From positions 33,955 through 97,954 of the forward strand of contig JBQLZK010000019.1 of NCBI GenBank assembly GCA_052168235.1: 64,000 nucleotides of DNA, read 5' to 3'. Position numbers and translations under genes: made by a program. The stretch is from Thainema sp. (GTDB lineage Bacteria; Cyanobacteriota; Cyanobacteriia; Phormidesmidales; Phormidesmidaceae). The notes under the pieces are model-generated. The model ran no database searches. It worked only from the letters and a program-made list of their open reading frames with translations, and was not told the origin of the DNA. Shown here piece after piece: positions 1 to 64,000 of the stretch (positions within the stretch are counted from its first letter, which is position 1; every line of letters starts with the position of its first letter).

Positions 1-338
1 TTGAAGTTGTACAGATGCTCTTGGAAGCCGGAGCCGATCCAAATCGGCGCAGCCGTAGTGGCTGGACAGCAATGGACTGGGCTGCTTCTCGGGGACATGA
101 ACATATCTTGAGAACGCTAATGGAAGCAGGTGGACGCTATGAAGGATTACTGCCTCTGGAAGATGCATCTCCAAGTTGCTCCCCATTTAATCCAATTGAG
201 GTTGAAACAGTTAATGAACCTCCTGAGTATTCTCCATTCAGTCCAGTTGATGAAGCTGAAATAGATGAGGAAGCTCAGAACAGTGAATATTCGCCTTTTA
301 TATCCACCGACGATGCTGCTAATCCGGATATCGATTAG
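1..338 (+). CDS. Ankyrin-repeat protein, 3' end (5' partial), with an acidic low-complexity tail
   Basis: Ankyrin consensus EVVQMLLEAGADPN...GWTAMDWAASRGHEHILRTLMEAG; the frame is open to the window start. Confidence 0.75.
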   Translation, partial: EVVQMLLEAGADPNRRSRSGWTAMDWAASRGHEHILRTLMEAGGRYEGLLPLEDASPSCSPFNPIEVETVNEPPEYSPFSPVDEAEIDEEAQNSEYSPFISTDDAANPDID

Positions 339-356
339 CGCGATCGCACCTCTTGC

Positions 357-453
357 GTAGGGTGCGTTGCTGTTAAGCAAACGCACCATCAACCATCATT
401 GTTAAGAGTTATCAAAAATCGGTGCGTTACGGCTAATGCCTAACGCACCCTAC
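357..453. repeat. GTAG-type REP doublet (REPIN-like)
   Basis: GTAGGGTGCGTT...AACGCACC, spacer, GGTGCGTT...AACGCACCCTAC. Two hairpins in inverted arrangement, with HIP1 sites on both sides. Confidence 0.7.
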
Positions 454-523
454 AAGATCTGCGATCGCGCTGTGGATTTAATATAAATTCCTTATAGCAA
501 AACAAGTAACGGGTGCAGTTGCT

Positions 524-1171
524 ATGGACATATCGCAGTGGAAATCTTTTTTAAAGCAAGAGAGTCGTAGAGTTATCAATGTTTATAATCAGAGAGATAA
601 ATTCAGGAAAAAATCTGTATGGGAATATAATGAAATTCCATTAAATGCTGTTGAACTTCAATGGTTGGGTAACCCTGGAGCTTCTGAGGAACAAATTCGA
701 GTTGCTGAACAGCGCTTGAAGACCAATTTGCCACCTTCTTATCGAGATTTTCTAAGAGTAACAAATGGATGGGAAGGATGGAATTTTTGTGAGGGTGGAA
801 GCTTTTATTCTTCAGATGAAATAGTTTGGTTCTATCAGGATTATCAGGACGTTATTGACTTAAACATCAGATTTGAAGAAAGGTTTCCCGATGCTGTTGA
901 GTCGGATGACAGGAAATATTTTTCCTACGGTTCAGATCAATTTGCATACCGTGCTCGACATCTTCAACAATGCTTATTGATTAATGACCATAATAAAGTC
1001 GATAATGCACATATCTTACTAAATCCAAACGTTATTCATGATGATGAATGGGAGGCATGGGCTATGTTTGAAGGTGAAGTGAGAAGGTGGATATCTTTTG
1101 AAGTAATGTTTAAGGAGATCGGGGTTGCAGGAGAATGGCTTGAAGCTCTTCTTCAAGCTTCCCAATGTTAA
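524..1171 (+). CDS. SMI1/KNR4 (SUKH) family protein
   Basis: Motif PGASEEQIRVAEQRLKTNLPPSYRDFLRVTNGW; AT-rich gene. Confidence 0.85.
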   Translation: MDISQWKSFLKQESRRVINVYNQRDKFRKKSVWEYNEIPLNAVELQWLGNPGASEEQIRVAEQRLKTNLPPSYRDFLRVTNGWEGWNFCEGGSFYSSDEIVWFYQDYQDVIDLNIRFEERFPDAVESDDRKYFSYGSDQFAYRARHLQQCLLINDHNKVDNAHILLNPNVIHDDEWEAWAMFEGEVRRWISFEVMFKEIGVAGEWLEALLQASQC

Positions 1172-1353
1172 GACACTGTTCCATGAGCAAGTGCGCTCAG
1201 GGGCCAATGACAAACTGGGTCGTCGCACCCGTAGGATCAATCCAGAAGGTTATACCATCACTGCAAGCATACTAAAAATCATTGCCTTTTGAGGAGTCAT
1301 CCAGGAATACAGTAATATCGAGATCTATATGATCGCTAGATTCATCAAGCACT

Positions 1354-1920
1354 ATGGCATATCTCTGGTTTAAGTCATTTCACATTTTGGGCTTTGTGGC
1401 CTGGTTTGCGGGTTTGTTCTATCTACCTCGCTTGTTTGTCTATCACATTGAAGCAGAAGAACGGCCCGAACCGATCAAATCGGCTATCAAAGAAGAATAT
1501 ACCCGCATGGAAAGGCGGCTCTACAAGCTGATCATGACGCCAGCAATGATTTTCACCATCGTCATGGCCATCGGCATTATTTCCACTGAGCCTGCTGTCA
1601 TGAAAGAAACCTGGCTACACGCTAAGATATTTTTCGTTCTGCTCCTAATTGGATTTCACCACTACTGCGGTCGCCTGATTCGCAAACTAGAAGAGGGAAC
1701 CTGCTCTCTTAGCAGCCTGAGAATGCGGCAAATTAATGAAGTGCCAACGATTCTACTGTTCTTGGTGGTTCTGCTGGCGATCTTCAAAAATAGCTTGCCA
1801 ACTGACCTGGCAGCGTTGGGCACTGGGCTAGCCGTAATCGCGTTTGCCGTGATCATTCAACTTTACGCCCGCAAGCGCCGTTTGCAGAAGCAGCAGGAAG
1901 AATTAAGCGCTTCAAGCTAA
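1354..1920 (+). CDS. hemJ: Protoporphyrinogen oxidase HemJ
   Basis: YLWFKSFHILGFVAWFAGLFYLPRLFVYH, MERRLY, WLHAK and NEVPT motifs. Confidence 0.95.
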   Translation: MAYLWFKSFHILGFVAWFAGLFYLPRLFVYHIEAEERPEPIKSAIKEEYTRMERRLYKLIMTPAMIFTIVMAIGIISTEPAVMKETWLHAKIFFVLLLIGFHHYCGRLIRKLEEGTCSLSSLRMRQINEVPTILLFLVVLLAIFKNSLPTDLAALGTGLAVIAFAVIIQLYARKRRLQKQQEELSASS

Positions 1921-2027
1921 CCTCATCCATTCCTTACCTAAAGCCCAAGGAGCTTTCACTGTTGCGCTGCAACAAGATGCTGCTTGGGCTTTAGTGTTTT
2001 ATCCTGATGAAAAAAGTAGGATGAGTA

Positions 2028-3143
2028 GTGTCAGATTCTAAGCACGAGCCAATGGCGGAAACGCCAGATCCCCTAAACGAGCCAAATTCAGCCAGCTTGC
2101 AGAATGAGTATGGCCAAGTTCTAACTGCGGTGGTTGAGCTGCTCGAAGTTGCTCGGCGCACAGCCGCACGAACCGTCAACTCAATCATGACGGCTACATA
2201 CTGGGAAATTGGTCGTCGAATTGTTGAACTGGAGCAGGGTGGAGCTGAACGGGCAGAATATGGCGCGGCTCTGGTTGAGCAGCTGGCGGAAGACCTAACT
2301 GCCCGATTTGGTCGGGGGTTTCGTCGCAGCAATCTGTTCCAGATGCGAGCGTTTTATCAGGCTTATCCTCACGCAGTTGAGCGAACAGCCGCTGCGCCAA
2401 ATGAGATTATCCAGACGGTGTCTGGACAATTTCCCCTTACTTGGTCACACTATGTCAAGCTGCTATCAGTTAAGTCTAGCGAGGCCCGAGCGTTTTATGA
2501 AGCGGAGGCTCTGCGGCATGGTTGGTCGGTGCGCCAACTGGGACGGCAAATTTCAACCCAGTTCTATGAACGGACGCTGCTGTCGCGTAATAAAGCGGCG
2601 ATGTTATCCAAGACAGTGGCTGCGGTAGAAACGGATCTCACTCGCCCCGAAGACGAAATCCGTGACCCGTTTGTCTTGGAGTTTCTAGATCTGAAGGATG
2701 AATACTCCGAGAGTGATTTGGAAGATGCATTAATTACCCATATCGAACAGTTCCTGCTAGAACTGGGTAGCGATTTTGCGTTTCTGGGACGCCAGCGCCG
2801 CCTCCGAATTGGCGATCAGTGGTTTCGGATTGACCTGCTATTTTTCCATCGCCGCCTGCGCTGCTTGGTTGTGGTGGATCTGAAGCTGGGAGAGTTTAGC
2901 CATGCGGATGCAGGCCAAATGCATCTGTATCTCAACTATGCTCGCGAACACTGGATGTACCCGGAAGAGAACCCACCTGTTGGCCTGATCTTGTGCAACA
3001 AAAAGGATGAGGCCGTGGCGCACTATGCTCTGGAAGGATTAGCGAATAAAGTGATGGCAGCGGAGTATCAGATGATGCTGCCGGATGCTGATTTGCTGGC
3101 AGCGGAACTAGAGCGAACCCGTAAACGCTTGGAAGCTGGATAA
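2028..3143 (+). CDS. YhcG/DUF1016 PD-(D/E)xK nuclease-domain protein
   Basis: YWEIGRRIVE, WSHY, WSVRQL, DPFVLEFL, IDLLFFHRRLRCLVVVDLK, GQMHLYLNY. Confidence 0.92.
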   Translation: MSDSKHEPMAETPDPLNEPNSASLQNEYGQVLTAVVELLEVARRTAARTVNSIMTATYWEIGRRIVELEQGGAERAEYGAALVEQLAEDLTARFGRGFRRSNLFQMRAFYQAYPHAVERTAAAPNEIIQTVSGQFPLTWSHYVKLLSVKSSEARAFYEAEALRHGWSVRQLGRQISTQFYERTLLSRNKAAMLSKTVAAVETDLTRPEDEIRDPFVLEFLDLKDEYSESDLEDALITHIEQFLLELGSDFAFLGRQRRLRIGDQWFRIDLLFFHRRLRCLVVVDLKLGEFSHADAGQMHLYLNYAREHWMYPEENPPVGLILCNKKDEAVAHYALEGLANKVMAAEYQMMLPDADLLAAELERTRKRLEAG

Positions 3144-3229
3144 TCTGCCCTCAGGCACGGGCCGAGCCAAAGGCGCTAACGCTATAACGGTCAAGTATAA
3201 AGGCAAGGTAGGGGGTTGCTGAGGATTCT

Positions 3230-3964
3230 GTGGCGAACGTTTCGATCATTATTCCTGTTCTGAATGAGGCAAATTGTTTAGAGCGTACCCTGCGCCATGT
3301 GCAGATTCTGGCCCCGCCTGCGGCTGAAGTGATTGTCGTGGATGGCGGCAGTACAGATGCAACCGTGGCTATTGCAACCCAGCGTGGAGCGCAAGTTGCG
3401 ATCGCACCTCAAAAAGGTCGTGCTGCGCAGATGAATCTCGGAGCAGAGCTGGCGACTGGCGATATTCTCTGTTTTCTGCACGGGGATACGCTGGTTCCTG
3501 ACGACTTGGTACAGCTAGTAGACACCACCCTAGCTGATTCGGAGATTGCCTGCGGTGGCTTTATCTCAGTCATGGCTGGGGATCAGACCACACGCTGGGG
3601 GATCACGCTGCACAATAGTTTCAAAACCCATTATGCGCCACTGCTATTTCGGCCCCATCGCTATTTCCGGGATGGACTCCGACTGCTGTTTGGCGATCAG
3701 GTGATGTTTTGCCGACGGGTTGATTTCTGGGCCTGCGGCGGTTTTGATCCGGCTCTGCCGATTATGGAAGAAGCGGATTTGTGTTTAAAGTTAGCCCAGC
3801 GGGGACGGATCTGTCAGGTAAATCGGCTGGTGCAGTCCTCAGATCGGCGGGTGGCCCAGTGGGGAGCGATGAAAGCCAATTTGATTTACCTCGCGATTGG
3901 CTTTTTGTGGGGCATTGGTGTGCCTGCTGAGCGGTTGAAACAGTTCTATGAAGATGTGCGCTGA
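3230..3964 (+). CDS. TIGR04283-type GT2 glycosyltransferase (arsenosugar-associated family)
   Basis: SIIIPVLNEA, VVDGGSTD, GRAAQMNLGA, FLHGDT, FGDQ, PIMEE, SSDRR. Confidence 0.88.
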   Translation: MANVSIIIPVLNEANCLERTLRHVQILAPPAAEVIVVDGGSTDATVAIATQRGAQVAIAPQKGRAAQMNLGAELATGDILCFLHGDTLVPDDLVQLVDTTLADSEIACGGFISVMAGDQTTRWGITLHNSFKTHYAPLLFRPHRYFRDGLRLLFGDQVMFCRRVDFWACGGFDPALPIMEEADLCLKLAQRGRICQVNRLVQSSDRRVAQWGAMKANLIYLAIGFLWGIGVPAERLKQFYEDVR

Positions 3965-4644
3965 TTGAGGCTCCAACTGTAGGGCAGATAAGCGATTGGA
4001 GTTTTGCTGGGTAACTTGCCGCCAGCGTAGTAGCGATTGATGTAGGTCACGATTGAGCCTGCTGCCGCCAGAAAATCGGGCTGATACCATTTAAAGATTT
4101 TGCTACAGCGCAGGGTTTGGCTGGCCGCATCATAGCGTACTTTGTCTGGATCATTGATGAAGCGCTGGGCATCGTCGTCGAGCTGCTGGATCAGTCTGCC
4201 GGGAAAGTAGGCTTCCGCTCTTAGCAGGGGACAGCCGACGGAGGCGCATACGAGAGCAAAGTGAATCCGCGACTCTTGAAAGCGCGATCGCAGAATATTA
4301 TGCTCAATCGCGTTAAGGCTAAGCGACTGGCCGTTGAGGGTGTAAACCTTTTTGCTGAAGAACCACCAGAAGGCTAGCCAGTTGGGAATGCCGAGGATCG
4401 TGGGCCGAATCGAACGAATCGGGTACTGTTGCAGCACCTGCTGAATGGTCAGAGCGTTATAGAGATTGAGCAAAAGTGCGATCGCGCTTTCTCGATCGAG
4501 AGCTTGTAAATTCGTTTTTTGTACGCTGGCTAGCCACTGGTCAAGTTTTTGCGCCGATTCTTGTTGCCAACGAGCGTAATCAACCTGGCCTTGGTCGTTA
4601 ACATATTCCTGTAGCATGTCATTCCAGGGGGTGAAGTCGATCAT
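3946..4644 (-). CDS. DUF547 domain protein
   Basis: VDY, LNLYNALTI, SLNAIEHNILR, RIHFALVCASVGCP, SKIFKWY, YSWSLN. Likely start is MIDFTPW at 4644 (ORF track gives 4713). Confidence 0.88.
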   Translation of the reverse strand: MIDFTPWNDMLQEYVNDQGQVDYARWQQESAQKLDQWLASVQKTNLQALDRESAIALLLNLYNALTIQQVLQQYPIRSIRPTILGIPNWLAFWWFFSKKVYTLNGQSLSLNAIEHNILRSRFQESRIHFALVCASVGCPLLRAEAYFPGRLIQQLDDDAQRFINDPDKVRYDAASQTLRCSKIFKWYQPDFLAAAGSIVTYINRYYAGGKLPSKTPIAYLPYSWSLNQRTSS

Positions 4645-5119
4645 GGTATTGGTTTCCCAGTTTTTCATCCTAAAACCATTTCGCGCTATAGCCTGGAGCT
4701 TCGTCAAGGGCATGGTGCAACGCCAGTTTCCTCAGGTGCAGAGCATTTCTACGACCAAGTTGGCCAACTGGCGGCTGGACGAACTGCCGCCGCCCGTATT
4801 AATTGATGTGCGCCAGGAGGAAGAATATGCCGTCAGTCACCTGCCCGGTGCTTCCCATTTACCGACTGTTGAGGCAATCCAGCAGGCGGACATTCCTACC
4901 GATGCAACTCTGGTTTTGTACTGTTCTGTAGGCTACCGTTCAGCTCGACTGGCGGAAAAGCTGCAAGCAATGGGCTACAAGAATGTGATGAATCTAGAGG
5001 GCTCGATTTTTGAATGGTACAACCAGGGTCATCCGGTGGTGGCAGACGGTAGCACCCCTGTGCAGCGAGTTCATCACTACAATCGCATCTGGGGACTGCT
5101 GCTAGATGCGCCAGAGTAG
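4643..5119 (+). CDS. Rhodanese-like domain protein
   Basis: LIDVRQEEEYAVSHLPGA, YCSVGYRS, NLEGSIFEW. Start uncertain (4616, 4643 or 4712). Confidence 0.88.
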   Translation: MVLVSQFFILKPFRAIAWSFVKGMVQRQFPQVQSISTTKLANWRLDELPPPVLIDVRQEEEYAVSHLPGASHLPTVEAIQQADIPTDATLVLYCSVGYRSARLAEKLQAMGYKNVMNLEGSIFEWYNQGHPVVADGSTPVQRVHHYNRIWGLLLDAPE

Positions 5120-5730
5120 GCAGTCCACAGCGGCAAATCTTCGGGTCGGTCAATGTCGGGCAGCGGATTGAGCAGTGCGACCGAGAGGCGGTGACGATTT
5201 GCGATCGCAAGGGTCTGCTGTAACACACAGCTTTTTCCCCAGCTAATGGTCTCAAATAGCTTAGGTTGTGGGGTTTTCAGCCCTACAAGGTAGTAGCCAC
5301 CGTCTTCAGCCGGACCTAGGACGACATCGTGGCTGTTGAGCTGAGTGAGAGCCTGGGTAATTTGCCAACCACCGATGCCGGGGCAATCGCTGCCAACCAT
5401 GAGTACGCGCCGCAGTCCAGACGCAAATCCCCGCTCAAAAGCATAATTCAGTTTTCGCCCCAGATCGCCGTCACACTGGGGCTGAAGTGATACCTGAGAT
5501 CCCAGCCAATCGGCCATTTGCGTGAGCGTGCCGTCAGCAAAATGAACTTCTAGAGCCAGCTGATGATTACGGCAAACCCTTTGGAACCGTGCTAACAAAT
5601 ATTCTGTCATCTGTCGCTGGAACTGCGCGGCTCCCTCTGGCCCCAAGACCGGAATGAGTCGGGTCTTGGCTCGACCTGGCTGGGGAAAGCGAGTCACCAT
5701 AAACAGCCCAGCTTCAGTAGTGGCTCCCAT
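5077..5730 (-). CDS. TIGR04282-type glycosyltransferase-like protein (DUF2064)
   Basis: TRFPQPGRAKTRL, GDLG, GSDCP, VLGPAEDGGYYLVG, DIDRPEDL. Confidence 0.9.
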   Translation of the reverse strand: MGATTEAGLFMVTRFPQPGRAKTRLIPVLGPEGAAQFQRQMTEYLLARFQRVCRNHQLALEVHFADGTLTQMADWLGSQVSLQPQCDGDLGRKLNYAFERGFASGLRRVLMVGSDCPGIGGWQITQALTQLNSHDVVLGPAEDGGYYLVGLKTPQPKLFETISWGKSCVLQQTLAIANRHRLSVALLNPLPDIDRPEDLPLWTAYSGASSSSPQMRL

Positions 5731-5842
5731 ACCGATGAATACTCAAAGCGTTAACGTCCTCTTTAAGGTAAATTTTTGAGGCAAATTAACTGTGAGTCTA
5801 AAGGCTGAGCTGAGATTGATATCAGCCTTTAGATATAGGCAT

Positions 5843-5932
5843 TAGATTTTATTGGAAATAAAGTTTTTGGGGTTGGAAATTGTTTTGTAGCACGGCGGAG
5901 CCGCGCTACAAAACAATTTCCGATAAAGTCTA
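5843..5932. mobile_element. About 90 bp MITE-like element, copy 1
   Basis: Termini TAGATTTTATTGGAAAT / ATTTCCGATAAAGTCTA with an internal hairpin. A near-identical inverted copy lies at 59017-59107. Confidence 0.75.
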
Positions 5933-5945
5933 TTGAGTCACTAAG

Positions 5946-7097
5946 CTATCCTCGGGTGATTGTTGAAAAATTATCAAACCATCCCCGTCGCCAGAAGAAA
6001 TAGACCATGCCTACAGCAATGCCAATCATGACGATCCAAACGGCTGGATAGCCCCAATACCAGTTCAGTTCCGGCATATTGAAAGGGGAAGCATCGGGAT
6101 TAAAGTTCATGCCGTAAATACCCGCCACAAACGTCAGCGGAATAAAAATTGTTGAAATTACCGTCAAGGTTTTCATCACCTCGTTCATTTTGTTGCTGAC
6201 CGACGAGAGATAGACATCCATCAAGCTGGATGCTAGTTCACGATAGGTTTCCAGCATGTCCAATGCTTGCACCACATGTTCATAACAGTCGCGCAGGTAA
6301 ACTTTTACAGCGGGACTAACCAGAGTACAGTCATCTCGCAGCAGGGCAGAGATGGCTTCTCGCTGCGGCCAGATCGATCGTCGCAGCGACAGCAGCTCTC
6401 GCTTCAGTTGATGAATTTCAGTCAGCGTCTTGTTAGTCGGTGCGCTGGTAACTTCTGCTTCTAGGTCTTCAATTCGTTCACCGTAGGATTCCAATACTGG
6501 AAAGATGCCGTCCACAATTGCATCAATTAAGGCATACAGCAGATAGTCAGCTTGGCGCTGTCGGATAATTCCTTTATTCAGCCGAATGCGATCGCGGATA
6601 GGTTCGAAGCAGTCATACTGAGGTTCTTCCTGCACCGTAAGCAGATAGTTAGAGCCGAGAACAAAGCTCACCTGCTCATTCAAAAAGCAAGGCTGGTCAG
6701 GTATCATCATCACCATGTGCAGCACCGTAACTAGCTGATCCCTGTAGTCCTCGGATTTTGGACGCTGCGGTACGTTAACAACATCTTCTAGAACGACAGG
6801 ATGTAAACTAAAAACCTGCCCAATCCGCCGCCAAGTATCTTCTTGGCCCAGACCATCAATGTTGATCCAGGAAACCGATTCCGTATCTAAGTGAGCAGCA
6901 CAGTCTTCGGGATCTGCGATCGCTAATCGGATGGCGTTATCCAAGTTATAGTCAATTAAAACAATCTTCGGTGGGCTAGCACCCGCTTTAATTTGCAACG
7001 TACCGGGCATACTACCCGGCTGGTCGTAGGTATAGTCAACGTAGCTGCGCTTTGCCGGACTAATGCGCCGATAAATTTTTCTGCCCAAATTAGCCAT
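5946..7097 (-). CDS. corA: Magnesium/cobalt transporter CorA
   Basis: WINIDGL, LHPVVLEDVVNVPQRPK, MNEVMKTLT, GIYGMNF, MPEL. Confidence 0.95.
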   Translation of the reverse strand: MANLGRKIYRRISPAKRSYVDYTYDQPGSMPGTLQIKAGASPPKIVLIDYNLDNAIRLAIADPEDCAAHLDTESVSWINIDGLGQEDTWRRIGQVFSLHPVVLEDVVNVPQRPKSEDYRDQLVTVLHMVMMIPDQPCFLNEQVSFVLGSNYLLTVQEEPQYDCFEPIRDRIRLNKGIIRQRQADYLLYALIDAIVDGIFPVLESYGERIEDLEAEVTSAPTNKTLTEIHQLKRELLSLRRSIWPQREAISALLRDDCTLVSPAVKVYLRDCYEHVVQALDMLETYRELASSLMDVYLSSVSNKMNEVMKTLTVISTIFIPLTFVAGIYGMNFNPDASPFNMPELNWYWGYPAVWIVMIGIAVGMVYFFWRRGWFDNFSTITRG

Positions 7098-7497
7098 ATA
7101 TGTTCTCCGTAATTGCGTTCTCCGGGGTTGCTGATCTGATCATCTTGCACGTTGTCTCAGAGCGCCATATTGTGTAGCAACAAGCAGCCACAATATAGCG
7201 CTCTGGGTTGACGCACAGCTGGAGAAGCACTAATCCAACCATTCCACAGCGTAGTGATTGCCCACTTGATTGCCGATCAGGAGTGGCAGCCTGTGGTGAA
7301 GATGGACGGGGAACATTGTCTCGACCGGGGAAGCTCTGTGATTCAGCAGATGATGGAACAAATCCCCTTACTAGTTAAAGCCGGTAGTCTTTGGCCGATG
7401 ACAGAGGACAATTGGCCGACCCTACATGTCTACCCACAACCGTTCAAGCAGCAGAATTCAGAGGCAACCTGCCAAGTGTATCCAACGGCTACAGAGC

Positions 7498-8274
7498 CTA
7501 GCTCACGGCCCGCATCCGCTTTACGTTCCCGCCTATTATGCCTACTGCAACCAAACCCAAAATAGCGGCAGGTTCAGGCACATCTTCGGTGACAATGCTC
7601 AATCTATTGATGCCCAAAGCAGCCTGTGGCACAGAAGAATATAAAACCAGCTTGGCAATATCGGCTTGATCGCTACGAACACCAAAGAACGCGGCAGAGT
7701 TATCAAGATCAAGGGAAGATGTGCCAGGGGTTTCGAATGAGGCGATTAGGTTCCCCAATGGATCGAACGCTTCGATAAAACCCGTAAAGGTAAACGCATC
7801 ATCCACAGCTAATTGAGTGCCTGCACCAAAAACAGGCGTATCGAATAGGATAGTCAACGGCCCCGGATTGCCAATCGCCGGAAAAACAGGACTCGGATCA
7901 AACCCGGTAAATAGAATAAAATCCCCTGGGGCAAAATTAGTCGGAATACCGCTCGGAATGGGATTCGTCACAAATACAAATGGTGGCGTAATACTGGCCG
8001 TGCTGGGCTGAGGAATATCAACATTAATGCCTAATCCATTCTCTGATGTAGCGGCAAAACTACTCGGCAAAAAGGCAGTGGGATCGGGCGCAAATGGATT
8101 GAACACTTTGCCCAGACTGGCCCAATCAACCTGATCGTTGCCACCCAAAGCTGAGCGTTCGGTGATAAAAGTAGCCGCATCTGCTGGAAGAGAAGCTGTT
8201 AATAGAGCCGTACAAGCGGCCCCGGTGACTAAAAAGATTTTAGAAATGCGATCGCAACATTGTTTATTTAACAT
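7498..8274 (-). CDS. PEP-CTERM sorting domain protein
   Basis: Signal peptide ending ADA/AT; C-terminal VPEPAAILGLVAVG plus a basic tail. Confidence 0.85.
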   Translation of the reverse strand: MLNKQCCDRISKIFLVTGAACTALLTASLPADAATFITERSALGGNDQVDWASLGKVFNPFAPDPTAFLPSSFAATSENGLGINVDIPQPSTASITPPFVFVTNPIPSGIPTNFAPGDFILFTGFDPSPVFPAIGNPGPLTILFDTPVFGAGTQLAVDDAFTFTGFIEAFDPLGNLIASFETPGTSSLDLDNSAAFFGVRSDQADIAKLVLYSSVPQAALGINRLSIVTEDVPEPAAILGLVAVGIIGGNVKRMRAVS

Positions 8275-8442
8275 TTGAATATAGGTTTAATAAAGATTCG
8301 TTTTTCAAATTGTTTGCACCCAAATATATAAGGTCACACTACCTAAGACGAGCAGGCCATAATCAGAGTTTTCACAAACTGTAAGTAAATATTCTTATCC
8401 CGTTCGCTCAGCACTTATAGTGATTCCAGTTAAGAGTGAGAA

Positions 8443-8489
8443 AACGAAAGAGCAGAGTGCCTCATCCTAAGGCACTCTGCTCTTTCGTT
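8443..8489 (-). terminator. 20-bp-stem hairpin downstream of the CocE operon
   Basis: AACGAAAGAGCAGAGTGCCT-catccta-AGGCACTCTGCTCTTTCGTT. Confidence 0.65.
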
Positions 8490-8511
8490 CTTATCTAGAA
8501 CCGCTATAGCA

Positions 8512-10287
8512 CTAATTTGCAGACTTAGGAATAATCGGTAATACCACATAAGAAGGGCTAACTGCCGTGTGGTGAACCGTCTGAGTGGCGGAAACGGGAT
8601 TGGCTTCAGTGGGAATGTACCGTCCCGTATTGGGATTGCGATCGAAACGGGGATAGCTGCTGCTGGAGACTTCTAAGCGGATTTGATGACCTTGGAAGAA
8701 GACCTGACTAGTCGGCCAAAGATTAATCGTGATTTTTGTGGGTTGATCGCTATTTTGAGGATAATTGCGGCGTAAGATGCCCTCAGAAACGTTATAAGCA
8801 CTGCCGTCAGGATACACATCAACCAGCTTAGCCGTGAAGTCGGTATTCGGTGCTGTGGTTGAAACTTGCAGGGTAAGCTGCACTGGCCCTGTGACTTCGA
8901 CATCCTGCTCCAGCGGTGGTGTCGTGTAAACTAAAACGTCATCGCGCGCTTCCACTGCATTTTGCGGTTGAATCCCCGCGTTTGGCCCCAACATGGCACC
9001 CCCTGCGCTGGGCACTGGGTTATTGGGATCATAGACAAAGCGATCGCTAGATTCATCTTTAACAGGAAGCTCTAGGCTGAGGCTACCGTCTCCATTAAGC
9101 GTATTGGCCTGCCCGTTACTGTGCAGATAGTACCGAGTGTATTCCGTGCGAGCCAGCGGCCATTCCGTTTCATCACGCCAGGTATTTAAACCCATCACGT
9201 AAATGCGAACAGGTGCAGGATAAGCGGTTTGAGGCGAGTCTTTCAGATGCTGCTCAAACCAGGGCAAGCTAGAACCAATGCTTTCGAGCCGATAGTTGCG
9301 GGGTTCAGTGCCGTCTGGAAACGTGACGGTATTGGCATGAACCCAAGGGCCGATAATCAGACGAGATGCTTGTGCCACTTCTGATTCAGCATTAGCCTGA
9401 ATCTGCTGAAAGTCAGCAATCTGGGTGGGCAAAAACGGATCGTACCAGCCCGCCATTAAAAGTGCTGGAGCCTTCAGCTCATCGGCTTCTATCCGATCTA
9501 CCGACCGCCAATAATTACTCGCTTCGGTTTCGCTCGCCCAGGTATTGAAAAATGAAATATCGCGTACGGCCCGATCATCTGCCTCCAGCAGCGGCCAGCC
9601 CTGATATCCTTGCTGTAGCTGCTCTTGAGGTAGGGGGATATCCTGCTTGCCGTAGCTGAGCGTCGCCCAATACAGCGCACTTTCCAGCGAAAACGCGCCA
9701 CCGGGATAAAACATGCGGTAAAAGTCGGTGCTGCAAATTTGTAGAATCAGCGCCGACAGCCCCGGATCAACCTGATCGGCCAAGATCCACTGGGTATAGC
9801 CAAAATAGGAACCGCCCCACATGCCAATTTTGCCGTTATACCAGGACTGCTGAGCAATCCAATCCAGCGTTGCTAAACCATCCTGAGTTTCGTTCAAGAA
9901 CGGTGGATCATAGCTGCCGCCCGATTCATAGCGCCCGCGCGTGCCCTGAATGACGGTCGTATAGCCATGACTGGCCCAGAGATGACCAATCGTGCGGGCA
10001 AATAGAACGTGCTTGATTTTCTTTGAGTAGGGAATTCGCACCAAAATTGTCGGCGTTGGTTCAGTCGTGCGGGGATGGTAGATATCGGCCACTAGCGCTG
10101 TATTATCAGGCGCTTTCACGGTTACATGTCGCTCTAACCGTACACCGTAGATAGCGGGTTCATAGCCGAGTTGACGCCCAAGCCAGAAAACTGCGATCGC
10201 ACTTCCATTTGCTATAACTAAAACAACGATGCAGGTCAGTACTGCCAGCACCAGCCACAGCCATTGTTTACGTAGGAAACGAATCAT
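8512..10287 (-). CDS. CocE/NonD family serine hydrolase with N-terminal membrane anchor
   Basis: RIPY, RGRYESGG, nucleophile GGSYFG, GWYD, IIGPWVH, PepX-type C domain. The ATG at 10287 overlaps the upstream stop (ATGA). Confidence 0.9.
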   Translation of the reverse strand: MIRFLRKQWLWLVLAVLTCIVVLVIANGSAIAVFWLGRQLGYEPAIYGVRLERHVTVKAPDNTALVADIYHPRTTEPTPTILVRIPYSKKIKHVLFARTIGHLWASHGYTTVIQGTRGRYESGGSYDPPFLNETQDGLATLDWIAQQSWYNGKIGMWGGSYFGYTQWILADQVDPGLSALILQICSTDFYRMFYPGGAFSLESALYWATLSYGKQDIPLPQEQLQQGYQGWPLLEADDRAVRDISFFNTWASETEASNYWRSVDRIEADELKAPALLMAGWYDPFLPTQIADFQQIQANAESEVAQASRLIIGPWVHANTVTFPDGTEPRNYRLESIGSSLPWFEQHLKDSPQTAYPAPVRIYVMGLNTWRDETEWPLARTEYTRYYLHSNGQANTLNGDGSLSLELPVKDESSDRFVYDPNNPVPSAGGAMLGPNAGIQPQNAVEARDDVLVYTTPPLEQDVEVTGPVQLTLQVSTTAPNTDFTAKLVDVYPDGSAYNVSEGILRRNYPQNSDQPTKITINLWPTSQVFFQGHQIRLEVSSSSYPRFDRNPNTGRYIPTEANPVSATQTVHHTAVSPSYVVLPIIPKSAN

Positions 10288-10754
10288 GGCTGTCTCCGAG
10301 TACGATAACCCCAGCCCCACAGCCAAAGGTAAGTGGCAAGGACAAAGTGAAACACAATCGGGATTGTTCCTTCGCCCAGCCAGCGGCGTTCTGGATAGAC
10401 GGTCATGGTGGCAACGTAGCGCACTGCCATTGCAGTCGCATATAAATAGCTAAAGTACTGTAGCCCTTTACCAATCAGCGGTTTTGGCTGTTGAAAGAAG
10501 CCTGACTGCTGGGCAAAGTCGATATTGATTTTGATTTGCAGGCAGAGAATGATAATTTGAGTCGGTAACAAAATTGGATAAGGTAGCAAACCCGAATACC
10601 AGTGGGGCATCGGCGGCAAAAAGGGAACCTGCCAAACCACAACGAGAATTTGCCCTAGCACCCGCAGAAAAAACAGCAGCGTCAAGCCCCACAGCCAGCA
10701 GAGCGGATGGCGAGTCGGCATTAACGATGCTAGTAACTTAGCAGGATGGGGCAT
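10284..10754 (-). CDS. Small integral membrane protein, function unknown
   Basis: About 4 hydrophobic segments, WYSGLLPYPILL motif; overlaps both neighbouring genes. Confidence 0.75.
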   Translation of the reverse strand: MPHPAKLLASLMPTRHPLCWLWGLTLLFFLRVLGQILVVVWQVPFLPPMPHWYSGLLPYPILLPTQIIILCLQIKINIDFAQQSGFFQQPKPLIGKGLQYFSYLYATAMAVRYVATMTVYPERRWLGEGTIPIVFHFVLATYLWLWGWGYRTRRQP

Positions 10755-12411
10755 GGGGTATAGGATTCTTAGTCATGAGATAGGTTTGCAGGATCGCTGA
10801 AATATCCTCAGAAAGCGGCTCTGGGCATAGCACCGACCATTTGTACTGCACATCACGTTTACCCTGAGCAATGGCCTGCCGTTTGATAGCTTCGGCCCAG
10901 CCCGGACGCATCCAGTGTAAGCAAGGTGGCTGTAACCGCTGTGAAGCCCGCTTTTGAGCATACTCAGCATTGACTTGAGCTAGAGTCTGATCGAGCACTG
11001 ATAAGACCCGATCTGGATCAGTGATAGAAGCATCCTGGGTCAACTCTAGGTGAAGCTCGTAGCGCATGGCGGTGGGGTTTGCCACTAGGCGATAGGCAAT
11101 GATCGCTAAGTTTAGCTGATGCTGAAGAGTTGCGATCGCAGTTAGCACATGATTGACATGTAGCTTTTCACCCGTAAGGTTGCTCATGTCTCGTCCCTTG
11201 CGTAGGAAGGCAATCACAGGCGATTGATGGTAACGACCTGTGACTTCGACAATGTCATTGATGTGATAGCGATAGAGGCCACCGGGAGTGGTGAGTAAGA
11301 TTTGATAGCGCTGACCAATTTCTAATTCATGGCTCAGCAGAATCGATGGATCAGCTTGTTCTGCTTCGGCTTCAGGAACGAACTCATAGAAGTTGGTGTT
11401 GAGATCGAGCAAACCGCCAGCCGTATTATCCTGATAGGGAATCGTTACTCGCGCTTCGCTGGCCAAGTAGCCCAAATCGCGAGTCGGTAACGCACCATAA
11501 TCAGCGGTTAGCTGCCGAGCTTGCGCCCCCACAGAGCCACCCGTCCAGCAGCCAAGCAGTTGCAGATGTGGCCAACAATCTTTTGGTTTGAGTCCACCTG
11601 TTGCGTCAACAATTCGTTCAAGCTGTCGTGCCCGCTGAGGATTCGCTACGAGGTTGAACTGGGTTGCAGCAGGCAGACATTCGCCCATCGTACCGTCATG
11701 AATAGCGCGAATCAGCGACTCGCTGTGCTGACTCATGACCCGCGCTAAGCGGTTCAGCGTGCTGGGATTGGGCGTACAGAGAAATGAAACGACCCTGGCT
11801 AGGGCAAACCGAGCAATGGCCCAGTAGCGAGCGTCGTAATCTGTAATCTCGAACACTTCGTAGGGCACAGCATAGTGACGACGAATCAGCGGCGGAATCT
11901 GCTGATAGATGCGGCCAGACAAGCTACCGTAGGGAATGCCGCCGTCCGTATAGCCTTCAACCGCAGGACTAACAACACCAACGATGCCGCCGTTCAAAAA
12001 ACGAGGGTAGTTGCGCCAAATTCGGTAGAGCCACTGACGCATCAGGGCTGAGCCGCTTTGCTCGACACTGGGCGTGACGGGGATGTATTTGGCCTGCCCC
12101 GTCGTGCCGCTAGTCATCGTGAACATGCCTACAGATTCGCGCACCAGAATATCTGGCTCACCTGCCATCATCTGCTGCACATAGGGCCGAAAGCCTTCGT
12201 AGTCTCGAATCGGGACGGCCTGCCGATAGTCAGCCGGAGTACGAATTTGATCAAACCGATGCTCCCGACCAAACCGGGTTTTCGCATGTCGCTGGAGTAG
12301 CTGCCGCAACACCTGCTGCTGTGCGATCGCAGGATACTGAGTCGCCTTTTCCAACTGCTGCATCAGCGGATAGCCTTGCCAACGCAGCGCAGTCGTCATC
12401 AACCAGGACAT
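10738..12411 (-). CDS. GH3 family acyl-adenylate/amide synthetase
   Basis: FTMTSGTTGQAKYIP, GYLASE, FYEF, GGLYRYHINDIV, GEKL. True start is probably MSWLM at 12411, which has a GGAGG RBS. Confidence 0.9.
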   Translation of the reverse strand: MSWLMTTALRWQGYPLMQQLEKATQYPAIAQQQVLRQLLQRHAKTRFGREHRFDQIRTPADYRQAVPIRDYEGFRPYVQQMMAGEPDILVRESVGMFTMTSGTTGQAKYIPVTPSVEQSGSALMRQWLYRIWRNYPRFLNGGIVGVVSPAVEGYTDGGIPYGSLSGRIYQQIPPLIRRHYAVPYEVFEITDYDARYWAIARFALARVVSFLCTPNPSTLNRLARVMSQHSESLIRAIHDGTMGECLPAATQFNLVANPQRARQLERIVDATGGLKPKDCWPHLQLLGCWTGGSVGAQARQLTADYGALPTRDLGYLASEARVTIPYQDNTAGGLLDLNTNFYEFVPEAEAEQADPSILLSHELEIGQRYQILLTTPGGLYRYHINDIVEVTGRYHQSPVIAFLRKGRDMSNLTGEKLHVNHVLTAIATLQHQLNLAIIAYRLVANPTAMRYELHLELTQDASITDPDRVLSVLDQTLAQVNAEYAQKRASQRLQPPCLHWMRPGWAEAIKRQAIAQGKRDVQYKWSVLCPEPLSEDISAILQTYLMTKNPIPHAPSC

Positions 12412-12425
12412 CAGCTCAACCTCCC

Positions 12426-13601
12426 TCACACTGCGGGAACGGACAGCGCAGTTGGTAGAGAAATAATCTGGTGAGCATATTTCTCTAGCAGCGCGTCCTG
12501 AATTTCGACTCCTAATCCTGCACCCCGTAATCCTTTCGCTAATCCCCGATGCCCAAAGTGAATTGGTTGGCGGCTGATATCCTGACTCAGCAGCAGCGAA
12601 CCGTATGATCCCTCTGTGAACACAACGTCCGGTAAGTACGCTGATAAGAATCGTCCAGCGGCTGAAAGAATGGCTGTTTCGCCCACCTGGCAGCCAACCT
12701 GAATTTTTATGCCATTCGCCTGAGCCAAATCTGCGATCGCAATTGTCTGAGCCAGCCCGCCACACTTAGACAGCCGCAGATTAAAAAACTGACAGGCTTT
12801 AGCATCGATTAACGCCTGAGCATCAGCCAAAGTAATCAGCGATTCATCAGCCATCTGGGGAATAGGAGACTCAGCCTGTACGATTGCCAGTTCTGCCACA
12901 TCGCCACGGGCAATCATCTGTTCAGCGCTATCGATGGCGTATTGCGCTAGGGTTTGGCAAGTTGCGATCGCAGTTTCGACGGTATAAGCTCCATTGCCGT
13001 CAATTCGCAGCGAAACATCCGGCCCAACCACGTCACGAATGGCCGCAATCCGATCCTGATCGGCTTCACCTGTCACTTTGACCTTGATATGAGGTAGGCC
13101 AAACTGCTTGTATCGCTTAGCATGTTTAACGGCACCTTCAACACTGCTGGCGGTAATCACACCGCTGTAGGTTACGGTTGACCGCTGAGGCGGTAAAAGC
13201 TCTGCCAGAGATACGCCCTGACTCTTGAGCAAACAGTCTACTAAAGCTAGCTCAAACCCGCAGCAAGCTGCATTCCAGGCAACTACAGTATCAGTTGCAC
13301 CAGTTGGTAACGTGGCGGCAATTTGATTCAACCAGTCGAATGCTTTTTCGCCTGACCACGGGGCATAATCTGTCTTTCGTACCGCAGGCCAGAGTGCCCC
13401 AACCATGTAGCGTAAACAAGTCTCAACCGTCTCTCCTGTCACATAGGGACGCGCCACAGCTTCACCGTAGCCAACTGTTCCGTCGTCAGCCTGCAAACAG
13501 ACTACGATTGAGTCGGAATAGGTGCGCGACTTGATGCTGTGGGCAAAGGCTTCCACAAACGGGATTCGCAAGGCAAACAGGGTGGCTTCAACGATTTGCA
13601 T
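12426..13601 (-). CDS. Enolase superfamily enzyme (muconate-lactonizing/dipeptide epimerase subgroup)
   Basis: GYGE, KVK, RIDGNG, EQ, ADES, NLRLSKCGG, GCQVGET. Confidence 0.88.
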   Translation of the reverse strand: MQIVEATLFALRIPFVEAFAHSIKSRTYSDSIVVCLQADDGTVGYGEAVARPYVTGETVETCLRYMVGALWPAVRKTDYAPWSGEKAFDWLNQIAATLPTGATDTVVAWNAACCGFELALVDCLLKSQGVSLAELLPPQRSTVTYSGVITASSVEGAVKHAKRYKQFGLPHIKVKVTGEADQDRIAAIRDVVGPDVSLRIDGNGAYTVETAIATCQTLAQYAIDSAEQMIARGDVAELAIVQAESPIPQMADESLITLADAQALIDAKACQFFNLRLSKCGGLAQTIAIADLAQANGIKIQVGCQVGETAILSAAGRFLSAYLPDVVFTEGSYGSLLLSQDISRQPIHFGHRGLAKGLRGAGLGVEIQDALLEKYAHQIISLPTALSVPAV

Positions 13602-13657
13602 AGTGACCTTACATGGTGAGACATGGCTGTATGAAGGATCTCGGAGGTTGATTTTTC

Positions 13658-13733
13658 GTAGGTTGGGTTGAGCAACGCGAAACCCAACGTTTTCGGAGCT
13701 TGTTGGGTTGAGTGATAACGAAACCCAACCTAC
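13658..13733. repeat. GTAG-type REP doublet
   Basis: GTAGGTTGGGTT...AACCCAAC-spacer-GTTGGGTT...AACCCAACCTAC. A half-copy remains near 27951-27962. Confidence 0.7.
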
Positions 13734-13737
13734 AAAA

Positions 13738-14448
13738 TTAGAGCATGTGTGTTGCTTGGGCTAGAGCGAGTTCACCAAAGTAATGCTTAATAAAGACATT
13801 CTCGCGGAAGGTAATATCTAGAATCGTTTCTAGCTCATCGGCTTCAAATTCGTAGTAATCAACATACTGCTCGACGCTGTCCAGCCCTTCTTCGGCGTGG
13901 CGAATGTCTACTTCCGAATGGTGATAGAACCAGGCTAAACTCTCGGAATCCAATTTTCGATGGCGTTCTAGAGCTGTACCAAGGCGACTAGCGAGCCGCG
14001 ACAGCATCCACTCAAAGCAAGTTACTTCCAGCAGCACTGAAAGACCCAATTCGCGAATCGTGCCAAACAGTAGCGGGTCAGTACAAAGCGTGTAAATCTC
14101 AGCCTGAGCGGCTTGAGCTAGCTCAGCTTGTTTTGCAGCATCAAATCCAGCGGCCTTTGCGAGCTGATGTAGCAAATCGGGATGACAAATTTCTGCCTCA
14201 TCCAGACCCATCTCTTCCATCAGATTGTGCTTAATTTGCGGCGCAGCAGCAGGCGGCGCAACCGAGTAGAGAAAGGCTAGAATCTGCGGGCTTTTCAGGT
14301 GAGTCTGACAAAGTCTAAACAAAAACTCATCGTATGCCGCGCGGGATGCCTGCCCCTGTTCAATCTGCTGAAACAGGCTCGACTGCTCAAATGCCTCAAC
14401 CTGCTGGGCATACTGGTTTTCAATCAGTTGACGAACGGCCAGAGTCAT
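13738..14448 (-). CDS. Heme-oxygenase-like diiron enzyme (iron-containing redox enzyme; TenA/PqqC/CADD-like fold)
   Basis: Ligand pattern NLMEE...HPDLL...LLEVTCFE...WFYHHSEVDIRH. Confidence 0.78.
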   Translation of the reverse strand: MTLAVRQLIENQYAQQVEAFEQSSLFQQIEQGQASRAAYDEFLFRLCQTHLKSPQILAFLYSVAPPAAAPQIKHNLMEEMGLDEAEICHPDLLHQLAKAAGFDAAKQAELAQAAQAEIYTLCTDPLLFGTIRELGLSVLLEVTCFEWMLSRLASRLGTALERHRKLDSESLAWFYHHSEVDIRHAEEGLDSVEQYVDYYEFEADELETILDITFRENVFIKHYFGELALAQATHML

Positions 14449-15006
14449 GAGGAAGGCTCCACTAAGATTGGATCAACCGTGTATCAACCAGATACTATCC
14501 GGTCATCTTGCGGTATTTGAGCCTAGACTGCCCACTTTGCCAACTGAACTATCACGGAACCTCTTCGATGAGGTCAACGTAATAAATACCAAGAAGAACG
14601 GATGCCTAATGCAGAAAGTGGGCAAGCAGCTGATCAACGAGATAATCCGAGGCGATTCTCACTCCCATAACCGCTAGGACAATCATCAGAATGTCAACTT
14701 TGCTGAGGCGACGAGGGCGATTAGGACGTTGTGCTCCATTCAGAGGAAACCTCCGGTTAGGCAAGGTAAAGATTGACGAGCGCTTTACTTGCTCAGTTAT
14801 TCATCGGCTAACTCCAACAAACTCATAACGAACCCGAGCCAAATAAATCATAATCATAATGACTACGACTTAGCAACCTATTTTTTAGTTCTCAGAGGAC
14901 TGCAAAGGCTAAAAGGGCTGTGAGGCTGTATTTGAAATGTGGCCTCAGTCAGGCTTAATATTTCTTTATAATTAGTATTAATCGTTTATTGGATAAGGAA
15001 AAAACC

Positions 15007-15786
15007 GTGCTGAAGAGATTGGGTTTAATCGCAGCGGTCGTATTTGCCGTTGTGATTGCAACCGTAGCTAGAGCAGATATTGCCAGTCAGTCCGTCGTCT
15101 ATCAAATCAACGGACAGCCTTACGAAGGTTACTTCGTCCGCAATACCGGATTTGGTGATTCGCAGCCCGTTGTTATGCTGATTCACGACTGGAATGGCAT
15201 TGATGATTACGAAAAGCGGCGGGCACAAATGTTAGCTGAGCAGGGCTATGCAGCTTTCGCTGTGGATCTCTATGGTCAGGGCAATCGCCCCTCAACCACA
15301 GAAGAGTCGCAAGCAGCTAGCCAAGCGCTTTACGAGGATCGCGAAGCCATGCGATCGCGCTTATTTGCCGGACTGGAACAGGCTCAAATGATGCCCGGTG
15401 TTGATCCAGAGCGAGTCGTGGCAATTGGCTACTGCTTTGGCGGTGCGGCAGCACTAGAATTTGCCCGCGCTGGGGCTGACTTGGATGGCTTTGTCTCCTT
15501 CCACGGTGGCCTAGCTACACCAGAAGGCCAAGACTACAGTCAAGCGACTGGGCCAATTTTGATTCTGCACGGTGCCGATGATCCAGTTGCTCCCATGTCC
15601 GACGTGGCGGCACTCGCCACTCAGCTCAATGAAGCGAGTGTGGACTACAGCATGGAGCTTTATGGTGGCGTGAAGCACTCGTTTACTGTATGGGGCGCGA
15701 ACCGTGAAACGTCTCAGTATGACGCTCAAGCCGATATTAAATCCTGGGATGCGCTGATGAAGTTTTTGGATGAGCAAGTGAGCTAG
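15007..15786 (+). CDS. Dienelactone hydrolase family protein with signal peptide
   Basis: HDWNG, GYCFGG, FHG, HGADDP, HSF. GTG start at 15007 preceded by AAGGA. Confidence 0.9.
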   Translation: MLKRLGLIAAVVFAVVIATVARADIASQSVVYQINGQPYEGYFVRNTGFGDSQPVVMLIHDWNGIDDYEKRRAQMLAEQGYAAFAVDLYGQGNRPSTTEESQAASQALYEDREAMRSRLFAGLEQAQMMPGVDPERVVAIGYCFGGAAALEFARAGADLDGFVSFHGGLATPEGQDYSQATGPILILHGADDPVAPMSDVAALATQLNEASVDYSMELYGGVKHSFTVWGANRETSQYDAQADIKSWDALMKFLDEQVS

Positions 15787-15810
15787 TCGTTCACAGAACA
15801 CAGATAGATT

Positions 15811-15846
15811 AAGAGGGACGCGCTGGGTGCGTCCCTCTTGCTTTTT
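15811..15846 (+). terminator. Intrinsic terminator
   Basis: AAGAGGGACGC-gctgggt-GCGTCCCTCTT followed by a T run. Confidence 0.7.
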
Positions 15847-16170
15847 GTCTGTTTAAGTTAAGCGCGAGTCTTGCTAGCATTAACGCAACGTTGCCAGAAA
15901 CGTGCGATCGCATGTTTCACAGTACCTGTTTGCTCGACGGTTGCAGCCGACAGAGTGTGTCATCGCCGTTGGAGGGCAATGGCTCTGAGGAACAGCCGCT
16001 TCATCCGGAGAGCAAATAGCTCATCGCCTGCATCGATGGCATACTGACAATCGCACAGTTGATGAGCCAGACACACTTGCCACTCGTTGGCCGGATGAGT
16101 CGTCTGGGCACTGAACAGTCGGAAACTCACACCTGAGGCCAATGACCGCTTTTTAAGAAATGCAATTCTG

Positions 16171-18834
16171 CTACCAGCTTGCGGAATAGAGCAAGCGAAT
16201 GGTGCGACCGCGACCCCCAATGTAGTTGCGATCGTCAAAGCCAGAGAGAAACTGCGAGATCACTGGGAAGTACTGGTTATCAAAGAGATTTTCCACGCCG
16301 ACTTGTAAGGTGCCAGGGCCGATATCAACGCTGCTAATGAAATCAACGACAACGTAGTCTTCAATGGTCACGGGATCGACTCCGGCATCAAATGCGCGAT
16401 CGCGCCCGCCGACAAACAGCGCTTGCAATCGGTTCCGCCATCCGGGTAGGGTTTCATTTTCCACATAGGCCGTTAGCTTCAAAGGCTGAATTTCGCCGCT
16501 GTTGAGCGCGATGTAGTCACCATCTTCATCGACATCGTTTTCGCCTTCAATCCAGCTCAAAATACCGCCAACGCCCCAGCGGTCAGTTGGTTGCCAGTCT
16601 AAGGTGGCTTCCAGACCGTAAACTCGCTGCGGAGCACGGACTAGACCCAGCAGCCCGTTCTCATTGGGAACCAAGCTAGCCCCGAGGGATGAGGTATTGA
16701 AAAAGCCGCTCAGGCTCGCCTGCACGGTGGGCCAATCACCCCGGACACCGAGTTCGTATTCGGTCACTTTAATCGGTTCCGTCACCTCTAGATCATCCTC
16801 GACGCTAACGAATCCCGGTGGTGGTAGGCGGAAGATACGGCTAAATTCCGGCACGCTAAAGCTTTGGGCAACGCCACCGAAGAATGAGATGTTATCGGTA
16901 GGACTGTAGACAGCACCAACGTCGAACACCAGGTCATCAAAGGAGCGATTGCCACCTTCAACGGGCTGTTGTCGAGTCACCGAGACATAGTCATCAATAC
17001 TCAAGCTAATATTTTCATAGCGTAGTCCGCCCCGCAGCAGCCATTCTGAGCTAGCTTCCCACTCTAAGCGGGCAAACAGTCCGAGACTGTCGAGCGTGTA
17101 GGGTGGCGTAAAGTTAAACTCCTGCACTTCAGCCAGTCGCCGCTCGGCATCAAAAATATCGCCATCGAACTGGGCGGTAATTTGCTGATTCTCCTGATTC
17201 TCGTAATCTGCTCCCCACAATAGGTTGAGCGTTTCTGATGACGTCAGGGGGGTTTCAATCTGTAATCGACCTCCCCAGCGCTCAGCATCTAAGCGGGACT
17301 GGAACAAAAACGGGAAAAATTCACCCCCCAATCGACCGTCGGCGAATTCACCACGGGCAACAGCATCTTGGTAATAGATCTGTCCCTGTAAGCGGCTCCC
17401 GAACAGGTCTTCATTGGTGTAGCTGAGATTGAGCACCAAGTTGCGATCGCTGGGATTATCTTCGCGCTCTAGTCCTTCGATTTCCAATGCACGGGCAATT
17501 TGGCGGCCCGGAATGAGCAGCGTTCTGGGGTCGGCAACAAAGTCTGTTTCGCGCTCCGAGTCAAAGTAGTTGACGGTAAAGTCAAGTCGCTGTGAGTCGG
17601 TCAGGTCATAACCCAGCTTGCCCAAGATGTTGTAAGAGGTGGTGTCGCTCAAACTCGCTTCGGAAACAATTCGGTTTCCTGCCGCATCGAAAAAGCTACC
17701 TGTGTATTCGCGAGAGGCGCTTAGCCGATAATCAAACTGATTGGCTCGACCGGAAATGGCAGCGGACAGGACGTTGCCAAAGCCGTCGTCTTCCAGTTCA
17801 CCCACGGAGCCACTGACGCCCACTTGTGTTTCTAGCGTCACGGGCTGGTTTTCTGGGCGGCGGGTGATGATGTTAATTACCCCACCCGTACTTTGTCCGC
17901 CGAAAATGGCGCTTGGCCCTCGCACCACCTCAATCCGCTCAATCGCCGATGGGTCAATACTGCGTAGCTCCTGGCGATTCACGCGGAAGTTCGTTACCAG
18001 CGGTACACCGTCAATCAGGACAGCAGGCTCGCGTCCACGCAGCGTCTGTCCGCGCGTGGTACGAAGCTGGTTGGGCGGGCCAAAGCCCGGCACCAAGGTG
18101 CCCAGAATGTCGGCCAGATCACGCGAGAGCACCGACTGCTGCTCCAGTTCTTCACGGGTAATCACCGTCACGGAACGGCCCAGATCCTCTTCTTCTTCCT
18201 CCGTGCGGGTGGCGGTGACAACGATACGGATGGGCGCGGCTTCGGTGGTTTCAGGGGATTCAGGAGCTACAGGTATTTCAGCGGGATCAGGGGTTGGGTC
18301 GATGGTTGATGGTGGGTCGGTGGTGTCGGGTTGCGTGGGATCGGCTGGAGATTCGGGAGTAAATTCAATGTCTGGGGGAGGTGTAGTGGAGGGATCAGGC
18401 GCGGGTTCAGATGGTTCTTGGGCGATTGGTTCTGGGGCGCTGACTTGCAGTACCAGTGCTTGCGATCGCGAAATAACACTGGCTGTGGGCACGGCTGCCT
18501 GTCCAGTAATAGTAATCCGGATGCTGTTGGCATCTAAGGATGTGACCTGCAGTGTTTCAACGCCAGCGACGGGATTCTGCTGCTGGAATGACGGCCCATC
18601 AGGAAGCTGAAGCTGAGCATTGATGACATCGACAATCAGGGTTTCACCGTACTGGCTGGTGAACGCCTGAAGCGATTGCTCAGAAGGCGTTTCCAATACA
18701 AGATCAAATCCTTCAGCAGTTGGATTGAGCTGAATATCGGTCACTGCAATCGGATTCGCTTGAGCCGATTGGGCACTGATTAGGGCAACGGCCCCGGCTG
18801 TCCACACCGAGTAAGCCCAGAAAGACTGTTTCAC
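16171..18834 (-). CDS. TonB-dependent siderophore receptor with AMIN domain (IutA-like)
   Basis: Signal peptide, AMIN domain, Pro-rich linker, TonB box IVVTATR, IERIEVVRGPSA..GGVINIITR, ENLFD, C-terminal W. Confidence 0.93.
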   Translation of the reverse strand: MKQSFWAYSVWTAGAVALISAQSAQANPIAVTDIQLNPTAEGFDLVLETPSEQSLQAFTSQYGETLIVDVINAQLQLPDGPSFQQQNPVAGVETLQVTSLDANSIRITITGQAAVPTASVISRSQALVLQVSAPEPIAQEPSEPAPDPSTTPPPDIEFTPESPADPTQPDTTDPPSTIDPTPDPAEIPVAPESPETTEAAPIRIVVTATRTEEEEEDLGRSVTVITREELEQQSVLSRDLADILGTLVPGFGPPNQLRTTRGQTLRGREPAVLIDGVPLVTNFRVNRQELRSIDPSAIERIEVVRGPSAIFGGQSTGGVINIITRRPENQPVTLETQVGVSGSVGELEDDGFGNVLSAAISGRANQFDYRLSASREYTGSFFDAAGNRIVSEASLSDTTSYNILGKLGYDLTDSQRLDFTVNYFDSERETDFVADPRTLLIPGRQIARALEIEGLEREDNPSDRNLVLNLSYTNEDLFGSRLQGQIYYQDAVARGEFADGRLGGEFFPFLFQSRLDAERWGGRLQIETPLTSSETLNLLWGADYENQENQQITAQFDGDIFDAERRLAEVQEFNFTPPYTLDSLGLFARLEWEASSEWLLRGGLRYENISLSIDDYVSVTRQQPVEGGNRSFDDLVFDVGAVYSPTDNISFFGGVAQSFSVPEFSRIFRLPPPGFVSVEDDLEVTEPIKVTEYELGVRGDWPTVQASLSGFFNTSSLGASLVPNENGLLGLVRAPQRVYGLEATLDWQPTDRWGVGGILSWIEGENDVDEDGDYIALNSGEIQPLKLTAYVENETLPGWRNRLQALFVGGRDRAFDAGVDPVTIEDYVVVDFISSVDIGPGTLQVGVENLFDNQYFPVISQFLSGFDDRNYIGGRGRTIRLLYSASW

Positions 18835-19036
18835 GTCAATTCCTCACACATAGAACAAGAGTTATCGCAGTGCGTCAGACGGCTGACAGCATTGAGTACG
18901 TTTGATTGCATCAGCTATCTGACTCGCCATTGCCGCCAAGTCTGTAGCAATGACGGTTGGGCAGGCCAATGCAGCTAGACCACGCATAAATGACCTAGCC
19001 ACGAAGATTGGTAATTTGGTAACGAAGATCAAATTT

Positions 19037-19055
19037 AATGAGAATACTTCTTAAT
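19037..19055. promoter_or_regulatory. Putative Fur box upstream of the TonB receptor
   Basis: Imperfect 19-bp palindrome AATGAGAATACTTCTTAAT. Confidence 0.65.
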
Positions 19056-19423
19056 TATTTGATGGGGCATTGGCCGTCTTGTCAAGTCCCCTGTCAGAAA
19101 TCCCTGTCGTCTTTCAAATCGTTGATCCAAGCTGCCTAGGCGATGCATTAGCAGCACTCGTGAGTTAATCGATTTTGGCTGAGATCTTGGCTGGGATTTT
19201 GGCTGAGCTATTTGATTTTGCTGAGCTATTTACTCGAAATCCCTTCTGCATCAGCACTGAAGCCAATTTATCGTACAGTTTGATAAACGCTCCTGACAGA
19301 TTAGCGGTTTGCTCAACCTCTTGCATAACCCAAGTGTCTCAAGCGCGTCCTGATTAAACTTTCAACGGACGATATTAGCGATAAGATTCAACCTTGCCAA
19401 ACAGGAAAAGATTGCGTATTCTT

Positions 19424-19442
19424 GTTGAGAATTCTTATCAAG
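19424..19442. promoter_or_regulatory. Putative Fur box immediately upstream of the FAAL ATG
   Basis: Imperfect palindrome GTTGAGAATTCTTATCAAG. Confidence 0.7.
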
Positions 19443-19445
19443 CAA

Positions 19446-21233
19446 ATGGCCTCTACCTTCAGTTCTTTGACTGCCCATCGTGCTGACATGACATGGGTAG
19501 ATATCTTGCGCGATCGCAACGACCAGCAATCGGATCAAGTTGCCTTTCAGTTTTGGGAAACAGGTGAGTCGCTCACTGCAAGTTTGACCTATGGGGCACT
19601 CGATCAGCGTAGTCGGGCGGTCGCAGCTCAGCTCCAGGCCCGTCAGCTCCAGCATGAGCGGGTGCTGATTCTTTGTCAACCAGGGCTGGACTACATTGTG
19701 GCGTTCTGTGCCTGCCTCTATGCAGGTGCGATCGCAGTGCCCATTTATCCGCCTCGACCGAATCAGCTACTGGAGCGACTGCAAGCAATTGCGGCAGACG
19801 CTCAGCCGGCTATGTTACTGACCACACAGGCATTTAACACTCAGATCAAGCAGCTTGATTCAGATTCAGAGTTGAATTCGTTTATTCGGACTCTGCCGTG
19901 CTTGGTGGTCGATCAAATTGATGGGCAGGATGCAGGGGACTGGCAAGCACCTGAGATCCAGGCCGATACGATTGCGCTGTTGCAGTATACCTCTGGCTCC
20001 ACCGCGTCACCCAAGGGTGTGCAGGTGAGCCACGGGAATTTGCTGCATAATGCGGCTGCGATTCGCCAGCGGTTCGAGCTGACGCCTGCAAGTTCTGCTG
20101 TGATTTGGCTGCCGCCGTATCACGATATGGGTCTGATTGGTGGCATCCTACAGCCCATCTATGCCGGGTTTCCCGTGACGTTGATGCCGCCGGTGGCGTT
20201 TTTGCAGCGGCCTTTGCGATGGCTACAGGCAATTGCTCAAACCCGAGCGACGGTTAGCGGTGCGCCGAATTTTGCCTATGATCTCTGTGTGCAGCGCAGC
20301 ACGCCGGAACAGCGAGCTAGTCTCGACTTAAGCCACTGGACTTTGGCCTTTACTGGTGCTGAACCAATTCGGGCTGATACCCTAGATCGATTCGCTACTG
20401 CCTTTGCTGACTGTGGTTTTCGGCGAAATGCGTTTTATCCCTGCTACGGCATGGCTGAAGCGACGTTGATGGTCACAGGCGGGTTGCGATCTCACCTTCC
20501 CAAAACGATTTCCGTCTGCGGCGATCGGCTTGAACAGCACCATGTTCAGGTCACTGATCCCACTGCTCCAGACTGCCGCGTACTGGTGGGCTGTGGCTCT
20601 CCCATTGCCGATAGCCAAGTCGTTATCGTTAATCCAGACACGCGGATACGCTGTCAACCCAATGAAATTGGCGAAATTTGGGTGGCCAGTCCCAGCGTGG
20701 CGCACGGATACTGGAATCGTCCCCAGCAAACCCTAGAAACCTTCCATGTTTATCTGGCTGATACGAGCGAGGGACCATTTTTACGGACGGGTGATCTGGG
20801 CTGGATGGAGGACGGTGAGCTGGTTGTGACGGGACGGTTGAAGGAAGTCATGGTGATTCGCGGTCGCAATCACTATGCTAGCGATTTGGAGAAAACGGTG
20901 GTGGCGAGCCATCCAGCGCTAGGGGCAAGCTGGGGGGCCGCATTTACGATTGAACAGGCTGGAGCAACTCATCTCGTCATTGTCCAAGAAGTGACGCGCA
21001 CATGGATTCGGCAACTGCAGCCCCAGAAAGTGATTACAGCCATTCGGCAGCGCATTGCCCAGGTTCACGGTTTGCAGGTCGATACGGTGGTTTTGGTCAA
21101 GCCCAGCAGTCTGCCGAAAACGTCGAGCGGCAAGATTCAGCGGCATCGCTGTCGATCCCAATTCTTAGCCAATCAATTACAAAGCATTGCCGAAGATCGC
21201 CGTGCTCTGGCTAATCATCAACAGTCCGATTAA
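19446..21233 (+). CDS. Fatty acyl-AMP ligase (FAAL), lipopeptide starter
   Basis: LQYTSGSTASPKGV, WLPPYHDMGLIG, PNFAY, YGMAEATL, FLRTGDLG, PKTSSGKIQR. Confidence 0.93.
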   Translation: MASTFSSLTAHRADMTWVDILRDRNDQQSDQVAFQFWETGESLTASLTYGALDQRSRAVAAQLQARQLQHERVLILCQPGLDYIVAFCACLYAGAIAVPIYPPRPNQLLERLQAIAADAQPAMLLTTQAFNTQIKQLDSDSELNSFIRTLPCLVVDQIDGQDAGDWQAPEIQADTIALLQYTSGSTASPKGVQVSHGNLLHNAAAIRQRFELTPASSAVIWLPPYHDMGLIGGILQPIYAGFPVTLMPPVAFLQRPLRWLQAIAQTRATVSGAPNFAYDLCVQRSTPEQRASLDLSHWTLAFTGAEPIRADTLDRFATAFADCGFRRNAFYPCYGMAEATLMVTGGLRSHLPKTISVCGDRLEQHHVQVTDPTAPDCRVLVGCGSPIADSQVVIVNPDTRIRCQPNEIGEIWVASPSVAHGYWNRPQQTLETFHVYLADTSEGPFLRTGDLGWMEDGELVVTGRLKEVMVIRGRNHYASDLEKTVVASHPALGASWGAAFTIEQAGATHLVIVQEVTRTWIRQLQPQKVITAIRQRIAQVHGLQVDTVVLVKPSSLPKTSSGKIQRHRCRSQFLANQLQSIAEDRRALANHQQSD

Positions 21234-21266
21234 ACCCGCTAACTTATATGACTGGAATCTTGAATT

Positions 21267-21557
21267 ATGAATCAGCCCTTCGATGCGATCGCAGCTTACT
21301 CCGCTCATCAAAATCATATTCAGCCTTCAGCCGAAGCCATTGAGCTATGGATGATTGAGCGCTTGGCCAATCTTTTCCAAACGGATATCAATAACATTGA
21401 TCCGGAGGTGCCGTTTGATGACTACGGGCTGGATTCCGCTGCGGCAGTTGGTTTAACCGGAGAACTGGAGGAGTGGCTACAGCGCTCTGTCTCGCCAACT
21501 TTACTGTATGACTACCCCACGATTGCTGGATTAGCTGATTACTTGGCACATTCCTAG
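21267..21557 (+). CDS. Stand-alone acyl carrier protein
   Basis: Phosphopantetheine site YGLDS; PTLLYDYPTI. Confidence 0.92.
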   Translation: MNQPFDAIAAYSAHQNHIQPSAEAIELWMIERLANLFQTDINNIDPEVPFDDYGLDSAAAVGLTGELEEWLQRSVSPTLLYDYPTIAGLADYLAHS

Positions 21558-21622
21558 CATCAGGCTTTCGCCGATATGACTCATCAATCCCATTAACCGC
21601 AACCACATTAGAGGAATTGGGC

Positions 21623-24600
21623 ATGAACTCCGTTGCCATTGTGGGATTATCCTGCCGCTTTCCAGGTGCAGACAGTCCCGATGCGTTTTGGCACTTGCTC
21701 CAGCAGGGGCAAGATGCCGTTACGCGCATACCCCACGATCGCCAAAATCCTGATTTAGCAGGTGATTCAGGCGCTAGTTTAAATCCTGCTTTTAGCGATC
21801 AAACGAATAGCTTTAAGGCTGATTGGGGTGGTTTTTTGTCGGAAATCGATCAGTTTGATGCCGATTTCTTTGGCATTTCGCCGCGTGAAGCCGAACAGAT
21901 TGATCCCCAGCAGCGGTTGCTGTTGGAAGTTACCTGGGAAGGCCTAGAGCAAGCTGCGATCGCACCCAGCACGTTGGCAGGTAGCAACACCGGAGTATTC
22001 ATTGGCATTAGCCACAGTGACTATCGCCACGCGCTTCAGCAGCAAGGAACTCCAAATCCCTATAGCGGAACGGGTACAGCCTTATGCATCGCCGCCAATC
22101 GAATTTCCTATCGGCTAAATTTACGAGGGCCAAGCTTAGCGGTAGATACGGCCTGTTCGTCTTCGCTGATGGCTGTGCATTTAGCGTGCCAGAGCTTGAA
22201 GACAGGCGAGTGTGGTCTTGCGATCGCAGGTGGTGTCAATCTCAGGCTGTCGTCTACACTGACGCGGGTGTTTCAGCAGGCGGGCATGATGGCCGCCGAT
22301 GGTCGCTGCAAAACCTTTGATGCCCAAGCAGATGGCTACGTCCGCTCCGAGGGATGCGGCGTAGTGGTACTCAAGCGACTGGCGGATGCGGAACGAGATT
22401 GCGATCGCATTTTTGCGGCGATTCGGGGTTCTGCCGTCAACCAGGACGGGCTGAGTAATGGGCTAACTGCTCCGAATGGCCCAGCTCAGCAGGCGGTTAT
22501 TCGACAGGCTCTAGTCCAGGCAGGTGTTGCCCCCCATGCCGTCAGCTATGTGGAAGCTCACGGGACTGGTACGGCTTTGGGCGATCCGATTGAGGTGAAC
22601 GCCTTAAAATCAGTGCTGATGGAGGGGCGCTCGCCGCAGCAGCCCTGCGCGATTGGCTCGGTCAAAACCAACATTGGTCATCTCGAAGCCGCCGCAGGCA
22701 TGGCCAGCCTGATTAAAGTTGTGCTAGCGCTCCAGCACCGCCAGATTCCGCCCCATCTGCATCTACAGCAGCTTAATCCTCGCATTGACCTATCGGAAAC
22801 GCCGTTCTTTATTCCGCAACAGCTACAGCCGTGGCAGCTACCCGCAGGTGAAAACGATTACATAGCAGGCATTAGCGCTTTTAGCTTTGGCGGAACCAAT
22901 GCTCATATAATCATGTCTGCGGCTCCTGAACTACCCGTTCAGTTGCCCAAAACATTACCAGGACAGTCATCGACAGAAGTACAGGCAGGCTCTGCGTGGC
23001 ACCTACTAATGCTGTCAGCCAAATCCAAACCCGCTTTGTCGGCTTTGGCTAGGCGCTACGCTCAGTTCTTGCAGGCGCAACCTGATGTGAGCCTAGACAA
23101 CCTCTGTTTTACCGCTCACACGGGACGTTCAGCGTTTCCCCATCGCTGTGCAATTGTGGCAAACTCGGTGACGGATCTGCGATCGCAACTCTCTTTAGCA
23201 ACTCAAGGCCAGGCAGGTGAGCAAATTCTACAGGCAAAAGCAGCGCGACGGCAACCTGCGATTACGTTTCTATGCACGGGACAGGGCGCTCAGTACGTGG
23301 GCATGGGTCGCCAGCTTTACCAAACGCAGCCCACGTTTCGCCGCATTTTGCAGAACTGCGATCAGTTCTTACGTACAGAGTTTGATCAGCCGTTACTCAG
23401 CCTGCTGTATCCCGAAACAGAGACAGAGGCTAGCGCGGCGCAGCTCAACCAAACGGCCTATACACAGCCGGCTCTGTTTGCCCTAGAGTACGCTTTAGCC
23501 GAACTGTGGCGCGAGTGGGGCGTTGTGCCCCAGCAGGTGATTGGACACAGCCTCGGTGAGTATGTGGCCGCCTGCGTGGCGGGAGCTTTGAGCTGGGAGG
23601 ATGGCCTACGGCTGGTCACTGTGCGATCGCATTTAATGCAAAGCCTACCAGCTAACGGCACGATGGCAGTGGTCTTTGCAGCGGCTGAGACTATACAAAC
23701 AGCAATCGATCAGGTTGGAAGTGCAGTTGCGATCGCAGTCGTCAACAGCTCCCGCAATACAGTTATTGCTGGCGTTAAAGCAGCGGTTGATCAGGTACTA
23801 CAGGTACTAGCTGAGCAGAGCATTCGTAGTCGCGCTCTACCCGTTTCCCATGCGTTTCACTCGCCGCTGATGGAGCCGATTTTGGCCAAATTCGAGGCAG
23901 TAGCCGCTTCGATCACCTATCAAACGCCTCACATTCCAATGATTTCCAATGTGACAGGGCAGCCGCTGACCTCTCCACCCGATGCCGCCTATTGGTGCCA
24001 GCATCTGCGACAGACCGTTCAGTTTGCGGCTGGTGTGGAATATTTGGCGACTCAAACTAGTCTCCAGAACAGTCAGCAGAACAGCCTATGGGTCGAAATT
24101 GGCCCCCACTCCACACTGCTGGGCATTGTGCAGCGGGACTATCCAGCCGCTGTGCAGCCCTGGCTACCGTCTTTGGAACGGGGAGAGAAAGACGAAGCGG
24201 TGATCTTGCGATCGCTAGGTCATCTCGCGACGCAGGGAATTCAAGTGGACTGGACTGCATTTCATCAGCACCGTTCGTGCCAGCGCATTGCCCTGCCAAC
24301 CTATCCGTTTCAGCGTCAGCGTTACTGGTTTCAACCTATGCAGCCTGCTCAACCCATCATGCCATCTTCTAATCATTCTTCCGCCCATTCTTCTGTACCG
24401 CCCGTTGCACCAATTCAGGAAAAGCTCCAGACTTTGGTTGCTGGCTTACTCAAGGTTTCGACTGAGCAAGTGGATACTCAAGCCCCATTTCTGGAAATGG
24501 GAGCGGATTCGATTGTGTTGATTGAAGCCGTGCAGGCAATTGAAGCCAACTTTGGCATCAAGGTCACGATTCGTCAGTTTTTTGAAGACCTCAGGACGAT

Positions 24601-27600
24601 TGAAGAACTAGCTGCATTTATCGCAGCATCTACTGCTCAGCGGGAAGTATCACCCAGCGTGAGTTCCGATACCGTACCGACTACTTCAGATCAGGCTCAA
24701 CTGTCTAGCTCTAAAGTGCAAGCTAATTCTCGATCGCAGTCTGGATCTACTGAAACTCTTAGCAATCCTCAATCTTCACAGCCCGTCAATCCGCCTCTGA
24801 TCCAGTCTATACCCACCAATCGCGGGGCTACAGCGTTAGAGCGCGTTGTGACTCAACAGCTTCAAGTCATGGCGCAGCAGCTCGCGATTTTGCAACAGGC
24901 GGATTCAGCATTGGCTACAGCAGTTACAGCACCAGATACCCTGCCAAATGCTTTGTCAAATGAAGCATCTATTACAGCACCAGCGCCCAAATCAAGCTCT
25001 GTTTCACCTTCTATCCCACAGCCAACTACCGTAGCTCGTCCGTCACCCAAATCGGTGTCTGCCGAAACAACTGCGGCGCTGACCGCTCAGCAACAGCAGC
25101 ATCTCCAGTCACTGATTCAGCGCTACACTCAGCGCACGGCAGGATCAAAACGGCGAAAGGAGATGAGCCATCCTTACTTGGCGGATAGTCGTGCCTGTGC
25201 TGGATTTCGGCGCTCCACCAAAGAAATGCTGTATCCGATTGTCGGCATCCGTGCTGCTGGATCGCGGTTATGGGATGTTGACGGCAATGAGTACATTGAC
25301 ATAACGATGGGGTTTGGGGTGCATTTGTTTGGTCATGCCGCTCCGTTTATTCAGTCTGCTTTGGAAGCCCAGTTACAGAAAGGCACTCAAATTGGCCCCC
25401 AAGCCGAACTAGCGGGCGAGGTGGCGCAGCTCATTCATGAGCTAACTGGCATGGAACGCGTTACCTTTGCTCAGTCGGGCACAGAGGCCGTCATGACGGC
25501 GTTACGACTAGCCCGCACAGCAACGGGACGCACCAAGATTGCTCGCTTTGCCCAGTCCTACCACGGTCATTTTGATGGAGTCTTAGCGCGATCGCAATCG
25601 GTTGGGGATGGACAGCAAACGGTGCCGCTTGCGCCAGGTATTCCGTCCGGTATGGTCGAGGATGTGCTGGTGCTGGAATATGGCAATCTGCGATCGCTCC
25701 AGGTGCTGCAAGATCACGCTCATGAACTGGCTGCTGTCCTGGTGGAGCCAGTGCAGAGCCGTCGCCCTGATGTACAGCCCCGTCAGTTTCTGCACGATCT
25801 CCGGCAGCTCACGGTTGATCACGGTATCGCGCTAATTTTTGATGAGATTATTACTGGATTTCGGATTCATCCCGGTGGTGCACAGGCTTGGTTTGGCGTT
25901 GAAGCCGACATAGCCACCTACGGCAAAGTCCTAGGAGGCGGTATGCCGATTGGCGTGATTGCTGGCAAGGCGCAGTACATGGACGGGATCGACGGTGGCC
26001 TGTGGCACTACGGTGACGATTCCTATCCTAGTGCTGAGCGGACGTTTTTTGCCGGAACGTTCTGTAAGCCTCCCCTGGCGCTGGCCGCCGCTAAAGCCGT
26101 CTTGCTGCATCTGAAGCAGGAGGGTGCCCAACTCCAGGAACAGCTCAACCAGCGGACGACCCAGCTCGTGCAGCGCTTGAATTCATTCTTTGACCAGGCT
26201 GAAGTACCCATTCGGATGGTGCAGTTTGGCTCCCTCTTCCGCTTTGCCTTTACCGGAAACTATGACTTGCTGTTTTATCACCTGATTGAAAAAGGCATCT
26301 ACATCTGGGAAGGCCGCAATTGCTTTCTGTCAACGGCTCATACCGAGGCTGACGTCGAGCGAATTATTCAAGCTGTTCAAGCATCCGTCGCTGAGATGCA
26401 GGCCGGAGGTTTTCTGCCGGGAAAGTCTTTAACGGTAGTGGAAACGCTGCCCCTGACGCCCAGCCAGCAGGAGATTTGGCTGCTCGCTCATCTGCAAACC
26501 GCCGCCTCTCTCGCCTATAACGAATCCATTTGGTTAGATCTGCGCGGCAAGCTAGAGGTTTCGGTTTTACATCGGAGTTTGCAACAGGTTGTCAATCGTC
26601 ATGAGGCGCTGAGAACCGCTTTCCTACCGTCCGGAGAGGCGCAGCAGATTCAGCCTCAGGTTACGGTGGATTTGCCGGTGATCGATTTTACGTCTGATTC
26701 ATCGTCAGCTTCACCCTCAGAGCAGGCAACTCGTCTGCAAGCGTGGCTGCAAGCTGAACAGCAACAGCCCTTTGACCTGACACAGGCACCACTCCTGCGC
26801 GTGCAGTTACTGAAGCTGGCCGAGCAGCATTACGGCCTGGTGCTGACCGTTCATCATATTGTGGTGGATGGCTGGTCAACGCAGGTTTTGCTGGAGGAGA
26901 TGACGGCTTTTTACAACGCTGCTGTCCAGGAACGCACTGTCGAAGAAAGTGCGATCGCACTTCCTCCACCTGCCTCTTATCGCGCTTATATTCAGCGCCA
27001 GTGCCAAACTCCGGCTCAAGATAAAGCCTACTGGCGCGATCAGTTTGCTCAAGGACTGCCTCGCTGGCGTTTACCAACTGAGTCTACAGCCGATCAGCAG
27101 GCTGACTACCGAGGCGATCAGCTCCAGTATGAACTGCCCACTAACCTATATCAAACTATTCAAACCTGGAGCGGTCAGCAGGGCTGTACACCGTTCATGA
27201 CCTTGCTGGCAGGGTTTAACTTGCTCTTGCATCGGTGTAGTAAAGTATCGGATTTAATCGTTGGTATTTCTGTTGCTGGACAGGCACAGCAAGATAATCC
27301 AAACCTGGTTGGGCACTGCGTCAACGTCCTGCCGCTGCGGAGCCAGATTCAGCCTGATCAATCACTGATCAATTATCTGCACAACTTGCGGACTCGTTTA
27401 TTGGACAGCTACGACCACGTCAATTATTCGTTCAGCCAGCTTGTGCGATCGCTACAGATACCGCGCGATCCGCGCACACCTATCTTGCCTGTGCTGTTCA
27501 ACCTTGATCCATCGCTGCCTGTACCGTCCCTGCATGATTTAGCAGTCAATGTTGTGCCCCAGCCGCCTGTCTATGTCCGCTGGGATTTAACCTGGCATCT

Positions 27601-27859
27601 GGTCGAAATGGACAATACCTTGCAGTTGAACTGTCTCTACGGTGCTAGCCTGTTTGAGCCAGCGACCTTACAGAGGTGGATTGCTGAGTATGTGGCGCTT
27701 CTACGAGGAATGATTCAGAATCCTCAGGTTTCGATTCAAGACCTGGATCAGCAGCTAGATCATCTGACCAAAACCCAGTCCCGACAGCTACAGGTTACAT
27801 TAACCCAAACCAACCGCCAGAAGCTGGAATTGATCCATCGACGAGCCGTTCAGCCGTAG
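21623..27859 (+). CDS. Hybrid PKS/NRPS: KS-AT-ACP-aminotransferase(class III)-C
   Basis: KS DTACSSS/HGTGT/KTNIGH; AT GHSLG and HAFHS (malonyl); ACP GADS; aminotransferase [14 protein letters not shown] domain HHIVVDG. Confidence 0.93.
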
Positions 27860-27877
27860 ATCAAGTCGAATATATAC

Positions 27878-27926
27878 ACTTATGTCTGTGGAAAGCTGGC
27901 TAAGCCAGCCTTCCACAGACATAAGT
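27878..27926. terminator. Long hairpin between convergent genes
   Basis: ACTTATGTCTGTGGAAAGCTGGC-taa-GCCAGCCTTCCACAGACATAAGT. Confidence 0.65.
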
Positions 27927-27973
27927 TGAGTTTTAAATTGCGCGTTGCTTAACCCAACCTACAAAGATTAGTC

Positions 27974-28966
27974 CTAGGTTTCTACCAAAACTTTCCTCAG
28001 ATCGTGAACTTGGTACTGCTTTATGGATCTGAAATCGCCCTTGCCAGAGTTATTCAGCGTTGTCACTGAGCCGCTGACAGCAACCGTAGCGTGATAGGAG
28101 CCAGAAACTTGTCCATCTGGGCTAGTAAAGTCAATTTGAACCTGAGTGTGCGATCGCACTTCATCTACGTCAATGATTTGGCCGGATTGACGATAGTCGC
28201 ACCAAGCCCAGCCCTCCTGCATGAGGATTTCGCGCTCGACAATTTGAGCCATTGGCGGTAGGCCAGCCCAGCCCCGATAGCAGTCTCGCAGTGCCGTCAC
28301 GGGCTGATCCTGACGCGTGAGAATCTGGGCGGTTTCGAGGTCTAGGTGGCCCCAGTAGCGACCTGTGGGAAAGTCGATCAGCGTGGGGGCTAGCCGATGG
28401 CTGCCGATGTGGCTCGTACGCCAAATCCGAGTGCGATCGCGTTCAGCGTCGGCCTGTAACGCAGCATAGATCGGCTCACCAAACTTGCCGCAGCAGATAT
28501 CCAGTTCGGCGTGGGTACAAATCAGCAAGTCGCGCATTGTATTGTCCTGACGATAAGCATCAAAGGCCGCTAGCTGGTCAGGATGATGCAGCGCTTGCAC
28601 CAGCGGAATGACCTGATCATTGGGTACCCAAAACTCTTGTTTTTCGTAGGTGGCGAACTGTTCCGAGGGTCGCTGCCAGTACAGAATTCGGCGATAGCCT
28701 GGTTTAGAGTAGTTGGGATCAGGTGCGATCGCGAGACAGCGCCCTTTGGCGCTCCGCTGAGCGGCCTGCTGCAAAATTGGCATCAGATCTTTTGGGAAAT
28801 CATCGGCCTGTAGCGCATTGCGACCCCACGGTGGAGCAACTTCAATCACTAAATAGCGATCGCATTCTGAAGCCGAGCCAATCGGATCTTCACCGTTCTG
28901 CTTGGAAAAGACCGCACAGAGATCTGCATCTGGACACGTTGTAACGGATTCGGACGAACTGATCAT
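27974..28966 (-). CDS. Sucrase/ferredoxin-like 2Fe-2S protein
   Basis: LICTHAELDICCGKFG, WRTSHIGSHRLAPT, YRGW. Confidence 0.88.
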   Translation of the reverse strand: MISSSESVTTCPDADLCAVFSKQNGEDPIGSASECDRYLVIEVAPPWGRNALQADDFPKDLMPILQQAAQRSAKGRCLAIAPDPNYSKPGYRRILYWQRPSEQFATYEKQEFWVPNDQVIPLVQALHHPDQLAAFDAYRQDNTMRDLLICTHAELDICCGKFGEPIYAALQADAERDRTRIWRTSHIGSHRLAPTLIDFPTGRYWGHLDLETAQILTRQDQPVTALRDCYRGWAGLPPMAQIVEREILMQEGWAWCDYRQSGQIIDVDEVRSHTQVQIDFTSPDGQVSGSYHATVAVSGSVTTLNNSGKGDFRSIKQYQVHDLRKVLVET

Positions 28967-29175
28967 AGGGCTTCAATTAATGATTGAGGACGAATAATTT
29001 ATCCTTGATGTGGGCAAATGGCTATTTGGCATGTGTTTAGCGCAGCTATGGGATCCCCCGCTGTTGCCGCCCCTTTTTTAAGGGGGCTGTTCTAACTCTG
29101 GCCCAAAGCCCCCTTTTTTCTAGGCGAAGCCATGCCCAAAGGGCTACAGCTAGATAATGCTCGACCACGGTGAAA

Positions 29176-30147
29176 CTAGGTTTGGCCATTCGTAGGTTCA
29201 GCATCCGTTAGATACTTAAAAAGATCATCTAACACGGCGTTGGCAGCCAGGATGCCGTTGCCGAGAAACCAGGTATCAAATGGAACTTGGTAGACGCGAC
29301 CACGTTGGACAGCATCAAGCTGATTCCATAGCGGATGATTCATGATTTGCTGTGCCATTGAATCTTGCGGATTGTCTTGAAAGTAAAAGATCACATCTCC
29401 ATCCATTGCCGGAATGGCTTCAATACTGACCGTTTCGTAAAATTTATCTTTATTTTGGGCTTCCGGTCGGGGGAGTCCAACCTGCTCCAAAACATAGCCA
29501 CAAAATGAGTCTTTCATATACAATCGCACCTGATCAGGCCTGAATCGCAGGACTGAAACGGTTGTTGTATTCAAGCGTTCACCCATTTGCTGCCGAAAGG
29601 CTTGAATACGAGCTTGATAGTCTTGTAGTAACTGTTCGGCTTGCTCAGTCTTGCCCAGCGCTTCTGCGTAGTTCAACAAGGCATCTGCTCGGTTCTCAAC
29701 CAGTACCGTAGGTGCAATCTGAGACAGCGCACCGAAAAGCTGCTGATGGTCGTCCACAGAGCTGAGAATCAAGTCTGGATTAAGCTGCAAAATCGTTTCT
29801 AGATTAGGCTGAGCGGCATGACCAACGTTCTTGATCCCGGCGGTTTTGTTAGCTAGATAGTCTGGAAAATCGCCGTAGTCCGACCGCTGGGGAAATCCAG
29901 CATAGGTTGAGCCAATGGGTTTTGTGCCAAGTGCGATCGCACTATCTAATGCGCTTTGAGCCAACACCACCACTCGTTCAGGAGAATCTGGCACAACCGT
30001 TTCTCCCAAAGCATGTTCAACAACTCGGCCATTTTCTGGCTGCACAGGCTGTGAATCGATTGTTTGGCGACCGCTACAGGCGATCACCAACAGCAGCGGC
30101 ATAGCCACCAGCAGAATCTGCTTTAGGAGTTGAGGCAGCCTAAACAT
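29176..30147 (-). CDS. Fe-siderophore ABC transporter substrate-binding lipoprotein (FecB/FhuD)
   Basis: Lipobox VIAC, PERVVVL, PNLETILQLNPDLI, LSQIAPTV, LWNQLDAVQRGRV. Confidence 0.92.
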   Translation of the reverse strand: MFRLPQLLKQILLVAMPLLLVIACSGRQTIDSQPVQPENGRVVEHALGETVVPDSPERVVVLAQSALDSAIALGTKPIGSTYAGFPQRSDYGDFPDYLANKTAGIKNVGHAAQPNLETILQLNPDLILSSVDDHQQLFGALSQIAPTVLVENRADALLNYAEALGKTEQAEQLLQDYQARIQAFRQQMGERLNTTTVSVLRFRPDQVRLYMKDSFCGYVLEQVGLPRPEAQNKDKFYETVSIEAIPAMDGDVIFYFQDNPQDSMAQQIMNHPLWNQLDAVQRGRVYQVPFDTWFLGNGILAANAVLDDLFKYLTDAEPTNGQT

Positions 30148-30265
30148 AGATACTCTCCGCATCGGCAAGATTGAGAATAGACGTGACATGCAGGCGATGA
30201 TTGCTGGTAAAGATAACCAAACACAAAGCCATCCATCATCGCTCTTTGAGAACCACTGGAATATA

Positions 30266-30284
30266 AGTGAGAATATCTATCAAT
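30266..30284. promoter_or_regulatory. Putative Fur box upstream of the binding-protein gene
   Basis: AGTGAGAATATCTATCAAT, matching the other boxes in the cluster. Confidence 0.65.
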
Positions 30285-30337
30285 TGGGTTTTCTTTCGTA
30301 CCTTAGAGGGATTGCTGTGAGCTTGTCAAGAACCTGA

Positions 30338-31972
30338 TCAAGGCAGAAAATGAGCTGTTTTGCTTTCGACCAGTTGGCCACTTTCCAATTTCAATATTCG
30401 GTCAGCCAAATGAAAATATTTATCGTCATGAGTAATCACCAGCACTAGTTTGCCACGCCGCTTCAGTTCCGGCAGAATTTCGCTGTAAAAAATGGCCTTA
30501 AACTGCGGATCTTGGTCAGCAGCCCATTCATCAAACAAGTAAATCGGACGATCTTCCAGATAGGCGGTTAGCAGGGCAAGACGCTTGCGCTGTCCCTGCG
30601 ATAGCGCTGTTGTGGACAATGTGCCTGACTCAATCTGCACTTTATGGTCAAGCTGTAGGTCTGCCAGATAGGTTTGCGCTTGAGATAGCAACGTTGAGTT
30701 ATCGAGCGCAATCAGACGGTTAAACAGGTAGAAATCGGCGAATATGGCAGAGAACTGCTGCCGATAGGCTTCGCGATCGCAGTCGGTCACAGGTTTGCCA
30801 TCGAGCCAAATTTCTCCCGCTTCAGGTGTGTAAAGGCCAGTAATCAGCTTGGCTAGGGTAGATTTGCCGCTACCGTTGCCGCCGATGATGAATACCACCT
30901 CGCGCGGGTAGAACGTTAAGTGCAGTGGCCCCAGCGTAAACGGATTAGAGTCGCGATCGTTGGCGTAGGTGTGGGTAACGCCGCGCAGCTCCAGATGTTG
31001 CCAGTCCTGCTGTTGCGGCATAACGTGGGTGCTAGGAGGCTCTAGCCAGCGGTGCAGCATCAGACCAAAGGATTCCACCTGATCGAGTGCTACGCTGGCG
31101 CGGCTAAGAATTGGCAGTCGCCGCATCAGGTTTTCCAGCGGTGTGGTCAAGTAAATGATGGTCAAAATATAGCTGGAAACCAGGGGAGACGGTAGATTCC
31201 ACTGCTGAGGCAGCACAAATAGAAAAAGGCTGAGGATGCCAAAAAATAGGAACTGGCCCCAACTTGCGGCTCCGGCAAAAATGCCCATGCCCATGATGTT
31301 GTGATGACGGTAGCGCGATGCCGTCTGGTGTAAGTCATCAGCGATAAAGACCTGCCGCCGCTGATAGTGTAGCTTCAGCTCCTTGGTACCGTTGACGATG
31401 CCGCGAAAGTGGTGAAATAGCTGATTCTGCTCTTCCCGAGCCTGCACTAGAAAACGCCTAGCGCGCCGCGCAATCAGCTGATAGGTGACAGTGGCTAGGG
31501 CGATAAAGGCAAACATGATCAGAAAGAGCGGCAGTGACAGCCACGCTAAGTAAACGAGCGACCCGACCACGATGGCTAAATCAATGCAGAGAAAGGGAAT
31601 GACGCTAAAAGCTGATGAAATTACTTCAATATCGGAGGTCAAGGCTGCTAGCAAGCGGTGGCTACCCAGTTCTTCTAATCGCCGCAGGGGACAGCCCAAA
31701 ATTTGCCGCGTCAGCATCAGCCGCAGTTGCAATAACGCCCCTTGAGCCAGCCGAATCAGCATTAGTTGAGAAATATAGCCCGCGACCAAGACGACTAGCA
31801 GCAGGCCAAAGAAGTAAGCGAGAAATTCGGCTGTAACCATTTGCCGACCGTTGACGACCTCGTTGACTAAGGCCACTAATCGAGCGCTGCCGCCACCGCT
31901 CAAGATGCCAGCAATGATAGCCGCACTGATACCAAACCGGGACGTTCGCAGCAGCAGGTGAATTAAATTCAT
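30338..31972 (-). CDS. Cyclic peptide export ABC transporter (PvdE/SyrD family)
   Basis: GTKELKL, GGNGSGKST, LSQGQRKRLAL, FDEWAADQDP, ITHDD. Confidence 0.93.
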   Translation of the reverse strand: MNLIHLLLRTSRFGISAAIIAGILSGGGSARLVALVNEVVNGRQMVTAEFLAYFFGLLLVVLVAGYISQLMLIRLAQGALLQLRLMLTRQILGCPLRRLEELGSHRLLAALTSDIEVISSAFSVIPFLCIDLAIVVGSLVYLAWLSLPLFLIMFAFIALATVTYQLIARRARRFLVQAREEQNQLFHHFRGIVNGTKELKLHYQRRQVFIADDLHQTASRYRHHNIMGMGIFAGAASWGQFLFFGILSLFLFVLPQQWNLPSPLVSSYILTIIYLTTPLENLMRRLPILSRASVALDQVESFGLMLHRWLEPPSTHVMPQQQDWQHLELRGVTHTYANDRDSNPFTLGPLHLTFYPREVVFIIGGNGSGKSTLAKLITGLYTPEAGEIWLDGKPVTDCDREAYRQQFSAIFADFYLFNRLIALDNSTLLSQAQTYLADLQLDHKVQIESGTLSTTALSQGQRKRLALLTAYLEDRPIYLFDEWAADQDPQFKAIFYSEILPELKRRGKLVLVITHDDKYFHLADRILKLESGQLVESKTAHFLP

Positions 31973-32017
31973 GAAACACTCCTCACAAACCAGGCGAGGA
32001 AAACCTGATTGAATTTA

Positions 32018-32036
32018 GTTGACAAAGATTCTTAAA
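32018..32036. promoter_or_regulatory. Putative Fur box in the divergent exporter/NRPS promoter
   Basis: GTTGACAAAGATTCTTAAA; overlaps a TTGACA -35-like hexamer. Confidence 0.55.
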
Positions 32037-32221
32037 AACATTTAATCTGCTACTGCAAGGATTGGCAATCATTAATTCTGCATTCAGTTTTCCCATAGTC
32101 TCATCCGCACAGTTTATTTATACGGACTTATCGAAAATATCTACTAATAAGTGGATGCACATTGGAGTATTAAACCCAAGCAGTCAATGCTAGCTGAGAA
32201 GATTTAGCAAGAGGATGCATC

Positions 32222-33799
32222 ATGACGTTTACAAACTCTGCGGCTGGAACTGTAAGTGATATTACAAGCGGCGATGCGATCGCAGATTTGTCTCCAACTG
32301 AAAAGCGATCGCGATTGGCTGCTTTGCTAAAGCAGTATATTCAGCAGGCCAACCAGTTTCCGCTATCGTTCGCTCAACAGCGGCTGTGGTTTTTAGATCA
32401 GCTCCAGCCCGGCAGTCCGGCCTACACCATGATGGTGGCGGTGCGGCTGCGGGGTCGGCTCCAGTTTACAGCTTTTGAGCAAGCGCTTCAGAGCTTAGTG
32501 CAGCGGCATGAAGCTCTGCGGACTAATTTTGTCCTAGTCGATGGACAGCCGTACCAGCGCATTCATCCCGTCACCCATCTGTCGCTGCCGCAGATTGAGC
32601 GAACTGACCTGTCGGCGCAGTGGTCAACCCAATCACCCGAGCAACAAGAGCAGATCATCCACTCCTATGTGCTCCAGCTTGCCCAGCAGCCATTTGATTT
32701 GGCTCACGATCAACTCGTGCGATCGCAGATCTTGCAGCTTGATGCCGATACTCACGTGATGCTGTTGGCGATGCACCACATTGTCTCGGATGGCTGGTCA
32801 ATGGAAGTGCTGATTCGGGAACTAGCGATACTGTACGAGGCGCATTTGCACAATCATCCGCCTGACCTGCCGCCCTTGCCAATTCAGTATGCGGATTTTG
32901 CGGTGTGGCAGCGACAGTTTCTTCAGGGCGATGTCCTGACTCAGCAGTTGGACTATTGGCGATCGCAGTTGTCTCCTCTCTCCGCACTGCCCAGTCTGCC
33001 GACTGATTTTCCTCGGCCTGCGGTACGCAGCCATCAGGGCGATCGGCACGGTTTAGCTATCTCCGCGACGCTGACGGCTAAGCTACAGGAACTCAGCCAG
33101 CAGGCGGATGTGACGCTGTTTATGACCACTCTGGCCGCATTCAAAGTTTTGCTGTACGACTACACTCAGCAGCCTGACATCCGCGTGGGCACTCCGGTTG
33201 CCAATCGTGATCGGCCTGAAGTGGCGAACCTGATTGGCTTTTTTACGAATACGCTGGTGTTGCGTAGTGAGATGAGCGGTCATTCGACGTTTCGCGATCT
33301 GCTGCAACAGGTGCGGGATACTGCCGTTAGCGCTTATGCCCATCAGGACTTGCCGTTTGAAAAACTGGTCGAGGAACTGCAGCCGCAGCGAACGCTGGCC
33401 CAAACGCCGCTCTTTCAGGTGTGGTTTTATCTCCAGGCCGACCCGATGACCACCGTTTCGTTTCCAGGCCTAATGCTGGAGCCGCTTGAGGTTAATCTCA
33501 ATACCGCTAAGCACGACCTGAAATTGGGACTCTGGGAGACTGCCGCTGGCTTGAGTGGCGCACTGGAATACAGTACTGACCTATTTGAATCCGCTACGGT
33601 AGAGCGACTGGCGCGGCATTATGAAGCACTATTGGCTCGGATTGCCAGTCATCCAGACGATTCCCTGGATCAGCTAGTGGCCTATCTCCGCGACCTCGAT
33701 CAGCAGGCGCAAACCCAGCAGGTGCAAACGCTACAGTCTACGCCACTCCAGAAACTCAAGCGCACCCGCCGTCAAACCCACTCATCCAGTCATTCTTAA
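32222..33799 (+). CDS. Stand-alone NRPS condensation domain protein with N-terminal docking helix
   Basis: LSFAQQRLWFL, RHEALRT, intact HHIVSDG, HQDLPFEKLV; no A or T domain. Confidence 0.9.
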   Translation: MTFTNSAAGTVSDITSGDAIADLSPTEKRSRLAALLKQYIQQANQFPLSFAQQRLWFLDQLQPGSPAYTMMVAVRLRGRLQFTAFEQALQSLVQRHEALRTNFVLVDGQPYQRIHPVTHLSLPQIERTDLSAQWSTQSPEQQEQIIHSYVLQLAQQPFDLAHDQLVRSQILQLDADTHVMLLAMHHIVSDGWSMEVLIRELAILYEAHLHNHPPDLPPLPIQYADFAVWQRQFLQGDVLTQQLDYWRSQLSPLSALPSLPTDFPRPAVRSHQGDRHGLAISATLTAKLQELSQQADVTLFMTTLAAFKVLLYDYTQQPDIRVGTPVANRDRPEVANLIGFFTNTLVLRSEMSGHSTFRDLLQQVRDTAVSAYAHQDLPFEKLVEELQPQRTLAQTPLFQVWFYLQADPMTTVSFPGLMLEPLEVNLNTAKHDLKLGLWETAAGLSGALEYSTDLFESATVERLARHYEALLARIASHPDDSLDQLVAYLRDLDQQAQTQQVQTLQSTPLQKLKRTRRQTHSSSHS

Positions 33800-33821
33800 A
33801 TAGATTGGCATAAATAAACGC

Positions 33822-33874
33822 ATCTAAAAAACCGGGGGAGCGCCCCGGAGGGGCGCTCCCCCGGTTTTTTAGAT
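33822..33874. repeat. Perfect 25-bp inverted repeat (core of a roughly 100 bp palindromic element)
   Basis: ATCTAAAAAACCGGGGGAGCGCCCC-gga-GGGGCGCTCCCCCGGTTTTTTAGAT, with imperfect outer arms. Confidence 0.85.
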
Positions 33875-33941
33875 ATGCATTTATTTATATGCAGCTACTT
33901 AATTACCAATTTATTGCTAGCTAACTTCAGCTCCTAGAACT

Positions 33942-34988
33942 ATGCAACATGCGCCACGTCAACGATTAGGGCAGATGCGCCGCCGCACCATGCAGGTGTC
34001 TCCCACCGCCCTAGTTACGACTACGTTCCTCAACCCAGCATCACTGCCGCTCGTTGTGCAGCCGAATCAAACGGCTCTCCAATTGTCCGAGTGGGCTGCT
34101 ACCCAAACGGACTGGATTGAAGATCAGCTCTACCGCTACGGGGGAATTCTGTTTCGCGGGTTTGAGGTGGGTGGCACTGAGGGATTTGAGCAGTTTTTGC
34201 GATCGCAGGGTGGTGATTTGCTGGACTATCGCTACCGCTCGACACCGCGCACCCAGGTCAGCGGCAAGGTTTATACCTCGACCGAGTATCCAGCTAGTCA
34301 ATCGATCCCGCTCCATAACGAGATGGCCTACAGCCGCGAGTGGCCGCTCAAAATTGCCTTCTTCTGCACCCAACCCGCTGCCGCTGGCGGAAACACGCCG
34401 ATTGCCGATAGCCGACGGGTATTTCAGTCGCTGCCGAGGGAAATGTGCGATCGCTGGCAGCAGCGCGGCATTCGCTACGTTCGCAACTATGGTGGCAGAT
34501 TGGATCTACCCTGGCAGACGGTCTTTCAAACTGAAGACCCTGCCGAGGTGGAAGCCTTCTGTCAGGCCAAGGGCATGACTTGGGACTGGCTAGACCCTGA
34601 TCGTCTCCGCACTCAGCAAATCTGCCAAGCCACAGTCAATCATCCCGACACCGGGGAATCTGTCTGGTTTAATCAAGCTCACCTGTTCCACATTTCTAGT
34701 CTCGATCCCACCGTTCGCGCTGGCTTACTGGCCGACTTAGCGACAGCAGAACTGCCGCGTAATGCCTACTTTGGTGATGGTGCGCCACTGGATGAGCCAG
34801 AGCTAGCCACGATTCGGGCGGCTTACCAAGCGGCTACAGTGGAATTCACTTGGCAAGCTGGAGATGTGCTGCTACTGGACAACCTACTCGTTGCCCACGG
34901 GCGGACTCCCTTCCAGGGCGCTCGGCAAGTGCTAGTCGGCATGGCGCAGCCACACAGCCTGCCGTTTGAACTCCAATTTAGCCTCTAG
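33942..34988 (+). CDS. TauD/TfdA Fe(II)/2-oxoglutarate dioxygenase, SyrP-like aspartyl beta-hydroxylase
   Basis: RSTPR, VYTSTEYP, HNE, WFNQAHLFH, DNLLVAHGR; adjacent to the interface-A(Asp) module. Confidence 0.9.
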   Translation: MQHAPRQRLGQMRRRTMQVSPTALVTTTFLNPASLPLVVQPNQTALQLSEWAATQTDWIEDQLYRYGGILFRGFEVGGTEGFEQFLRSQGGDLLDYRYRSTPRTQVSGKVYTSTEYPASQSIPLHNEMAYSREWPLKIAFFCTQPAAAGGNTPIADSRRVFQSLPREMCDRWQQRGIRYVRNYGGRLDLPWQTVFQTEDPAEVEAFCQAKGMTWDWLDPDRLRTQQICQATVNHPDTGESVWFNQAHLFHISSLDPTVRAGLLADLATAELPRNAYFGDGAPLDEPELATIRAAYQAATVEFTWQAGDVLLLDNLLVAHGRTPFQGARQVLVGMAQPHSLPFELQFSL

Positions 34989-35003
34989 TTCAGGATTTGC
35001 CCC

Positions 35004-35036
35004 GTAGGGGCGAACACCATTCGCCCCTGCCCCTAC
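35004..35036. repeat. GTAG-type REP hairpin
   Basis: GTAGGGGCGAA...TTCGCCCCT...CCCCTAC. Confidence 0.6.
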
Positions 35037-35084
35037 GTAAGTTTGTTCATTTTAAACCGATTAACATTAATCCTATTCGTAATC

Positions 35085-38000
35085 ATGCAGACGACTCAAT
35101 CTCCCTCTCCCTCAGCAATTGAAGGATATCGCCTGTCGCCCCAGCAGCAGCGCATCTGGAAACTACAGTCGATTCACCCAGATCAGCCCTTCCGTGTATC
35201 AGCGCAAATTCGGTATCACGGAGCGCTAGAGGCTGAACAATTGCAGATTGCCCTCCAGCAGCTGATCAACCGCCATGAAATTCTCCGCACTACATTTCGT
35301 ACCTTGCCAGGGATGACAGTGCCGCTACAGGTGATTGCGCCGACGCTTGATCCGGCTACGGTCTTGACAACTCACGATTGGCGGGATGTGTCAGTGACTG
35401 ACCTCGCCTCTAAAATCGCCCATTGTCTGGAACAGCCATTTAACTGGGTGCAAGGCCCGCTTTTACAGGTTCACTGGTTACAGCGGCAGCCGTCTGATGA
35501 TATTTTGCTGATTAGCTTACCTGCACTCTGTGCCGATGCGGCAACGTTGCCATTGCTAATTCAAGAGCTGCAACAGCTTTACAACAGCAATACCGCTGCC
35601 CCAGCAAGCGAACCCTTGCAGTATGCCGATTTGGCCGAATGGCAGGCCGATTTGCTGGAAAGTGAAGAGACGGCTGCTGGACGTAGCTACTGGCGACGCA
35701 CTAGTCATTTAGATGACTGCATTCAATCGCTGCCTTTGGAGCATTCCAGTCCACAGACTACATTTCGACCCTGCACCCACTCCCTGTCGCTGCCAGCCGA
35801 CCAAGTACAACGGATACAGAGCTGGGCCGCTCAACAGGATGTCACCGTGGCCGATGTATGTCTGGCCACTTGGCAGATAGTGATGGGGCGACTGAGCGGA
35901 CAAACGGCAATCACTTTGGGCTATACCTGTGATGAGCGTCAGCAGTATGAGGAACTGCAAACAGCAGCAGGATTGCTAACGCGGGATCTGCCGCTGTGGA
36001 TCAAGCTGCCGTCCGAGCAAACGTTTCTGGATATCGTGCAGCAGACCCGTGCCGCTGTGCAGGATATCCAGCCCTGGCAGGACTACTTTGCCTGGGAGCA
36101 GATTCAGCCCCAGTCCACTGGCGGCTTTCCAGTCAGCTTTGGCTTTGAAAGTGTATCTGGATCTGCGATCGCAACTCCGTTTCAGCTAGAGCGAATTTTG
36201 GCTTGCCTAGAACCGTTTACGCTGCGGCTGGTCTGTCGGCACAACGCTGATCACGCTTCAGATCAGGACAGCTTGACGGCTGACTTTTACTATGATGCCA
36301 ACCGTCTATCTGCGGCGGCTGTGGAGCAAATTCAGGGTCACTGGCTGACGCTGCTGCTGGCAGCAATCGCGCAGCCGAATACCCCCATTGCTCAACTGCC
36401 GTTGTTAACTGCGGCAGAGCGGCAGAGACTACTGATTGATTTTAATGCGAATTCTACTGATCCATTGCCCTATGCAAGTTGGCATCAGTGGTTTGAAGAT
36501 CAGGTGAAGCAAACGCCCGATCAGCCTGCGGCGCGGTTTGAAGATCAGCAGTTGACCTACCGCGAACTCAATGCCCGTGCGAATCAGCTCGCCCACTACC
36601 TGAGGCAGACTGGCGTTAAACCAGAGAGTATTGTAGCGATTGTCCTACCGCGCTCTCTTGACTGGCTAATTGCCGTGCTGGGCGTTCTCAAATCGGGTGG
36701 AGCCTACCTGCCGCTTGATCCACATCAGCCTGTCGAGCGGCTCAATCATCTGTGCCAGAGCGCAGGAGCTGTTACCGTTCTAACAAATGCTGAGATCTGC
36801 GATCGCATCTTCAATCACATCTCAGGCTCAATGCCGGTTGTTGCACTGGATCGGGATTGGCCGACCATTGCGTCATCTAGTGTCGAGCATAGCGCCGAGA
36901 ATCCGGAGAACCCAACCCAGTCGTCTCATCTGGTGTATGTGATGTATACGTCGGGATCTACTGGCCAACCGAAGGGCGTTGCCGTGGAGCATCGCCAACT
37001 GCTGAACTATGTACAGGGCATTATCCCGCAGCTACAGCTCAGCTCGGCAGCGCACTACGGTATGGTGTCTAGCGTGGCGGCAGACTTGGGTCATACGATG
37101 CTGTTTCCGGCCCTCTGCACGGGTGGATGCCTGCATCTGCTGTCGGAGGATCGGGTACTACAGGCGGAAGCACTGGCAGATTACTGCCGTCAGTATCCTC
37201 TAGATAGCTTGAAAATTGTGCCATCTCACCTAGCGGCTTTGCTGAGTGAAAGCGAGTCGGCGGATTGGTTGCCGCGTCAGTGTTTGGTGCTGGGCGGAGA
37301 GGCCGTTCCCAGCTCATTAGTTGCGACGGTGCGGCGTCAGGCTACCCATTGCCGCATTTTGAATCACTACGGGCCGACTGAAACGACAGTCGGTGTGTTG
37401 ACCCATGTGATTACTGATGGTTTAGAGCCTGGTGAGGCTAGCGACCTAGACGAGGTGACTGTTCCCTTGGGTCGTCCTCTGCCGAATGTGCAGGTTTATG
37501 TGTTAGATGCCGCGCTACAACCCTTGCCAATCGGGGTGCCGGGCGAGCTCTATATTGGCGGTGCTTCGGTATCTCGTGGCTATTGGCAACAGCCTGATTT
37601 AACGGCAGAACGCTTTATTGCCAATCCGTTTGGCCAGGGGCTGCTGTATAAAACAGGCGATCGGGTGCGGCACCTATCGAACGGAACGCTGGAATTTCTG
37701 GGCCGAACCGACGATCAAATCAAGCTGCGGGGTTATAGAATCGAGCTGGGCGAGATCACAGCCGTTTTGCAGCAGCATCCTGCTGTTCAGCAGGCAATTA
37801 CGCTGTTGCGAACCGATAGTCCGGAAATATCGCGGCTGGTTGCCTATGTGGTGCCTGCACGACAGTCGAATACTTCTCCAGGGACGTTCACCAATCGCTC
37901 GACAGATGAGCTTGACCTGCGCCACTATCTAGCCGAAAAGCTGCCGGACTACATGGTGCCGACGGCGATTGTGCAACTGCGGGCATTTCCCCTGACGGCT

Positions 38001-39758
38001 AACGGCAAAATTGATCGACAGGCCCTGCCTGTGCCACCGACCCAGCGAGCTGAGCAGGCCGTTGCGCCAAGAACGCCAGCTGAGCAAATCCTGACCGAGA
38101 TCTGGCAGCAGCTACTGGGCGTTGACGCGGTGGGTATTCACGACAACTTCTTCGAGCTGGGCGGAGATTCCATTCTGAGTATTCAAGCGATCGCAAAAGC
38201 GAATCAGGCTGGATTGCAGCTAACTCCGCGTCAGCTGTTTGAACATCAAACGATTGCAGCGCTGGCTGCTGTCGCCGGAACGGAAGCCGTATCGGTGGCT
38301 GAGCAGGGGCAGGTGACGGGTACTTTACCGCTGACACCCATTCAGCATCGATTCTTTGAGCAGGTTATTCCTAATCGCCATCACTGGAACCAAGCGGTTT
38401 TACTCGCGACGCGCACGCCAATTGAGCCAACCGTATTAGAGCAAGCATTACAGCATTTGCTTCAGCACCACGATGCCCTGCGGCTGAGGTTTCAGCAGCA
38501 TGACCAGGGTTGGCAGGCCATTCACCGCGATGATGCCACCGTTCAGCTCACTGTAGTTGATGGGCGATCTTTGTCGCAGCCGGAATACCAGGAGCAGATT
38601 GCGTTCTGGGCGGAGAAGCTACAAACCTCGATGAATTTGGCAACAGGGCCATTAGTCCAAGCCGCTTGGTTTGATTGGGGAAGTCAGCGATCAGGTCGAT
38701 TGCTGCTGGTGGTGCATCATTTGGTCATTGACGGGGTATCGTGGCGAATTCTGCTGGACGACCTACAGACGGTATATCACCAGCTTCAGCAGAGGCAATC
38801 CGTTGAGCTACCTGCAAAGACAACGGCCTTTAAGCAGTGGGCTGAACAGTTGACGGTGTATGCCCAGTCACCAGAACTACAGGCAAAGCAGACGGAGTGG
38901 CAGTTTGTACAAGAGGCAGAAGCAGCTCTGCCCGTTGATGATCCAGCCGGACAAAATGCGATCGCAACGGCTCAAACGGTGTCGGTGCAGCTTGATGCTG
39001 CCGCCACGAAAGCCCTGTTGCAAGATGTTCCTCAGGCTTATCAGACGCAGATTAATGACGTGCTGCTGACGGCACTGATGCAAGCGATCGCACCTTGGAT
39101 CGGGCGCTCATCGTTGCTGCTGGAGCTAGAAGGACATGGCCGAGAGGATGTTGGCGGTCAGCTCGATCTGTCGCGCACGGTCGGCTGGTTTACGGCTATC
39201 TTCCCGGTTCAGCTAACGCTGCCCACAGGTAATGCAGCCGGAGCGGCGCTAATGGCGATTAAGGAACAGCTCCGGCACAGTGGCAGGGGAATTGATTACG
39301 GCGTGTTGCGCTACTTAAGTTCGAATCACTCCGCTAGGCAAGATGGGCAGGCAGAAGTGCGATCGCAGTTTCAGCAGCACCCACAGCCACAGCTTATTTT
39401 CAATTACCTGGGGCAGTTTGACAGTAGCTTACCTGAAACAGGCTTGTTTGATATTGCGCCTGAATCCCACGGCGTAAGCCGCGATCCGCAAGCAGAGCGA
39501 CGGCATCTCATTGAAATCAACGGTCGCATCCTGGCTGGACAGCTACAGTTGGACTGGACGTACAGCAGCCAGTGCCATCAGCGGCAGACCATTGAGCGCT
39601 TGGCTCATAGCACTTTGAACAAGTTGCGATCGCTGATTGAACACTGTACGGCAGCGGATGCGGGTGGCTACACGCCGTCTGATTTTCCTCAAGCGCAGCT
39701 CAGCCAAACGGACTTAGAGCAGGTACTGGCTCAATTAGCGCAGACGGAGGAGGCTTAG
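35085..39758 (+). CDS. NRPS: interface(C-like)-A(Asp)-T-E
   Basis: The C-like domain has SLPALCADA instead of HHxxxDG. A-domain code read by eye is DLTKVGHVGK (Asp). T domain GGDSI; E domain HHLVIDGVSW, EGHGRE, SRTVGWFT; COM tail TPSDFP. Confidence 0.92.
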   Translation: MQTTQSPSPSAIEGYRLSPQQQRIWKLQSIHPDQPFRVSAQIRYHGALEAEQLQIALQQLINRHEILRTTFRTLPGMTVPLQVIAPTLDPATVLTTHDWRDVSVTDLASKIAHCLEQPFNWVQGPLLQVHWLQRQPSDDILLISLPALCADAATLPLLIQELQQLYNSNTAAPASEPLQYADLAEWQADLLESEETAAGRSYWRRTSHLDDCIQSLPLEHSSPQTTFRPCTHSLSLPADQVQRIQSWAAQQDVTVADVCLATWQIVMGRLSGQTAITLGYTCDERQQYEELQTAAGLLTRDLPLWIKLPSEQTFLDIVQQTRAAVQDIQPWQDYFAWEQIQPQSTGGFPVSFGFESVSGSAIATPFQLERILACLEPFTLRLVCRHNADHASDQDSLTADFYYDANRLSAAAVEQIQGHWLTLLLAAIAQPNTPIAQLPLLTAAERQRLLIDFNANSTDPLPYASWHQWFEDQVKQTPDQPAARFEDQQLTYRELNARANQLAHYLRQTGVKPESIVAIVLPRSLDWLIAVLGVLKSGGAYLPLDPHQPVERLNHLCQSAGAVTVLTNAEICDRIFNHISGSMPVVALDRDWPTIASSSVEHSAENPENPTQSSHLVYVMYTSGSTGQPKGVAVEHRQLLNYVQGIIPQLQLSSAAHYGMVSSVAADLGHTMLFPALCTGGCLHLLSEDRVLQAEALADYCRQYPLDSLKIVPSHLAALLSESESADWLPRQCLVLGGEAVPSSLVATVRRQATHCRILNHYGPTETTVGVLTHVITDGLEPGEASDLDEVTVPLGRPLPNVQVYVLDAALQPLPIGVPGELYIGGASVSRGYWQQPDLTAERFIANPFGQGLLYKTGDRVRHLSNGTLEFLGRTDDQIKLRGYRIELGEITAVLQQHPAVQQAITLLRTDSPEISRLVAYVVPARQSNTSPGTFTNRSTDELDLRHYLAEKLPDYMVPTAIVQLRAFPLTANGKIDRQALPVPPTQRAEQAVAPRTPAEQILTEIWQQLLGVDAVGIHDNFFELGGDSILSIQAIAKANQAGLQLTPRQLFEHQTIAALAAVAGTEAVSVAEQGQVTGTLPLTPIQHRFFEQVIPNRHHWNQAVLLATRTPIEPTVLEQALQHLLQHHDALRLRFQQHDQGWQAIHRDDATVQLTVVDGRSLSQPEYQEQIAFWAEKLQTSMNLATGPLVQAAWFDWGSQRSGRLLLVVHHLVIDGVSWRILLDDLQTVYHQLQQRQSVELPAKTTAFKQWAEQLTVYAQSPELQAKQTEWQFVQEAEAALPVDDPAGQNAIATAQTVSVQLDAAATKALLQDVPQAYQTQINDVLLTALMQAIAPWIGRSSLLLELEGHGREDVGGQLDLSRTVGWFTAIFPVQLTLPTGNAAGAALMAIKEQLRHSGRGIDYGVLRYLSSNHSARQDGQAEVRSQFQQHPQPQLIFNYLGQFDSSLPETGLFDIAPESHGVSRDPQAERRHLIEINGRILAGQLQLDWTYSSQCHQRQTIERLAHSTLNKLRSLIEHCTAADAGGYTPSDFPQAQLSQTDLEQVLAQLAQTEEA

Positions 39759-39760
39759 TC

Positions 39761-42700
39761 ATGAAGATTACTAATCTGGATGACCTATACCAGTTGACCC
39801 CGATTCAACAGGGGATTCTCTTCCACAGCCTAATGGTTCCCCACGCTGGCATGTACTGTATCCAGCTCAGCTTTATAATTCGTGGAGCTTTGCATGTTGA
39901 TGCTTTCCAACAAGCTTGGCAGCAGGTACTAGTGCATCAGCCTGTCCTGCGAACTGCCTTTCTCTGGGAAGGTCTGGAGCAGCCGCTGCAGGTGGTGCAG
40001 CGACAGGTGCAACTACCGTTCATCCAGCTAGATTGGCGCGATCAGTCGGAAGCCCAGCAGCAGGTAAGCTTAGCAGCATGGCTCCAGCAGGATCGGCAGC
40101 AGGGGTTTACGCTGAATCAGCCACCGCTGATGCGATTAGCATTGATTCAGCTAGGCGACCAGGAGTACCGCTGCGTCTGGAGTAAGCACCACCTACTGCT
40201 AGATGGCTGGTCAACTAACTTGGTACTGAAGCAGGTCTTCGTCTGCTATGACGCACTGCGTCAGGGACAGCAGCCCGTACTAACACCGCCACCGCTCTAC
40301 CGTGATTACGTGGCTTGGCTGCAAAAGCAAGATCTAGCTAAGGCCGAAACCTTTTGGCGACAAGAGTTACAGGGAGTCACCGCTCCTACACCGCTAGGGA
40401 TTGATCGAAAGCGCGATCGCAGATTTACGCCGGTTGCCGATACGGCTAGTGCTGCTCTCACGCTTGACCCAAACTGTACCGCTAACTTGAAAAGCTTCGC
40501 GCGGCAGCATCAGCTCACCTTAAACACCCTAGTGCAGGGCGCTTGGGGAATTTTGCTGAGCCGCTACAGTGGTGAGTCAGACGTGGTCTTTGGCGTTACG
40601 TCGGCAGGACGACCACCGGATTTAGCCAATTCCGAATCGATGGTGGGTGTGTTTATCAACACGCTACCAACTCGCGTACAGGTCGAATCCAATCAGTCGC
40701 TCATTCCCTGGCTGCAAGCGCTACAGAATCAGCAGGCAACCCTGCGCCAGTATGAATATAGTCCGCTGATGCAAGTCCAGCAGTGGAGCGAAATTCCGCA
40801 GGGTACACCGCTGTTTGAAAGCATTGTGGTGTTTGAAAACTATCCAATTGATCCGACGCTGCGGCCAGATGCTCAGTCGTCTACTCGTGCCTTGACCGAC
40901 CAGGATAACGCGGCCTGGATCAGCGATGTTCAAAGTACGGAGCGGACGAACTATCCGCTGACCCTTATCGCCATGCTCGATCCAGATGCAGTACCGGGTG
41001 GGCTGCTGCTCCAGGTACTGTATGATCAGCAGCGGTTTGCAGCGGATGTGATGGAGCGCTTGCTAAACCATCTGCATCAGCTACTAATTGGCATGATGGA
41101 GCAGCCCACGTCGCAGTTGGCCGACTTACCCTGGCTGACGGCAGCGGAGCAGGAACAGCTACTCACCTGGGGAGCAGCCAAAGCCGAGTTCCCAGTGACG
41201 CCAGGACTGATTGAGCGCTTTACAGCTCAGGTACAGCAGCGACCAACTGCGATCGCACTGACCTTCTCTCATAATGGTAACGAGCAGTCGCTCACCTATC
41301 GTGAACTTGATCAGCGTTCGAACCAGCTAGCGCATTATCTGCGGCAGCAGGGAGTAGCGGCAAATCAGCTGGTGGGACTGTGCTTACCGCGATCGCTGGA
41401 TCTGATTGTTGCTATTTTGGCGATTCTGAAGGCGGGTGGAGCCTACGTGCCGCTTGACCCCAGCTATCCAGCAGAGCGCTTACGCTGGATTCTAGATGAT
41501 GCCCGTCCGGCTGTGGTAGTGACCCAAACTGACTATTGCGATCGCTTAGGATTGGCTGATGATGGTGGCGTCTGTTTAGACCGGAATGCAGCCGCAATTG
41601 CCCAGCAGTCAATCCTGCCGCCGCTGAAGCTACCGCAGCCGGATCAGTTAGCCTATGTAATTTACACCTCTGGCTCTACTGGCAAACCGAAAGGCGTCCT
41701 GGTGCGCCATGCCCAAGTTGTGCGGCTGTTTACGGCCACCGAAGCGCAGTTTAATTTCGCAGCTACCGACGTTTGGACGCTGTTCCACTCCTATGCCTTT
41801 GATTTTTCGGTCTGGGAAATTTGGGGCGCACTGCTTTACGGCGGACGGCTGGTGATCGTGCCCTATGAGGTCAGCCGTTCACCTCAAGATTTCTATCAGC
41901 TACTGAAGCGGAAAAAGGTGACGGTACTGAATCAAACTCCTGCCGCTTTTCGGCAGTTGATGGCAGTAGATGCAGTAGCGGTTACAACTGATATGCTGAG
42001 TGCTTCTAATGCTGATGGTGAGTTGGATGTAGCCACTGCATCAGATTTGACGCTGCGCTGGGTAATCTTTGGCGGGGAAGCGCTGGAGCTGAACAGTTTG
42101 CAGCCCTGGTTTGCTCGACATGGCGATCGCACACCGCAGCTCGTCAATATGTACGGCATTACCGAGACCACCGTGCATGTCACCTGGCGATTGCTGTCTC
42201 AAGCCGATACGGCTGAATCAGCTAGCCTCATTGGTCAACCCATCCCTGATTTGGCAGTCTATGTGCTGGATCAGCAGCAGCGGCTGGTGCCAATGGGTGT
42301 CCCCGGTGAGCTGTATGTGGGTGGGGCCGGAGTGGCTCAGGGCTACTTGAATCGCCCTGAGCTGACGGCAGATCGATTTGTTCCTAACCCGTTCCAGTCA
42401 GGCCAAGCCAGTTCAACTCAGCCAGTCCTCTACAAAACAGGCGATTGCGTTCGTCTGCACAGCACAGGTGACCTGGAATATCTCGGTCGGCTCGACCAGC
42501 AGATCAAGCTGCGCGGCTTCCGGATTGAGCTGGGTGAAATTGAGGCTGCCTTCAATCAGCATCCAGCCGTACAAACCTCAGCCGTGCTGCTGCGACAGGA
42601 TCAACCGGATCAGTCGCGACTGGTAGGCTACTGGATACCGCATCCCACCTCAGATTCAGTGACCGACGGGGATTTACGCCAGTGGCTACAGGCCAAACTG

Positions 42701-43177
42701 CCTGACTATATGGTGCCTGCGGCTTTTGTGCAGCTAGAGGCATTTCCGCTGACAACGAACGGTAAGCTCGATCGCCGCCGCTTACCTGCCCCTAGTAGCG
42801 CTCGTCCAGCCCTCCAGGTAGCCTATACTCAGCCTCAAAGCGAGCTGGAGCAAACTATTGCGGCAGTTTGGCAGCGGATTCTTCAGCTTGACCGCATTGG
42901 CATTCACGATAGCTTTTTTGATCTCGGTGGCAACTCGCTGCTTCTACTTCAACTGCATCATCAGCTTCAAACTGCGCTCCAGGCAAAGTTCGAGCTAATG
43001 GATCTATTCCGCTACCCGACGATTCATGCGCTAGCTGGGTTTCTGAATCGCTCAGATTTACAGGCAGATACAGAAGCCGAGCAACTGCGATCGCACCAGC
43101 AAAATAAGCGAGAACAAGGCAAAGCCCGACTCCACCAGCGCCGTCAACAGCGACGCGATCAGCAAAAAATCGGTTAA
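39761..43177 (+). CDS. NRPS: C(DCL-type)-A(Thr)-T
   Basis: YQLTPIQQGILFH, HHLLLDG; A-domain code DFWNIGMVHK (Thr); T domain GGNSL; basic C-terminal docking tail. Confidence 0.92.
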   Translation: MKITNLDDLYQLTPIQQGILFHSLMVPHAGMYCIQLSFIIRGALHVDAFQQAWQQVLVHQPVLRTAFLWEGLEQPLQVVQRQVQLPFIQLDWRDQSEAQQQVSLAAWLQQDRQQGFTLNQPPLMRLALIQLGDQEYRCVWSKHHLLLDGWSTNLVLKQVFVCYDALRQGQQPVLTPPPLYRDYVAWLQKQDLAKAETFWRQELQGVTAPTPLGIDRKRDRRFTPVADTASAALTLDPNCTANLKSFARQHQLTLNTLVQGAWGILLSRYSGESDVVFGVTSAGRPPDLANSESMVGVFINTLPTRVQVESNQSLIPWLQALQNQQATLRQYEYSPLMQVQQWSEIPQGTPLFESIVVFENYPIDPTLRPDAQSSTRALTDQDNAAWISDVQSTERTNYPLTLIAMLDPDAVPGGLLLQVLYDQQRFAADVMERLLNHLHQLLIGMMEQPTSQLADLPWLTAAEQEQLLTWGAAKAEFPVTPGLIERFTAQVQQRPTAIALTFSHNGNEQSLTYRELDQRSNQLAHYLRQQGVAANQLVGLCLPRSLDLIVAILAILKAGGAYVPLDPSYPAERLRWILDDARPAVVVTQTDYCDRLGLADDGGVCLDRNAAAIAQQSILPPLKLPQPDQLAYVIYTSGSTGKPKGVLVRHAQVVRLFTATEAQFNFAATDVWTLFHSYAFDFSVWEIWGALLYGGRLVIVPYEVSRSPQDFYQLLKRKKVTVLNQTPAAFRQLMAVDAVAVTTDMLSASNADGELDVATASDLTLRWVIFGGEALELNSLQPWFARHGDRTPQLVNMYGITETTVHVTWRLLSQADTAESASLIGQPIPDLAVYVLDQQQRLVPMGVPGELYVGGAGVAQGYLNRPELTADRFVPNPFQSGQASSTQPVLYKTGDCVRLHSTGDLEYLGRLDQQIKLRGFRIELGEIEAAFNQHPAVQTSAVLLRQDQPDQSRLVGYWIPHPTSDSVTDGDLRQWLQAKLPDYMVPAAFVQLEAFPLTTNGKLDRRRLPAPSSARPALQVAYTQPQSELEQTIAAVWQRILQLDRIGIHDSFFDLGGNSLLLLQLHHQLQTALQAKFELMDLFRYPTIHALAGFLNRSDLQADTEAEQLRSHQQNKREQGKARLHQRRQQRRDQQKIG

Positions 43178-43198
43178 TCCAACTCCCTCTCTCTGCGG

Positions 43199-43339
43199 CT
43201 ACCGTGTACACACATCTTGATCACTGCCTCTCAACCCCGAATGATCCCCCCTTGCCCCCCTATAGCCCTTCGGGCATAGGGGGATTTAAGGGGATTTCAA
43301 CGTTGAAACGGAGTCTAGAGACTTATGTGTACACAGTAG
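43199..43339. mobile_element. MITE (141 bp) with TIRs and 8-bp target-site duplication
   Basis: TIRs CTACCGTGTACACAC / ATGTGTACACAGTAG; CTCTGCGG duplicated at 43191-43198 and 43340-43347. Confidence 0.8.
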
Positions 43340-43402
43340 CTCTGCGGGAGAGGGAGCTGAGGGTGAGGGCAATCCAGTTTAATAAACAGTAAAGAACAGA
43401 CA

Positions 43403-46400
43403 ATGGCAACTCATTTCACAGGCTTAGAAATCGCGGTGGTCGGCATGGTTGGGCGCTTTCCGGGTGCTAGCAACGTGACCGAATTTTGGCAAAATCTGCA
43501 GGCTGGAGTCGAATCCGTTTCTCACTTTAGTGATGAAGAACTGCTGGCTGCTGGTACTGATACCGAGACGCTGCGTCACCCTAACTACGTCAAAGCTCGC
43601 GCTATTTTGGATGACGCAGAGTGGTTTGATGCCGCGTTTTTTGGCTTGAGTCCTAGAGATGCCGAAATTCTTGATCCACAGCAGCGTGTCTTTCTAGAGT
43701 CAGCCTGGGAAGCGCTGGAAACGACTGGCTATAGCCCCCAAACGTTTCCGGGCACGATTGGCGTATATGGTGGGGCAACTCTGAGCGGCTACCTGTTTAA
43801 TCTCTATAACCACCGCCAGCTCACGGAGACCGTGGGGCAGTTTCCGCTGGTTTTGGGGAATGGGCGGGAATTTCTCACCACCCGCGTTTCCTACCTGCTG
43901 AATCTGCGTGGGCCAAGTCTGAATGTGCAGACTGCCTGCTCAACCTCCCTCGTTGCCGTACATCTGGCTAGCCAAGCGTTGCTCAGTGGCGAGTGCGACC
44001 TGGCTTTGGCTGGCGGTGTTTCGATTCGCTTGCCATTGAAAGGGGGATACTGGTATCAAGATGGTGGAATTTCATCGCCTGATGGGCACTGCCGCGCTTT
44101 TGATGCCAAGGCTCAGGGCACTGTGGGCGGTAGCGGCATTGGGTTGCTGGTGCTGAAGCGGCTAGAAGAGGCCATCTGCGATCGCGATACTATTTATGCT
44201 GTGATTAAAGGCTCAGCCCTTAACAACGACGGTGCGACCAAAATGAGCTTTACTGCGCCCCGCATTGAAGGGCAGGCCGAGGTGATTCAAGCGGCGCAGC
44301 AGATGGCGGAGGTAGAGTCGGAAACGATTCAGTATATTGAAGCGCATGGCACGGGCACGGCTCTGGGCGATCCAATTGAAATTGCGGCGTTGACGCAGGC
44401 GTTTCAGACGGCGCAAACCGGATACTGTGCTCTGGGGGCAGTCAAAACTAACATTGGTCATCTCGATGCAGCGGCTGGCGTTGCCGGACTGATTAAGACG
44501 ATTCTGGCTCTCCAGCATCGGCAGATTCCGCCTAGCCTGCATTTTGAAACGCCTAATCCACAGATTGATTTTGCCCACAGCCCGTTCTATGTCAATACCC
44601 AGCTTGCTGATTGGCCTGCCAATGGCTCACCGCGTCGGGCTGGCGTCAGTTCCTTTGGTATGGGCGGCACCAATGCCCATGTCATTCTGGAAGAAGCACC
44701 AATGCCTCTACCGACCAGTGGATCGCGTCCCTGGCAACTGCTGCTCTGGTCAGCCAAAACAGATACGGCTTTGGAGAGCGCCACCCAGCAGCTTGCCACC
44801 CGTCTGCAAGAACAGCCTGACCTAGACTTGGCCGATGCCGCTTATACGCTCCAGGTTGGTCGCCAAGGATTTGTCCACCGCCGGATGGCAGTCTGTTGCG
44901 ATCGCACTGACGCAGTCGCGGCTCTCACGAACCTGGATCAGCGAGTCGCTACTCAAACGGCATCTGATCATCCGCCTGCTGTGGTGTTTTTATTCCCCGG
45001 TCAGGGAACACAGCATGTCGGCATGGGGCGCGATCTGTATGTAACAGAACCCGACTTTCGACGCATTGTCGATGACTGCGCCGAGCAGCTACTGCCGCAT
45101 CTGGGCCTGGATTTACGACAGGTGCTGTATCCTGCGGCTGACCAAACAGAATGGGCCACGGCTCAACTGCAGCAAACTGCGATCGCACAGCCAGCGCTGT
45201 TTGTGGTTGAATATGCCCTAGCGCGTCTGTGGCAGACGTGGGGCGTACAGCCGCAGGCCATGATCGGTCACAGTCTAGGCGAGTACGTTGCGGCCTGTCT
45301 GGCAGGTGTGTTTCAGCTTGAGCAGGTGTTGCTTCTCGTTGCTCAGCGAGGGCGGCTGATGGAGCAGCAGCCAGCGGGCGCAATGCTCAGCGTTGCCCAG
45401 TCTGCCGATCAGGTGATCACTTATCTGCCGGAGTCGCTGACGCTGGCGGCTGATAATGCCCCTAATCTTTGCGTTGTGGCTGGCACAGCGGCAGCTATTG
45501 AGCAGTTTCAGGCTCAGCTTCAGGCTCAGGGAATTGCCTGTCGCTGGCTGAAAACCTCCCACGCCTTCCATTCTCCTTTAATGGATGGAGCCTTAGCTCC
45601 GTTCCGCCAGCAGCTCGCGCAGGTACAGCTCAATTCGCCGCAAATCCCCTGGGTTTCCAACTTAACTGGCACCTGGATTACGCCTGAGCAGGCAACCAGT
45701 CCCGACTACTGGGTGCAGCACCTGCGCCAAACCGTTCGCTTCCGCACCGGACTTCAAACCTGCTGCCAAAATAATGCTCCTCTCCTGCTAGAAGTCGGCC
45801 CCGGACGGACGTTGAGCACGCTGGCACGTCAGCAACCGCAGCTAAATTCAGCCCAAACTGTCACGTCTATGCGCCATCCTCAGACGGTTCAGGCTAATCC
45901 GTCTGGCGCATCCAGTCCGACCAATCCAGCCGATCAATCCGACATTGCCTGCCTGCTAACTGCACTGGGGCAGCTCTGGTTGCAGGGTGTCTCAATTGAC
46001 TGGTCAGGGTTCTACGCCCATGAGCAGCGGCGACGGGTTCCGCTCCCCACCTATCCCTTTGAACGACAGCGCTACTGGATTGATGCTCCCCAGCCAGAGC
46101 AGGCTCCTGCTTCGACTACCCCAAATTTGACGAAGAACAGCGATGTAGCCAACTGGTTCTATCAACCAACCTGGACGCGATCGCAACTTGTTCAGCCTTA
46201 TTCTTCAACTACCACACTTTCGGACGTTAAGTCGGAAACGGTCGAATGGCTGCTGTTTGTCGATGATGATCCGCTGGTAAATGCGATCGCAGAATTACTC
46301 CGGCAGCGGGTTAACGCCATCACGGTTCAAATTGGCGACCACTTTAGCTGTGTGGATGAGCATACTTACACGCTAAATCCGCATCGTCGCGAGGATTACA

Positions 46401-48157
46401 CCCAGCTACTAAACGCGTTGGGAGCAAATCGGCCAGCCCGAGTGCTGCACGGCTGGAGCTTTGGTGTAGCAGATCGGTCGGATAGTTGTTTGCCCGATAA
46501 TCCAGAGATTCAGGCGCGAGGCTGTTATAGTCTCCTGTTCCTGACTCAGGCAATGGCGCAGGGCGGCTGGAACCATCCCTTACAAGTCACGGTATTGACC
46601 AGCAGCATATTCGATGTAATCGGCACGGAGTCTTTCATACCGGCACAGGCAACGCTGCTAGGCCCCTGTACCGTCATTCCACAGGAATATCGCTCCATCA
46701 CCTGTCGCGTTGTGGACTGGTTGCGATCGCACAATCACAATCAATCTGACCATTTACATACACTGCTCCAGGATGTGCTAGCCGATTCCCCTGAGCGAGT
46801 CGTCGCCTATCGCCAGGGACAGCGCTGGGTACAGCGGTTTGAGCCTGTTGCTTTACCAACCGCACCCGCCACGCAAACAAAGCTGCGTTCCAGCGGTGTA
46901 TATCTGATCACGGGTGGCCTCGGCAAAATTGGCCTCACCCTAGCGACTGAACTGGCGCAGACCTATCAGGCTCAGCTCGTACTGCTCAGCCGTCGCCCCT
47001 TCCCGCCGCGATCGCAGTGGGATGCAGTTCTGTCAACGGCTCAATCGAATGATGCAACAGCTACTACTATTCGACAACTACAGGCACTGGAAGCTGGTGG
47101 AGCCGAGGTTTTAGTCCTATCGGCTGACGTTGCAGATGTTGAGCAGCTACAGGCAGCTATTGCCCAAGCCGAGGCGCAGTTTGGCCCGCTCAATGGCGTG
47201 ATTCATGCGGCAGGAGCGGTGGGTGAGCAGGCGTTTCGGCTGATTCAGGAGACGGGGCTAGCCGAACTAGAGCAGCAGTTTCGCGCTAAAGTGCAAGGAG
47301 TGCAAATCCTGGCACAGGTGCTGCGGGATAAACCACTGGACTTCTGTCTGCTCTGCTCGTCGCTGGCTTCAATTCTCGGTGGACTGGGCTTTGCGGCCTA
47401 TAGTGCGGCTAACCAGTTTATGGATGCATTTGCCCATCAGCAAAACCGCCACAGCACCTTCCCCTGGATCAGCGTCAACTGGGACGGCTGGCGTTTTCCA
47501 GCTCAAGCGGATGTCCAATCAGAAGCGGATGCCCAATCAGAATCAGACGACGCGATTGGGAAAGCGATCGCAGAATTGGCGCTCACGCCGGAGGAAGGTG
47601 TTGCGGCTTGGCAGCGCATCCTGGCCTACACCGTAGCATCCCAAATCGTTGTCTCAACCGCAGATTTATCCGCACGACAGCAGCAGTGGCTAGATATGCC
47701 AGCACCAGCCGTATCTGCCCCCACAGCGAACCAAACGCTCTATGCTCGACCCTCGCTGTCTGGAGCCTACGTCGCGCCGCGCAATTCCGTAGAACAGGCG
47801 ATTGCCGACGTGTGGCAGTCATTTTTAGGTATCGATAGGATTGGCGTTCACGATAGCTTTTTTGAACTGGGTGGTCATTCCCTGCTGGCGACGCAGATTA
47901 TTGCTCACCTGCGCCAGCATTTCCAGGTTGATATTCCTCTACGCGCCCTGTTTGATGATCCCACCGTTGCCGGACTGGCAAATGCGATCGCACTTGCCCA
48001 AGATCAACCAGCAATGCCATCAATTCCCGCTCTGCCCCGCCCCGATGTCTCTACGGCGCAGCATCAGCTTGAGCACCTGGATCAGCTCTCGGATCAGGAT
48101 GTCGATGATCTGCTGCGCCAATTGACTCAGCAACTTGCTAACCAACCCACACACTAA
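43403..48157 (+). CDS. Type I PKS: KS(NRPS-fed type)-AT-KR-ACP
   Basis: QTACSTS, HGTGT; AT GHSLG/HAFHS; KR YLITGGLGKIG, YSAAN; ACP GGHSL; acidic C-terminal helix. Confidence 0.93.
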   Translation: MATHFTGLEIAVVGMVGRFPGASNVTEFWQNLQAGVESVSHFSDEELLAAGTDTETLRHPNYVKARAILDDAEWFDAAFFGLSPRDAEILDPQQRVFLESAWEALETTGYSPQTFPGTIGVYGGATLSGYLFNLYNHRQLTETVGQFPLVLGNGREFLTTRVSYLLNLRGPSLNVQTACSTSLVAVHLASQALLSGECDLALAGGVSIRLPLKGGYWYQDGGISSPDGHCRAFDAKAQGTVGGSGIGLLVLKRLEEAICDRDTIYAVIKGSALNNDGATKMSFTAPRIEGQAEVIQAAQQMAEVESETIQYIEAHGTGTALGDPIEIAALTQAFQTAQTGYCALGAVKTNIGHLDAAAGVAGLIKTILALQHRQIPPSLHFETPNPQIDFAHSPFYVNTQLADWPANGSPRRAGVSSFGMGGTNAHVILEEAPMPLPTSGSRPWQLLLWSAKTDTALESATQQLATRLQEQPDLDLADAAYTLQVGRQGFVHRRMAVCCDRTDAVAALTNLDQRVATQTASDHPPAVVFLFPGQGTQHVGMGRDLYVTEPDFRRIVDDCAEQLLPHLGLDLRQVLYPAADQTEWATAQLQQTAIAQPALFVVEYALARLWQTWGVQPQAMIGHSLGEYVAACLAGVFQLEQVLLLVAQRGRLMEQQPAGAMLSVAQSADQVITYLPESLTLAADNAPNLCVVAGTAAAIEQFQAQLQAQGIACRWLKTSHAFHSPLMDGALAPFRQQLAQVQLNSPQIPWVSNLTGTWITPEQATSPDYWVQHLRQTVRFRTGLQTCCQNNAPLLLEVGPGRTLSTLARQQPQLNSAQTVTSMRHPQTVQANPSGASSPTNPADQSDIACLLTALGQLWLQGVSIDWSGFYAHEQRRRVPLPTYPFERQRYWIDAPQPEQAPASTTPNLTKNSDVANWFYQPTWTRSQLVQPYSSTTTLSDVKSETVEWLLFVDDDPLVNAIAELLRQRVNAITVQIGDHFSCVDEHTYTLNPHRREDYTQLLNALGANRPARVLHGWSFGVADRSDSCLPDNPEIQARGCYSLLFLTQAMAQGGWNHPLQVTVLTSSIFDVIGTESFIPAQATLLGPCTVIPQEYRSITCRVVDWLRSHNHNQSDHLHTLLQDVLADSPERVVAYRQGQRWVQRFEPVALPTAPATQTKLRSSGVYLITGGLGKIGLTLATELAQTYQAQLVLLSRRPFPPRSQWDAVLSTAQSNDATATTIRQLQALEAGGAEVLVLSADVADVEQLQAAIAQAEAQFGPLNGVIHAAGAVGEQAFRLIQETGLAELEQQFRAKVQGVQILAQVLRDKPLDFCLLCSSLASILGGLGFAAYSAANQFMDAFAHQQNRHSTFPWISVNWDGWRFPAQADVQSEADAQSESDDAIGKAIAELALTPEEGVAAWQRILAYTVASQIVVSTADLSARQQQWLDMPAPAVSAPTANQTLYARPSLSGAYVAPRNSVEQAIADVWQSFLGIDRIGVHDSFFELGGHSLLATQIIAHLRQHFQVDIPLRALFDDPTVAGLANAIALAQDQPAMPSIPALPRPDVSTAQHQLEHLDQLSDQDVDDLLRQLTQQLANQPTH

Positions 48158-48162
48158 CTCCT

Positions 48163-48936
48163 ATGATCTCCGCCTACTCCACTAATCAAGCTACAAACTG
48201 GATTCGCTCTGAACAGCTCAATCCCGATGCGGCCCTCCGCTTATTCTGTCTGCCCTATGCTGGCGGTAATGCTCGCAGCTTTCGTCACTGGTCGGCTGCT
48301 CTGCCTGATGATGTAGACGTTTGCGCCATTGAGCTACCGGGACATGGCACTCGCTTAACTGAACCGCCGATTAGCGATCTGGATGAGCTAGTCACTGCGA
48401 TCGCACATGTCATCCAGCCGTTTCTAGATCGTCCCTTCGCTCTATTTGGTCACAGCATGGGGGCACTCCTTAGCTTTGAGCTAGCTCGCCATTATCGTCG
48501 CCATAATCAGCCGATGCCCACCCATCTGTTTGTCTCCGGCCACCGAGCACCGCAACTCCCTGACCCAGAGCCTCCCATTTACGCATTACCGGAGTCTGAG
48601 TTTCGCGATAAGCTGCGGCGGCTCCAGGGTACACCCCAAGCTGTGTTAGACAACGATGAATTTATGGCATTGCTTTTGCCTGTGTTACGGGCCGACTTCA
48701 CGGTTTGTGAAACGTACAGCTATCGGCCTGAACCACCTCTATCGTGCCCAATTACGGCTTTTGGTGGTACTCAGGATGCAGCTACGCGTCGAGGCAGACT
48801 GCGAGCCTGGCGCTATCAAACTGACGCACGATTCACTAAGCATGTGCTACCCGGACATCATTTTTTCATCCACTCTGCCGAAACAGAACTCTTACAACAC
48901 GTTCGCACGGGCTTGGATCTAGCGACCATCCGCTAA
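48163..48936 (+). CDS. Stand-alone thioesterase (type II-like)
   Basis: LFCLPYAGG, FGHSMG, LRADF, PGHHFF. Confidence 0.92.
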   Translation: MISAYSTNQATNWIRSEQLNPDAALRLFCLPYAGGNARSFRHWSAALPDDVDVCAIELPGHGTRLTEPPISDLDELVTAIAHVIQPFLDRPFALFGHSMGALLSFELARHYRRHNQPMPTHLFVSGHRAPQLPDPEPPIYALPESEFRDKLRRLQGTPQAVLDNDEFMALLLPVLRADFTVCETYSYRPEPPLSCPITAFGGTQDAATRRGRLRAWRYQTDARFTKHVLPGHHFFIHSAETELLQHVRTGLDLATIR

Positions 48937-49527
48937 AAGACAGTAGGGGGCATAGCCGTAGTATTTAGGTCGATCATCTAATCGCACATGTAACCAGGAG
49001 ACGCCCCCTCCGGCGGTGCTGAGCCAGAAGGGCTGATTGCTGGGTAAATTGCTTAAGCGGCGCTGCATAGCGGCTCCGACCTGTTGCCAGAGGGCGTGTT
49101 TTTGCGGGTCGGGGGCATGGCGGAGGAAGGCGGCGATGTGGCCGTAGGCGGAGGCATCGGCTTGGGGACAGGGAGCAACCAGGATGGCATCGTTGCCTAG
49201 GTTGGCGAATTCGACAATGCCGCCGGGGGCATCGTCGCGGAAGTGGGCGGCGAAGGTCTGGATATCGGGGCGACGGGCGAGGCTGGGGCTGTTGATCTGG
49301 ACGAATTCGAAGGGACGCTGGGTGGTGGCGCGGGTGATGGGTGGGGTTTCCCAGCGGAAGGCGGTGAAGGGACAGTCGGCCAACAGCGCAATAAAGAAAT
49401 CCCAAAAGTCGGCGTCATCTTGCCATCGCTGAAGCACATCGGAATAGGGGATCGGGGAGTTTTTGTGCAGGAGGGTGATTTTGAGGATGCGGTCGTTATC
49501 GAGTAGTTCGCTGTGGAAGTGCCACAT
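48919..49527 (-). CDS. Conserved hypothetical protein (DUF6940-like)
   Basis: FRWETPP, FANLGNDAILVAP, WLSTAGGGVSWLHVRLDDRPKYY. Confidence 0.75.
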   Translation of the reverse strand: MWHFHSELLDNDRILKITLLHKNSPIPYSDVLQRWQDDADFWDFFIALLADCPFTAFRWETPPITRATTQRPFEFVQINSPSLARRPDIQTFAAHFRDDAPGGIVEFANLGNDAILVAPCPQADASAYGHIAAFLRHAPDPQKHALWQQVGAAMQRRLSNLPSNQPFWLSTAGGGVSWLHVRLDDRPKYYGYAPYCLLADGR

Positions 49528-49567
49528 TAGGGTTTAGAGATTTTAGTGCTGTTAATACTGATGTGTT

Positions 49568-50293
49568 CTATTCAGCTTTTGGACTGATCAGCAGAAAACC
49601 GCGCGTTTGGCCGGAGACGGAATCGACGGTATTGGTTGCGGCCCAGAGAGCTTCGGCGCTGACCCAGACGGGCGGATATTTGTAGCGAGATACGTCGAGG
49701 ACTAAGAACTGGTCGGTGTCGGCATCGTAGGCGGCAATGGGTGAGATGTGGCCGCCGCGTTCTTGTTCGATGGCGCTGCGCAGGTAGTTGATCACGACAA
49801 AGTTGCCGGGTTCGGTGAGGTTGGCGGCGATCAGGTCGCGAAACTGGTCGGGTGTGACATCGGCACCGTGATAAATTTCGGCCTCGACTGGATAGCTCTC
49901 GAAGATGCCTGCGAGTTCAGCGAGGGTGAGTCCTTGGCGCTCAATTAGGGAACGGGGAATGATGGCTTCGGTCTGTTCGTTGAACAGGTTGTCTTGGGTG
50001 AAGTAGTTGCGTTCCCATTCTGCGGCGAGGGGGGCGGGAATTTGCATGGCGTTTAAGACCATTGCTGTGGTGGCGATGCCGCAAAATGCCTGATTATCTT
50101 GGGTGGTGAACTGGGTAGCGAGAGGGATGTAATCAGCGAGGGCTTCGCTATTCATCAACAGGGCTTGACCGTCAGGCGAGGTGAGTGAGGTGAGCTGTTC
50201 GGCCAGGGGCAGGGTTTGGGCGGTGGTCTGTTTGACGGTGCTGAGGGTGCCCAGCAGGGCAAACGACATGAGGGGCAACCAGAATTTACGCAT
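49568..50293 (-). CDS. Phytochelatin synthase family protein with signal peptide
   Basis: Catalytic triad motifs QDNQAFCG, GGHISP, LDVSRYKYPP. Confidence 0.9.
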   Translation of the reverse strand: MRKFWLPLMSFALLGTLSTVKQTTAQTLPLAEQLTSLTSPDGQALLMNSEALADYIPLATQFTTQDNQAFCGIATTAMVLNAMQIPAPLAAEWERNYFTQDNLFNEQTEAIIPRSLIERQGLTLAELAGIFESYPVEAEIYHGADVTPDQFRDLIAANLTEPGNFVVINYLRSAIEQERGGHISPIAAYDADTDQFLVLDVSRYKYPPVWVSAEALWAATNTVDSVSGQTRGFLLISPKAE

Positions 50294-50386
50294 GATGTCC
50301 AGCTCCTTGCAACCAGCAGCTTTTATTATGCCTGAATTGATGGGTTTGAGAGCTGTGGTTGAGGGGTTGGGTGGGGGAGTGCCAGA

Positions 50387-52870
50387 TTAGGGTGCGGGGG
50401 GTTGGAATTGGAGTTGGGCGAGGAGTTGTTGGGTGAGGGGATGATCAGAGAGGGTGTTGGCTTGGTTTGCGGCGAGGGCTTGTTGGAGGCAATAAATAAA
50501 GTTGCTCCGCACCGTTCGTGTATTGGGATGGGTTTCACCAAGAACCTGCAACAAAATTCTCAGAGCTTCGGCATATAGCGGTTCGGCCTCGCTGTATTGC
50601 CCTTGAGAATAATAGAGCCCTGCCAGATTATTCAGGCTGGTAGCAACATCGGGATGCTCCTCACCTAAGAGTTGCTTCCTTAAAGTCAACGCCTGTTGAT
50701 AAAGCGGTTCGGCCTCGCTGTATTGCCCTTGAGAATAATAGAGCCCTGCCAGATTATTCAGGCTGGTAGCAACATTGGGATGCTCCTTGCCTAAGAGTTG
50801 CTTCCTCAAAGCCAACGCCTGTTGATAAAGCGGCTCGGCCTCGCTGTATCGCCCTTGATCACGATAGAGTACGGCTAGATTATTCAAACTCGTGGCAACA
50901 TAAGGATGCTCCTCCCCCAATAAGCGCTTATCCATCTCCAGCGCTTGGACATAAAGCGGTTCCGCTTCGCTATATCGACCTTGATCACAATAGAGTCCGG
51001 CCAGACTACCCAAACTCGTGGCAATATCTGGATGCTCTTCCCCCAATAGGCACTTCCTTAGCTCCAGCGCTTCAACGTACAGCGGTTCCGCTTCGCTATA
51101 TCGGCCCTGTGCGCTATAGAGTCTGGCCAGATTATTCAAACTCGTGGCGATATAAGGATGCTCCTCCCCTAATAAGCGCTTATGCATCTCCAGCGCTTGA
51201 ACATACAGCGGTTTCGCTTCGCTATATCGACTTTGCGCATGATAGAGTTCGGCCAGATTATTCAAACTCGTGGCGATATAAGGATGCTCCTCCCCTAATA
51301 AGCGCTTATGCATCTCCAGCGCTTGAACATACAGCGGTTTCGCTTCGCTATATCGACCTTGCGCATGATAGAGTCCGGCCAGACTACCCAAACTCGTGGC
51401 AATATCTGGATGCTGCTCGCCCAGTAACTGTTTTCTCATAGCTAAGGCTTGGACATACAGCGGCTCCGCTTCACTATATCGACCTTGCACACGATAGAGT
51501 CCGGCCAGATTGTTCAAACTGGTGGCAATATAAAGATTCTCTTCTCCCAAGCGATCGCGAGTTACGGCCACACATTTTTCATACCAAGGTTCTGCTTGTG
51601 TATAAAGTCCTTGTCCTCCGTAAAAACAGCCCAAACCAGTAAACGGCCGAGCCAATTCATCATCCGCAACCTGAGCAATCCAATGCGTTGCTGACTCCTC
51701 TACATGAGGTACCATCTCACTCCAAGCCAAAATTTGAGCTTGCGTCGGTGCCCAGCCAATCTCTTTCGCCGCTGCTACCATCCCGTGACAATAAGCCCCA
51801 ATCAATGCTGAATCTTCCGGCAACTTCGTCCGAATAAACCGCTGAATCAACTGATGATACTGATATCGCCCCGTCTCCACTCGCTTCAGCAAACTCAACC
51901 GCACCAGTTCATCATCCCGCCAATCCTCCAACTCCTCCGCGTCAGCCTCCGGCAAACACGCCTCCACTCGCTCCCACGGAATCGGAGCCAGCGCAAAACA
52001 GCTCAGCAAACAGGCCAACTCCTGCGCCTCCTCACTCAGCTCCTGCCAACTCAACTCAAATGCACTAGCCACACCCAAATTGGCTGTCATCCCCTCTTCA
52101 GTTTGCTTCAGCGCCCGCGCCTGTAACTCCTGCTCCTCCAGCCTGCACCGCAACTCCGCCAGCGACAGATCCGGCTTCCGCGCCAAAAATCGCCCCACCA
52201 ACTCCAACCCCAGCGGCAAATCACCCAGCCACTCACACAGCGCATCCGCCGTTTCTGGTTCCGCATCAATTCGCTCCGCCTCCGCCAACTGCCGCAACAG
52301 ATCCAGCGCATCCGCCCGCGCCAACACCCCAATCGGCAACTTCGCAATCCGCGACCCCAACTCCACCCGCGTCGTCATCAACACCGTAAACCGATCATCA
52401 CGCGGCAAATACGGCTCCACCTGTCGATAATCCGTCACATCATCCAGCACCACCAGCACCAACTCTGGTTTCTGTGCCGCCGGATCAAACCTCGGCCACT
52501 GTCGCCAACAAAACGCCACCTGACCCACCACATCCAAATCCTCCGGCGGATTCAGCCCCAGATAGCTCTTGCCAAACGTAATCATCTGCGTGCCAATATC
52601 TGCATCACCCTCCGTTCCCCGCGCCGACAGCCAGCACACCCCGCCCGGAAACGTTTCGTGCCAATAGCGCTGGGCATACTGAACTGCCAGTTCCGTCTTG
52701 CCCACGCCACCCATCCCCGTCACGGCAGTGATCACAATCCGGTTTTCCTGCTGCAACTGCTCATCCAGCCGCACCAAATCCTGGTCACGACCGACAAAGC
52801 TGTTCGTGCCCAAGAACGGAATATTACTGGGAGGCGTTATCTTCGTCCGTGCCTGGTCAGACGGCTCCAG
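50387..52870 (-). CDS. NB-ARC + TPR STAND protein (bacterial NLR); start unresolved
   Basis: PSNIP..FVGR, Walker A GMGGVGKT, Walker B VVLDDV, TTR, GDLPLGL, and nine 42-aa TPRs. The frame is open up to the TGA at 52871-52873; the ORF track start is a TTG at 52813. Confidence 0.88.
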   Translation of the reverse strand: MEPSDQARTKITPPSNIPFLGTNSFVGRDQDLVRLDEQLQQENRIVITAVTGMGGVGKTELAVQYAQRYWHETFPGGVCWLSARGTEGDADIGTQMITFGKSYLGLNPPEDLDVVGQVAFCWRQWPRFDPAAQKPELVLVVLDDVTDYRQVEPYLPRDDRFTVLMTTRVELGSRIAKLPIGVLARADALDLLRQLAEAERIDAEPETADALCEWLGDLPLGLELVGRFLARKPDLSLAELRCRLEEQELQARALKQTEEGMTANLGVASAFELSWQELSEEAQELACLLSCFALAPIPWERVEACLPEADAEELEDWRDDELVRLSLLKRVETGRYQYHQLIQRFIRTKLPEDSALIGAYCHGMVAAAKEIGWAPTQAQILAWSEMVPHVEESATHWIAQVADDELARPFTGLGCFYGGQGLYTQAEPWYEKCVAVTRDRLGEENLYIATSLNNLAGLYRVQGRYSEAEPLYVQALAMRKQLLGEQHPDIATSLGSLAGLYHAQGRYSEAKPLYVQALEMHKRLLGEEHPYIATSLNNLAELYHAQSRYSEAKPLYVQALEMHKRLLGEEHPYIATSLNNLARLYSAQGRYSEAEPLYVEALELRKCLLGEEHPDIATSLGSLAGLYCDQGRYSEAEPLYVQALEMDKRLLGEEHPYVATSLNNLAVLYRDQGRYSEAEPLYQQALALRKQLLGKEHPNVATSLNNLAGLYYSQGQYSEAEPLYQQALTLRKQLLGEEHPDVATSLNNLAGLYYSQGQYSEAEPLYAEALRILLQVLGETHPNTRTVRSNFIYCLQQALAANQANTLSDHPLTQQLLAQLQFQPPAP
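50510..51645 (-). repeat. Tandem 126-bp TPR-coding repeats (about 9 units)
   Basis: Repeated LNNLA.LY..QGRYSEAEPLY.QAL...K.LLGEEHP..ATS, with near-identical adjacent DNA units. Confidence 0.9.
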
Positions 52871-53326
52871 TCAATTGTTGTAGGTAATATTAATCGTGCC
52901 GCCGCTCACACCTTGAATCACAGGCGCATTCGGATTATTGATCTGAACAGCCGACCCACCATAAACGTTCATCACGTTTTCGCCCAGGATCTCACCAATA
53001 TTGATTTCCTGGTTGATTTCGTGGGCAAGCTGCTGAATCTCTTTCGCAAAAACCTGATCCTGCTGCATGGCTGCTTCTAGTTTTGGCACCAGGATATTGT
53101 TAATCTGAGCGTCTGAAACCTTTTGGCCAGATTCAACAGTCTTCTTAAGTTCTTCTACATCAGAATGACCGCTCAGCTTTTGCCAAATCTTCTTGCGCAG
53201 TGCGTTCATCTTCTCTAGCACCGCTGGAGTTAGCTTCTCTGCTGCATGTTCAGCGCTTGATTCTAAGAATTTTGCGAGTGCCAAAGCTGCGATCGCACCT
53301 ACGGTCAGCGTCACCGGATCTGCCAT
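52871..53326 (-). CDS. Small helical protein (Bell/HeLo-like effector candidate) with a C-terminal G/N/Q/V/I-rich motif
   Basis: Hydrophobic N-helix MADPVTLTVGAIAALALAKF, helical body, tail NVMNVYGGSAVQINNPNAPVIQGVSGGTINITYNN. Confidence 0.75.
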   Translation of the reverse strand: MADPVTLTVGAIAALALAKFLESSAEHAAEKLTPAVLEKMNALRKKIWQKLSGHSDVEELKKTVESGQKVSDAQINNILVPKLEAAMQQDQVFAKEIQQLAHEINQEINIGEILGENVMNVYGGSAVQINNPNAPVIQGVSGGTINITYNN

Positions 53327-53441
53327 GAGCGTGGAATGATAAAGGACTTCTCCCCTGTTATGACATGAGTTTCAGGGTGCGACAACATTCTGTTTAGGAT
53401 TTTGCACATTTGCCCTCACCCTAAATCCCTCTCCCACAGGA

Positions 53442-53606
53442 GCTACTGTTTATACATACATCTCTTAGACTTCGTTTCGACGTTGAGATCCCCCCTAGCC
53501 CCCCTTAAAAAAGGGGGAACCTGCTCCAAGTCCCCCTTTTTAAGGGGGATTTAGGGGGATCAGTCCGGGATTTAGAAGGACTATTCAGATGTGTATAAGC
53601 AGTAGC
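53442..53606. mobile_element. MITE (165 bp), same family as 43199-43339, opposite orientation
   Basis: TIRs GCTACTGTTTATACA / TGTATAAGCAGTAGC; CCACAGGA duplicated at 53434-53441 and 53607-53614; internal CCCCCTT..AAGGGGG hairpins. Confidence 0.8.
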
Positions 53607-53931
53607 CCACAGGAGAGGGACTTTGAGCAGGTTTCCATTTCCGGTTCCTCTTCTCCTGCGGAAAAAGGGACTGGGGGATGTAGACGCAATAGCGGCTTCT
53701 CGAAGAGTGGGCCAACGAGATGGGATGGAAGAGATGGAATAGGAGAGGTGCGATCGCAACTATAAAACAACGTTTTAAGACACCACCGACAGCACAATTC
53801 CAGTAACGCCTTCATTTCTCAGCCAAATAACTATTTCGTTATTTGGCTATTTAACGTTATAAAGGATTTGTTGCTTCGACGGACAGTTCATTCCGTCTCC
53901 ACCCTTTCAACCCCATCTAGGATTTCGAGAT

Positions 53932-55524
53932 ATGTATCACTTCCATGCTGTTATGGATGCCTCCTCTGATCAGGCGATCGCTGTTGTGGTGCAAGAGCAT
54001 AGCGATGGGCAGGTCGATCAAGGAGCTGCTGCTGCAGAACTGGTTTCGGCGCTAATGCTTGCTGACAGCTCTAATATCCCTTCGGTTGAGCAACTGAGCG
54101 ATGTCCAACCAACTGACTGGGCCTTTCAGGCTTTGCAGAATTTGATAGAGAAATACGGATGTCTCAACAGTTATCTTGATAACACCTTTCAGGGAGACCG
54201 CCCCCTCACGCGGTTTGAGTTTGCGGCGGGGCTCGACACCTGCCTAAGAGCCATAACCACCCAAATGGCAGACAATGCTGTCGCTGAAGCGGATTGGCAA
54301 GTTCTGCAACAGCTACAAACGGAGTTTGCCACTGAACTCACGTCCTTAGATAGACGGCTCACCTCGTTAGAAGCCCAGACCGCAGACCTTATGGCTCACA
54401 GCTTTGCCACCACGACCAAGTTGCGAGGAGAAGTCACGTTCTCTGTAGATCAACTCGTGGGGGACGATCAACCTAATGGCAGCGATTCTCCGCTGCCACA
54501 ATCCCTGGCCTTTGGCAGCCGAGCCCGCCTCAACCTAGATACCAGCTTTACGGGGCACGATTTGCTCCGGATTCGACTAGATGCGCTGAATCCCACCGTG
54601 TTGAATGCGCGAACGACGGGCACCAACATGACCCGCTTGGCCTTTGATCGCTCCAACCAAAACGATTTTGACATTGGCTCATTGTTCTATCGGTTTCCCG
54701 TGGGCGATGACCTGACGGTGCAGGTCGATGCGGCCAAAGGAACCTACAGCATGAACATCCTGCCCACCTTTAACCCCAGAATTTCCAGTGGAATTGCGGG
54801 GGCCGTGTCTCGGTTTGGGCGATTCAATCCCATCTATTACCAAGGCTTTCCTGGGGTAGGAGTGACGGGGCAATATGACTTTGGAGACAGCGTTTCCCTG
54901 GCAGTAGGCTATCTGTCACCAGACAATACGGCAAATGATCCCACAATTGGGCTGTTTGGGGGCGGTTATACGGCCTTAGCTCAGCTGGATGTTCATCCCA
55001 GCAATACCGTTGATTTGGGACTGACTTACGCTCATTCCTTCTATCCCCCAGGATCGGTGGCAGTGGCGGGCGGAACGGGCAGTTTGTTAGCCAATGCGCC
55101 CTTTGGCGACCTGGCTACTTCGGCAGATCATCTAGGTCTGGAGTCCAGTCTGCGTCTCGGATCTGAGGTGACTTTGTCGGGTTGGGCGGGATTGAGTTTT
55201 GCTACTGCCGAACACAGTAGTGGCGCGATCGCAACCGGAGATTCAGCCACCATATTCAACTGGGCCGTCAGCTTGGGCTTGGCCGATCTGGGTGGACGGG
55301 GCAACCTAGGCGGAATCATTGTGGGTCAACCCCCTAAAGTGACAGCCAATTCAGGTGGTGCTGTAGATGAAGCATCAGCTTGGCACCTAGAAGCTTTTTA
55401 TCGTTACCAATTGAACGAGCATGTCTCACTCATCCCAGGCTGCTTTGTTGTGCTGAACCCTGAGCATGACAGCGCCAACGACACCATCTGGGTGGGAAGT
55501 TTGCGCACCGTCTTTCAGTTCTAA
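53932..55524 (+). CDS. Cyanobacterial SLH-domain porin (iron-uptake/OprB-type)
   Basis: SVEQLSDVQPTDWAFQALQNLIEKYGC, TRFEFAAGL, TTTKLRGEV, LNLDTSFTG, LRTVFQF. Confidence 0.92.
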   Translation: MYHFHAVMDASSDQAIAVVVQEHSDGQVDQGAAAAELVSALMLADSSNIPSVEQLSDVQPTDWAFQALQNLIEKYGCLNSYLDNTFQGDRPLTRFEFAAGLDTCLRAITTQMADNAVAEADWQVLQQLQTEFATELTSLDRRLTSLEAQTADLMAHSFATTTKLRGEVTFSVDQLVGDDQPNGSDSPLPQSLAFGSRARLNLDTSFTGHDLLRIRLDALNPTVLNARTTGTNMTRLAFDRSNQNDFDIGSLFYRFPVGDDLTVQVDAAKGTYSMNILPTFNPRISSGIAGAVSRFGRFNPIYYQGFPGVGVTGQYDFGDSVSLAVGYLSPDNTANDPTIGLFGGGYTALAQLDVHPSNTVDLGLTYAHSFYPPGSVAVAGGTGSLLANAPFGDLATSADHLGLESSLRLGSEVTLSGWAGLSFATAEHSSGAIATGDSATIFNWAVSLGLADLGGRGNLGGIIVGQPPKVTANSGGAVDEASAWHLEAFYRYQLNEHVSLIPGCFVVLNPEHDSANDTIWVGSLRTVFQF

Positions 55525-55598
55525 CCCCGTCTAACCCGATACGAACTGCTGTCCAGGAATAGACAACGTGCGATCGCAGTTCGCAACTCACATCTGGT

Positions 55599-55841
55599 TC
55601 AGCTTCCCGAACCAATTACGTCATACAAACGGCTCAGTTCTTCTGCCAGCGTATTATTGGGCATGGCGGTTCCCGCCTGTCGATACCAGTACCTCGCATT
55701 GCTCAAATCGCCCTCCACACGGTGCAAGTAGGCATGAATCAAGCAGGAGTAGTGATCATAATGGGGCTGCACGATGTCATGGGCAGCATCCCACTGACCG
55801 TCTCGCGCCAAATCAAGTGCTTTGATGTGGTTACACGCCAT
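55599..55841 (-). CDS. Small conserved hypothetical protein
   Basis: Family-like motif WDAAHDIVQ...IHAYLHRVEGDLSNARYWY. Confidence 0.8.
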   Translation of the reverse strand: MACNHIKALDLARDGQWDAAHDIVQPHYDHYSCLIHAYLHRVEGDLSNARYWYRQAGTAMPNNTLAEELSRLYDVIGSGS

Positions 55842-56016
55842 GTTCAGTTCCCGCTATGCAACAGAGAGTCTATTCACATCTTGCCCTAAAACCGAGAAGT
55901 CGTGATTTCGCTGCGCAATGTGGCGATAAATGCGGCGATAAAATGCGCGATTCTGGGTTTAGGCTAAGGAAAGAACGTGCGATCGCACATTAGCCCCTTC
56001 ATCTACGTTAATCCTT

Positions 56017-57273
56017 ATGCTCGTTTTCTTCTGCACTCTGCTGCTCTTGCTCCAACTCCATCCGCCATTTCAGCTAGGTCTGCTACCAACCTCGCTATCG
56101 AATACGGCATCGAATACAGTTGCACCGATCCAAATCGCTCAAGCCCCTATGATTACTCCTCAGCAAGCCTTAGAACGGCTCTTTATTAACCCCGAAATCC
56201 AAGCTGATTGGTTCGCTCCAGCCTTTCTACAGCAGGTTTCTGCCACGCAGATTCAGAGTATAATTGACCAAATTACGCAGAACTTGGGTGAGTACCAGAG
56301 CGTTGCTGAAACCGAAGCTGGCTTTGAAGTGCGGTTCGAGCAGGGCACTGTTCCGGCTCAAATTCGACTCGATGGCAATGGTCAAATCACAACCCTCTTT
56401 TTCCAGCCAGCCGTTACCCCCATCAGCCCAGAGGATGCGGCTTCTGCGATTCGAGAGGCTCCCTATCCGGCTAGCTTACTGATTATCAAAAATGGTGAAG
56501 CGCAGGCCAATGTCAATGCCGATCAGCCCTTAGCGGTTGGATCAGCGTTCAAGCTAGCGGTGCTGGCTGCCCTCCAGGAGCAAGTTCAAACTGGTGAGCT
56601 GGCCTGGGATACTGTCGTTGAGCTACAGCCAGAGTGGAAGAGTTTGCCCAGTGGAATACTGCAAGATTGGCCTGTTGGATCTGCTCTGACAATTGAGACG
56701 CTGGCAACGCTGATGATTTCGATTAGCGACAACTCAGCAACCGACGCACTGATCAACATTGTGGGACGCGAAAACATTGAAGCGCTGACTCCTCGTAATC
56801 AGCCTTTCCTGACGACGCGGGAGTTCTTTGCGCTCAAGAATCCGACCAATGCCGCGTGGCTGGAACGCTATCGCCAAGGAGACTTAGAGGCAAAGCGGCA
56901 GGTTTTGACAGAAGTTCCCGACTTACCGCTACCTAGCGAAAGTGTATTTGCTGGAGCACCCGTGAGTCCCGATGTAGAGTGGTTTTTCACGAGTCAGGAA
57001 CTATGCCAACTAATTGAGCAGGTCGCTCCCCTCTCGGCCCTGCGCGTCAATCCGGGTGTTGCCAATCCCGCCGACTGGCAACAGGTGGCCTTCAAAGGTG
57101 GGTCGGAACCGGGAGTGCTCAATCTAACGACCTGGCTCAAGGATGAAGCTGGCAATACCTACTGCGTGACCACGACCTGGAACAACCCAGATCAGGCACT
57201 TGACGAGACGGCTTTGTCGCAATTTCATCAAAGCGCGATCGCAGGTCTCAAATCCAATCACTCTATGCTCTGA
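56017..57273 (+). CDS. Exported serine hydrolase, class A beta-lactamase-like with an extra N-terminal domain
   Basis: SxxK (GSAFK), SDN (ISDNSATD), KGG (FKGGSEPG). Confidence 0.87.
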   Translation: MLVFFCTLLLLLQLHPPFQLGLLPTSLSNTASNTVAPIQIAQAPMITPQQALERLFINPEIQADWFAPAFLQQVSATQIQSIIDQITQNLGEYQSVAETEAGFEVRFEQGTVPAQIRLDGNGQITTLFFQPAVTPISPEDAASAIREAPYPASLLIIKNGEAQANVNADQPLAVGSAFKLAVLAALQEQVQTGELAWDTVVELQPEWKSLPSGILQDWPVGSALTIETLATLMISISDNSATDALINIVGRENIEALTPRNQPFLTTREFFALKNPTNAAWLERYRQGDLEAKRQVLTEVPDLPLPSESVFAGAPVSPDVEWFFTSQELCQLIEQVAPLSALRVNPGVANPADWQQVAFKGGSEPGVLNLTTWLKDEAGNTYCVTTTWNNPDQALDETALSQFHQSAIAGLKSNHSML

Positions 57274-57299
57274 GCCATGATAGAGGGAAATCTGCTAAC

Positions 57300-57743
57300 C
57301 TACTCGTCAATTTTTGCGATCGCTTCTAACTGACAGCGATCGCAGACGCCATGTACAGTTACTTCGTAATTTTCAGCCTTTAGGCCAGGGCGCAATCGAT
57401 TTAGATCTATGTCCTGAAAGGTTTCCCAAGCAATATCTTCAATGGCACCACAGGACTGACAGCGGAAATGGTGATGCAAGTTGGTGTTTGCGTCATAGCG
57501 CGAGATGCCTTCTTCCAGCAGCACCTCGCGCACAAGGCCAACTTCCCGCATCGCTTGCAGAGCACTGTACACCGTTGCCTGAGAAGACATCGGGGCATCG
57601 CGGTTGAGGTCGCCCAGAATCTGCTCTGCCGTGGGGTGGTCGGTACGAGCCAGCAGATTAGCATAGACCGCAAATCGCTGCGGAGTGACCCGCAACCCTT
57701 TCGATTTCAAGATCTGGACAACGTCTTCTGCCTGCTGTTGCAT
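57300..57743 (-). CDS. perR: Fur-family peroxide regulator PerR
   Basis: GLRVTPQR, HPTAE, SQATVY, HHHFRC..C, C..C; divergent from a peroxiredoxin gene. Confidence 0.85.
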   Translation of the reverse strand: MQQQAEDVVQILKSKGLRVTPQRFAVYANLLARTDHPTAEQILGDLNRDAPMSSQATVYSALQAMREVGLVREVLLEEGISRYDANTNLHHHFRCQSCGAIEDIAWETFQDIDLNRLRPGLKAENYEVTVHGVCDRCQLEAIAKIDE

Positions 57744-57948
57744 CGTATCTATCCCCTCAAGCTCTTAAAGTCCAATTGAAGTCCAATATTCAAGGTCTTA
57801 CATCTAACCAGACAGCCCTAGACGGCTCATCTGTTCCAACAAATTTTCGATATATTACCTATGATTATAGCGTTCTAGTCTTAGAGTCTAGAAAATGTAT
57901 CAAAAATTTTAAGGACTAAGTGATTTTGACTATTTACTTATTCCTAAA

Positions 57949-57963
57949 TCAGAATTATTCTGA
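57949..57963. promoter_or_regulatory. Putative PerR operator
   Basis: Perfect 7-1-7 palindrome TCAGAAT-T-ATTCTGA in the perR/prx intergenic region. Confidence 0.7.
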
Positions 57964-58069
57964 GTTATAGTGGAAATGACCGACGATTTTAGCTCGCTTC
58001 TCTGGAAACACAGATGAAGTCACAGCCAAGAGTCGTTCGTCAAAGTAATCATTAGAGAAAGAGGTAAAT

Positions 58070-58642
58070 ATGGCAGCTATTGAGCGTGTACCTGACGTAG
58101 TATTCAAGACTCGCGTTCGTGATGAGTCCGTTCCTGGCCCCAACCCCTATCGTTGGCAGGACAAGACTACCCAAGAGATCTTTGGTGGCAAGAAAGTCAT
58201 TGTATTCTCTTTGCCTGGCGCATTCACGCCCACCTGCTCCTCCAACCACTTGCCTCGCTATGAAGAACTCTATGATGAGTTCAAGTCGCTGGGTGTAGAC
58301 GAAATCATTTGCATCTCTGTAAACGACGCATTTGTAATGTTCCAGTGGGGCAAGCAGCAGGGTGCGAAGAACGTCTTCTTGCTACCTGATGGCAACGGTG
58401 AGTTCACTCGCAAAATGGGTATGCTGGTTGACAAATCCAACCTGGGCTTCGGTATGCGGTCTTGGCGCTACTCCATGCTGGTAGACAACTGCGAAATCAA
58501 TAAGATCTTCGTTGAGCCTGACTTTGGCGACAACTGCCCCACCGACCCATTCGAGGTTTCTGACGCTGACACCATGCTGGCCTACATGAAGGGTGAGCAG
58601 CCTCAGGGTGTTTCCGAGCCTCGTGTTGCTTTCGTTGGCTAG
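58070..58642 (+). CDS. Type II (Prx5-like) peroxiredoxin
   Basis: [33 protein letters not shown]. Confidence 0.95.
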
Positions 58643-58735
58643 ATTGGTTGTTTGAGACCTTGCTGCACAAGGGATACAGGCAGTGATCTGTATTCCAAGT
58701 AAGCAAAGTAGTTGTGTGTTCAATGAATGAAATGG

Positions 58736-58763
58736 GGGAGCTTGGCGGTGCTAAGCTCCCTTT
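58736..58763 (+). terminator. Probable terminator after the peroxiredoxin gene
   Basis: GGGAGCTTGGC-ggt-GCTAAGCTCCC-TTT. Confidence 0.55.
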
Positions 58764-59016
58764 ACATATGAAAACTTAGCGCGAACCGCCTCGCTAGGTC
58801 TTTCGCCCCTCAGTTTTGGCTTTGTATAGGGCCTGATCTGCGATCGCAATGGTCGTTTCTAGCGCGATGCCCCCTTGCCATCAAGAAAGTGACGATTCAC
58901 TCATTGCCGCTGCCGGATTAGCCCACCACATTTGCAGTCGCTTCATATCGTAAATCCAAACAGGCTTCTGCTAACACTCATCTGTGGTTCTAGTATTCAC
59001 CACAAGCATGATTAAC

Positions 59017-59107
59017 TAGACTTTATCGGAAATTGTTTTGTAGCGCGGCTCCGCCACGCTACAAAACAATTTCCAACGCCAAAAAACTTTATTTCCAACA
59101 AAGTCTA
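59017..59107. mobile_element. About 90 bp MITE-like element, copy 2
   Basis: Reverse complement of 5843-5932 with a few substitutions. Confidence 0.75.
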
Positions 59108-59139
59108 CTATATGGGATTTCAAATACTGGTATCTGGAA

Positions 59140-59685
59140 CTATCTGTCAGAACCGGAAAGAATAGGCTCTCCAATACCTCTACGTATAGTTTCTAGCTGC
59201 TCAACCATCGTGTCAGTTTCGGCTCCGGGTTCCAGCATCAGCAGCAACAATTCCTGATCTGCTGTACGTTGGGATGCACAGCGATCGTCTCCTCGTCCGG
59301 GAGGAACCTTTACATAGATGACCGGAAACTGAGCCTGCGACCACGGAAAAGTCCGAGTCTCTACGAAAAAAGGACTAGGTATATCGCCTGTATTTTCCAA
59401 AAACTCTGTTATGAATCCACACGCATAGTAAGTTTGAAGCCGACTTGCAAATTCCTGGCACCGCTTGGCAGGAGGATAAAGCTGATCAAACCAGCGCGAG
59501 GACTGCCAGCGCACAATCTCAACGGGTTCTGGCTGTTCTCGGATATGTGCAACGGTTGTTAATGTTCCATTAACTGTCTCACACAAGAAAATAGTGTCAG
59601 AACTGAATGCAGGTTTAGCTAGCAAGCTGCTAAATCCAACTGTAAAAGTAGAGGCCAAACTGATGGCCCAAAATCCGTATTTCAT
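59140..59685 (-). CDS. COP23-like domain exported protein
   Basis: Signal peptide, F.C...NGTLTTVA, IVRWQS, P..RCQEFASRLQ, FPVI, LL..LEP. Confidence 0.7.
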   Translation of the reverse strand: MKYGFWAISLASTFTVGFSSLLAKPAFSSDTIFLCETVNGTLTTVAHIREQPEPVEIVRWQSSRWFDQLYPPAKRCQEFASRLQTYYACGFITEFLENTGDIPSPFFVETRTFPWSQAQFPVIYVKVPPGRGDDRCASQRTADQELLLLMLEPGAETDTMVEQLETIRRGIGEPILSGSDR

Positions 59686-59706
59686 AGATACATATCTCCC
59701 TTCATA

Positions 59707-61581
59707 TCAGAATGGACCATCTGCTGATTGATTTTGGTCAGCAGCAAATTGATCTTGATTAAGTCGGAAAGATTGCGCAATTTTCCTCAGATCCTGTTCA
59801 GCTCCTTCTTGCTGCACATATTCACCGAACGAATCCAAAATAATATTGTAAAGATAGTTCCCCTGAATTAGATAAAAGACCGACCGCTTGACGGGAATAC
59901 TATTATCCACTCTGTCAACTGTTGCAAGAGTCGCATATTCAAGTCCTTCTCCATCAGCTAAGCTCACTCGACGAACGGTTGCAGTAGCATCGTCTTGCCG
60001 AAGATTAGCAGCTATTTCATCTAGTGAGTCTTCATCTTCTGAAAGCTCACTTCTCAGTACATAAACAATTTGAGTATCTGTGAAGTTGCTATTGTTAACA
60101 GGTTCTGCTGATTGTTTATAGGCTACAAAATCTCCAAAAAATTGTGTATCGATAAGCCACACAGGGACAGAGCCACTGGAACCAGTGATGTCATTAGTCC
60201 AGTCGGTCGGAATTTTCAAACTAGCGTACGGGGGTTCAGTCTCTTGAGCAGTAATCTGCTTTGATAACAACCCAACTTGAAATGCTTGAGAAGAAATATC
60301 GTATTGTTGCCAAGCTGGCGCACGCTGCGCCTCGTTTCCTTGAGCACAGATTGCAGCAAACTCATCCGCTTCAGGATCACCAGGAATTCGAAAATCATTG
60401 CAATCTAGGGGGGCTGTTTCTGTACTTGAAGCAACAATGTCACGGGTTCTTCCCGGAACGGTGTAGATATAACGTTCACCCTTAAATACGACTTTGCCTC
60501 CAGGATCAGCAACTGAACGAACAAAGGCTGCACCTGCTAATGTATCAATGATTATTTGGCTGTCTGTTCTACTTGTTTTTACTTTCGTTGCCTCAGTTCC
60601 ATAGGGCTGAACAATAACTGTACTTTCGCTGATTACAGCTGGCGCACAGCTAGTTTTGGACTCGGCGATCGCTTCATTTTTCAACTCACGAAGGCTTAAT
60701 TCAATATCTGTACCATTAAGGTTATTGCGAACAAAACTACGATCATCTTCACAACGAAGTGATACTGCTAAATTTGACTGGTCAAAAGCCCATTCTCCAG
60801 AAGTAACATCAAAGCATTCGCTACCGGTATTGCTTTCACAGAGTTGGACGGTCTCTTGGCATGGAGATGCATTGGGAGAGAAGACATCAATCCAATTTTC
60901 TTGAGAGACATCATATTCCCATCCATTACCACTTGCTGAAACCGCACCACAGTAACGAGCGAAATTATTTAGAGGAGAAGCATCGCTGATCAAGTCGATG
61001 GTTTTCGTCAACGCGGCATGGGGTGCATTAATTAACTGGTCAATTGTGCTGATTGCATATCTACGGTGTTCAACCTTCACACCTTGTGCGCAGGTACCTC
61101 CGTTTTTTCTAACACCCCAACTCCATTCAGAACTTCCAGACCAATCTACACACGGAAATATGAAGCTTGTAGCGCTTGCATCACTACCATTTGGACCAAA
61201 TTTAGCAACTAGCTGCATCGGCCTTCCATTGTTGTAGAAGTTCATTGCAGCATAAGAACGACTGTCATTCCGCACAGTGACCTTTTGATAATATGAAACC
61301 ACTGAGTCATTCCGATCCGCCCGCTTTGAGTCACTTATAATCAGAGTCCCATTTGGAGGGATAAACTCACGGATAATTTCAACATTAGTCACATTTGGAT
61401 CACTACCGTTAGGTTGATTGCTGATGATTGCTCCAGTAGGATTGCGGTCGAAAATCTGGCCATATCCTTCTAGACAAGCCAAAAGAATATATGCAGGTGC
61501 AAAAACCACAGGGGCGGCCACCATGATCCACTTGAAGCGATAACGCAGATTTATTTTTGTGCTGTTTTTTAGAAGTCTCAT
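59707..61581 (-). CDS. Exported or membrane-anchored Cys-rich hypothetical protein
   Basis: 624-aa ORF, N-terminal hydrophobic segment, many Cys, PsbP-like C-terminus (LKIPTDW...KIAQSFRL). Confidence 0.7.
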   Translation of the reverse strand: MRLLKNSTKINLRYRFKWIMVAAPVVFAPAYILLACLEGYGQIFDRNPTGAIISNQPNGSDPNVTNVEIIREFIPPNGTLIISDSKRADRNDSVVSYYQKVTVRNDSRSYAAMNFYNNGRPMQLVAKFGPNGSDASATSFIFPCVDWSGSSEWSWGVRKNGGTCAQGVKVEHRRYAISTIDQLINAPHAALTKTIDLISDASPLNNFARYCGAVSASGNGWEYDVSQENWIDVFSPNASPCQETVQLCESNTGSECFDVTSGEWAFDQSNLAVSLRCEDDRSFVRNNLNGTDIELSLRELKNEAIAESKTSCAPAVISESTVIVQPYGTEATKVKTSRTDSQIIIDTLAGAAFVRSVADPGGKVVFKGERYIYTVPGRTRDIVASSTETAPLDCNDFRIPGDPEADEFAAICAQGNEAQRAPAWQQYDISSQAFQVGLLSKQITAQETEPPYASLKIPTDWTNDITGSSGSVPVWLIDTQFFGDFVAYKQSAEPVNNSNFTDTQIVYVLRSELSEDEDSLDEIAANLRQDDATATVRRVSLADGEGLEYATLATVDRVDNSIPVKRSVFYLIQGNYLYNIILDSFGEYVQQEGAEQDLRKIAQSFRLNQDQFAADQNQSADGPF

Positions 61582-61638
61582 AACATCTTTATCTAGAAAA
61601 CAATGAGGAATTTTGAGTTAGACTCAGTCGTTGTGCAT

Positions 61639-63987
61639 CTACACTTCGCCTATACCACATTGAATGAGTCGATTTTCGCCAATATAAGTTTGCTGAACAA
61701 AGATTTCTGCTGAAAGTGTTGATTCATTGAGCTGATTACAATTTGGATTGAAACGGTTTAAGCTATCTTCAAACTCGTCAGGTGGACCAAACCAGCCGCA
61801 GTCATTATTTGTAAGCTCTCGCCATGCCTCTTCAATATCTTGTAATATTGGGCAGGGTATTCTATCAGTTTCTTCTGGCCCGCTTAATATTCCGTCATCA
61901 TCAAGATCAGCACCAGTATCTCTTATCGCCACAATATAAGTAGACCTAAGGGCTCCAACTTCGTATCGATTTTCGAGGTCTGTGACATCTCCGGACTCTC
62001 TTGGTTTACCAATTTCATTAGCTTCCAGATAACTTTTTAGTTCTGGCAATCTTTCTGCACGAATTATTGAAATGATTGCATCTGTGGAGTGAGTAAATAA
62101 TTCTTCTATGCCCACGGAATCAAAGTCGTCTGTCAAATTTTCCGTGGCTGCAGACTGCAAACTCATAGCATAATCTCGTGCGACTTGATAATTCGATAGA
62201 GCGTCCTCTATACGACCGACCTGCTGAAATTGTCTGCCTTGTTCAAGGATATCTGCTGCAACTGGTAACAGTTCGGGGTTGATAACACCCTTAGCAACAT
62301 CAGCCACAAGCTGAGCATATCGCTGCTGTTGTTGAGCATATCGCTGCTGCTGCCGTTGCCATCCGATCAATCCACTGCCACCAACTACTGCCACCAAAAG
62401 AACAATTATAGCGATCGCAAATTTTTGAGTAGCTTTACGAGCTTTACGTTCTTGTGCCTGTGCTTTCTTAGCTTCAGCAGCAGCCCGTTTCTCCTGTTCC
62501 AACGCGTTACGAGTTAAATTCAACTCACGCTGTCTTCTAGCCTCTGCTTCCTGGCGTAACCGCTGCTGTCGGTCAACGCTGCTTTGAAGAAAAGCTTTTT
62601 CATCTTCAGTTAATCCACCCAGGGTAATCTCAAATAGCTTTTGCTGTTGCAGTTCTAAAGCCCGGTCAAGTTTTGTGCCGCTCCAAAGCTCCTCTTCCGC
62701 AGCCGCTGGGTCATTATTCAAAAGCTGTCGCCATCGAATAGAGTCATCCCGTAAACGATTATTAATAATGATGACTTCCTTACTTTCATCAATCCAAGTT
62801 TGTAGGGTTTTCCATGAACTTAGTAGAGCCTCATGAGCAATTTCAACTGTTGAGTACTGTTCCTTGCTAACAATAAAGAAATTATCATCAGTTGATTGTC
62901 GTCGATCATTACTAACTAGGAGATTATAGTCAACAAGCCTTTGAAGAATTTGACGTTCATGTTGATCCTCAAAGGACATTAGTGAAACTCGCTTACTGAC
63001 AGCTCGACCTGCTAGATCAACTTCTTCGATCGAACCGACAACATCCACCAGTTTTAGAAAAATCTGTTTGACTTCTATTCTCTCTTCAGGGTTAAAGCTT
63101 CTATAGATTGTGTCCACTCGGCGCTGGAGCGCACCCCGTACACCACCCAATTCTCGATAAGTTTGCGTATTGAGAGTGCGATCGCGAATATCATCTCGCT
63201 GCCAAAGTAGGTCGAGCGTATACTGAAGCAACGGCAAAGAGCCAGCCTGACCTTGCACATCTTTGATGATTTCTTCAACCAAGCCTTCTTCAAAAACAAC
63301 ACCGTTATGAGCTGCAGGTTGCTCGATCGCTAGCCTTAATTCATCAGGATGCATATCGGTTACTAACTGTATGTGTCCTTGAAGTAACCGACCCAGATTA
63401 GGGTAAGCGCTAATTCGATCCAAAAAATCAGCCCGCATTGTCAAAATCAACTTAACAGAGTGCCATCCAGCATGCTGAAGAGCGCTATTTAAGGCCAATA
63501 GCGCCTTGATAAAGACCGCTCGTTTTGAAGGTGGTGTTAGGGTAAACAGCTCTTCAAACTGATCGATGAGAATGAGCCACTGCTGATTTGTAGGTTTTAG
63601 AGTTTTAACAGTTTGAATCAGCGTTTTGTAGTCTGCTGGGCGAGCAACTTTTGCCTCATCCTGCTTAAAGGTTTGCAATAAGCTGGCATATAACGATTCA
63701 AAGGGGTCGCGATCGGGGGTAAAGAAAATTGGTAAAAATTGAGAACCCCACGTTTGCTTCAGTCGAGGCGTTAATCCAGCCCGTACAGCTGAAGATTTAC
63801 CGCTACCAGAAGCCCCCAGCAGCAAAATTAGATTATTCGTCTCCAGATCAGTAACCAAACTTCGAATCAGTTGATCTCGTCCAAAGAACAGTTCACGGTC
63901 ATTAGCCTCAAACCGTTTTAATCCCTTGTAGGGCGATACTTCAATTAGGGCACTTCGAAAAATAGCCAGAACGATCTCAATATGAGA
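61639..63987 (-). CDS. nSTAND1-type NTPase with coiled coil, TM helix and extracytoplasmic C-terminal domain; start unresolved
   Basis: SPYKGL..F...D..LFFGRD, GASGSGKSS, ILIDQFEELFT, TMRADF, LPLLQYTL, EIAHEALL..W. The frame is open to a TGA at 63988-63990. Confidence 0.85.
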   Translation of the reverse strand, partial: SHIEIVLAIFRSALIEVSPYKGLKRFEANDRELFFGRDQLIRSLVTDLETNNLILLLGASGSGKSSAVRAGLTPRLKQTWGSQFLPIFFTPDRDPFESLYASLLQTFKQDEAKVARPADYKTLIQTVKTLKPTNQQWLILIDQFEELFTLTPPSKRAVFIKALLALNSALQHAGWHSVKLILTMRADFLDRISAYPNLGRLLQGHIQLVTDMHPDELRLAIEQPAAHNGVVFEEGLVEEIIKDVQGQAGSLPLLQYTLDLLWQRDDIRDRTLNTQTYRELGGVRGALQRRVDTIYRSFNPEERIEVKQIFLKLVDVVGSIEEVDLAGRAVSKRVSLMSFEDQHERQILQRLVDYNLLVSNDRRQSTDDNFFIVSKEQYSTVEIAHEALLSSWKTLQTWIDESKEVIIINNRLRDDSIRWRQLLNNDPAAAEEELWSGTKLDRALELQQQKLFEITLGGLTEDEKAFLQSSVDRQQRLRQEAEARRQRELNLTRNALEQEKRAAAEAKKAQAQERKARKATQKFAIAIIVLLVAVVGGSGLIGWQRQQQRYAQQQQRYAQLVADVAKGVINPELLPVAADILEQGRQFQQVGRIEDALSNYQVARDYAMSLQSAATENLTDDFDSVGIEELFTHSTDAIISIIRAERLPELKSYLEANEIGKPRESGDVTDLENRYEVGALRSTYIVAIRDTGADLDDDGILSGPEETDRIPCPILQDIEEAWRELTNNDCGWFGPPDEFEDSLNRFNPNCNQLNESTLSAEIFVQQTYIGENRLIQCGIGEV

Positions 63988-64000
63988 TCATAAGGTGGGA

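Follow-up and report, generated by a model that had tools for sequence, protein, structure and literature searches.

How an assembly line with a single aspartate module could come to be served by two separate condensation (C) domains is the question raised by a gene cluster in a 64,000-nucleotide stretch of DNA from the cyanobacterium Thainema sp. (GenBank assembly GCA_052168235.1, contig JBQLZK010000019.1, positions 33,955 to 97,954 of the forward strand; hereafter the window). The FAAL/PKS/NRPS genes are best explained as a putative biosynthetic cluster for a beta-hydroxy-aspartate lipopeptide siderophore, and Pfam matches identify siderophore transport genes among them, namely a TonB receptor, a periplasmic binding protein and an ABC transporter. 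The features, in coordinates of the window, are as follows.

16171..18834, minus strand: TonB-dependent receptor with an N-terminal AMIN domain, predicted to act in siderophore uptake (Pfam AMIN, Plug, TonB_dep_Rec_b-barrel)
19422..21233, plus strand: fatty acyl-AMP ligase (FAAL) for the lipid starter (Pfam AMP-binding; NCBIfam fatty-acid--AMP ligase, 3e-136)
21267..21557, plus strand: stand-alone acyl carrier protein (ACP) without a C-terminal docking tail (ORF with a GLDS serine motif; NCBIfam PKS carrier-domain matches)
21617..27859 (alternative start 21623), plus strand: PKS1, KS-AT-ACP-aminotransferase-C (Pfam domain order)
27749..27856, plus strand: tail behind the C domain of PKS1 (E 6.3e-5 with the tail profile, matched over its positions 3-56)
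27974..31972, minus strand: Suc_Fer-like protein, periplasmic binding protein and ABC transporter, predicted siderophore transport (Pfam)
32222..33799, plus strand: free-standing condensation protein (free C), 525 aa (Pfam Condensation 7.7e-112)
about 32279-32344, plus strand: N-terminal basic helix of free C
33680-33796, plus strand: C-terminal tail of free C (tail profile E 4.1e-15)
33942..34988, plus strand: predicted TauD-family Asp beta-hydroxylase (Pfam TauD PF02668, 1.8e-48)
35043..39758, plus strand: NRPS1, interface domain, A(Asp), T and E, ending in a COM-like acidic segment (HHxxxDG absent from the opening domain; closing domain with E motifs)
35085-36500, plus strand: interface domain of NRPS1
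39761..43177, plus strand: NRPS2, C (of the type following an E domain), A(Thr) and T, with a basic tail (domain calls)
43403..48157, plus strand: PKS2, KS-AT-KR-ACP with an acidic C-terminal tail (domain calls)
47990-48154, plus strand: acidic C-terminal tail of PKS2
48163..48936, plus strand: free-standing, type-II-like thioesterase, 257 aa (Pfam Thioesterase 1.5e-51)

The cluster has five C-family domains (C, C, interface, E and C); no sixth, hence no candidate cyclisation domain, appears in the domain calls of the window, where a single interface domain, a single TauD and a single Asp A domain are present. An earlier sequence-only reading of this DNA had counted only two amino-acid A domains (Asp and Thr) and three catalytic C domains plus one interface domain. 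Domain and motif calls confirm this count, which is right because the last C-family domain of NRPS1 is an epimerase, with the motifs HHLVIDGVSW, EGHGRE and FNYLGQ and 48% identity to two other E domains of the genome. An epimerase at the end of the Asp module is absent from that reading. The pocket residues of the two A domains, read by eye, are DLTKVGHVGK in NRPS1 and DFWNIGMVHK in NRPS2, which we take to fit the codes for Asp and Thr, respectively. C-domain subtypes were assigned by in-genome BLAST with context labels, and the C domain of NRPS2 is 50.5% identical to the C domain following an E domain in the second cluster of the genome. The catalytic C domains of PKS1 and free C lack an A-T of their own, and the sole module without a catalytic C is NRPS1.

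The first domain of NRPS1 is C-like and directly fused to the A domain, but carries LPALCADAAT in place of HHxxxDG, a signature found in 62/62 aligned interface domains; a motif scan found no HH motif in it. Bit scores of interface domains and ordinary C domains form a bimodal distribution. In a survey of 83 sequences (80 TauD loci, the window, a Heron Island J contig and the second cluster of the genome), interface domains open their own protein in 82/82 cases, with at most 113 residues upstream, and a catalytic C domain therefore acts in trans as a rule. The claim that the Asp module starts with a non-catalytic interface domain in need of a C domain in trans thus holds, both by the LPALCAD at the motif site and by the protein-initial position of all 82 domains. 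Beside this module, a stand-alone Fe/2OG TauD-family enzyme is encoded, which starts with MQHAPRQRLGQMRRRTMQVS and is 50-71% identical to 59 relatives from clusters with a stand-alone TauD and an interface domain. An alignment of 60 relatives gives the N-terminal consensus xxLGxxxRKxV, with R14 in at least 90%; the basic motif that had been said to resemble the tails of PKS1 and free C is indeed present and conserved there. The conserved tail of the upstream C protein recurs at the N-terminus of TauD, and is found as a single copy in fused C-TauD proteins.

Which proteins deliver a chain to such a module is suggested by their C-terminal ends. Both candidate feeders have intact catalytic motifs: PKS1 has HHxxxDG in its C domain (and HAFH in its AT), and free C has MHHIVSDGWS, together with ADLSPTEKRSRLAALLKQ at residues 20-38 and the C-terminal end LQKLKRTRRQTHSSSHS. 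By in-genome BLAST, free C is 50% identical to both C domains that precede TauD in the second cluster. Used as a query for related loci, free C matched nothing but generic C domains (45-53% identity), and orthologues were reached through TauD, the PKS1 C domain and genome searches. For a 60-residue tail profile, 61 tails of other genomes were used, excluding the cluster relatives L078 and L079. Among the 3987 ORFs of at least 200 aa in the genome, the E value of the match to the whole profile was 4.1e-15 for free C and 6.3e-5 for PKS1; a 30-residue profile of the tail only placed PKS1 at rank 3/3987 with E 0.67. The similarity of the two basic tails noticed earlier is therefore real, with PKS1 as a weaker member of the family than free C. 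Among five relatives the PKS1 tail gives E values from 0.0022 to 7.2, non-significant in two of them (G048, E 0.096; G081, E 7.2), with the core NRxKLE....RR kept in all five, and the free C tail is nearly invariant. A C-terminal tail pattern, composed after the sequences had been seen, matches 6/3987 ORFs, and the C-terminated synthetase proteins, three in all, account for half of these. In the independent loci L001-L077, a full-length C-terminal match to the tail profile was found in 19/353 ORFs, all 19 directly upstream of TauD and/or an interface domain, with TauD first in 16 and the interface domain directly in 3. The basic tail, we conclude, is a conserved tag, not a chance resemblance, of proteins predicted to serve interface-domain Asp modules.

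Two tail-bearing C domains for one interface module exceed what the module needs. No clear second tail beyond the number of interface domains was seen in 80 other TauD loci, inspected by eye over 10 kb on each side with a loose pattern that also matched NRPS-to-PKS basic tails. The sequence-only reading had treated free C as the otherwise orphan element, a view that does not stand: about 15 stand-alone C proteins in other clusters lie just upstream of a TauD and an interface module, and free C occupies this same canonical position. Judged by gene context, the unusual element is instead the C domain of PKS1, a predicted extra feeder. For a complex of TauD, the interface domain and the C-terminal 47 residues of PKS1, a structure prediction run without alignments scored 0.20 against a mark of 0.34, which speaks neither for nor against the contact. 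Five loci, L165-L169, match the PKS1 C domain more distantly (28-35% identity); they were considered as tail evidence and set aside. In four of them the C domain is followed by 586-701 more residues of the same protein, and in the Sorangium locus L166 it is internal to a 5691-aa protein; not being protein-terminal, these domains are uninformative on the PKS1 tail.

The identity of the protein that hands a chain to free C is indicated by the opposite end of the molecule. As had been claimed, PKS2 ends in an acidic stretch, LEHLDQLSDQDVDDLLRQLTQQLANQPTH, without a fused TE; a separate 257-aa thioesterase is encoded downstream. The stretch ahead of the first C motif in free C spans only about 45 residues, which is presumably too short for a beta-hairpin docking domain of about 60-70 residues. 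Patterns for the acidic C-terminus and for the N-terminal helix, likewise composed with the sequences in view, each occur in 2/3987 ORFs of the genome; one of the two pairs so defined is PKS2 with free C, and the other consists of neighbouring PKS and NRPS proteins in the second, collinear cluster (contig C15). The same junction is found in L091, L108, L114, L118 and L140. L118 is the cyanochelin C cluster, where the junction involves a free C; its solved product has beta-Ala linked to OH-Asp by this free C (preprint 10.64898/2026.07.24.740629). A net acidic upstream tail (-4 or lower) is present in 24/39 pairs with such a junction versus 96/593 other pairs, and the acidic tail of PKS2 is conserved in relatives. 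The resemblance of the PKS2 tail and the free C N-terminus to a docking pair is borne out to the extent that this junction type recurs at collinear carrier-protein-to-C junctions, including those of C15 and cyanochelin C, and predicted docking between PKS2 and free C is supported.

Conservation was compared across the order. Orthologues of PKS1-C and free C occur in the same 8/173 genomes, in 4 genera, at 52-70% identity; these genomes are kin and do not represent eight independent events. A check of co-conservation had been called for, and PKS1 and free C co-occur in exactly these eight. All docking elements are kept in 5/5 relatives compared. Culturable strains with the orthologous cluster include Leptolyngbya sp. 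Heron Island J and L. cf. ectocarpi LEGE 11479. The TonB-dependent receptor gene adjoins FAAL in related clusters, the free ACP is kept between FAAL and PKS1, and the periplasmic binding protein and ABC genes are divergent from free C in every relative. Two sub-operons, FAAL-ACP-PKS1 and free C-TauD-NRPS1-NRPS2-PKS2-TE, shift position relative to each other, and free C lies inside its own operon in 8/8 genomes. In genome G053, PKS1 is in three scattered pieces and the free C operon is intact, so that this operon may work without PKS1. The second OH-Asp cluster of the Thainema genome, on C15, is cyanochelin-like, complete and collinear, with its own C domain for each of two interface modules; free C is therefore not needed there.

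Taken together, the best reading of the wiring, to which we give a probability of roughly 0.55, is a predicted route FAAL/ACP -> PKS1-C -> OH-Asp -> Thr -> PKS2 -> free C -> OH-Asp. FAAL and ACP would load a fatty acid, which PKS1 would extend by one malonyl unit and aminate to a beta-amino fatty acyl chain, and the terminal C domain of PKS1 would condense this chain onto Asp held on NRPS1 (interface-A-T-E), where TauD would hydroxylate the residue. After epimerisation, Thr would be added by NRPS2 and a reduced C2 unit by PKS2. The acidic tail of PKS2 would then dock to the N-terminal helix of free C, which, bearing the same interface-module tail as PKS1, would condense the chain onto a fresh OH-Asp on NRPS1. 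If free C returns the chain in this way, the single Asp module would therefore serve at least twice per molecule, either by one NRPS1 molecule being revisited or by the use of two copies. That the tags bind as proposed, that events follow this order and how many passes are made, we infer from the sequences. The looped line of the sequence-only reading stands in its docking topology, with tail specificity, the trans-C rule, the junction type and co-occurrence behind it, but not in its appeal to an orphan free C, and the sequence supports neither a count of exactly two OH-Asp residues nor a release after the second.

Release is harder to place. The thioesterase gene lies immediately behind PKS2 and encodes a free-standing alpha/beta hydrolase of about 250 aa, whose best solved relatives are RifR (2.7e-51, residues 9-238) and 3qmv/3qmw (about 3e-51). 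The only thioesterase of the cluster is, as judged by these relatives, type-II-like and of an editing-like family; release may be its task. Nothing in the cluster sequence would halt a chain from continuing to Thr and PKS2 again, or would end the loop. Within the looped reading, an outcome with two or three complete rounds of OH-Asp-Thr-ketide addition and PKS2 as the point of release has about an even chance, a single re-entry with release after the second OH-Asp is somewhat less probable, and other outcomes would account for the small rest. Taking 131.022 Da for an OH-Asp residue and 145.074 Da for Thr with a reduced C2 unit, the calculated neutral mass of a product with a C16 beta-amino acid would be about 547.35 without re-entry, 678.37 with one additional OH-Asp and 823.44 after two complete rounds. 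A more far-reaching version, which we consider doubtful, is that the docking tags by themselves close the cycle: the operon free C-TauD-NRPS1-NRPS2-PKS2-TE would iteratively oligomerise OH-Asp-Thr-ketide units on its own, PKS1-C would provide the first unit with its beta-amino lipid cap via the same portable tag (consensus RQKLKKAKRKAI), and this tag would be a transferable address label for interface-domain modules across phyla. If so, three rounds would give a hexadentate tris-hydroxycarboxylate, and the tag could be used to engineer module re-entry.

Two alternatives dispense with any re-use of NRPS1. Free C could instead off-load or cyclise the chain while docked to PKS2, forming an amide with a free amine or with the beta-amino group that the chain itself carries, and giving a lipopeptide with a single OH-Asp. 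This would also be compatible with PKS2/free C docking, would make up for a PKS2 without a fused TE and a sole TE that is type-II-like, and would use the beta-amino group from the PKS1 aminotransferase, which is otherwise left free. We regard it as improbable, given that free C has a canonical HHxxxDG and 50% identity to ordinary elongating C domains before TauD/interface modules, carries a strong and nearly invariant interface-module tail (E 4.1e-15) and sits in the canonical location before TauD. Less probable again is a linear line with one working feeder, in which only PKS1-C or free C condenses onto NRPS1 and the other persists as a scaffold or as a redundant alternative, again with one OH-Asp. 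The weak match of the PKS1 tail and the broken PKS1 of G053, with the rest intact, are consistent with it, but HHxxxDG is intact in both C domains, and the two have orthologues of 52-70% identity in the same eight genomes. Moreover, were free C the sole feeder, its donor by the docking code would still be PKS2 and the loop would return, and were it PKS1-C, the conserved helix and tail of free C would be without use.

The separate and mutually mobile sub-operons, of which G053 keeps only the free C operon intact, could also point to two product series, with lipidated chains from PKS1-C released after PKS2 and unlipidated OH-Asp-Thr-ketide oligomers made by the free C operon alone. This division would still require the free C loop and fits poorly with the strict co-occurrence of both units in 8/173 genomes, and we place it below the one-feeder line. 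The lowest probability goes to cross-talk, whereby the helix of free C or the tail of PKS2 would serve the cyanochelin-like line on contig C15, whose PKS and NRPS show the same two docking patterns; it is hardly to be expected, since that line is complete and collinear, with a C domain for each interface module, and free C is conserved within its own operon in all eight genomes.

The re-entrant route thus remains our preferred reading. Re-use of NRPS/PKS modules is already known; the instruction for re-entry is rarely legible from sequence. Here, three short docking elements would encode it: two interface-module tails and one acidic-tail/helix pair. As these have been kept in 8 genomes and are open to deletion or exchange, programmed iteration is directly testable. 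The survey also suggests a general rule, that interface-domain Asp modules open a protein and that the feeder protein bears a recognisable tail, which should improve gene ordering and structure prediction for beta-OH-Asp siderophore clusters. Without the tail rule, the present cluster would be predicted to have one chelating residue.

In the literature covered on Heron Island J siderophores and LEGE 11479, no description of the cluster was found, and the fatuamide work and the AMIN-receptor preprint do not treat it; Galica 2021 and Reitz 2019 lie outside this coverage and may treat the cluster type. Nor did this search yield a cyanobacterial siderophore combining a beta-amino fatty acid with hydroxyaspartate, or, again with Reitz 2019 outside the coverage, a description of the tail tag.

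Several features of the proposed line have counterparts in known systems. The order FAAL-ACP-KS-AT-ACP-aminotransferase-C is that of beta-amino fatty acid initiation of the iturin/mycosubtilin/puwainaphycin type and is also that of the present cluster, but the terminal C here ends PKS1 and bears the interface-module tail, and is not fused to its own A-T. An interface-domain/TauD-type Asp beta-hydroxylase system has reportedly been described by Reitz et al. in 2019; the non-catalytic C-like domain heading the Asp module and the stand-alone TauD resemble it, and the present cluster adds the repetition of the upstream C protein's conserved tail at the TauD N-terminus. Coelichelin is made by a nonlinear line. 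In the nonlinear lines for locillomycin and amonabactin, internal modules are used twice, giving more residues than modules, as set out in a review (PMC8949500). The repeated unit of nonlinear siderophore lines carries the chelating group, as it would here, but section 4.2 of that review names for those two lines no separate loop-closing condensation protein with its own docking tags. Rhabdopeptide/xenortide NRPSs iterate via promiscuous docking domains, a beta-hairpin with short linear motifs, and produce libraries (PMC9113145). Docking elements rather than gene order set the revisit of a module there, as they would in the present line, whereas the tags here are short and helical or basic, and re-entry would proceed via a dedicated free C onto an interface-domain module.

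The closest relatives are the clusters of cyanochelins A-C, which, as their sources describe them, are collinear with two Asp modules and a heterocyclisation module (Falcao 2025, PMC12628792; preprint 10.64898/2026.07.24.740629). They share with the window a lipid start by FAAL, a stand-alone TauD placed between a protein ending in a C domain and an interface-A-T module, the AMIN-type TonB receptor, the transport cassette and the docking junction types, and the cyanochelin C cluster (L118) shares a free-standing C. Neither a second Asp module nor a heterocycle-forming module near the lipid, both defining for cyanochelins, is found in the window. In contrast to the cyanochelin clusters, the present one has a single Asp module and no candidate cyclisation domain, and combines a beta-amino fatty acid cassette with two C domains apparently aimed at one module.

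The window (G000:C19:33955-97954) carries a siderophore-type hybrid cluster with the following genes.

16171-18834, minus strand, AMIN-type TonB receptor
19422-21233, FAAL
21267-21557, small ACP
21617-27859, PKS1, KS-AT-ACP-aminotransferase-C
27974-31972, three divergent transport genes
32222-33799, free C, a stand-alone C protein of 525 aa
33942-34988, TauD-family hydroxylase
35043-39758, NRPS1
39761-43177, NRPS2, C-A-T
43403-48157, PKS2, KS-AT-KR-ACP
48163-48936, thioesterase, 257 aa

The domains and peptides that the sequence-only reading had described were all located, each quoted peptide verbatim. NRPS1 opens with a C-like domain that carries LPALCADAAT at the HHxxxDG position, which is the consensus across 62 aligned interface domains; the HH motif is absent from all three interface domains of the source genome (that of NRPS1 and two others). 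HHxxxDG is kept in the three catalytic C domains of the cluster (3/3). NRPS1 ends in an epimerase (HHLVIDGVSW, EGHGRE, FNYLGQ; 48% identity to two other E domains), a feature unmentioned in the earlier reading. The A-domain pockets, read by eye, are DLTKVGHVGK (NRPS1) and DFWNIGMVHK (NRPS2), which we take to match the Asp and Thr codes, respectively, and both AT domains (PKS1, PKS2) contain HAFH, the malonyl signature.

Upstream of the receptor (10738-15786) lie genes for a GH3-family amido synthetase, an enolase-superfamily (MR_MLE) protein, Haem_oxygenas_2 and a dienelactone hydrolase. Directly past the thioesterase (48919-52813, minus strand) are DUF6940, phytochelatin-synthase-like and 808-aa NB-ARC/TPR proteins; an 809-aa unannotated ORF also lies near the Heron Island J cluster and fell short of the 40% identity filter. 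A Suc_Fer-like (ferredoxin-like) gene (27974-28966, minus strand) adjoins the binding-protein gene and recalls the cassette-associated ferredoxin of cyanochelin B uptake mentioned in a preprint (10.64898/2026.07.30.741596).

In nearly all of 80 loci surrounding relatives of the TauD protein, the protein just before TauD terminates in a C domain followed by a basic tail, for example ...RQKLKMTKRKSI, and across the same set the TauD N-terminus reads ...KKLGxxxRKAVxLS. The consensus of 61 tails is QQQIEQEQELKQASRQKLKKAKRKAIRGSK, with 53/61 matching a loose and 46/61 a stricter pattern. Split C/TauD systems have the motif on both partners, C-terminally on the C protein and N-terminally on TauD, and four fused C-TauD proteins have a single copy in the linker (for example ...NRQKFKFVKPKAVSLP...).

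L118:14296-20052, fused protein, cyanochelin C cluster
G000:C15:82952-88876, fused protein, second cluster of the source genome
L091:8563-14304, fused protein, comparison locus
L114:14341-20073, fused protein, comparison locus

A 60-residue profile of the 61 tails, from which the relatives of the window cluster (L078 and L079) were excluded, was run against the 3987 ORFs of at least 200 aa in the source genome. It matched free C (E 4.1e-15), the C protein before TauD in the second cluster (E 9.4e-14) and PKS1 (E 6.3e-5, aligned at profile positions 3-56), while the match of ordinary cis C domains was confined to the first ~32 positions. With a 30-residue tail-only profile the same three proteins ranked 1-3 of 3987, PKS1 itself at E 0.67. 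In an independent test set retrieved via free C (L001-L077), 19/353 ORFs have a full-length C-terminal tail, and all 19 have TauD and/or an interface domain next (TauD first in 16, the interface domain directly in 3). Judged from these comparisons, the basic tail is a real and specific tag. All 82 interface domains found stand at the start of their own protein, preceded by no more than 113 residues, so that their modules always depend on a catalytic C carried by a separate polypeptide; the tail marks this trans catalytic C. In L015, L048, L061 and L166 (Sorangium cellulosum), a tail-bearing protein precedes an interface-domain protein with no intervening TauD gene, which hints that the tail pairs with the interface module and not with TauD.

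The sequence-only reading had treated free C as an otherwise orphan domain. Instead, its position is canonical, as stand-alone C proteins of ~500-550 aa directly upstream of TauD are common (for example L080, L081, L091, L095, L108, L110, L114, L118, L122, L123, L140). In the cyanochelin C cluster, whose product structure is solved, a 518-aa free C forms the beta-OH-Asp module together with TauD and an interface-A-T protein (10.64898/2026.07.24.740629). The window's free C shares 50% identity with both C domains preceding TauD in the second cluster; PKS1-C is of a divergent type, with 33-34% identity to free C and to the second-cluster C domains. Free C is canonical, and PKS1-C would be the extra feeder.

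The second cluster lies outside the window and is collinear.

G000:C15:66734-98980, cyanochelin-like cluster

It starts with a FAAL-NRPS with a basic tail at its end, followed by a PKS, a C-A-T-C-TauD protein, an interface-A-T-E protein and further modules, and by a tailed C protein, TauD and a 2008-aa protein starting with an interface domain; each of its two interface domains has its own C, and there are two TauD genes. Its PKS has a short N-terminus and the acidic tail ...LDDLEGLSPEDLEALLAKS, and the next NRPS begins ...LSKRIAALSPAQRSLLEQKLKQ. This junction recurs in collinear clusters (L091, L108, L114, L118, L140), where a carrier-protein-terminated subunit with an acidic tail (...LAELEELSEEE...LL) has a downstream partner starting ...LSPxKRxLLxxxLKQ ahead of its C domain. 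Patterns written post hoc from the sequences match 2/3987 ORFs of the source genome for the acidic tail and 2/3987 for the helix, giving two pairs, the C15 PKS with its NRPS and PKS2 with free C. Over the full set of loci, 24/39 pairs with a downstream helix have a net acidic upstream tail (<= -4), versus 96/593 other adjacent pairs; the 15 non-acidic helix pairs mostly have an intervening non-synthetase gene. Of the remaining window junctions, the NRPS1 end and NRPS2 start resemble an E-to-C COM pair, and the NRPS2 basic tail facing the short PKS2 N-terminus mirrors the C15 FAAL-NRPS-to-PKS junction. The free C at L114:8217-9857 has a longer N-terminal region (MKTITEFLAEL...LWVEDNRLRCSAPKN...), which we take to resemble a beta-hairpin docking domain, so that different clusters may use different docking classes at the same junction.

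Among 173 genomes of the order, orthologues of PKS1-C (52-57% identity, E <=1e-144) occur in 8, the source genome included, and those of free C (67-70% identity, E <=1e-170) in the identical 8, spanning four genera; the carriers are kin and do not represent 8 independent events. Both are absent from the one further genome that belongs to the source organism's genus. Two sub-operons are conserved, one with the receptor and divergent FAAL-ACP-PKS1, the other with PBP-ABC and divergent free C-TauD-NRPS1-NRPS2-PKS2-TE, and their mutual position and orientation vary. All docking elements are kept in 5/5 relatives compared: the PKS1 tail core NR(Q/L)KLE...RR, the free C tail QRQKLRGTRRQ(T/S)F, the PKS2 tail LDQ(L/I)DQLP..(K/Q)VD(E/D)LL and the free C helix KRS.L..LL(K/R). 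By profile the relatives' PKS1 tails are weak (E 0.0022 to 0.096, and 7.2 in the related genome G081; Z=3987). In the relative G053 the free C-to-TE operon is intact (C11:5549034-5565000) and the PKS1 orthologue is in three far-apart pieces.

C11:4804416-4806023, KS
C9:9394-10443, AT with two TAG stops
C11:1409102-1411402, aminotransferase-C, 766 aa

This break-up could reflect lipid-arm decay or an assembly problem, the genome being listed with contamination 6. In another relative, the NRPS1 orthologue (G048:C59:40497-44952) is split into two overlapping ORFs of 999 and 562 aa, possibly by a frameshift or sequencing error.

The cluster thus has two catalytic C domains without their own A-T (PKS1-C and free C) and one module without a catalytic C (NRPS1). 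The tag that marks interface-module feeders elsewhere is present on both C domains, and the sole unpaired upstream docking tail (PKS2) matches the sole unpaired downstream helix (free C). Taken together, these features point to a cycle NRPS1, NRPS2, PKS2, free C, NRPS1 with PKS1-C as the point of lipid entry, to which we give slightly better than even odds (about 0.55). Docking of the PKS2 acidic tail to the free C helix would close the cycle. The observation of the sequence-only reading is confirmed and its interpretation partly supported, comparison lending good support to the looped wiring. The chain might re-enter once and be released following the second OH-Asp, as that reading had it, or might run two or three complete rounds and leave from PKS2. 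In all relatives PKS2 is followed by the thioesterase gene, whose product is closest to type II thioesterases such as RifR.

Four rival readings carry much lower odds. Free C could instead be an off-loading enzyme, for which its pairing with the PKS2 tail would serve equally; its feeder tag and its place before TauD argue for transfer to NRPS1. One of the two C domains could be idle, PKS1-C having the weaker tail, and yet both retain HHxxxDG and co-occur in the same genomes. There could be two product series, lipidated chains begun by PKS1-C and unlipidated oligomers made by the free C operon, a reading in which the free C loop is still needed. Cross-talk with the C15 line is conceivable given the like tails and junctions of the two clusters, although that line has a C for each of its interface domains.

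Coelichelin is a precedent for module re-use, and the interface-domain system is reportedly known from Reitz 2019. Neither this type of cluster nor the tail motif was described in the literature searched, two points on which Galica 2021 and Reitz 2019, with their supplements, may bear. Modules 2-4 run twice in locillomycin biosynthesis and modules are re-used for amonabactin (PMC8949500), and rhabdopeptide synthetases iterate through docking (PMC9113145). Module re-use and docking-driven iteration are therefore already known, and the present cluster would be a variant of them.

Follow-up and report, generated by a model that had tools for sequence, protein, structure and literature searches.

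The window, the whole stretch of 64,000 nucleotides of Thainema sp. DNA that was analysed, carries on its minus strand an effector open reading frame of 151 codons and an NB-ARC/TPR (NLR) frame that lie in one phase and have the TGA at 52871-52873 as their sole separator. Across the junction the minus strand reads ATT ACC TAC AAC AAT TGA CTG GAG CCG TCT GAC, i.e. ...INITYNN*LEPSDQARTKITPPSNIPFLGTNSFVGR, in agreement with the first-pass annotation of this DNA, which had placed effector and NLR in frame with a single TGA between them. The features of the locus are as follows.

52874..53326 (with the stop, from 52871), minus strand: effector ORF, 151 aa, starting with ATG, from ORF reading; it opens with a hydrophobic helix (MADPVTLTVGAIAALALAKF), continues as a helical domain and ends in a G/N/Q-rich tail
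52874..52990, minus strand: effector tail, residues 113-151 (ILGENVMNVYGGSAVQINNPNAPVIQGVSGGTINITYNN), a candidate amyloid-type signalling motif with two pseudo-repeats
52871..52873, minus strand: conserved, candidate leaky stop UGA with U before and C after it, from the comparison of 94 loci
52863..52870, minus strand: 8-nt spacer CUGGAGCC, consensus CUN SAG NC, from the comparison of loci
52845..52862, minus strand: stem-loop S1, with 5' arm GUCUG (52858-52862), 8-nt loop ACCAGGCA (52850-52857) and 3' arm CGGAC (52845-52849)
52832..52854, minus strand: candidate pseudoknot stem S2, loop AGGC (52851-52854) with GCCU (52832-52835), 9 nt past S1
50390..52870 (with the end codon, from 50387), minus strand: NLR frame of 827 codons, without a motif of its own
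from 52870 downward, minus strand: start of the NLR frame, a 24-residue linker LEPSDQARTKITPPSNIPFLGTNS followed by FVGR
52811..52813, minus strand: TTG at codon 20, the first canonical in-frame start past the stop, after PPSNIP and 5 codons before FVGR
52166..52786, minus strand: NB-ARC domain, residues 29-235 of the downstream frame, with P-loop GMGGVGKT (PF00931, 8.8e-12)
50480..51650 (limits approximate), minus strand: TPR array of about nine repeats, some units near-identical (TPR_12, TPR_10)

The downstream frame has the layout of a STAND/NLR NTPase, in which an NB-ARC domain with P-loop is followed by 8-9 TPR units as repeat sensor. It matched TPR_12 in 8 stretches (5.6e-135), TPR_10 in 9 stretches and the NCBIfam model FxSxx_TPR (2.4e-102). 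For the effector, an AF2 model gave helices at residues 9-23, 34-50, 55-65, 72-89 and 91-112, with a pLDDT of 84-94 over residues 30-110, and the tail appeared as four short low-confidence strands with a pLDDT below 50. No fold match was found in the PDB, and a Pfam library that holds no Bell model returned no family for the window effector and none common to 69 effectors. Three classical effector/NLR pairs of the same genome, whose partners share a motif, have effectors homologous to it (E 4e-13, 8.8e-13 and 5e-3); together with the helical domain and its hydrophobic first helix, this homology supports a candidate Bell identity indirectly. The motif family of its tail occurs in the sister species G001, both on an effector tail and on an NLR N-terminus, and in other in-frame loci, e.g. 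L086.

The TGA is present in independent contigs: a contig of sequencing run X2 spans 52756-52906 with zero differences, the TGA included. A 911-nt RNA-library contig from a relative about 93% alike runs across the NLR start, the TGA and the effector with no difference listed at the stop; it bears at most on co-transcription.

The first-pass annotation had also proposed that the stop be sought in homologous loci, and here its conservation turned out stronger than expected. A stop was present at the identical position in 94 distinct loci, as TGA in 79 and TAG in 15, with TAA and sense codons both at zero. This set combines 71 loci from sampled genomes of 12 cyanobacterial families with 23 species representatives from a scan whose pattern prescribes four of the five S1 pairs; since the loci are related by descent, the counts do not represent independent events. 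Protein identity among the loci is 30-60% and the frames are long and intact on both sides of the stop. Five further loci that were read all have TGA. Scanning 185,579 species genomes and metagenomes with pattern TNNNCTNSAGTCGNCGGGANNGGMACCGNC, which leaves the stop codon free, gave 36 genome and 12 metagenome matches; TGA or TAG stands in all 48, and the 36 genome records come without exception from cyanobacteria. TGA is the rarest stop in the window genome, where the stops of long ORFs number 818 for TAA, 663 for TAG and 343 for TGA. The surroundings of the stop are similarly constrained. T precedes it in 58 of 71 loci and C follows it in 66 of 71; the first codon past it is CTN in 62 of 71 loci (CTG or CTA in 55), the second is GAG in 30 and CAG in 22 of the 71, never GAA or CAA, and in the third (NCG) the C and G are invariant in alignment A2. 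A conserved UGA or UAG in a fixed local context, one mark of readthrough, is a property of these loci. As a separate observation, three of the 36 genome matches to the codon-free pattern (L153, L167 and L180) have short upstream frames, and some loci therefore decay.

An RNA hairpin, possibly extended to a pseudoknot, lies 8 nt past the stop; it had not figured in the first-pass annotation. The stem-loop S1 begins at nt 12, that is past the 8-nt spacer, in 59/59 loci, and its stem comprises a perfect 5 bp in 50 of these and 4 bp in 9. Pairing in the 59 loci was 96.9%, as compared to 77.5% in shuffles (0/500) and 21-47% with slid partners, with 46 double-change cells; across 94 sequences it was 97.6% with 62 double-change cells, against about 79% in shuffles. 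Two positions of the stem occur as UA/CG/GC/GU and GC/CG/UG/UA, respectively, and RNAalifold on its own predicted four of the five S1 pairs. Changes at the synonymous third position of codon 4 go together with changes at the middle base of codon 8 (Pro CCG / Arg CGG / Gln CAG), and this argues for a constraint on the RNA and not on the protein. The 51-nt stretch of the window taken singly is no better than shuffles in folding energy (MFE −12.1 kcal/mol, z −0.73; 46/200 shuffles as good).

The S1 loop can pair with a segment 8-12 nt further on. This second stem, S2, amounts to 3-7 bp in 59/59 loci and covaries as AGGC/GCCU, CGGC/GCCG, UGGC/GCCA, GGGG/CCCC, CAGGA/UCCUG and GCGGA/UCCGC. The mean score was 11.32 with the own partner and 10.20 with permuted partners (0/1000), a modest margin, and in one fixed register 71.1% was paired compared to 56.7% in shuffles and 34-59% in slid registers; the register varies among subfamilies. 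S2 is supported, but less firmly than S1, and pairing of the S1 loop with the distal segment suggests an H-type pseudoknot. Alignment A5 was fitted to a covariance model. With model R1 the window locus was the sole match in the window genome, and in 151 genomes 30 of 30 matches fell at effector/NTPase junctions with a stop. The model found no match in 39 classical or unrelated NLR loci, the element was unmatched in viral contigs, and it is absent from the classical two-gene pairs, i.e. the three in the window genome and that of the sister species.

Past the stop the loci share the linker L[EQ]SSG.AP.K.STP..NLP..FVGR. The leucine after the stop is conserved with synonymous CTG, CTA, CTC and CTT codons, a sign of the purifying selection that the first-pass annotation had proposed to test for, here on the downstream side, and the distance from stop to P-loop is 49-62 codons, mostly 52-53. 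Judged by this pattern, the sequence past the stop is translated as protein in the effector frame. The in-frame downstream coding sequence appears to evolve as protein and in most loci has no start of its own; the window has the TTG.

In the window none of the 24 residues between stop and FVGR resembles the effector tail, and an NLR-side signalling motif is absent from all in-frame loci read. In the classical pairs L002-L004 of the window genome and the same-genus pair L007, the motif is present on both effector and NLR. The motif-to-FVGR spacing would be 25 residues in the predicted readthrough product and is about 29 in the classical L004 NLR. A metagenomic protein, P0001, continues through ...ITYNN-K-LGSSG... 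directly into NB-ARC and has Lys in place of the stop, and such a fusion of effector and NLR is, from this protein, evidently viable. No other uninterrupted relative was found; the window and all 94 loci have the stop, so these are not of the all-in-one type.

From sequence comparison we infer programmed stop-codon readthrough, at a probability of about 0.7, that would yield an abundant effector and a scarce effector-motif-NLR fusion with one amyloid-type motif for both partners. Most ribosomes would stop at the UGA (52871-52873) and release the 151-aa membrane-type effector with the prion-like signalling motif at its C-terminus. A small fraction would decode the UGA by a near-cognate tRNA, probably inserting Trp, favoured by the weak context U-UGA-CUG-GAG and by the hairpin, probably an H-type pseudoknot, which at 8 nt past the stop would be positioned at the mRNA entrance of a ribosome that has the stop in its A site. 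The readthrough product, effector-motif-linker-NB-ARC-TPR, would be the only form of the sensor that carries the signalling motif, and a single DNA copy of the motif could therefore serve both partners. That the motif is used by both had been conjectured from the window alone, and the motif-less NLR frames now support it. When the TPR sensor is triggered, the NLR would oligomerize and bring the motifs together, their fold would be templated onto the excess of free effector, and the cell would be killed, presumably in defence against phage. The leak rate would fix the ratio of sensor to effector. An internal MNVYGG start earlier considered as a second origin of the fusion lacks conservation: Ile takes its place in L006, the nearest such locus.

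Start codons in the NLR frame bear on a different account, in which the stop is a true terminator, the NLR is made apart, through either termination-reinitiation or internal initiation, with the codon next to the stop or the first downstream TTG or GTG as its start, and the RNA structure pauses or tethers the ribosome or tunes the coupling. We consider this unlikely. In 26 of 69 loci there is a canonical start past the stop but ahead of FVGR, and a shorter, motif-less NLR could consequently arise there by independent initiation; a GTG directly follows the stop in 2 of 71. The window itself has a CTG past the stop and is among the 26 with its TTG at codon 20; as noted at the outset, this first standard start lies downstream of the PxN[IL]P motif, and in the window an NLR initiated independently and without the linker could come only from it. 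The classical pairs in the window genome, moreover, are coupled via overlapping stop and start. Against this, the first ATG, GTG or TTG falls inside or past the conserved FVGR in 43 of the 69 loci, and in 36 of 71 the codon after the stop is CTA, CTC, CTT, CCA or another that does not serve in initiation. The specific proposal of a CTG start coupled to the stop loses ground because CTG occupies this codon in only 33/71 loci. Furthermore, the 24-30 residues past the stop are conserved as protein though they lie upstream of those starts, and reinitiation needs neither strict linkage in the same frame nor avoidance of TAA. An NLR made in this way would need some other signalling route, and there is no known way for a motif-less NLR to address the effector.

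Programmed readthrough could also be part of the sensing logic. We regard it as rather improbable that the conserved UGA/UAG and pseudoknot form a regulated switch and not a fixed-ratio device only, with the fusion building up only under weakened termination at a stop read by a single release factor. Such weakening could come from phage suppressor tRNAs, stop-codon-recoding phages, attack on RF1 or RF2, cold or starvation. If so, the locus would watch over the accuracy of translation termination and prime a suicide response triggered by amyloid. In another reading, which we consider quite improbable, healthy cells would contain essentially no NLR and suppression of the stop, by phage suppressor tRNAs, release-factor depletion or translational stress, would itself be the trigger or licence for cell death. 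It predicts the same anatomy as the preferred explanation, and the exclusive use of TGA and TAG, the two stops that are suppressible and depend on one release factor each, and never of TAA fits a report on RF1/RF2 function or suppressor tRNAs. According to the part of PMC11126739 available to us, readthrough in E. coli shifts with temperature and nutrients. The TPR sensor domain argues for ligand recognition, not expression, as the trigger; in addition to the element being unmatched in viral contigs, no link to suppressor tRNAs was found, and an odd tRNA(CUA)-like gene in the window genome does not fit the UGA of the window.

Two further explanations have a negligible probability. In bacteria a SECIS element is a hairpin shortly after an in-frame UGA, and the hairpin here resembles that layout, which would make the UGA a selenocysteine codon (or the UAG one for pyrrolysine); this is contradicted by TAG in 15 of 94 loci, by the junction being a linker and not a catalytic site, and in the window genome by the lack of a tRNA-Sec (ARAGORN) and of a SelB above cut-off (best match 188.7 vs 242.25 bits). 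A recent nonsense mutation, as once suggested, a sequencing error or a decaying fused gene could draw on the fused form P0001 and the three short upstream frames but is refuted by the comparative data, since the stop recurs at one position in 94 distinct loci, is TGA or TAG in 48/48 codon-free matches and, as TGA, is present in independent contigs.

Among known systems the locus is close to the bacterial amyloid signalling (BASS) loci, pairs of a Bell-domain effector and an NLR, as described in the accessible portion of Dyrka et al. (10.1101/2020.01.06.895854). In common with them it has a small effector that begins with a helical domain and ends in a G/N/Q/hydrophobic motif, immediately followed on the same strand by an NB-ARC/TPR NLR, and a filamentous-type cyanobacterium as host; the window effector is homologous to classical-pair effectors and shares its motif family with the sister species' classical pair. 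The window locus differs in having no second copy of the motif at the NLR N-terminus, the feature that defines BASS pairs, and in that its genes form one frame with a conserved TGA/TAG and an RNA structure between them. As far as the available text of that preprint shows, its screen demanded matching motifs on annotated NLR N-termini and could for that reason not have recovered the in-frame class. Neither the text of 10.1101/2020.01.06.895854 nor that of 10.1101/2024.11.07.622273 contains the words readthrough, stop codon or in-frame. In the fungal HET-s/NWD2 and all-in-one NLR systems, again from the accessible portion of the Dyrka preprint, the NLR also serves as template for a prion-like fold of an effector that targets membranes, two pseudo-repeats may occur in effectors, and all-in-one and two-gene architectures both exist. 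The window locus would be a third architecture in between, with one frame and two products from the same codons.

The closest parallel for the junction is gag-pol of MoMLV, which in the excerpts available of PMC13517186 has a leaky stop, an 8-nt spacer and an H-type pseudoknot, followed by a frame without its own start, and gives an abundant short product and a scarce fusion, as we propose for the window. Spacers of at least 8 nt before stimulatory structures are reported there for MoMLV and other viruses. MoMLV uses UAG, and the window class UGA or UAG; the window differs in having a bacterial ribosome with RF1/RF2, a chromosomal, putatively immune locus and a much smaller predicted structure of 5 bp plus 3-7 bp. 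The same excerpts give bacterial UGA readthrough levels of 3-5% for Qbeta in E. coli and 1-6% for cat-86. In Qbeta, UGA readthrough by bacterial ribosomes turns a small, set share of the abundant coat protein into the longer A1 (PMC13517186, same portion). There the gene is a phage gene and the extension a structural domain, not a sensor ATPase. We know of no conserved downstream pseudoknot in Qbeta. Regarding the codon itself, the part of PMC11126739 available orders E. coli readthrough as TGA>TAG>TAA, with TGA read as Trp. The short context UGA CUA (G), the human high-readthrough consensus in the accessible text of PMC4359377 and known from animals and fungi (also PMC4207609, in part), resembles the window class in having UGA, CUA/CUG and then G or C, but it was defined for eukaryotic eRF1 and may not apply to cyanobacterial RF2/RF1. 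Full-text literature searches turned up no earlier case of readthrough stimulated by a pseudoknot in a cellular gene of bacteria, and no description of a window-type effector/NLR readthrough module was found in print.

Structure-driven programmed stop-codon readthrough is a textbook device of RNA viruses, and in bacteria it is mainly known from phage Qbeta. If our reading is true, these loci would hold the first programmed readthrough signal of the pseudoknot type known from cellular genes of bacteria, even if no regulation is involved, and two proteins would share one prion-like motif by means of the same codons. The compact covarying signal at about a hundred putative cyanobacterial immune loci would offer natural variants for studying leakage by the bacterial ribosome and RF1/RF2. 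For annotation it would mean that gene callers cut these NLRs at arbitrary internal starts and that screens for motif pairs overlook the class as a whole. NLR/amyloid signalling would gain a third architecture, intermediate between the all-in-one and the two-gene form, and this would explain how sensor and effector can have identical prion-like motifs without co-evolution, as well as the scarcity of a dangerous sensor.

On the minus strand of the window an ATG-initiated open reading frame of 151 codons (52874-53326), encoding the effector, ends at a TGA at 52871-52873, beyond which the same frame stays open for 827 codons, to 50390. The first-pass annotation had described an effector ORF and an NLR in one frame with a single TGA between them, and this description is correct. 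The distance from the stop to the FVGR motif is only 24 residues. The downstream frame contains the following features:

Residues 29-235 of the downstream frame, minus strand: NB-ARC domain (PF00931), E 8.8e-12
Downstream frame, minus strand: eight to nine TPR units (TPR_12, 5.6e-135)
52811-52813, minus strand: TTG, first canonical in-frame start after the stop (codon 20), after PPSNIP and five codons before FVGR

Several of the TPR units (50480-51650, minus strand) are nearly or fully identical as protein, for example SRYSEAKPLYVQALEMHKRLLGEEHPYIATSLNNLA, which occurs twice; highly conserved internal repeats are noted for fungal and bacterial NLRs in the accessible text of the preprint on bacterial amyloid signalling (BASS) pairs (Dyrka et al.). 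The surroundings do not look like a defence island: nearby genes encode a PKS module with thioesterase, a DUF6940 protein, an OprB porin, a phytochelatin-synthase-like protein and a beta-lactamase-family protein. At 43403-48936 (plus strand) the type I PKS module (KS-AT-KR-ACP, 1584 aa) and the thioesterase that follows it appear to be the end of a polyketide cluster.

The TGA was checked in public sequence data. A contig of run X2 spans 52756-52906 with zero differences, and an RNA-library contig of 911 nt, ca. 93% alike, reaches from the NLR start across the TGA to the effector, the stop being free of listed differences; since X2 possibly derives from the window's own source sample and an RNA library can contain DNA, this support excludes an isolated assembly error only. 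Runs X1 and X3 cover parts of the window away from the stop and are uninformative on it. The RNA-library contig of run X6, from a related strain, keeps the stop together with the start of the NLR and the N-terminus of the effector, but within 52879-53177 the stretch encoding the tail (102 nt, by 105) and another 144 nt (by 141) are replaced by unlike sequence, so the motif region diverges much faster than its flanks.

Searches with the effector against Pfam, NCBIfam and PADLOC gave sub-threshold noise only (LIC13259 family, E 0.05; ZorA, E 0.007), and Pfam showed no family common to 69 effectors of such loci. The AF2 model of the effector consists of a five-helix domain predicted with good confidence and a poorly predicted tail; a Foldseek search of this model against the PDB returned zero matches at E <= 0.001. 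For a putative Bell identity of the effector, Pfam has no Bell model and the PDB search gave no fold match. The internal in-frame start at MNVYGG, put forward in the first-pass annotation, was discarded because it is not conserved among related loci.

The same genome (G000) encodes three paralogues of the 151-aa protein outside the window, each followed by an NLR with its own Met. In these classical pairs the C-terminal motif of the effector is repeated at the N-terminus of the following NLR:

G000:C17:97972-101373 (L002): motif ARDQSRVNNFGEFNANTV.FGD on both partners
G000:C1:177796-181131 (L003): motif NSRNYGFGEFHGTANFGD on both partners
G000:C104:1-2350 (L004): VTINSPVSIQNF on the effector, AGFNSPISIQNV on the NLR

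In L002 and L003 the effector stop overlaps the NLR start. The three pairs are internal controls without the RNA element described below. A sister species of the same genus (G001) has the NLR whose NB-ARC start is closest (82% identity), and this too belongs to a classical pair, with EVWNVIGHAEKNEFIDNKAPVIKDNTGTININYG in the effector tail and EQWNVTGKVERNVYTGNYGPILPNNQGTVNIH in the N-terminus of the NLR. The tail of the window effector, NVMNVYGGSAVQINNPNAPVIQGVSGGTINITYNN, belongs to the motif family of this pair and is thus of a kind that is NLR-paired in close relatives. The NLR frame of the window contains no copy of the tail motif.

Conservation of the in-frame stop in homologous loci had been proposed as a test in the first-pass annotation. 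We searched 61 related genomes with a junction query carrying X at the stop position, and found loci in other genera in which effector and NB-ARC start fall within a single match interrupted by exactly one stop. Fifteen of these junctions were built into a profile (alignment A1), with which 401 genomes of the class were searched; of the 150 matches listed, 58 cross the junction with one stop and no more (52 TGA, 6 TAG). Nine loci (L034, L035, L037, L039, L040, L078, L082, L087 and L091) were lost to the first filter, which asked for a P-loop regex match no more than 70 codons away and for more than 90 codons of upstream frame. Five of them (L034, L037, L078, L087 and L091) carry TGA and the element and come in addition to the 94 counted below; of the others, L035 is a duplicate of L118, L039 and L082 belong to the classical pairs, and L040 is a decayed fragment. 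By our own tally, 12 families are represented among the 71 loci from sampled genomes. Altogether 94 distinct elements were compiled, 59 from junctions read from DNA, 12 from a covariance-model search and 23 from a pattern scan. All 94 have TGA (79) or TAG (15) at this position, with no TAA and no sense codon, although the loci share ancestry and the counts are not independent trials. Among ORFs of at least 400 codons in the window's own genome the stops are TAA (818), TAG (663) and TGA (343), so background usage does not account for the bias of the junction towards TGA and against TAA.

The pattern TNNNCTNSAGTCGNCGGGANNGGMACCGNC, which fixes the context and the main stem class and leaves the stop codon free, gave 36 matches in 185,579 species represented by one genome each (29 TGA, 7 TAG), all of them cyanobacteria by record title. 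It gave 12 matches in a metagenome collection (11 TGA, 1 TAG) and 0 in viral contigs. In three of the genome matches (L153, L167 and L180) the NLR frame is open but the frame upstream of the stop is only 18-32 codons long; effector decay, a frameshift or an assembly error may account for this.

The only relative without a stop is P0001, a metagenomic protein of 510 aa that reads ...ITYNN-K-LGSSGRAW... straight into NB-ARC. The fusion is therefore viable as a protein, and there is weak evidence that this uninterrupted form is rare. Sense-codon versions were sought among the class-wide stop-free matches; the 13 that were fetched (L101-L113) were classical NLRs with their own Met and motif or had unrelated N-termini.

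The sequence around the stop is conserved in a way that points to both protein and RNA constraints. The base 5' of the stop is T in 58/71 loci despite a varying amino acid, and the base 3' of it is C in 66/71. The codon after the stop is CTN in 62/71 loci (CTG 33, CTA 22, CTC 6, CTT 1), and this synonymous variation of Leu shows that the stretch is translated in this frame. At the second codon GAG (30) and CAG (22) occur and GAA or CAA never, and the third is NCG, its C and G invariant in alignment A2 while the first base and the amino acid vary; nucleotides conserved across amino-acid changes imply that RNA-level constraints are superimposed. The first-pass annotation had offered a CTG start coupled to the stop as an alternative, but the codon there varies (CTG in 33/71), which argues against CTG or another start directly after the stop. 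The first ATG, GTG or TTG lies at or beyond FVGR in 43/69 loci. CTA, CTC and CTT are not initiation codons. Translation of the conserved linker therefore has to come from ribosomes that enter it from the effector ORF. In the other 26/69 loci, the window among them, a canonical start lies between the stop and FVGR and could be a source of NLR lacking the motif.

Downstream of the stop a 5-bp stem (S1) begins at nt 12 (the stop being nt 1-3), which leaves an 8-nt spacer; its loop is 8 or 9 nt. All five S1 pairs are present in 50/59 loci, and four of the five in the remaining nine. On A2 96.9% of cells are paired vs 77.5% in shuffles (0 of 500), and with the partners slid the value is 21-47%. RNAalifold, unaided, recovered four of the five pairs. 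Two positions show several pair types (UA 29, CG 11, GC 11, GU 2 at one; GC 38, CG 10, UG 9, UA 2 at the other). On all 94 sequences 97.6% of cells are paired vs 79.6%, with 62 double-change cells, in an alignment that was fitted to the model and in which 23 rows come from the pattern fixing four pairs. In one S1 pair the third position of codon 4, a synonymous site, is tied to the middle base of codon 8 (CCG for Pro, CGG for Arg, CAG for Gln), a coupling not easily accounted for by constraint on the protein.

In 59/59 loci the 3' part of the S1 loop can pair over 3-7 bp with a segment lying 8-12 nt past the stem (S2). This second stem covaries, with AGGC/GCCU in the window and elsewhere CGGC/GCCG, UGGC/GCCA, GGGG/CCCC, AGGA/UCCU, CAGGA/UCCUG, GCAGGAA/UUCCUGC and GCGGA/UCCGC. 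Its mean score was 11.32 with the own partner vs 10.20 (sd 0.28) with permuted partners (0 of 1000), and in a single fixed register 71.1% of cells are paired vs 56.7% in shuffles. The pattern suggests an H-type pseudoknot with an A-rich third loop, in which S2 is the less firmly supported of the two stems. Folding of the window's 51 nt was not distinguishable from shuffles (z -0.73). The RNA structure is small, which weakens the readthrough reading.

The covariance model R1 of the element matched only the window locus in its own 7.5-Mb genome and none of the three classical pairs. In 151 genomes it gave 30 matches in 24 genomes, all at a TGA or TAG between an upstream frame of 121-174 codons and a long NTPase frame. 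On 45 other loci it matched six in-frame loci and 0/39 classical or unrelated NLR loci. The upstream tails belong to several motif families, including NVQQxFGGQGLQVND...PVIQ, LTKLAxKIGVVNLG and GYQTKxEGGT types, and the downstream partners comprise several NB-ARC classes and a few proteins without P-loop match (L118, L135). No FVGR or P-loop pattern follows the stop and linker in L118 (G056:C1), L135 (G137:C1), L178, L182 and L192; L118 and L135 have other long frames downstream, and L182 has a 145-codon frame with a zinc-ribbon-like CxxC...CxxC start.

Taken at the level of sequence, these features make programmed stop-codon readthrough the probable explanation of the locus, at a probability of roughly 0.7. 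Termination at the stop would give free effector, and readthrough would give an effector-motif-linker-NB-ARC-TPR product. Following published BASS/HET-s logic, the activated NLR would oligomerise and nucleate the motif fold, this fold would be templated onto free effector, and the templated effector would damage the membrane. In the readthrough product the effector motif would lie ~25 residues before FVGR, a spacing similar to that of the NLR-side motif in the classical L004 NLR (about 29).

A leaky stop served by a single release factor stands in a fixed context and is followed, after an 8-nt spacer, by a compact probable pseudoknot and by in-frame coding sequence without a start. This layout is that of structure-stimulated readthrough in gammaretroviruses and other viruses as described in the available part of a published review (PMC13517186). 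There, spacers of eight nucleotides or more are said to put the structure at the mRNA entrance, and bacterial UGA readthrough is given as 3-5% for Qbeta and 1-6% for cat-86 (PMC13517186). In E. coli, as far as the accessible text states, readthrough decreases in the order TGA>TAG>TAA, with Trp inserted at TGA and Tyr, Gln or Lys at TAG (PMC11126739). The human high-readthrough consensus is UGA CUA (G) in the section available (PMC4359377).

Other decoding routes fared poorly. A suppressor tRNA acting on a genome-specific stop identity would agree with the three TAG loci of genome G012, but G116 has one TGA and one TAG locus. The stems of a tRNA(CUA)-like gene on contig C38 of the window's own genome contain mismatches, and the gene does not fit the window's UGA. 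The existence of TAG variants and the lack of tRNA-Sec and SelB in the genome exclude selenocysteine. The tRNA(CUA)-like gene is part of a cluster outside the window (G000:C38:24485-26474) of four tRNA-like genes, Gln(UUG, 94 nt), Ala(UGC), one with anticodon CUA (Pyl according to ARAGORN) and a second Trp(CCA). The CUA and long Gln species have a common imperfect acceptor stem and may be an amber-suppressor-like tRNA or pseudo-tRNAs; no link of the cluster to the window's UGA was found.

In the BASS screen, by the accessible text of Dyrka et al., a motif had to be common to Bell C-termini and annotated NLR N-termini, and the in-frame class was therefore invisible to it. The words readthrough, stop codon and in-frame are absent from the text of the BASS preprint and of a 2024 preprint on amyloid signalling in antiphage defence, and full-text searches of openly available papers turned up no account of readthrough in cyanobacteria or in NLR, STAND or antiphage genes of bacteria. 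In L100 (G308:C56:89739-91320, stop at about 729-731) the upstream frame resembles, by eye, the C-terminal part of a TIR domain followed by a GWQINVSGGTVNIG motif, not the usual helical effector. The stop-plus-structure module may thus serve other effector classes too. Amyloid-type NLR signalling and structure-stimulated readthrough are each known; their combination is new.
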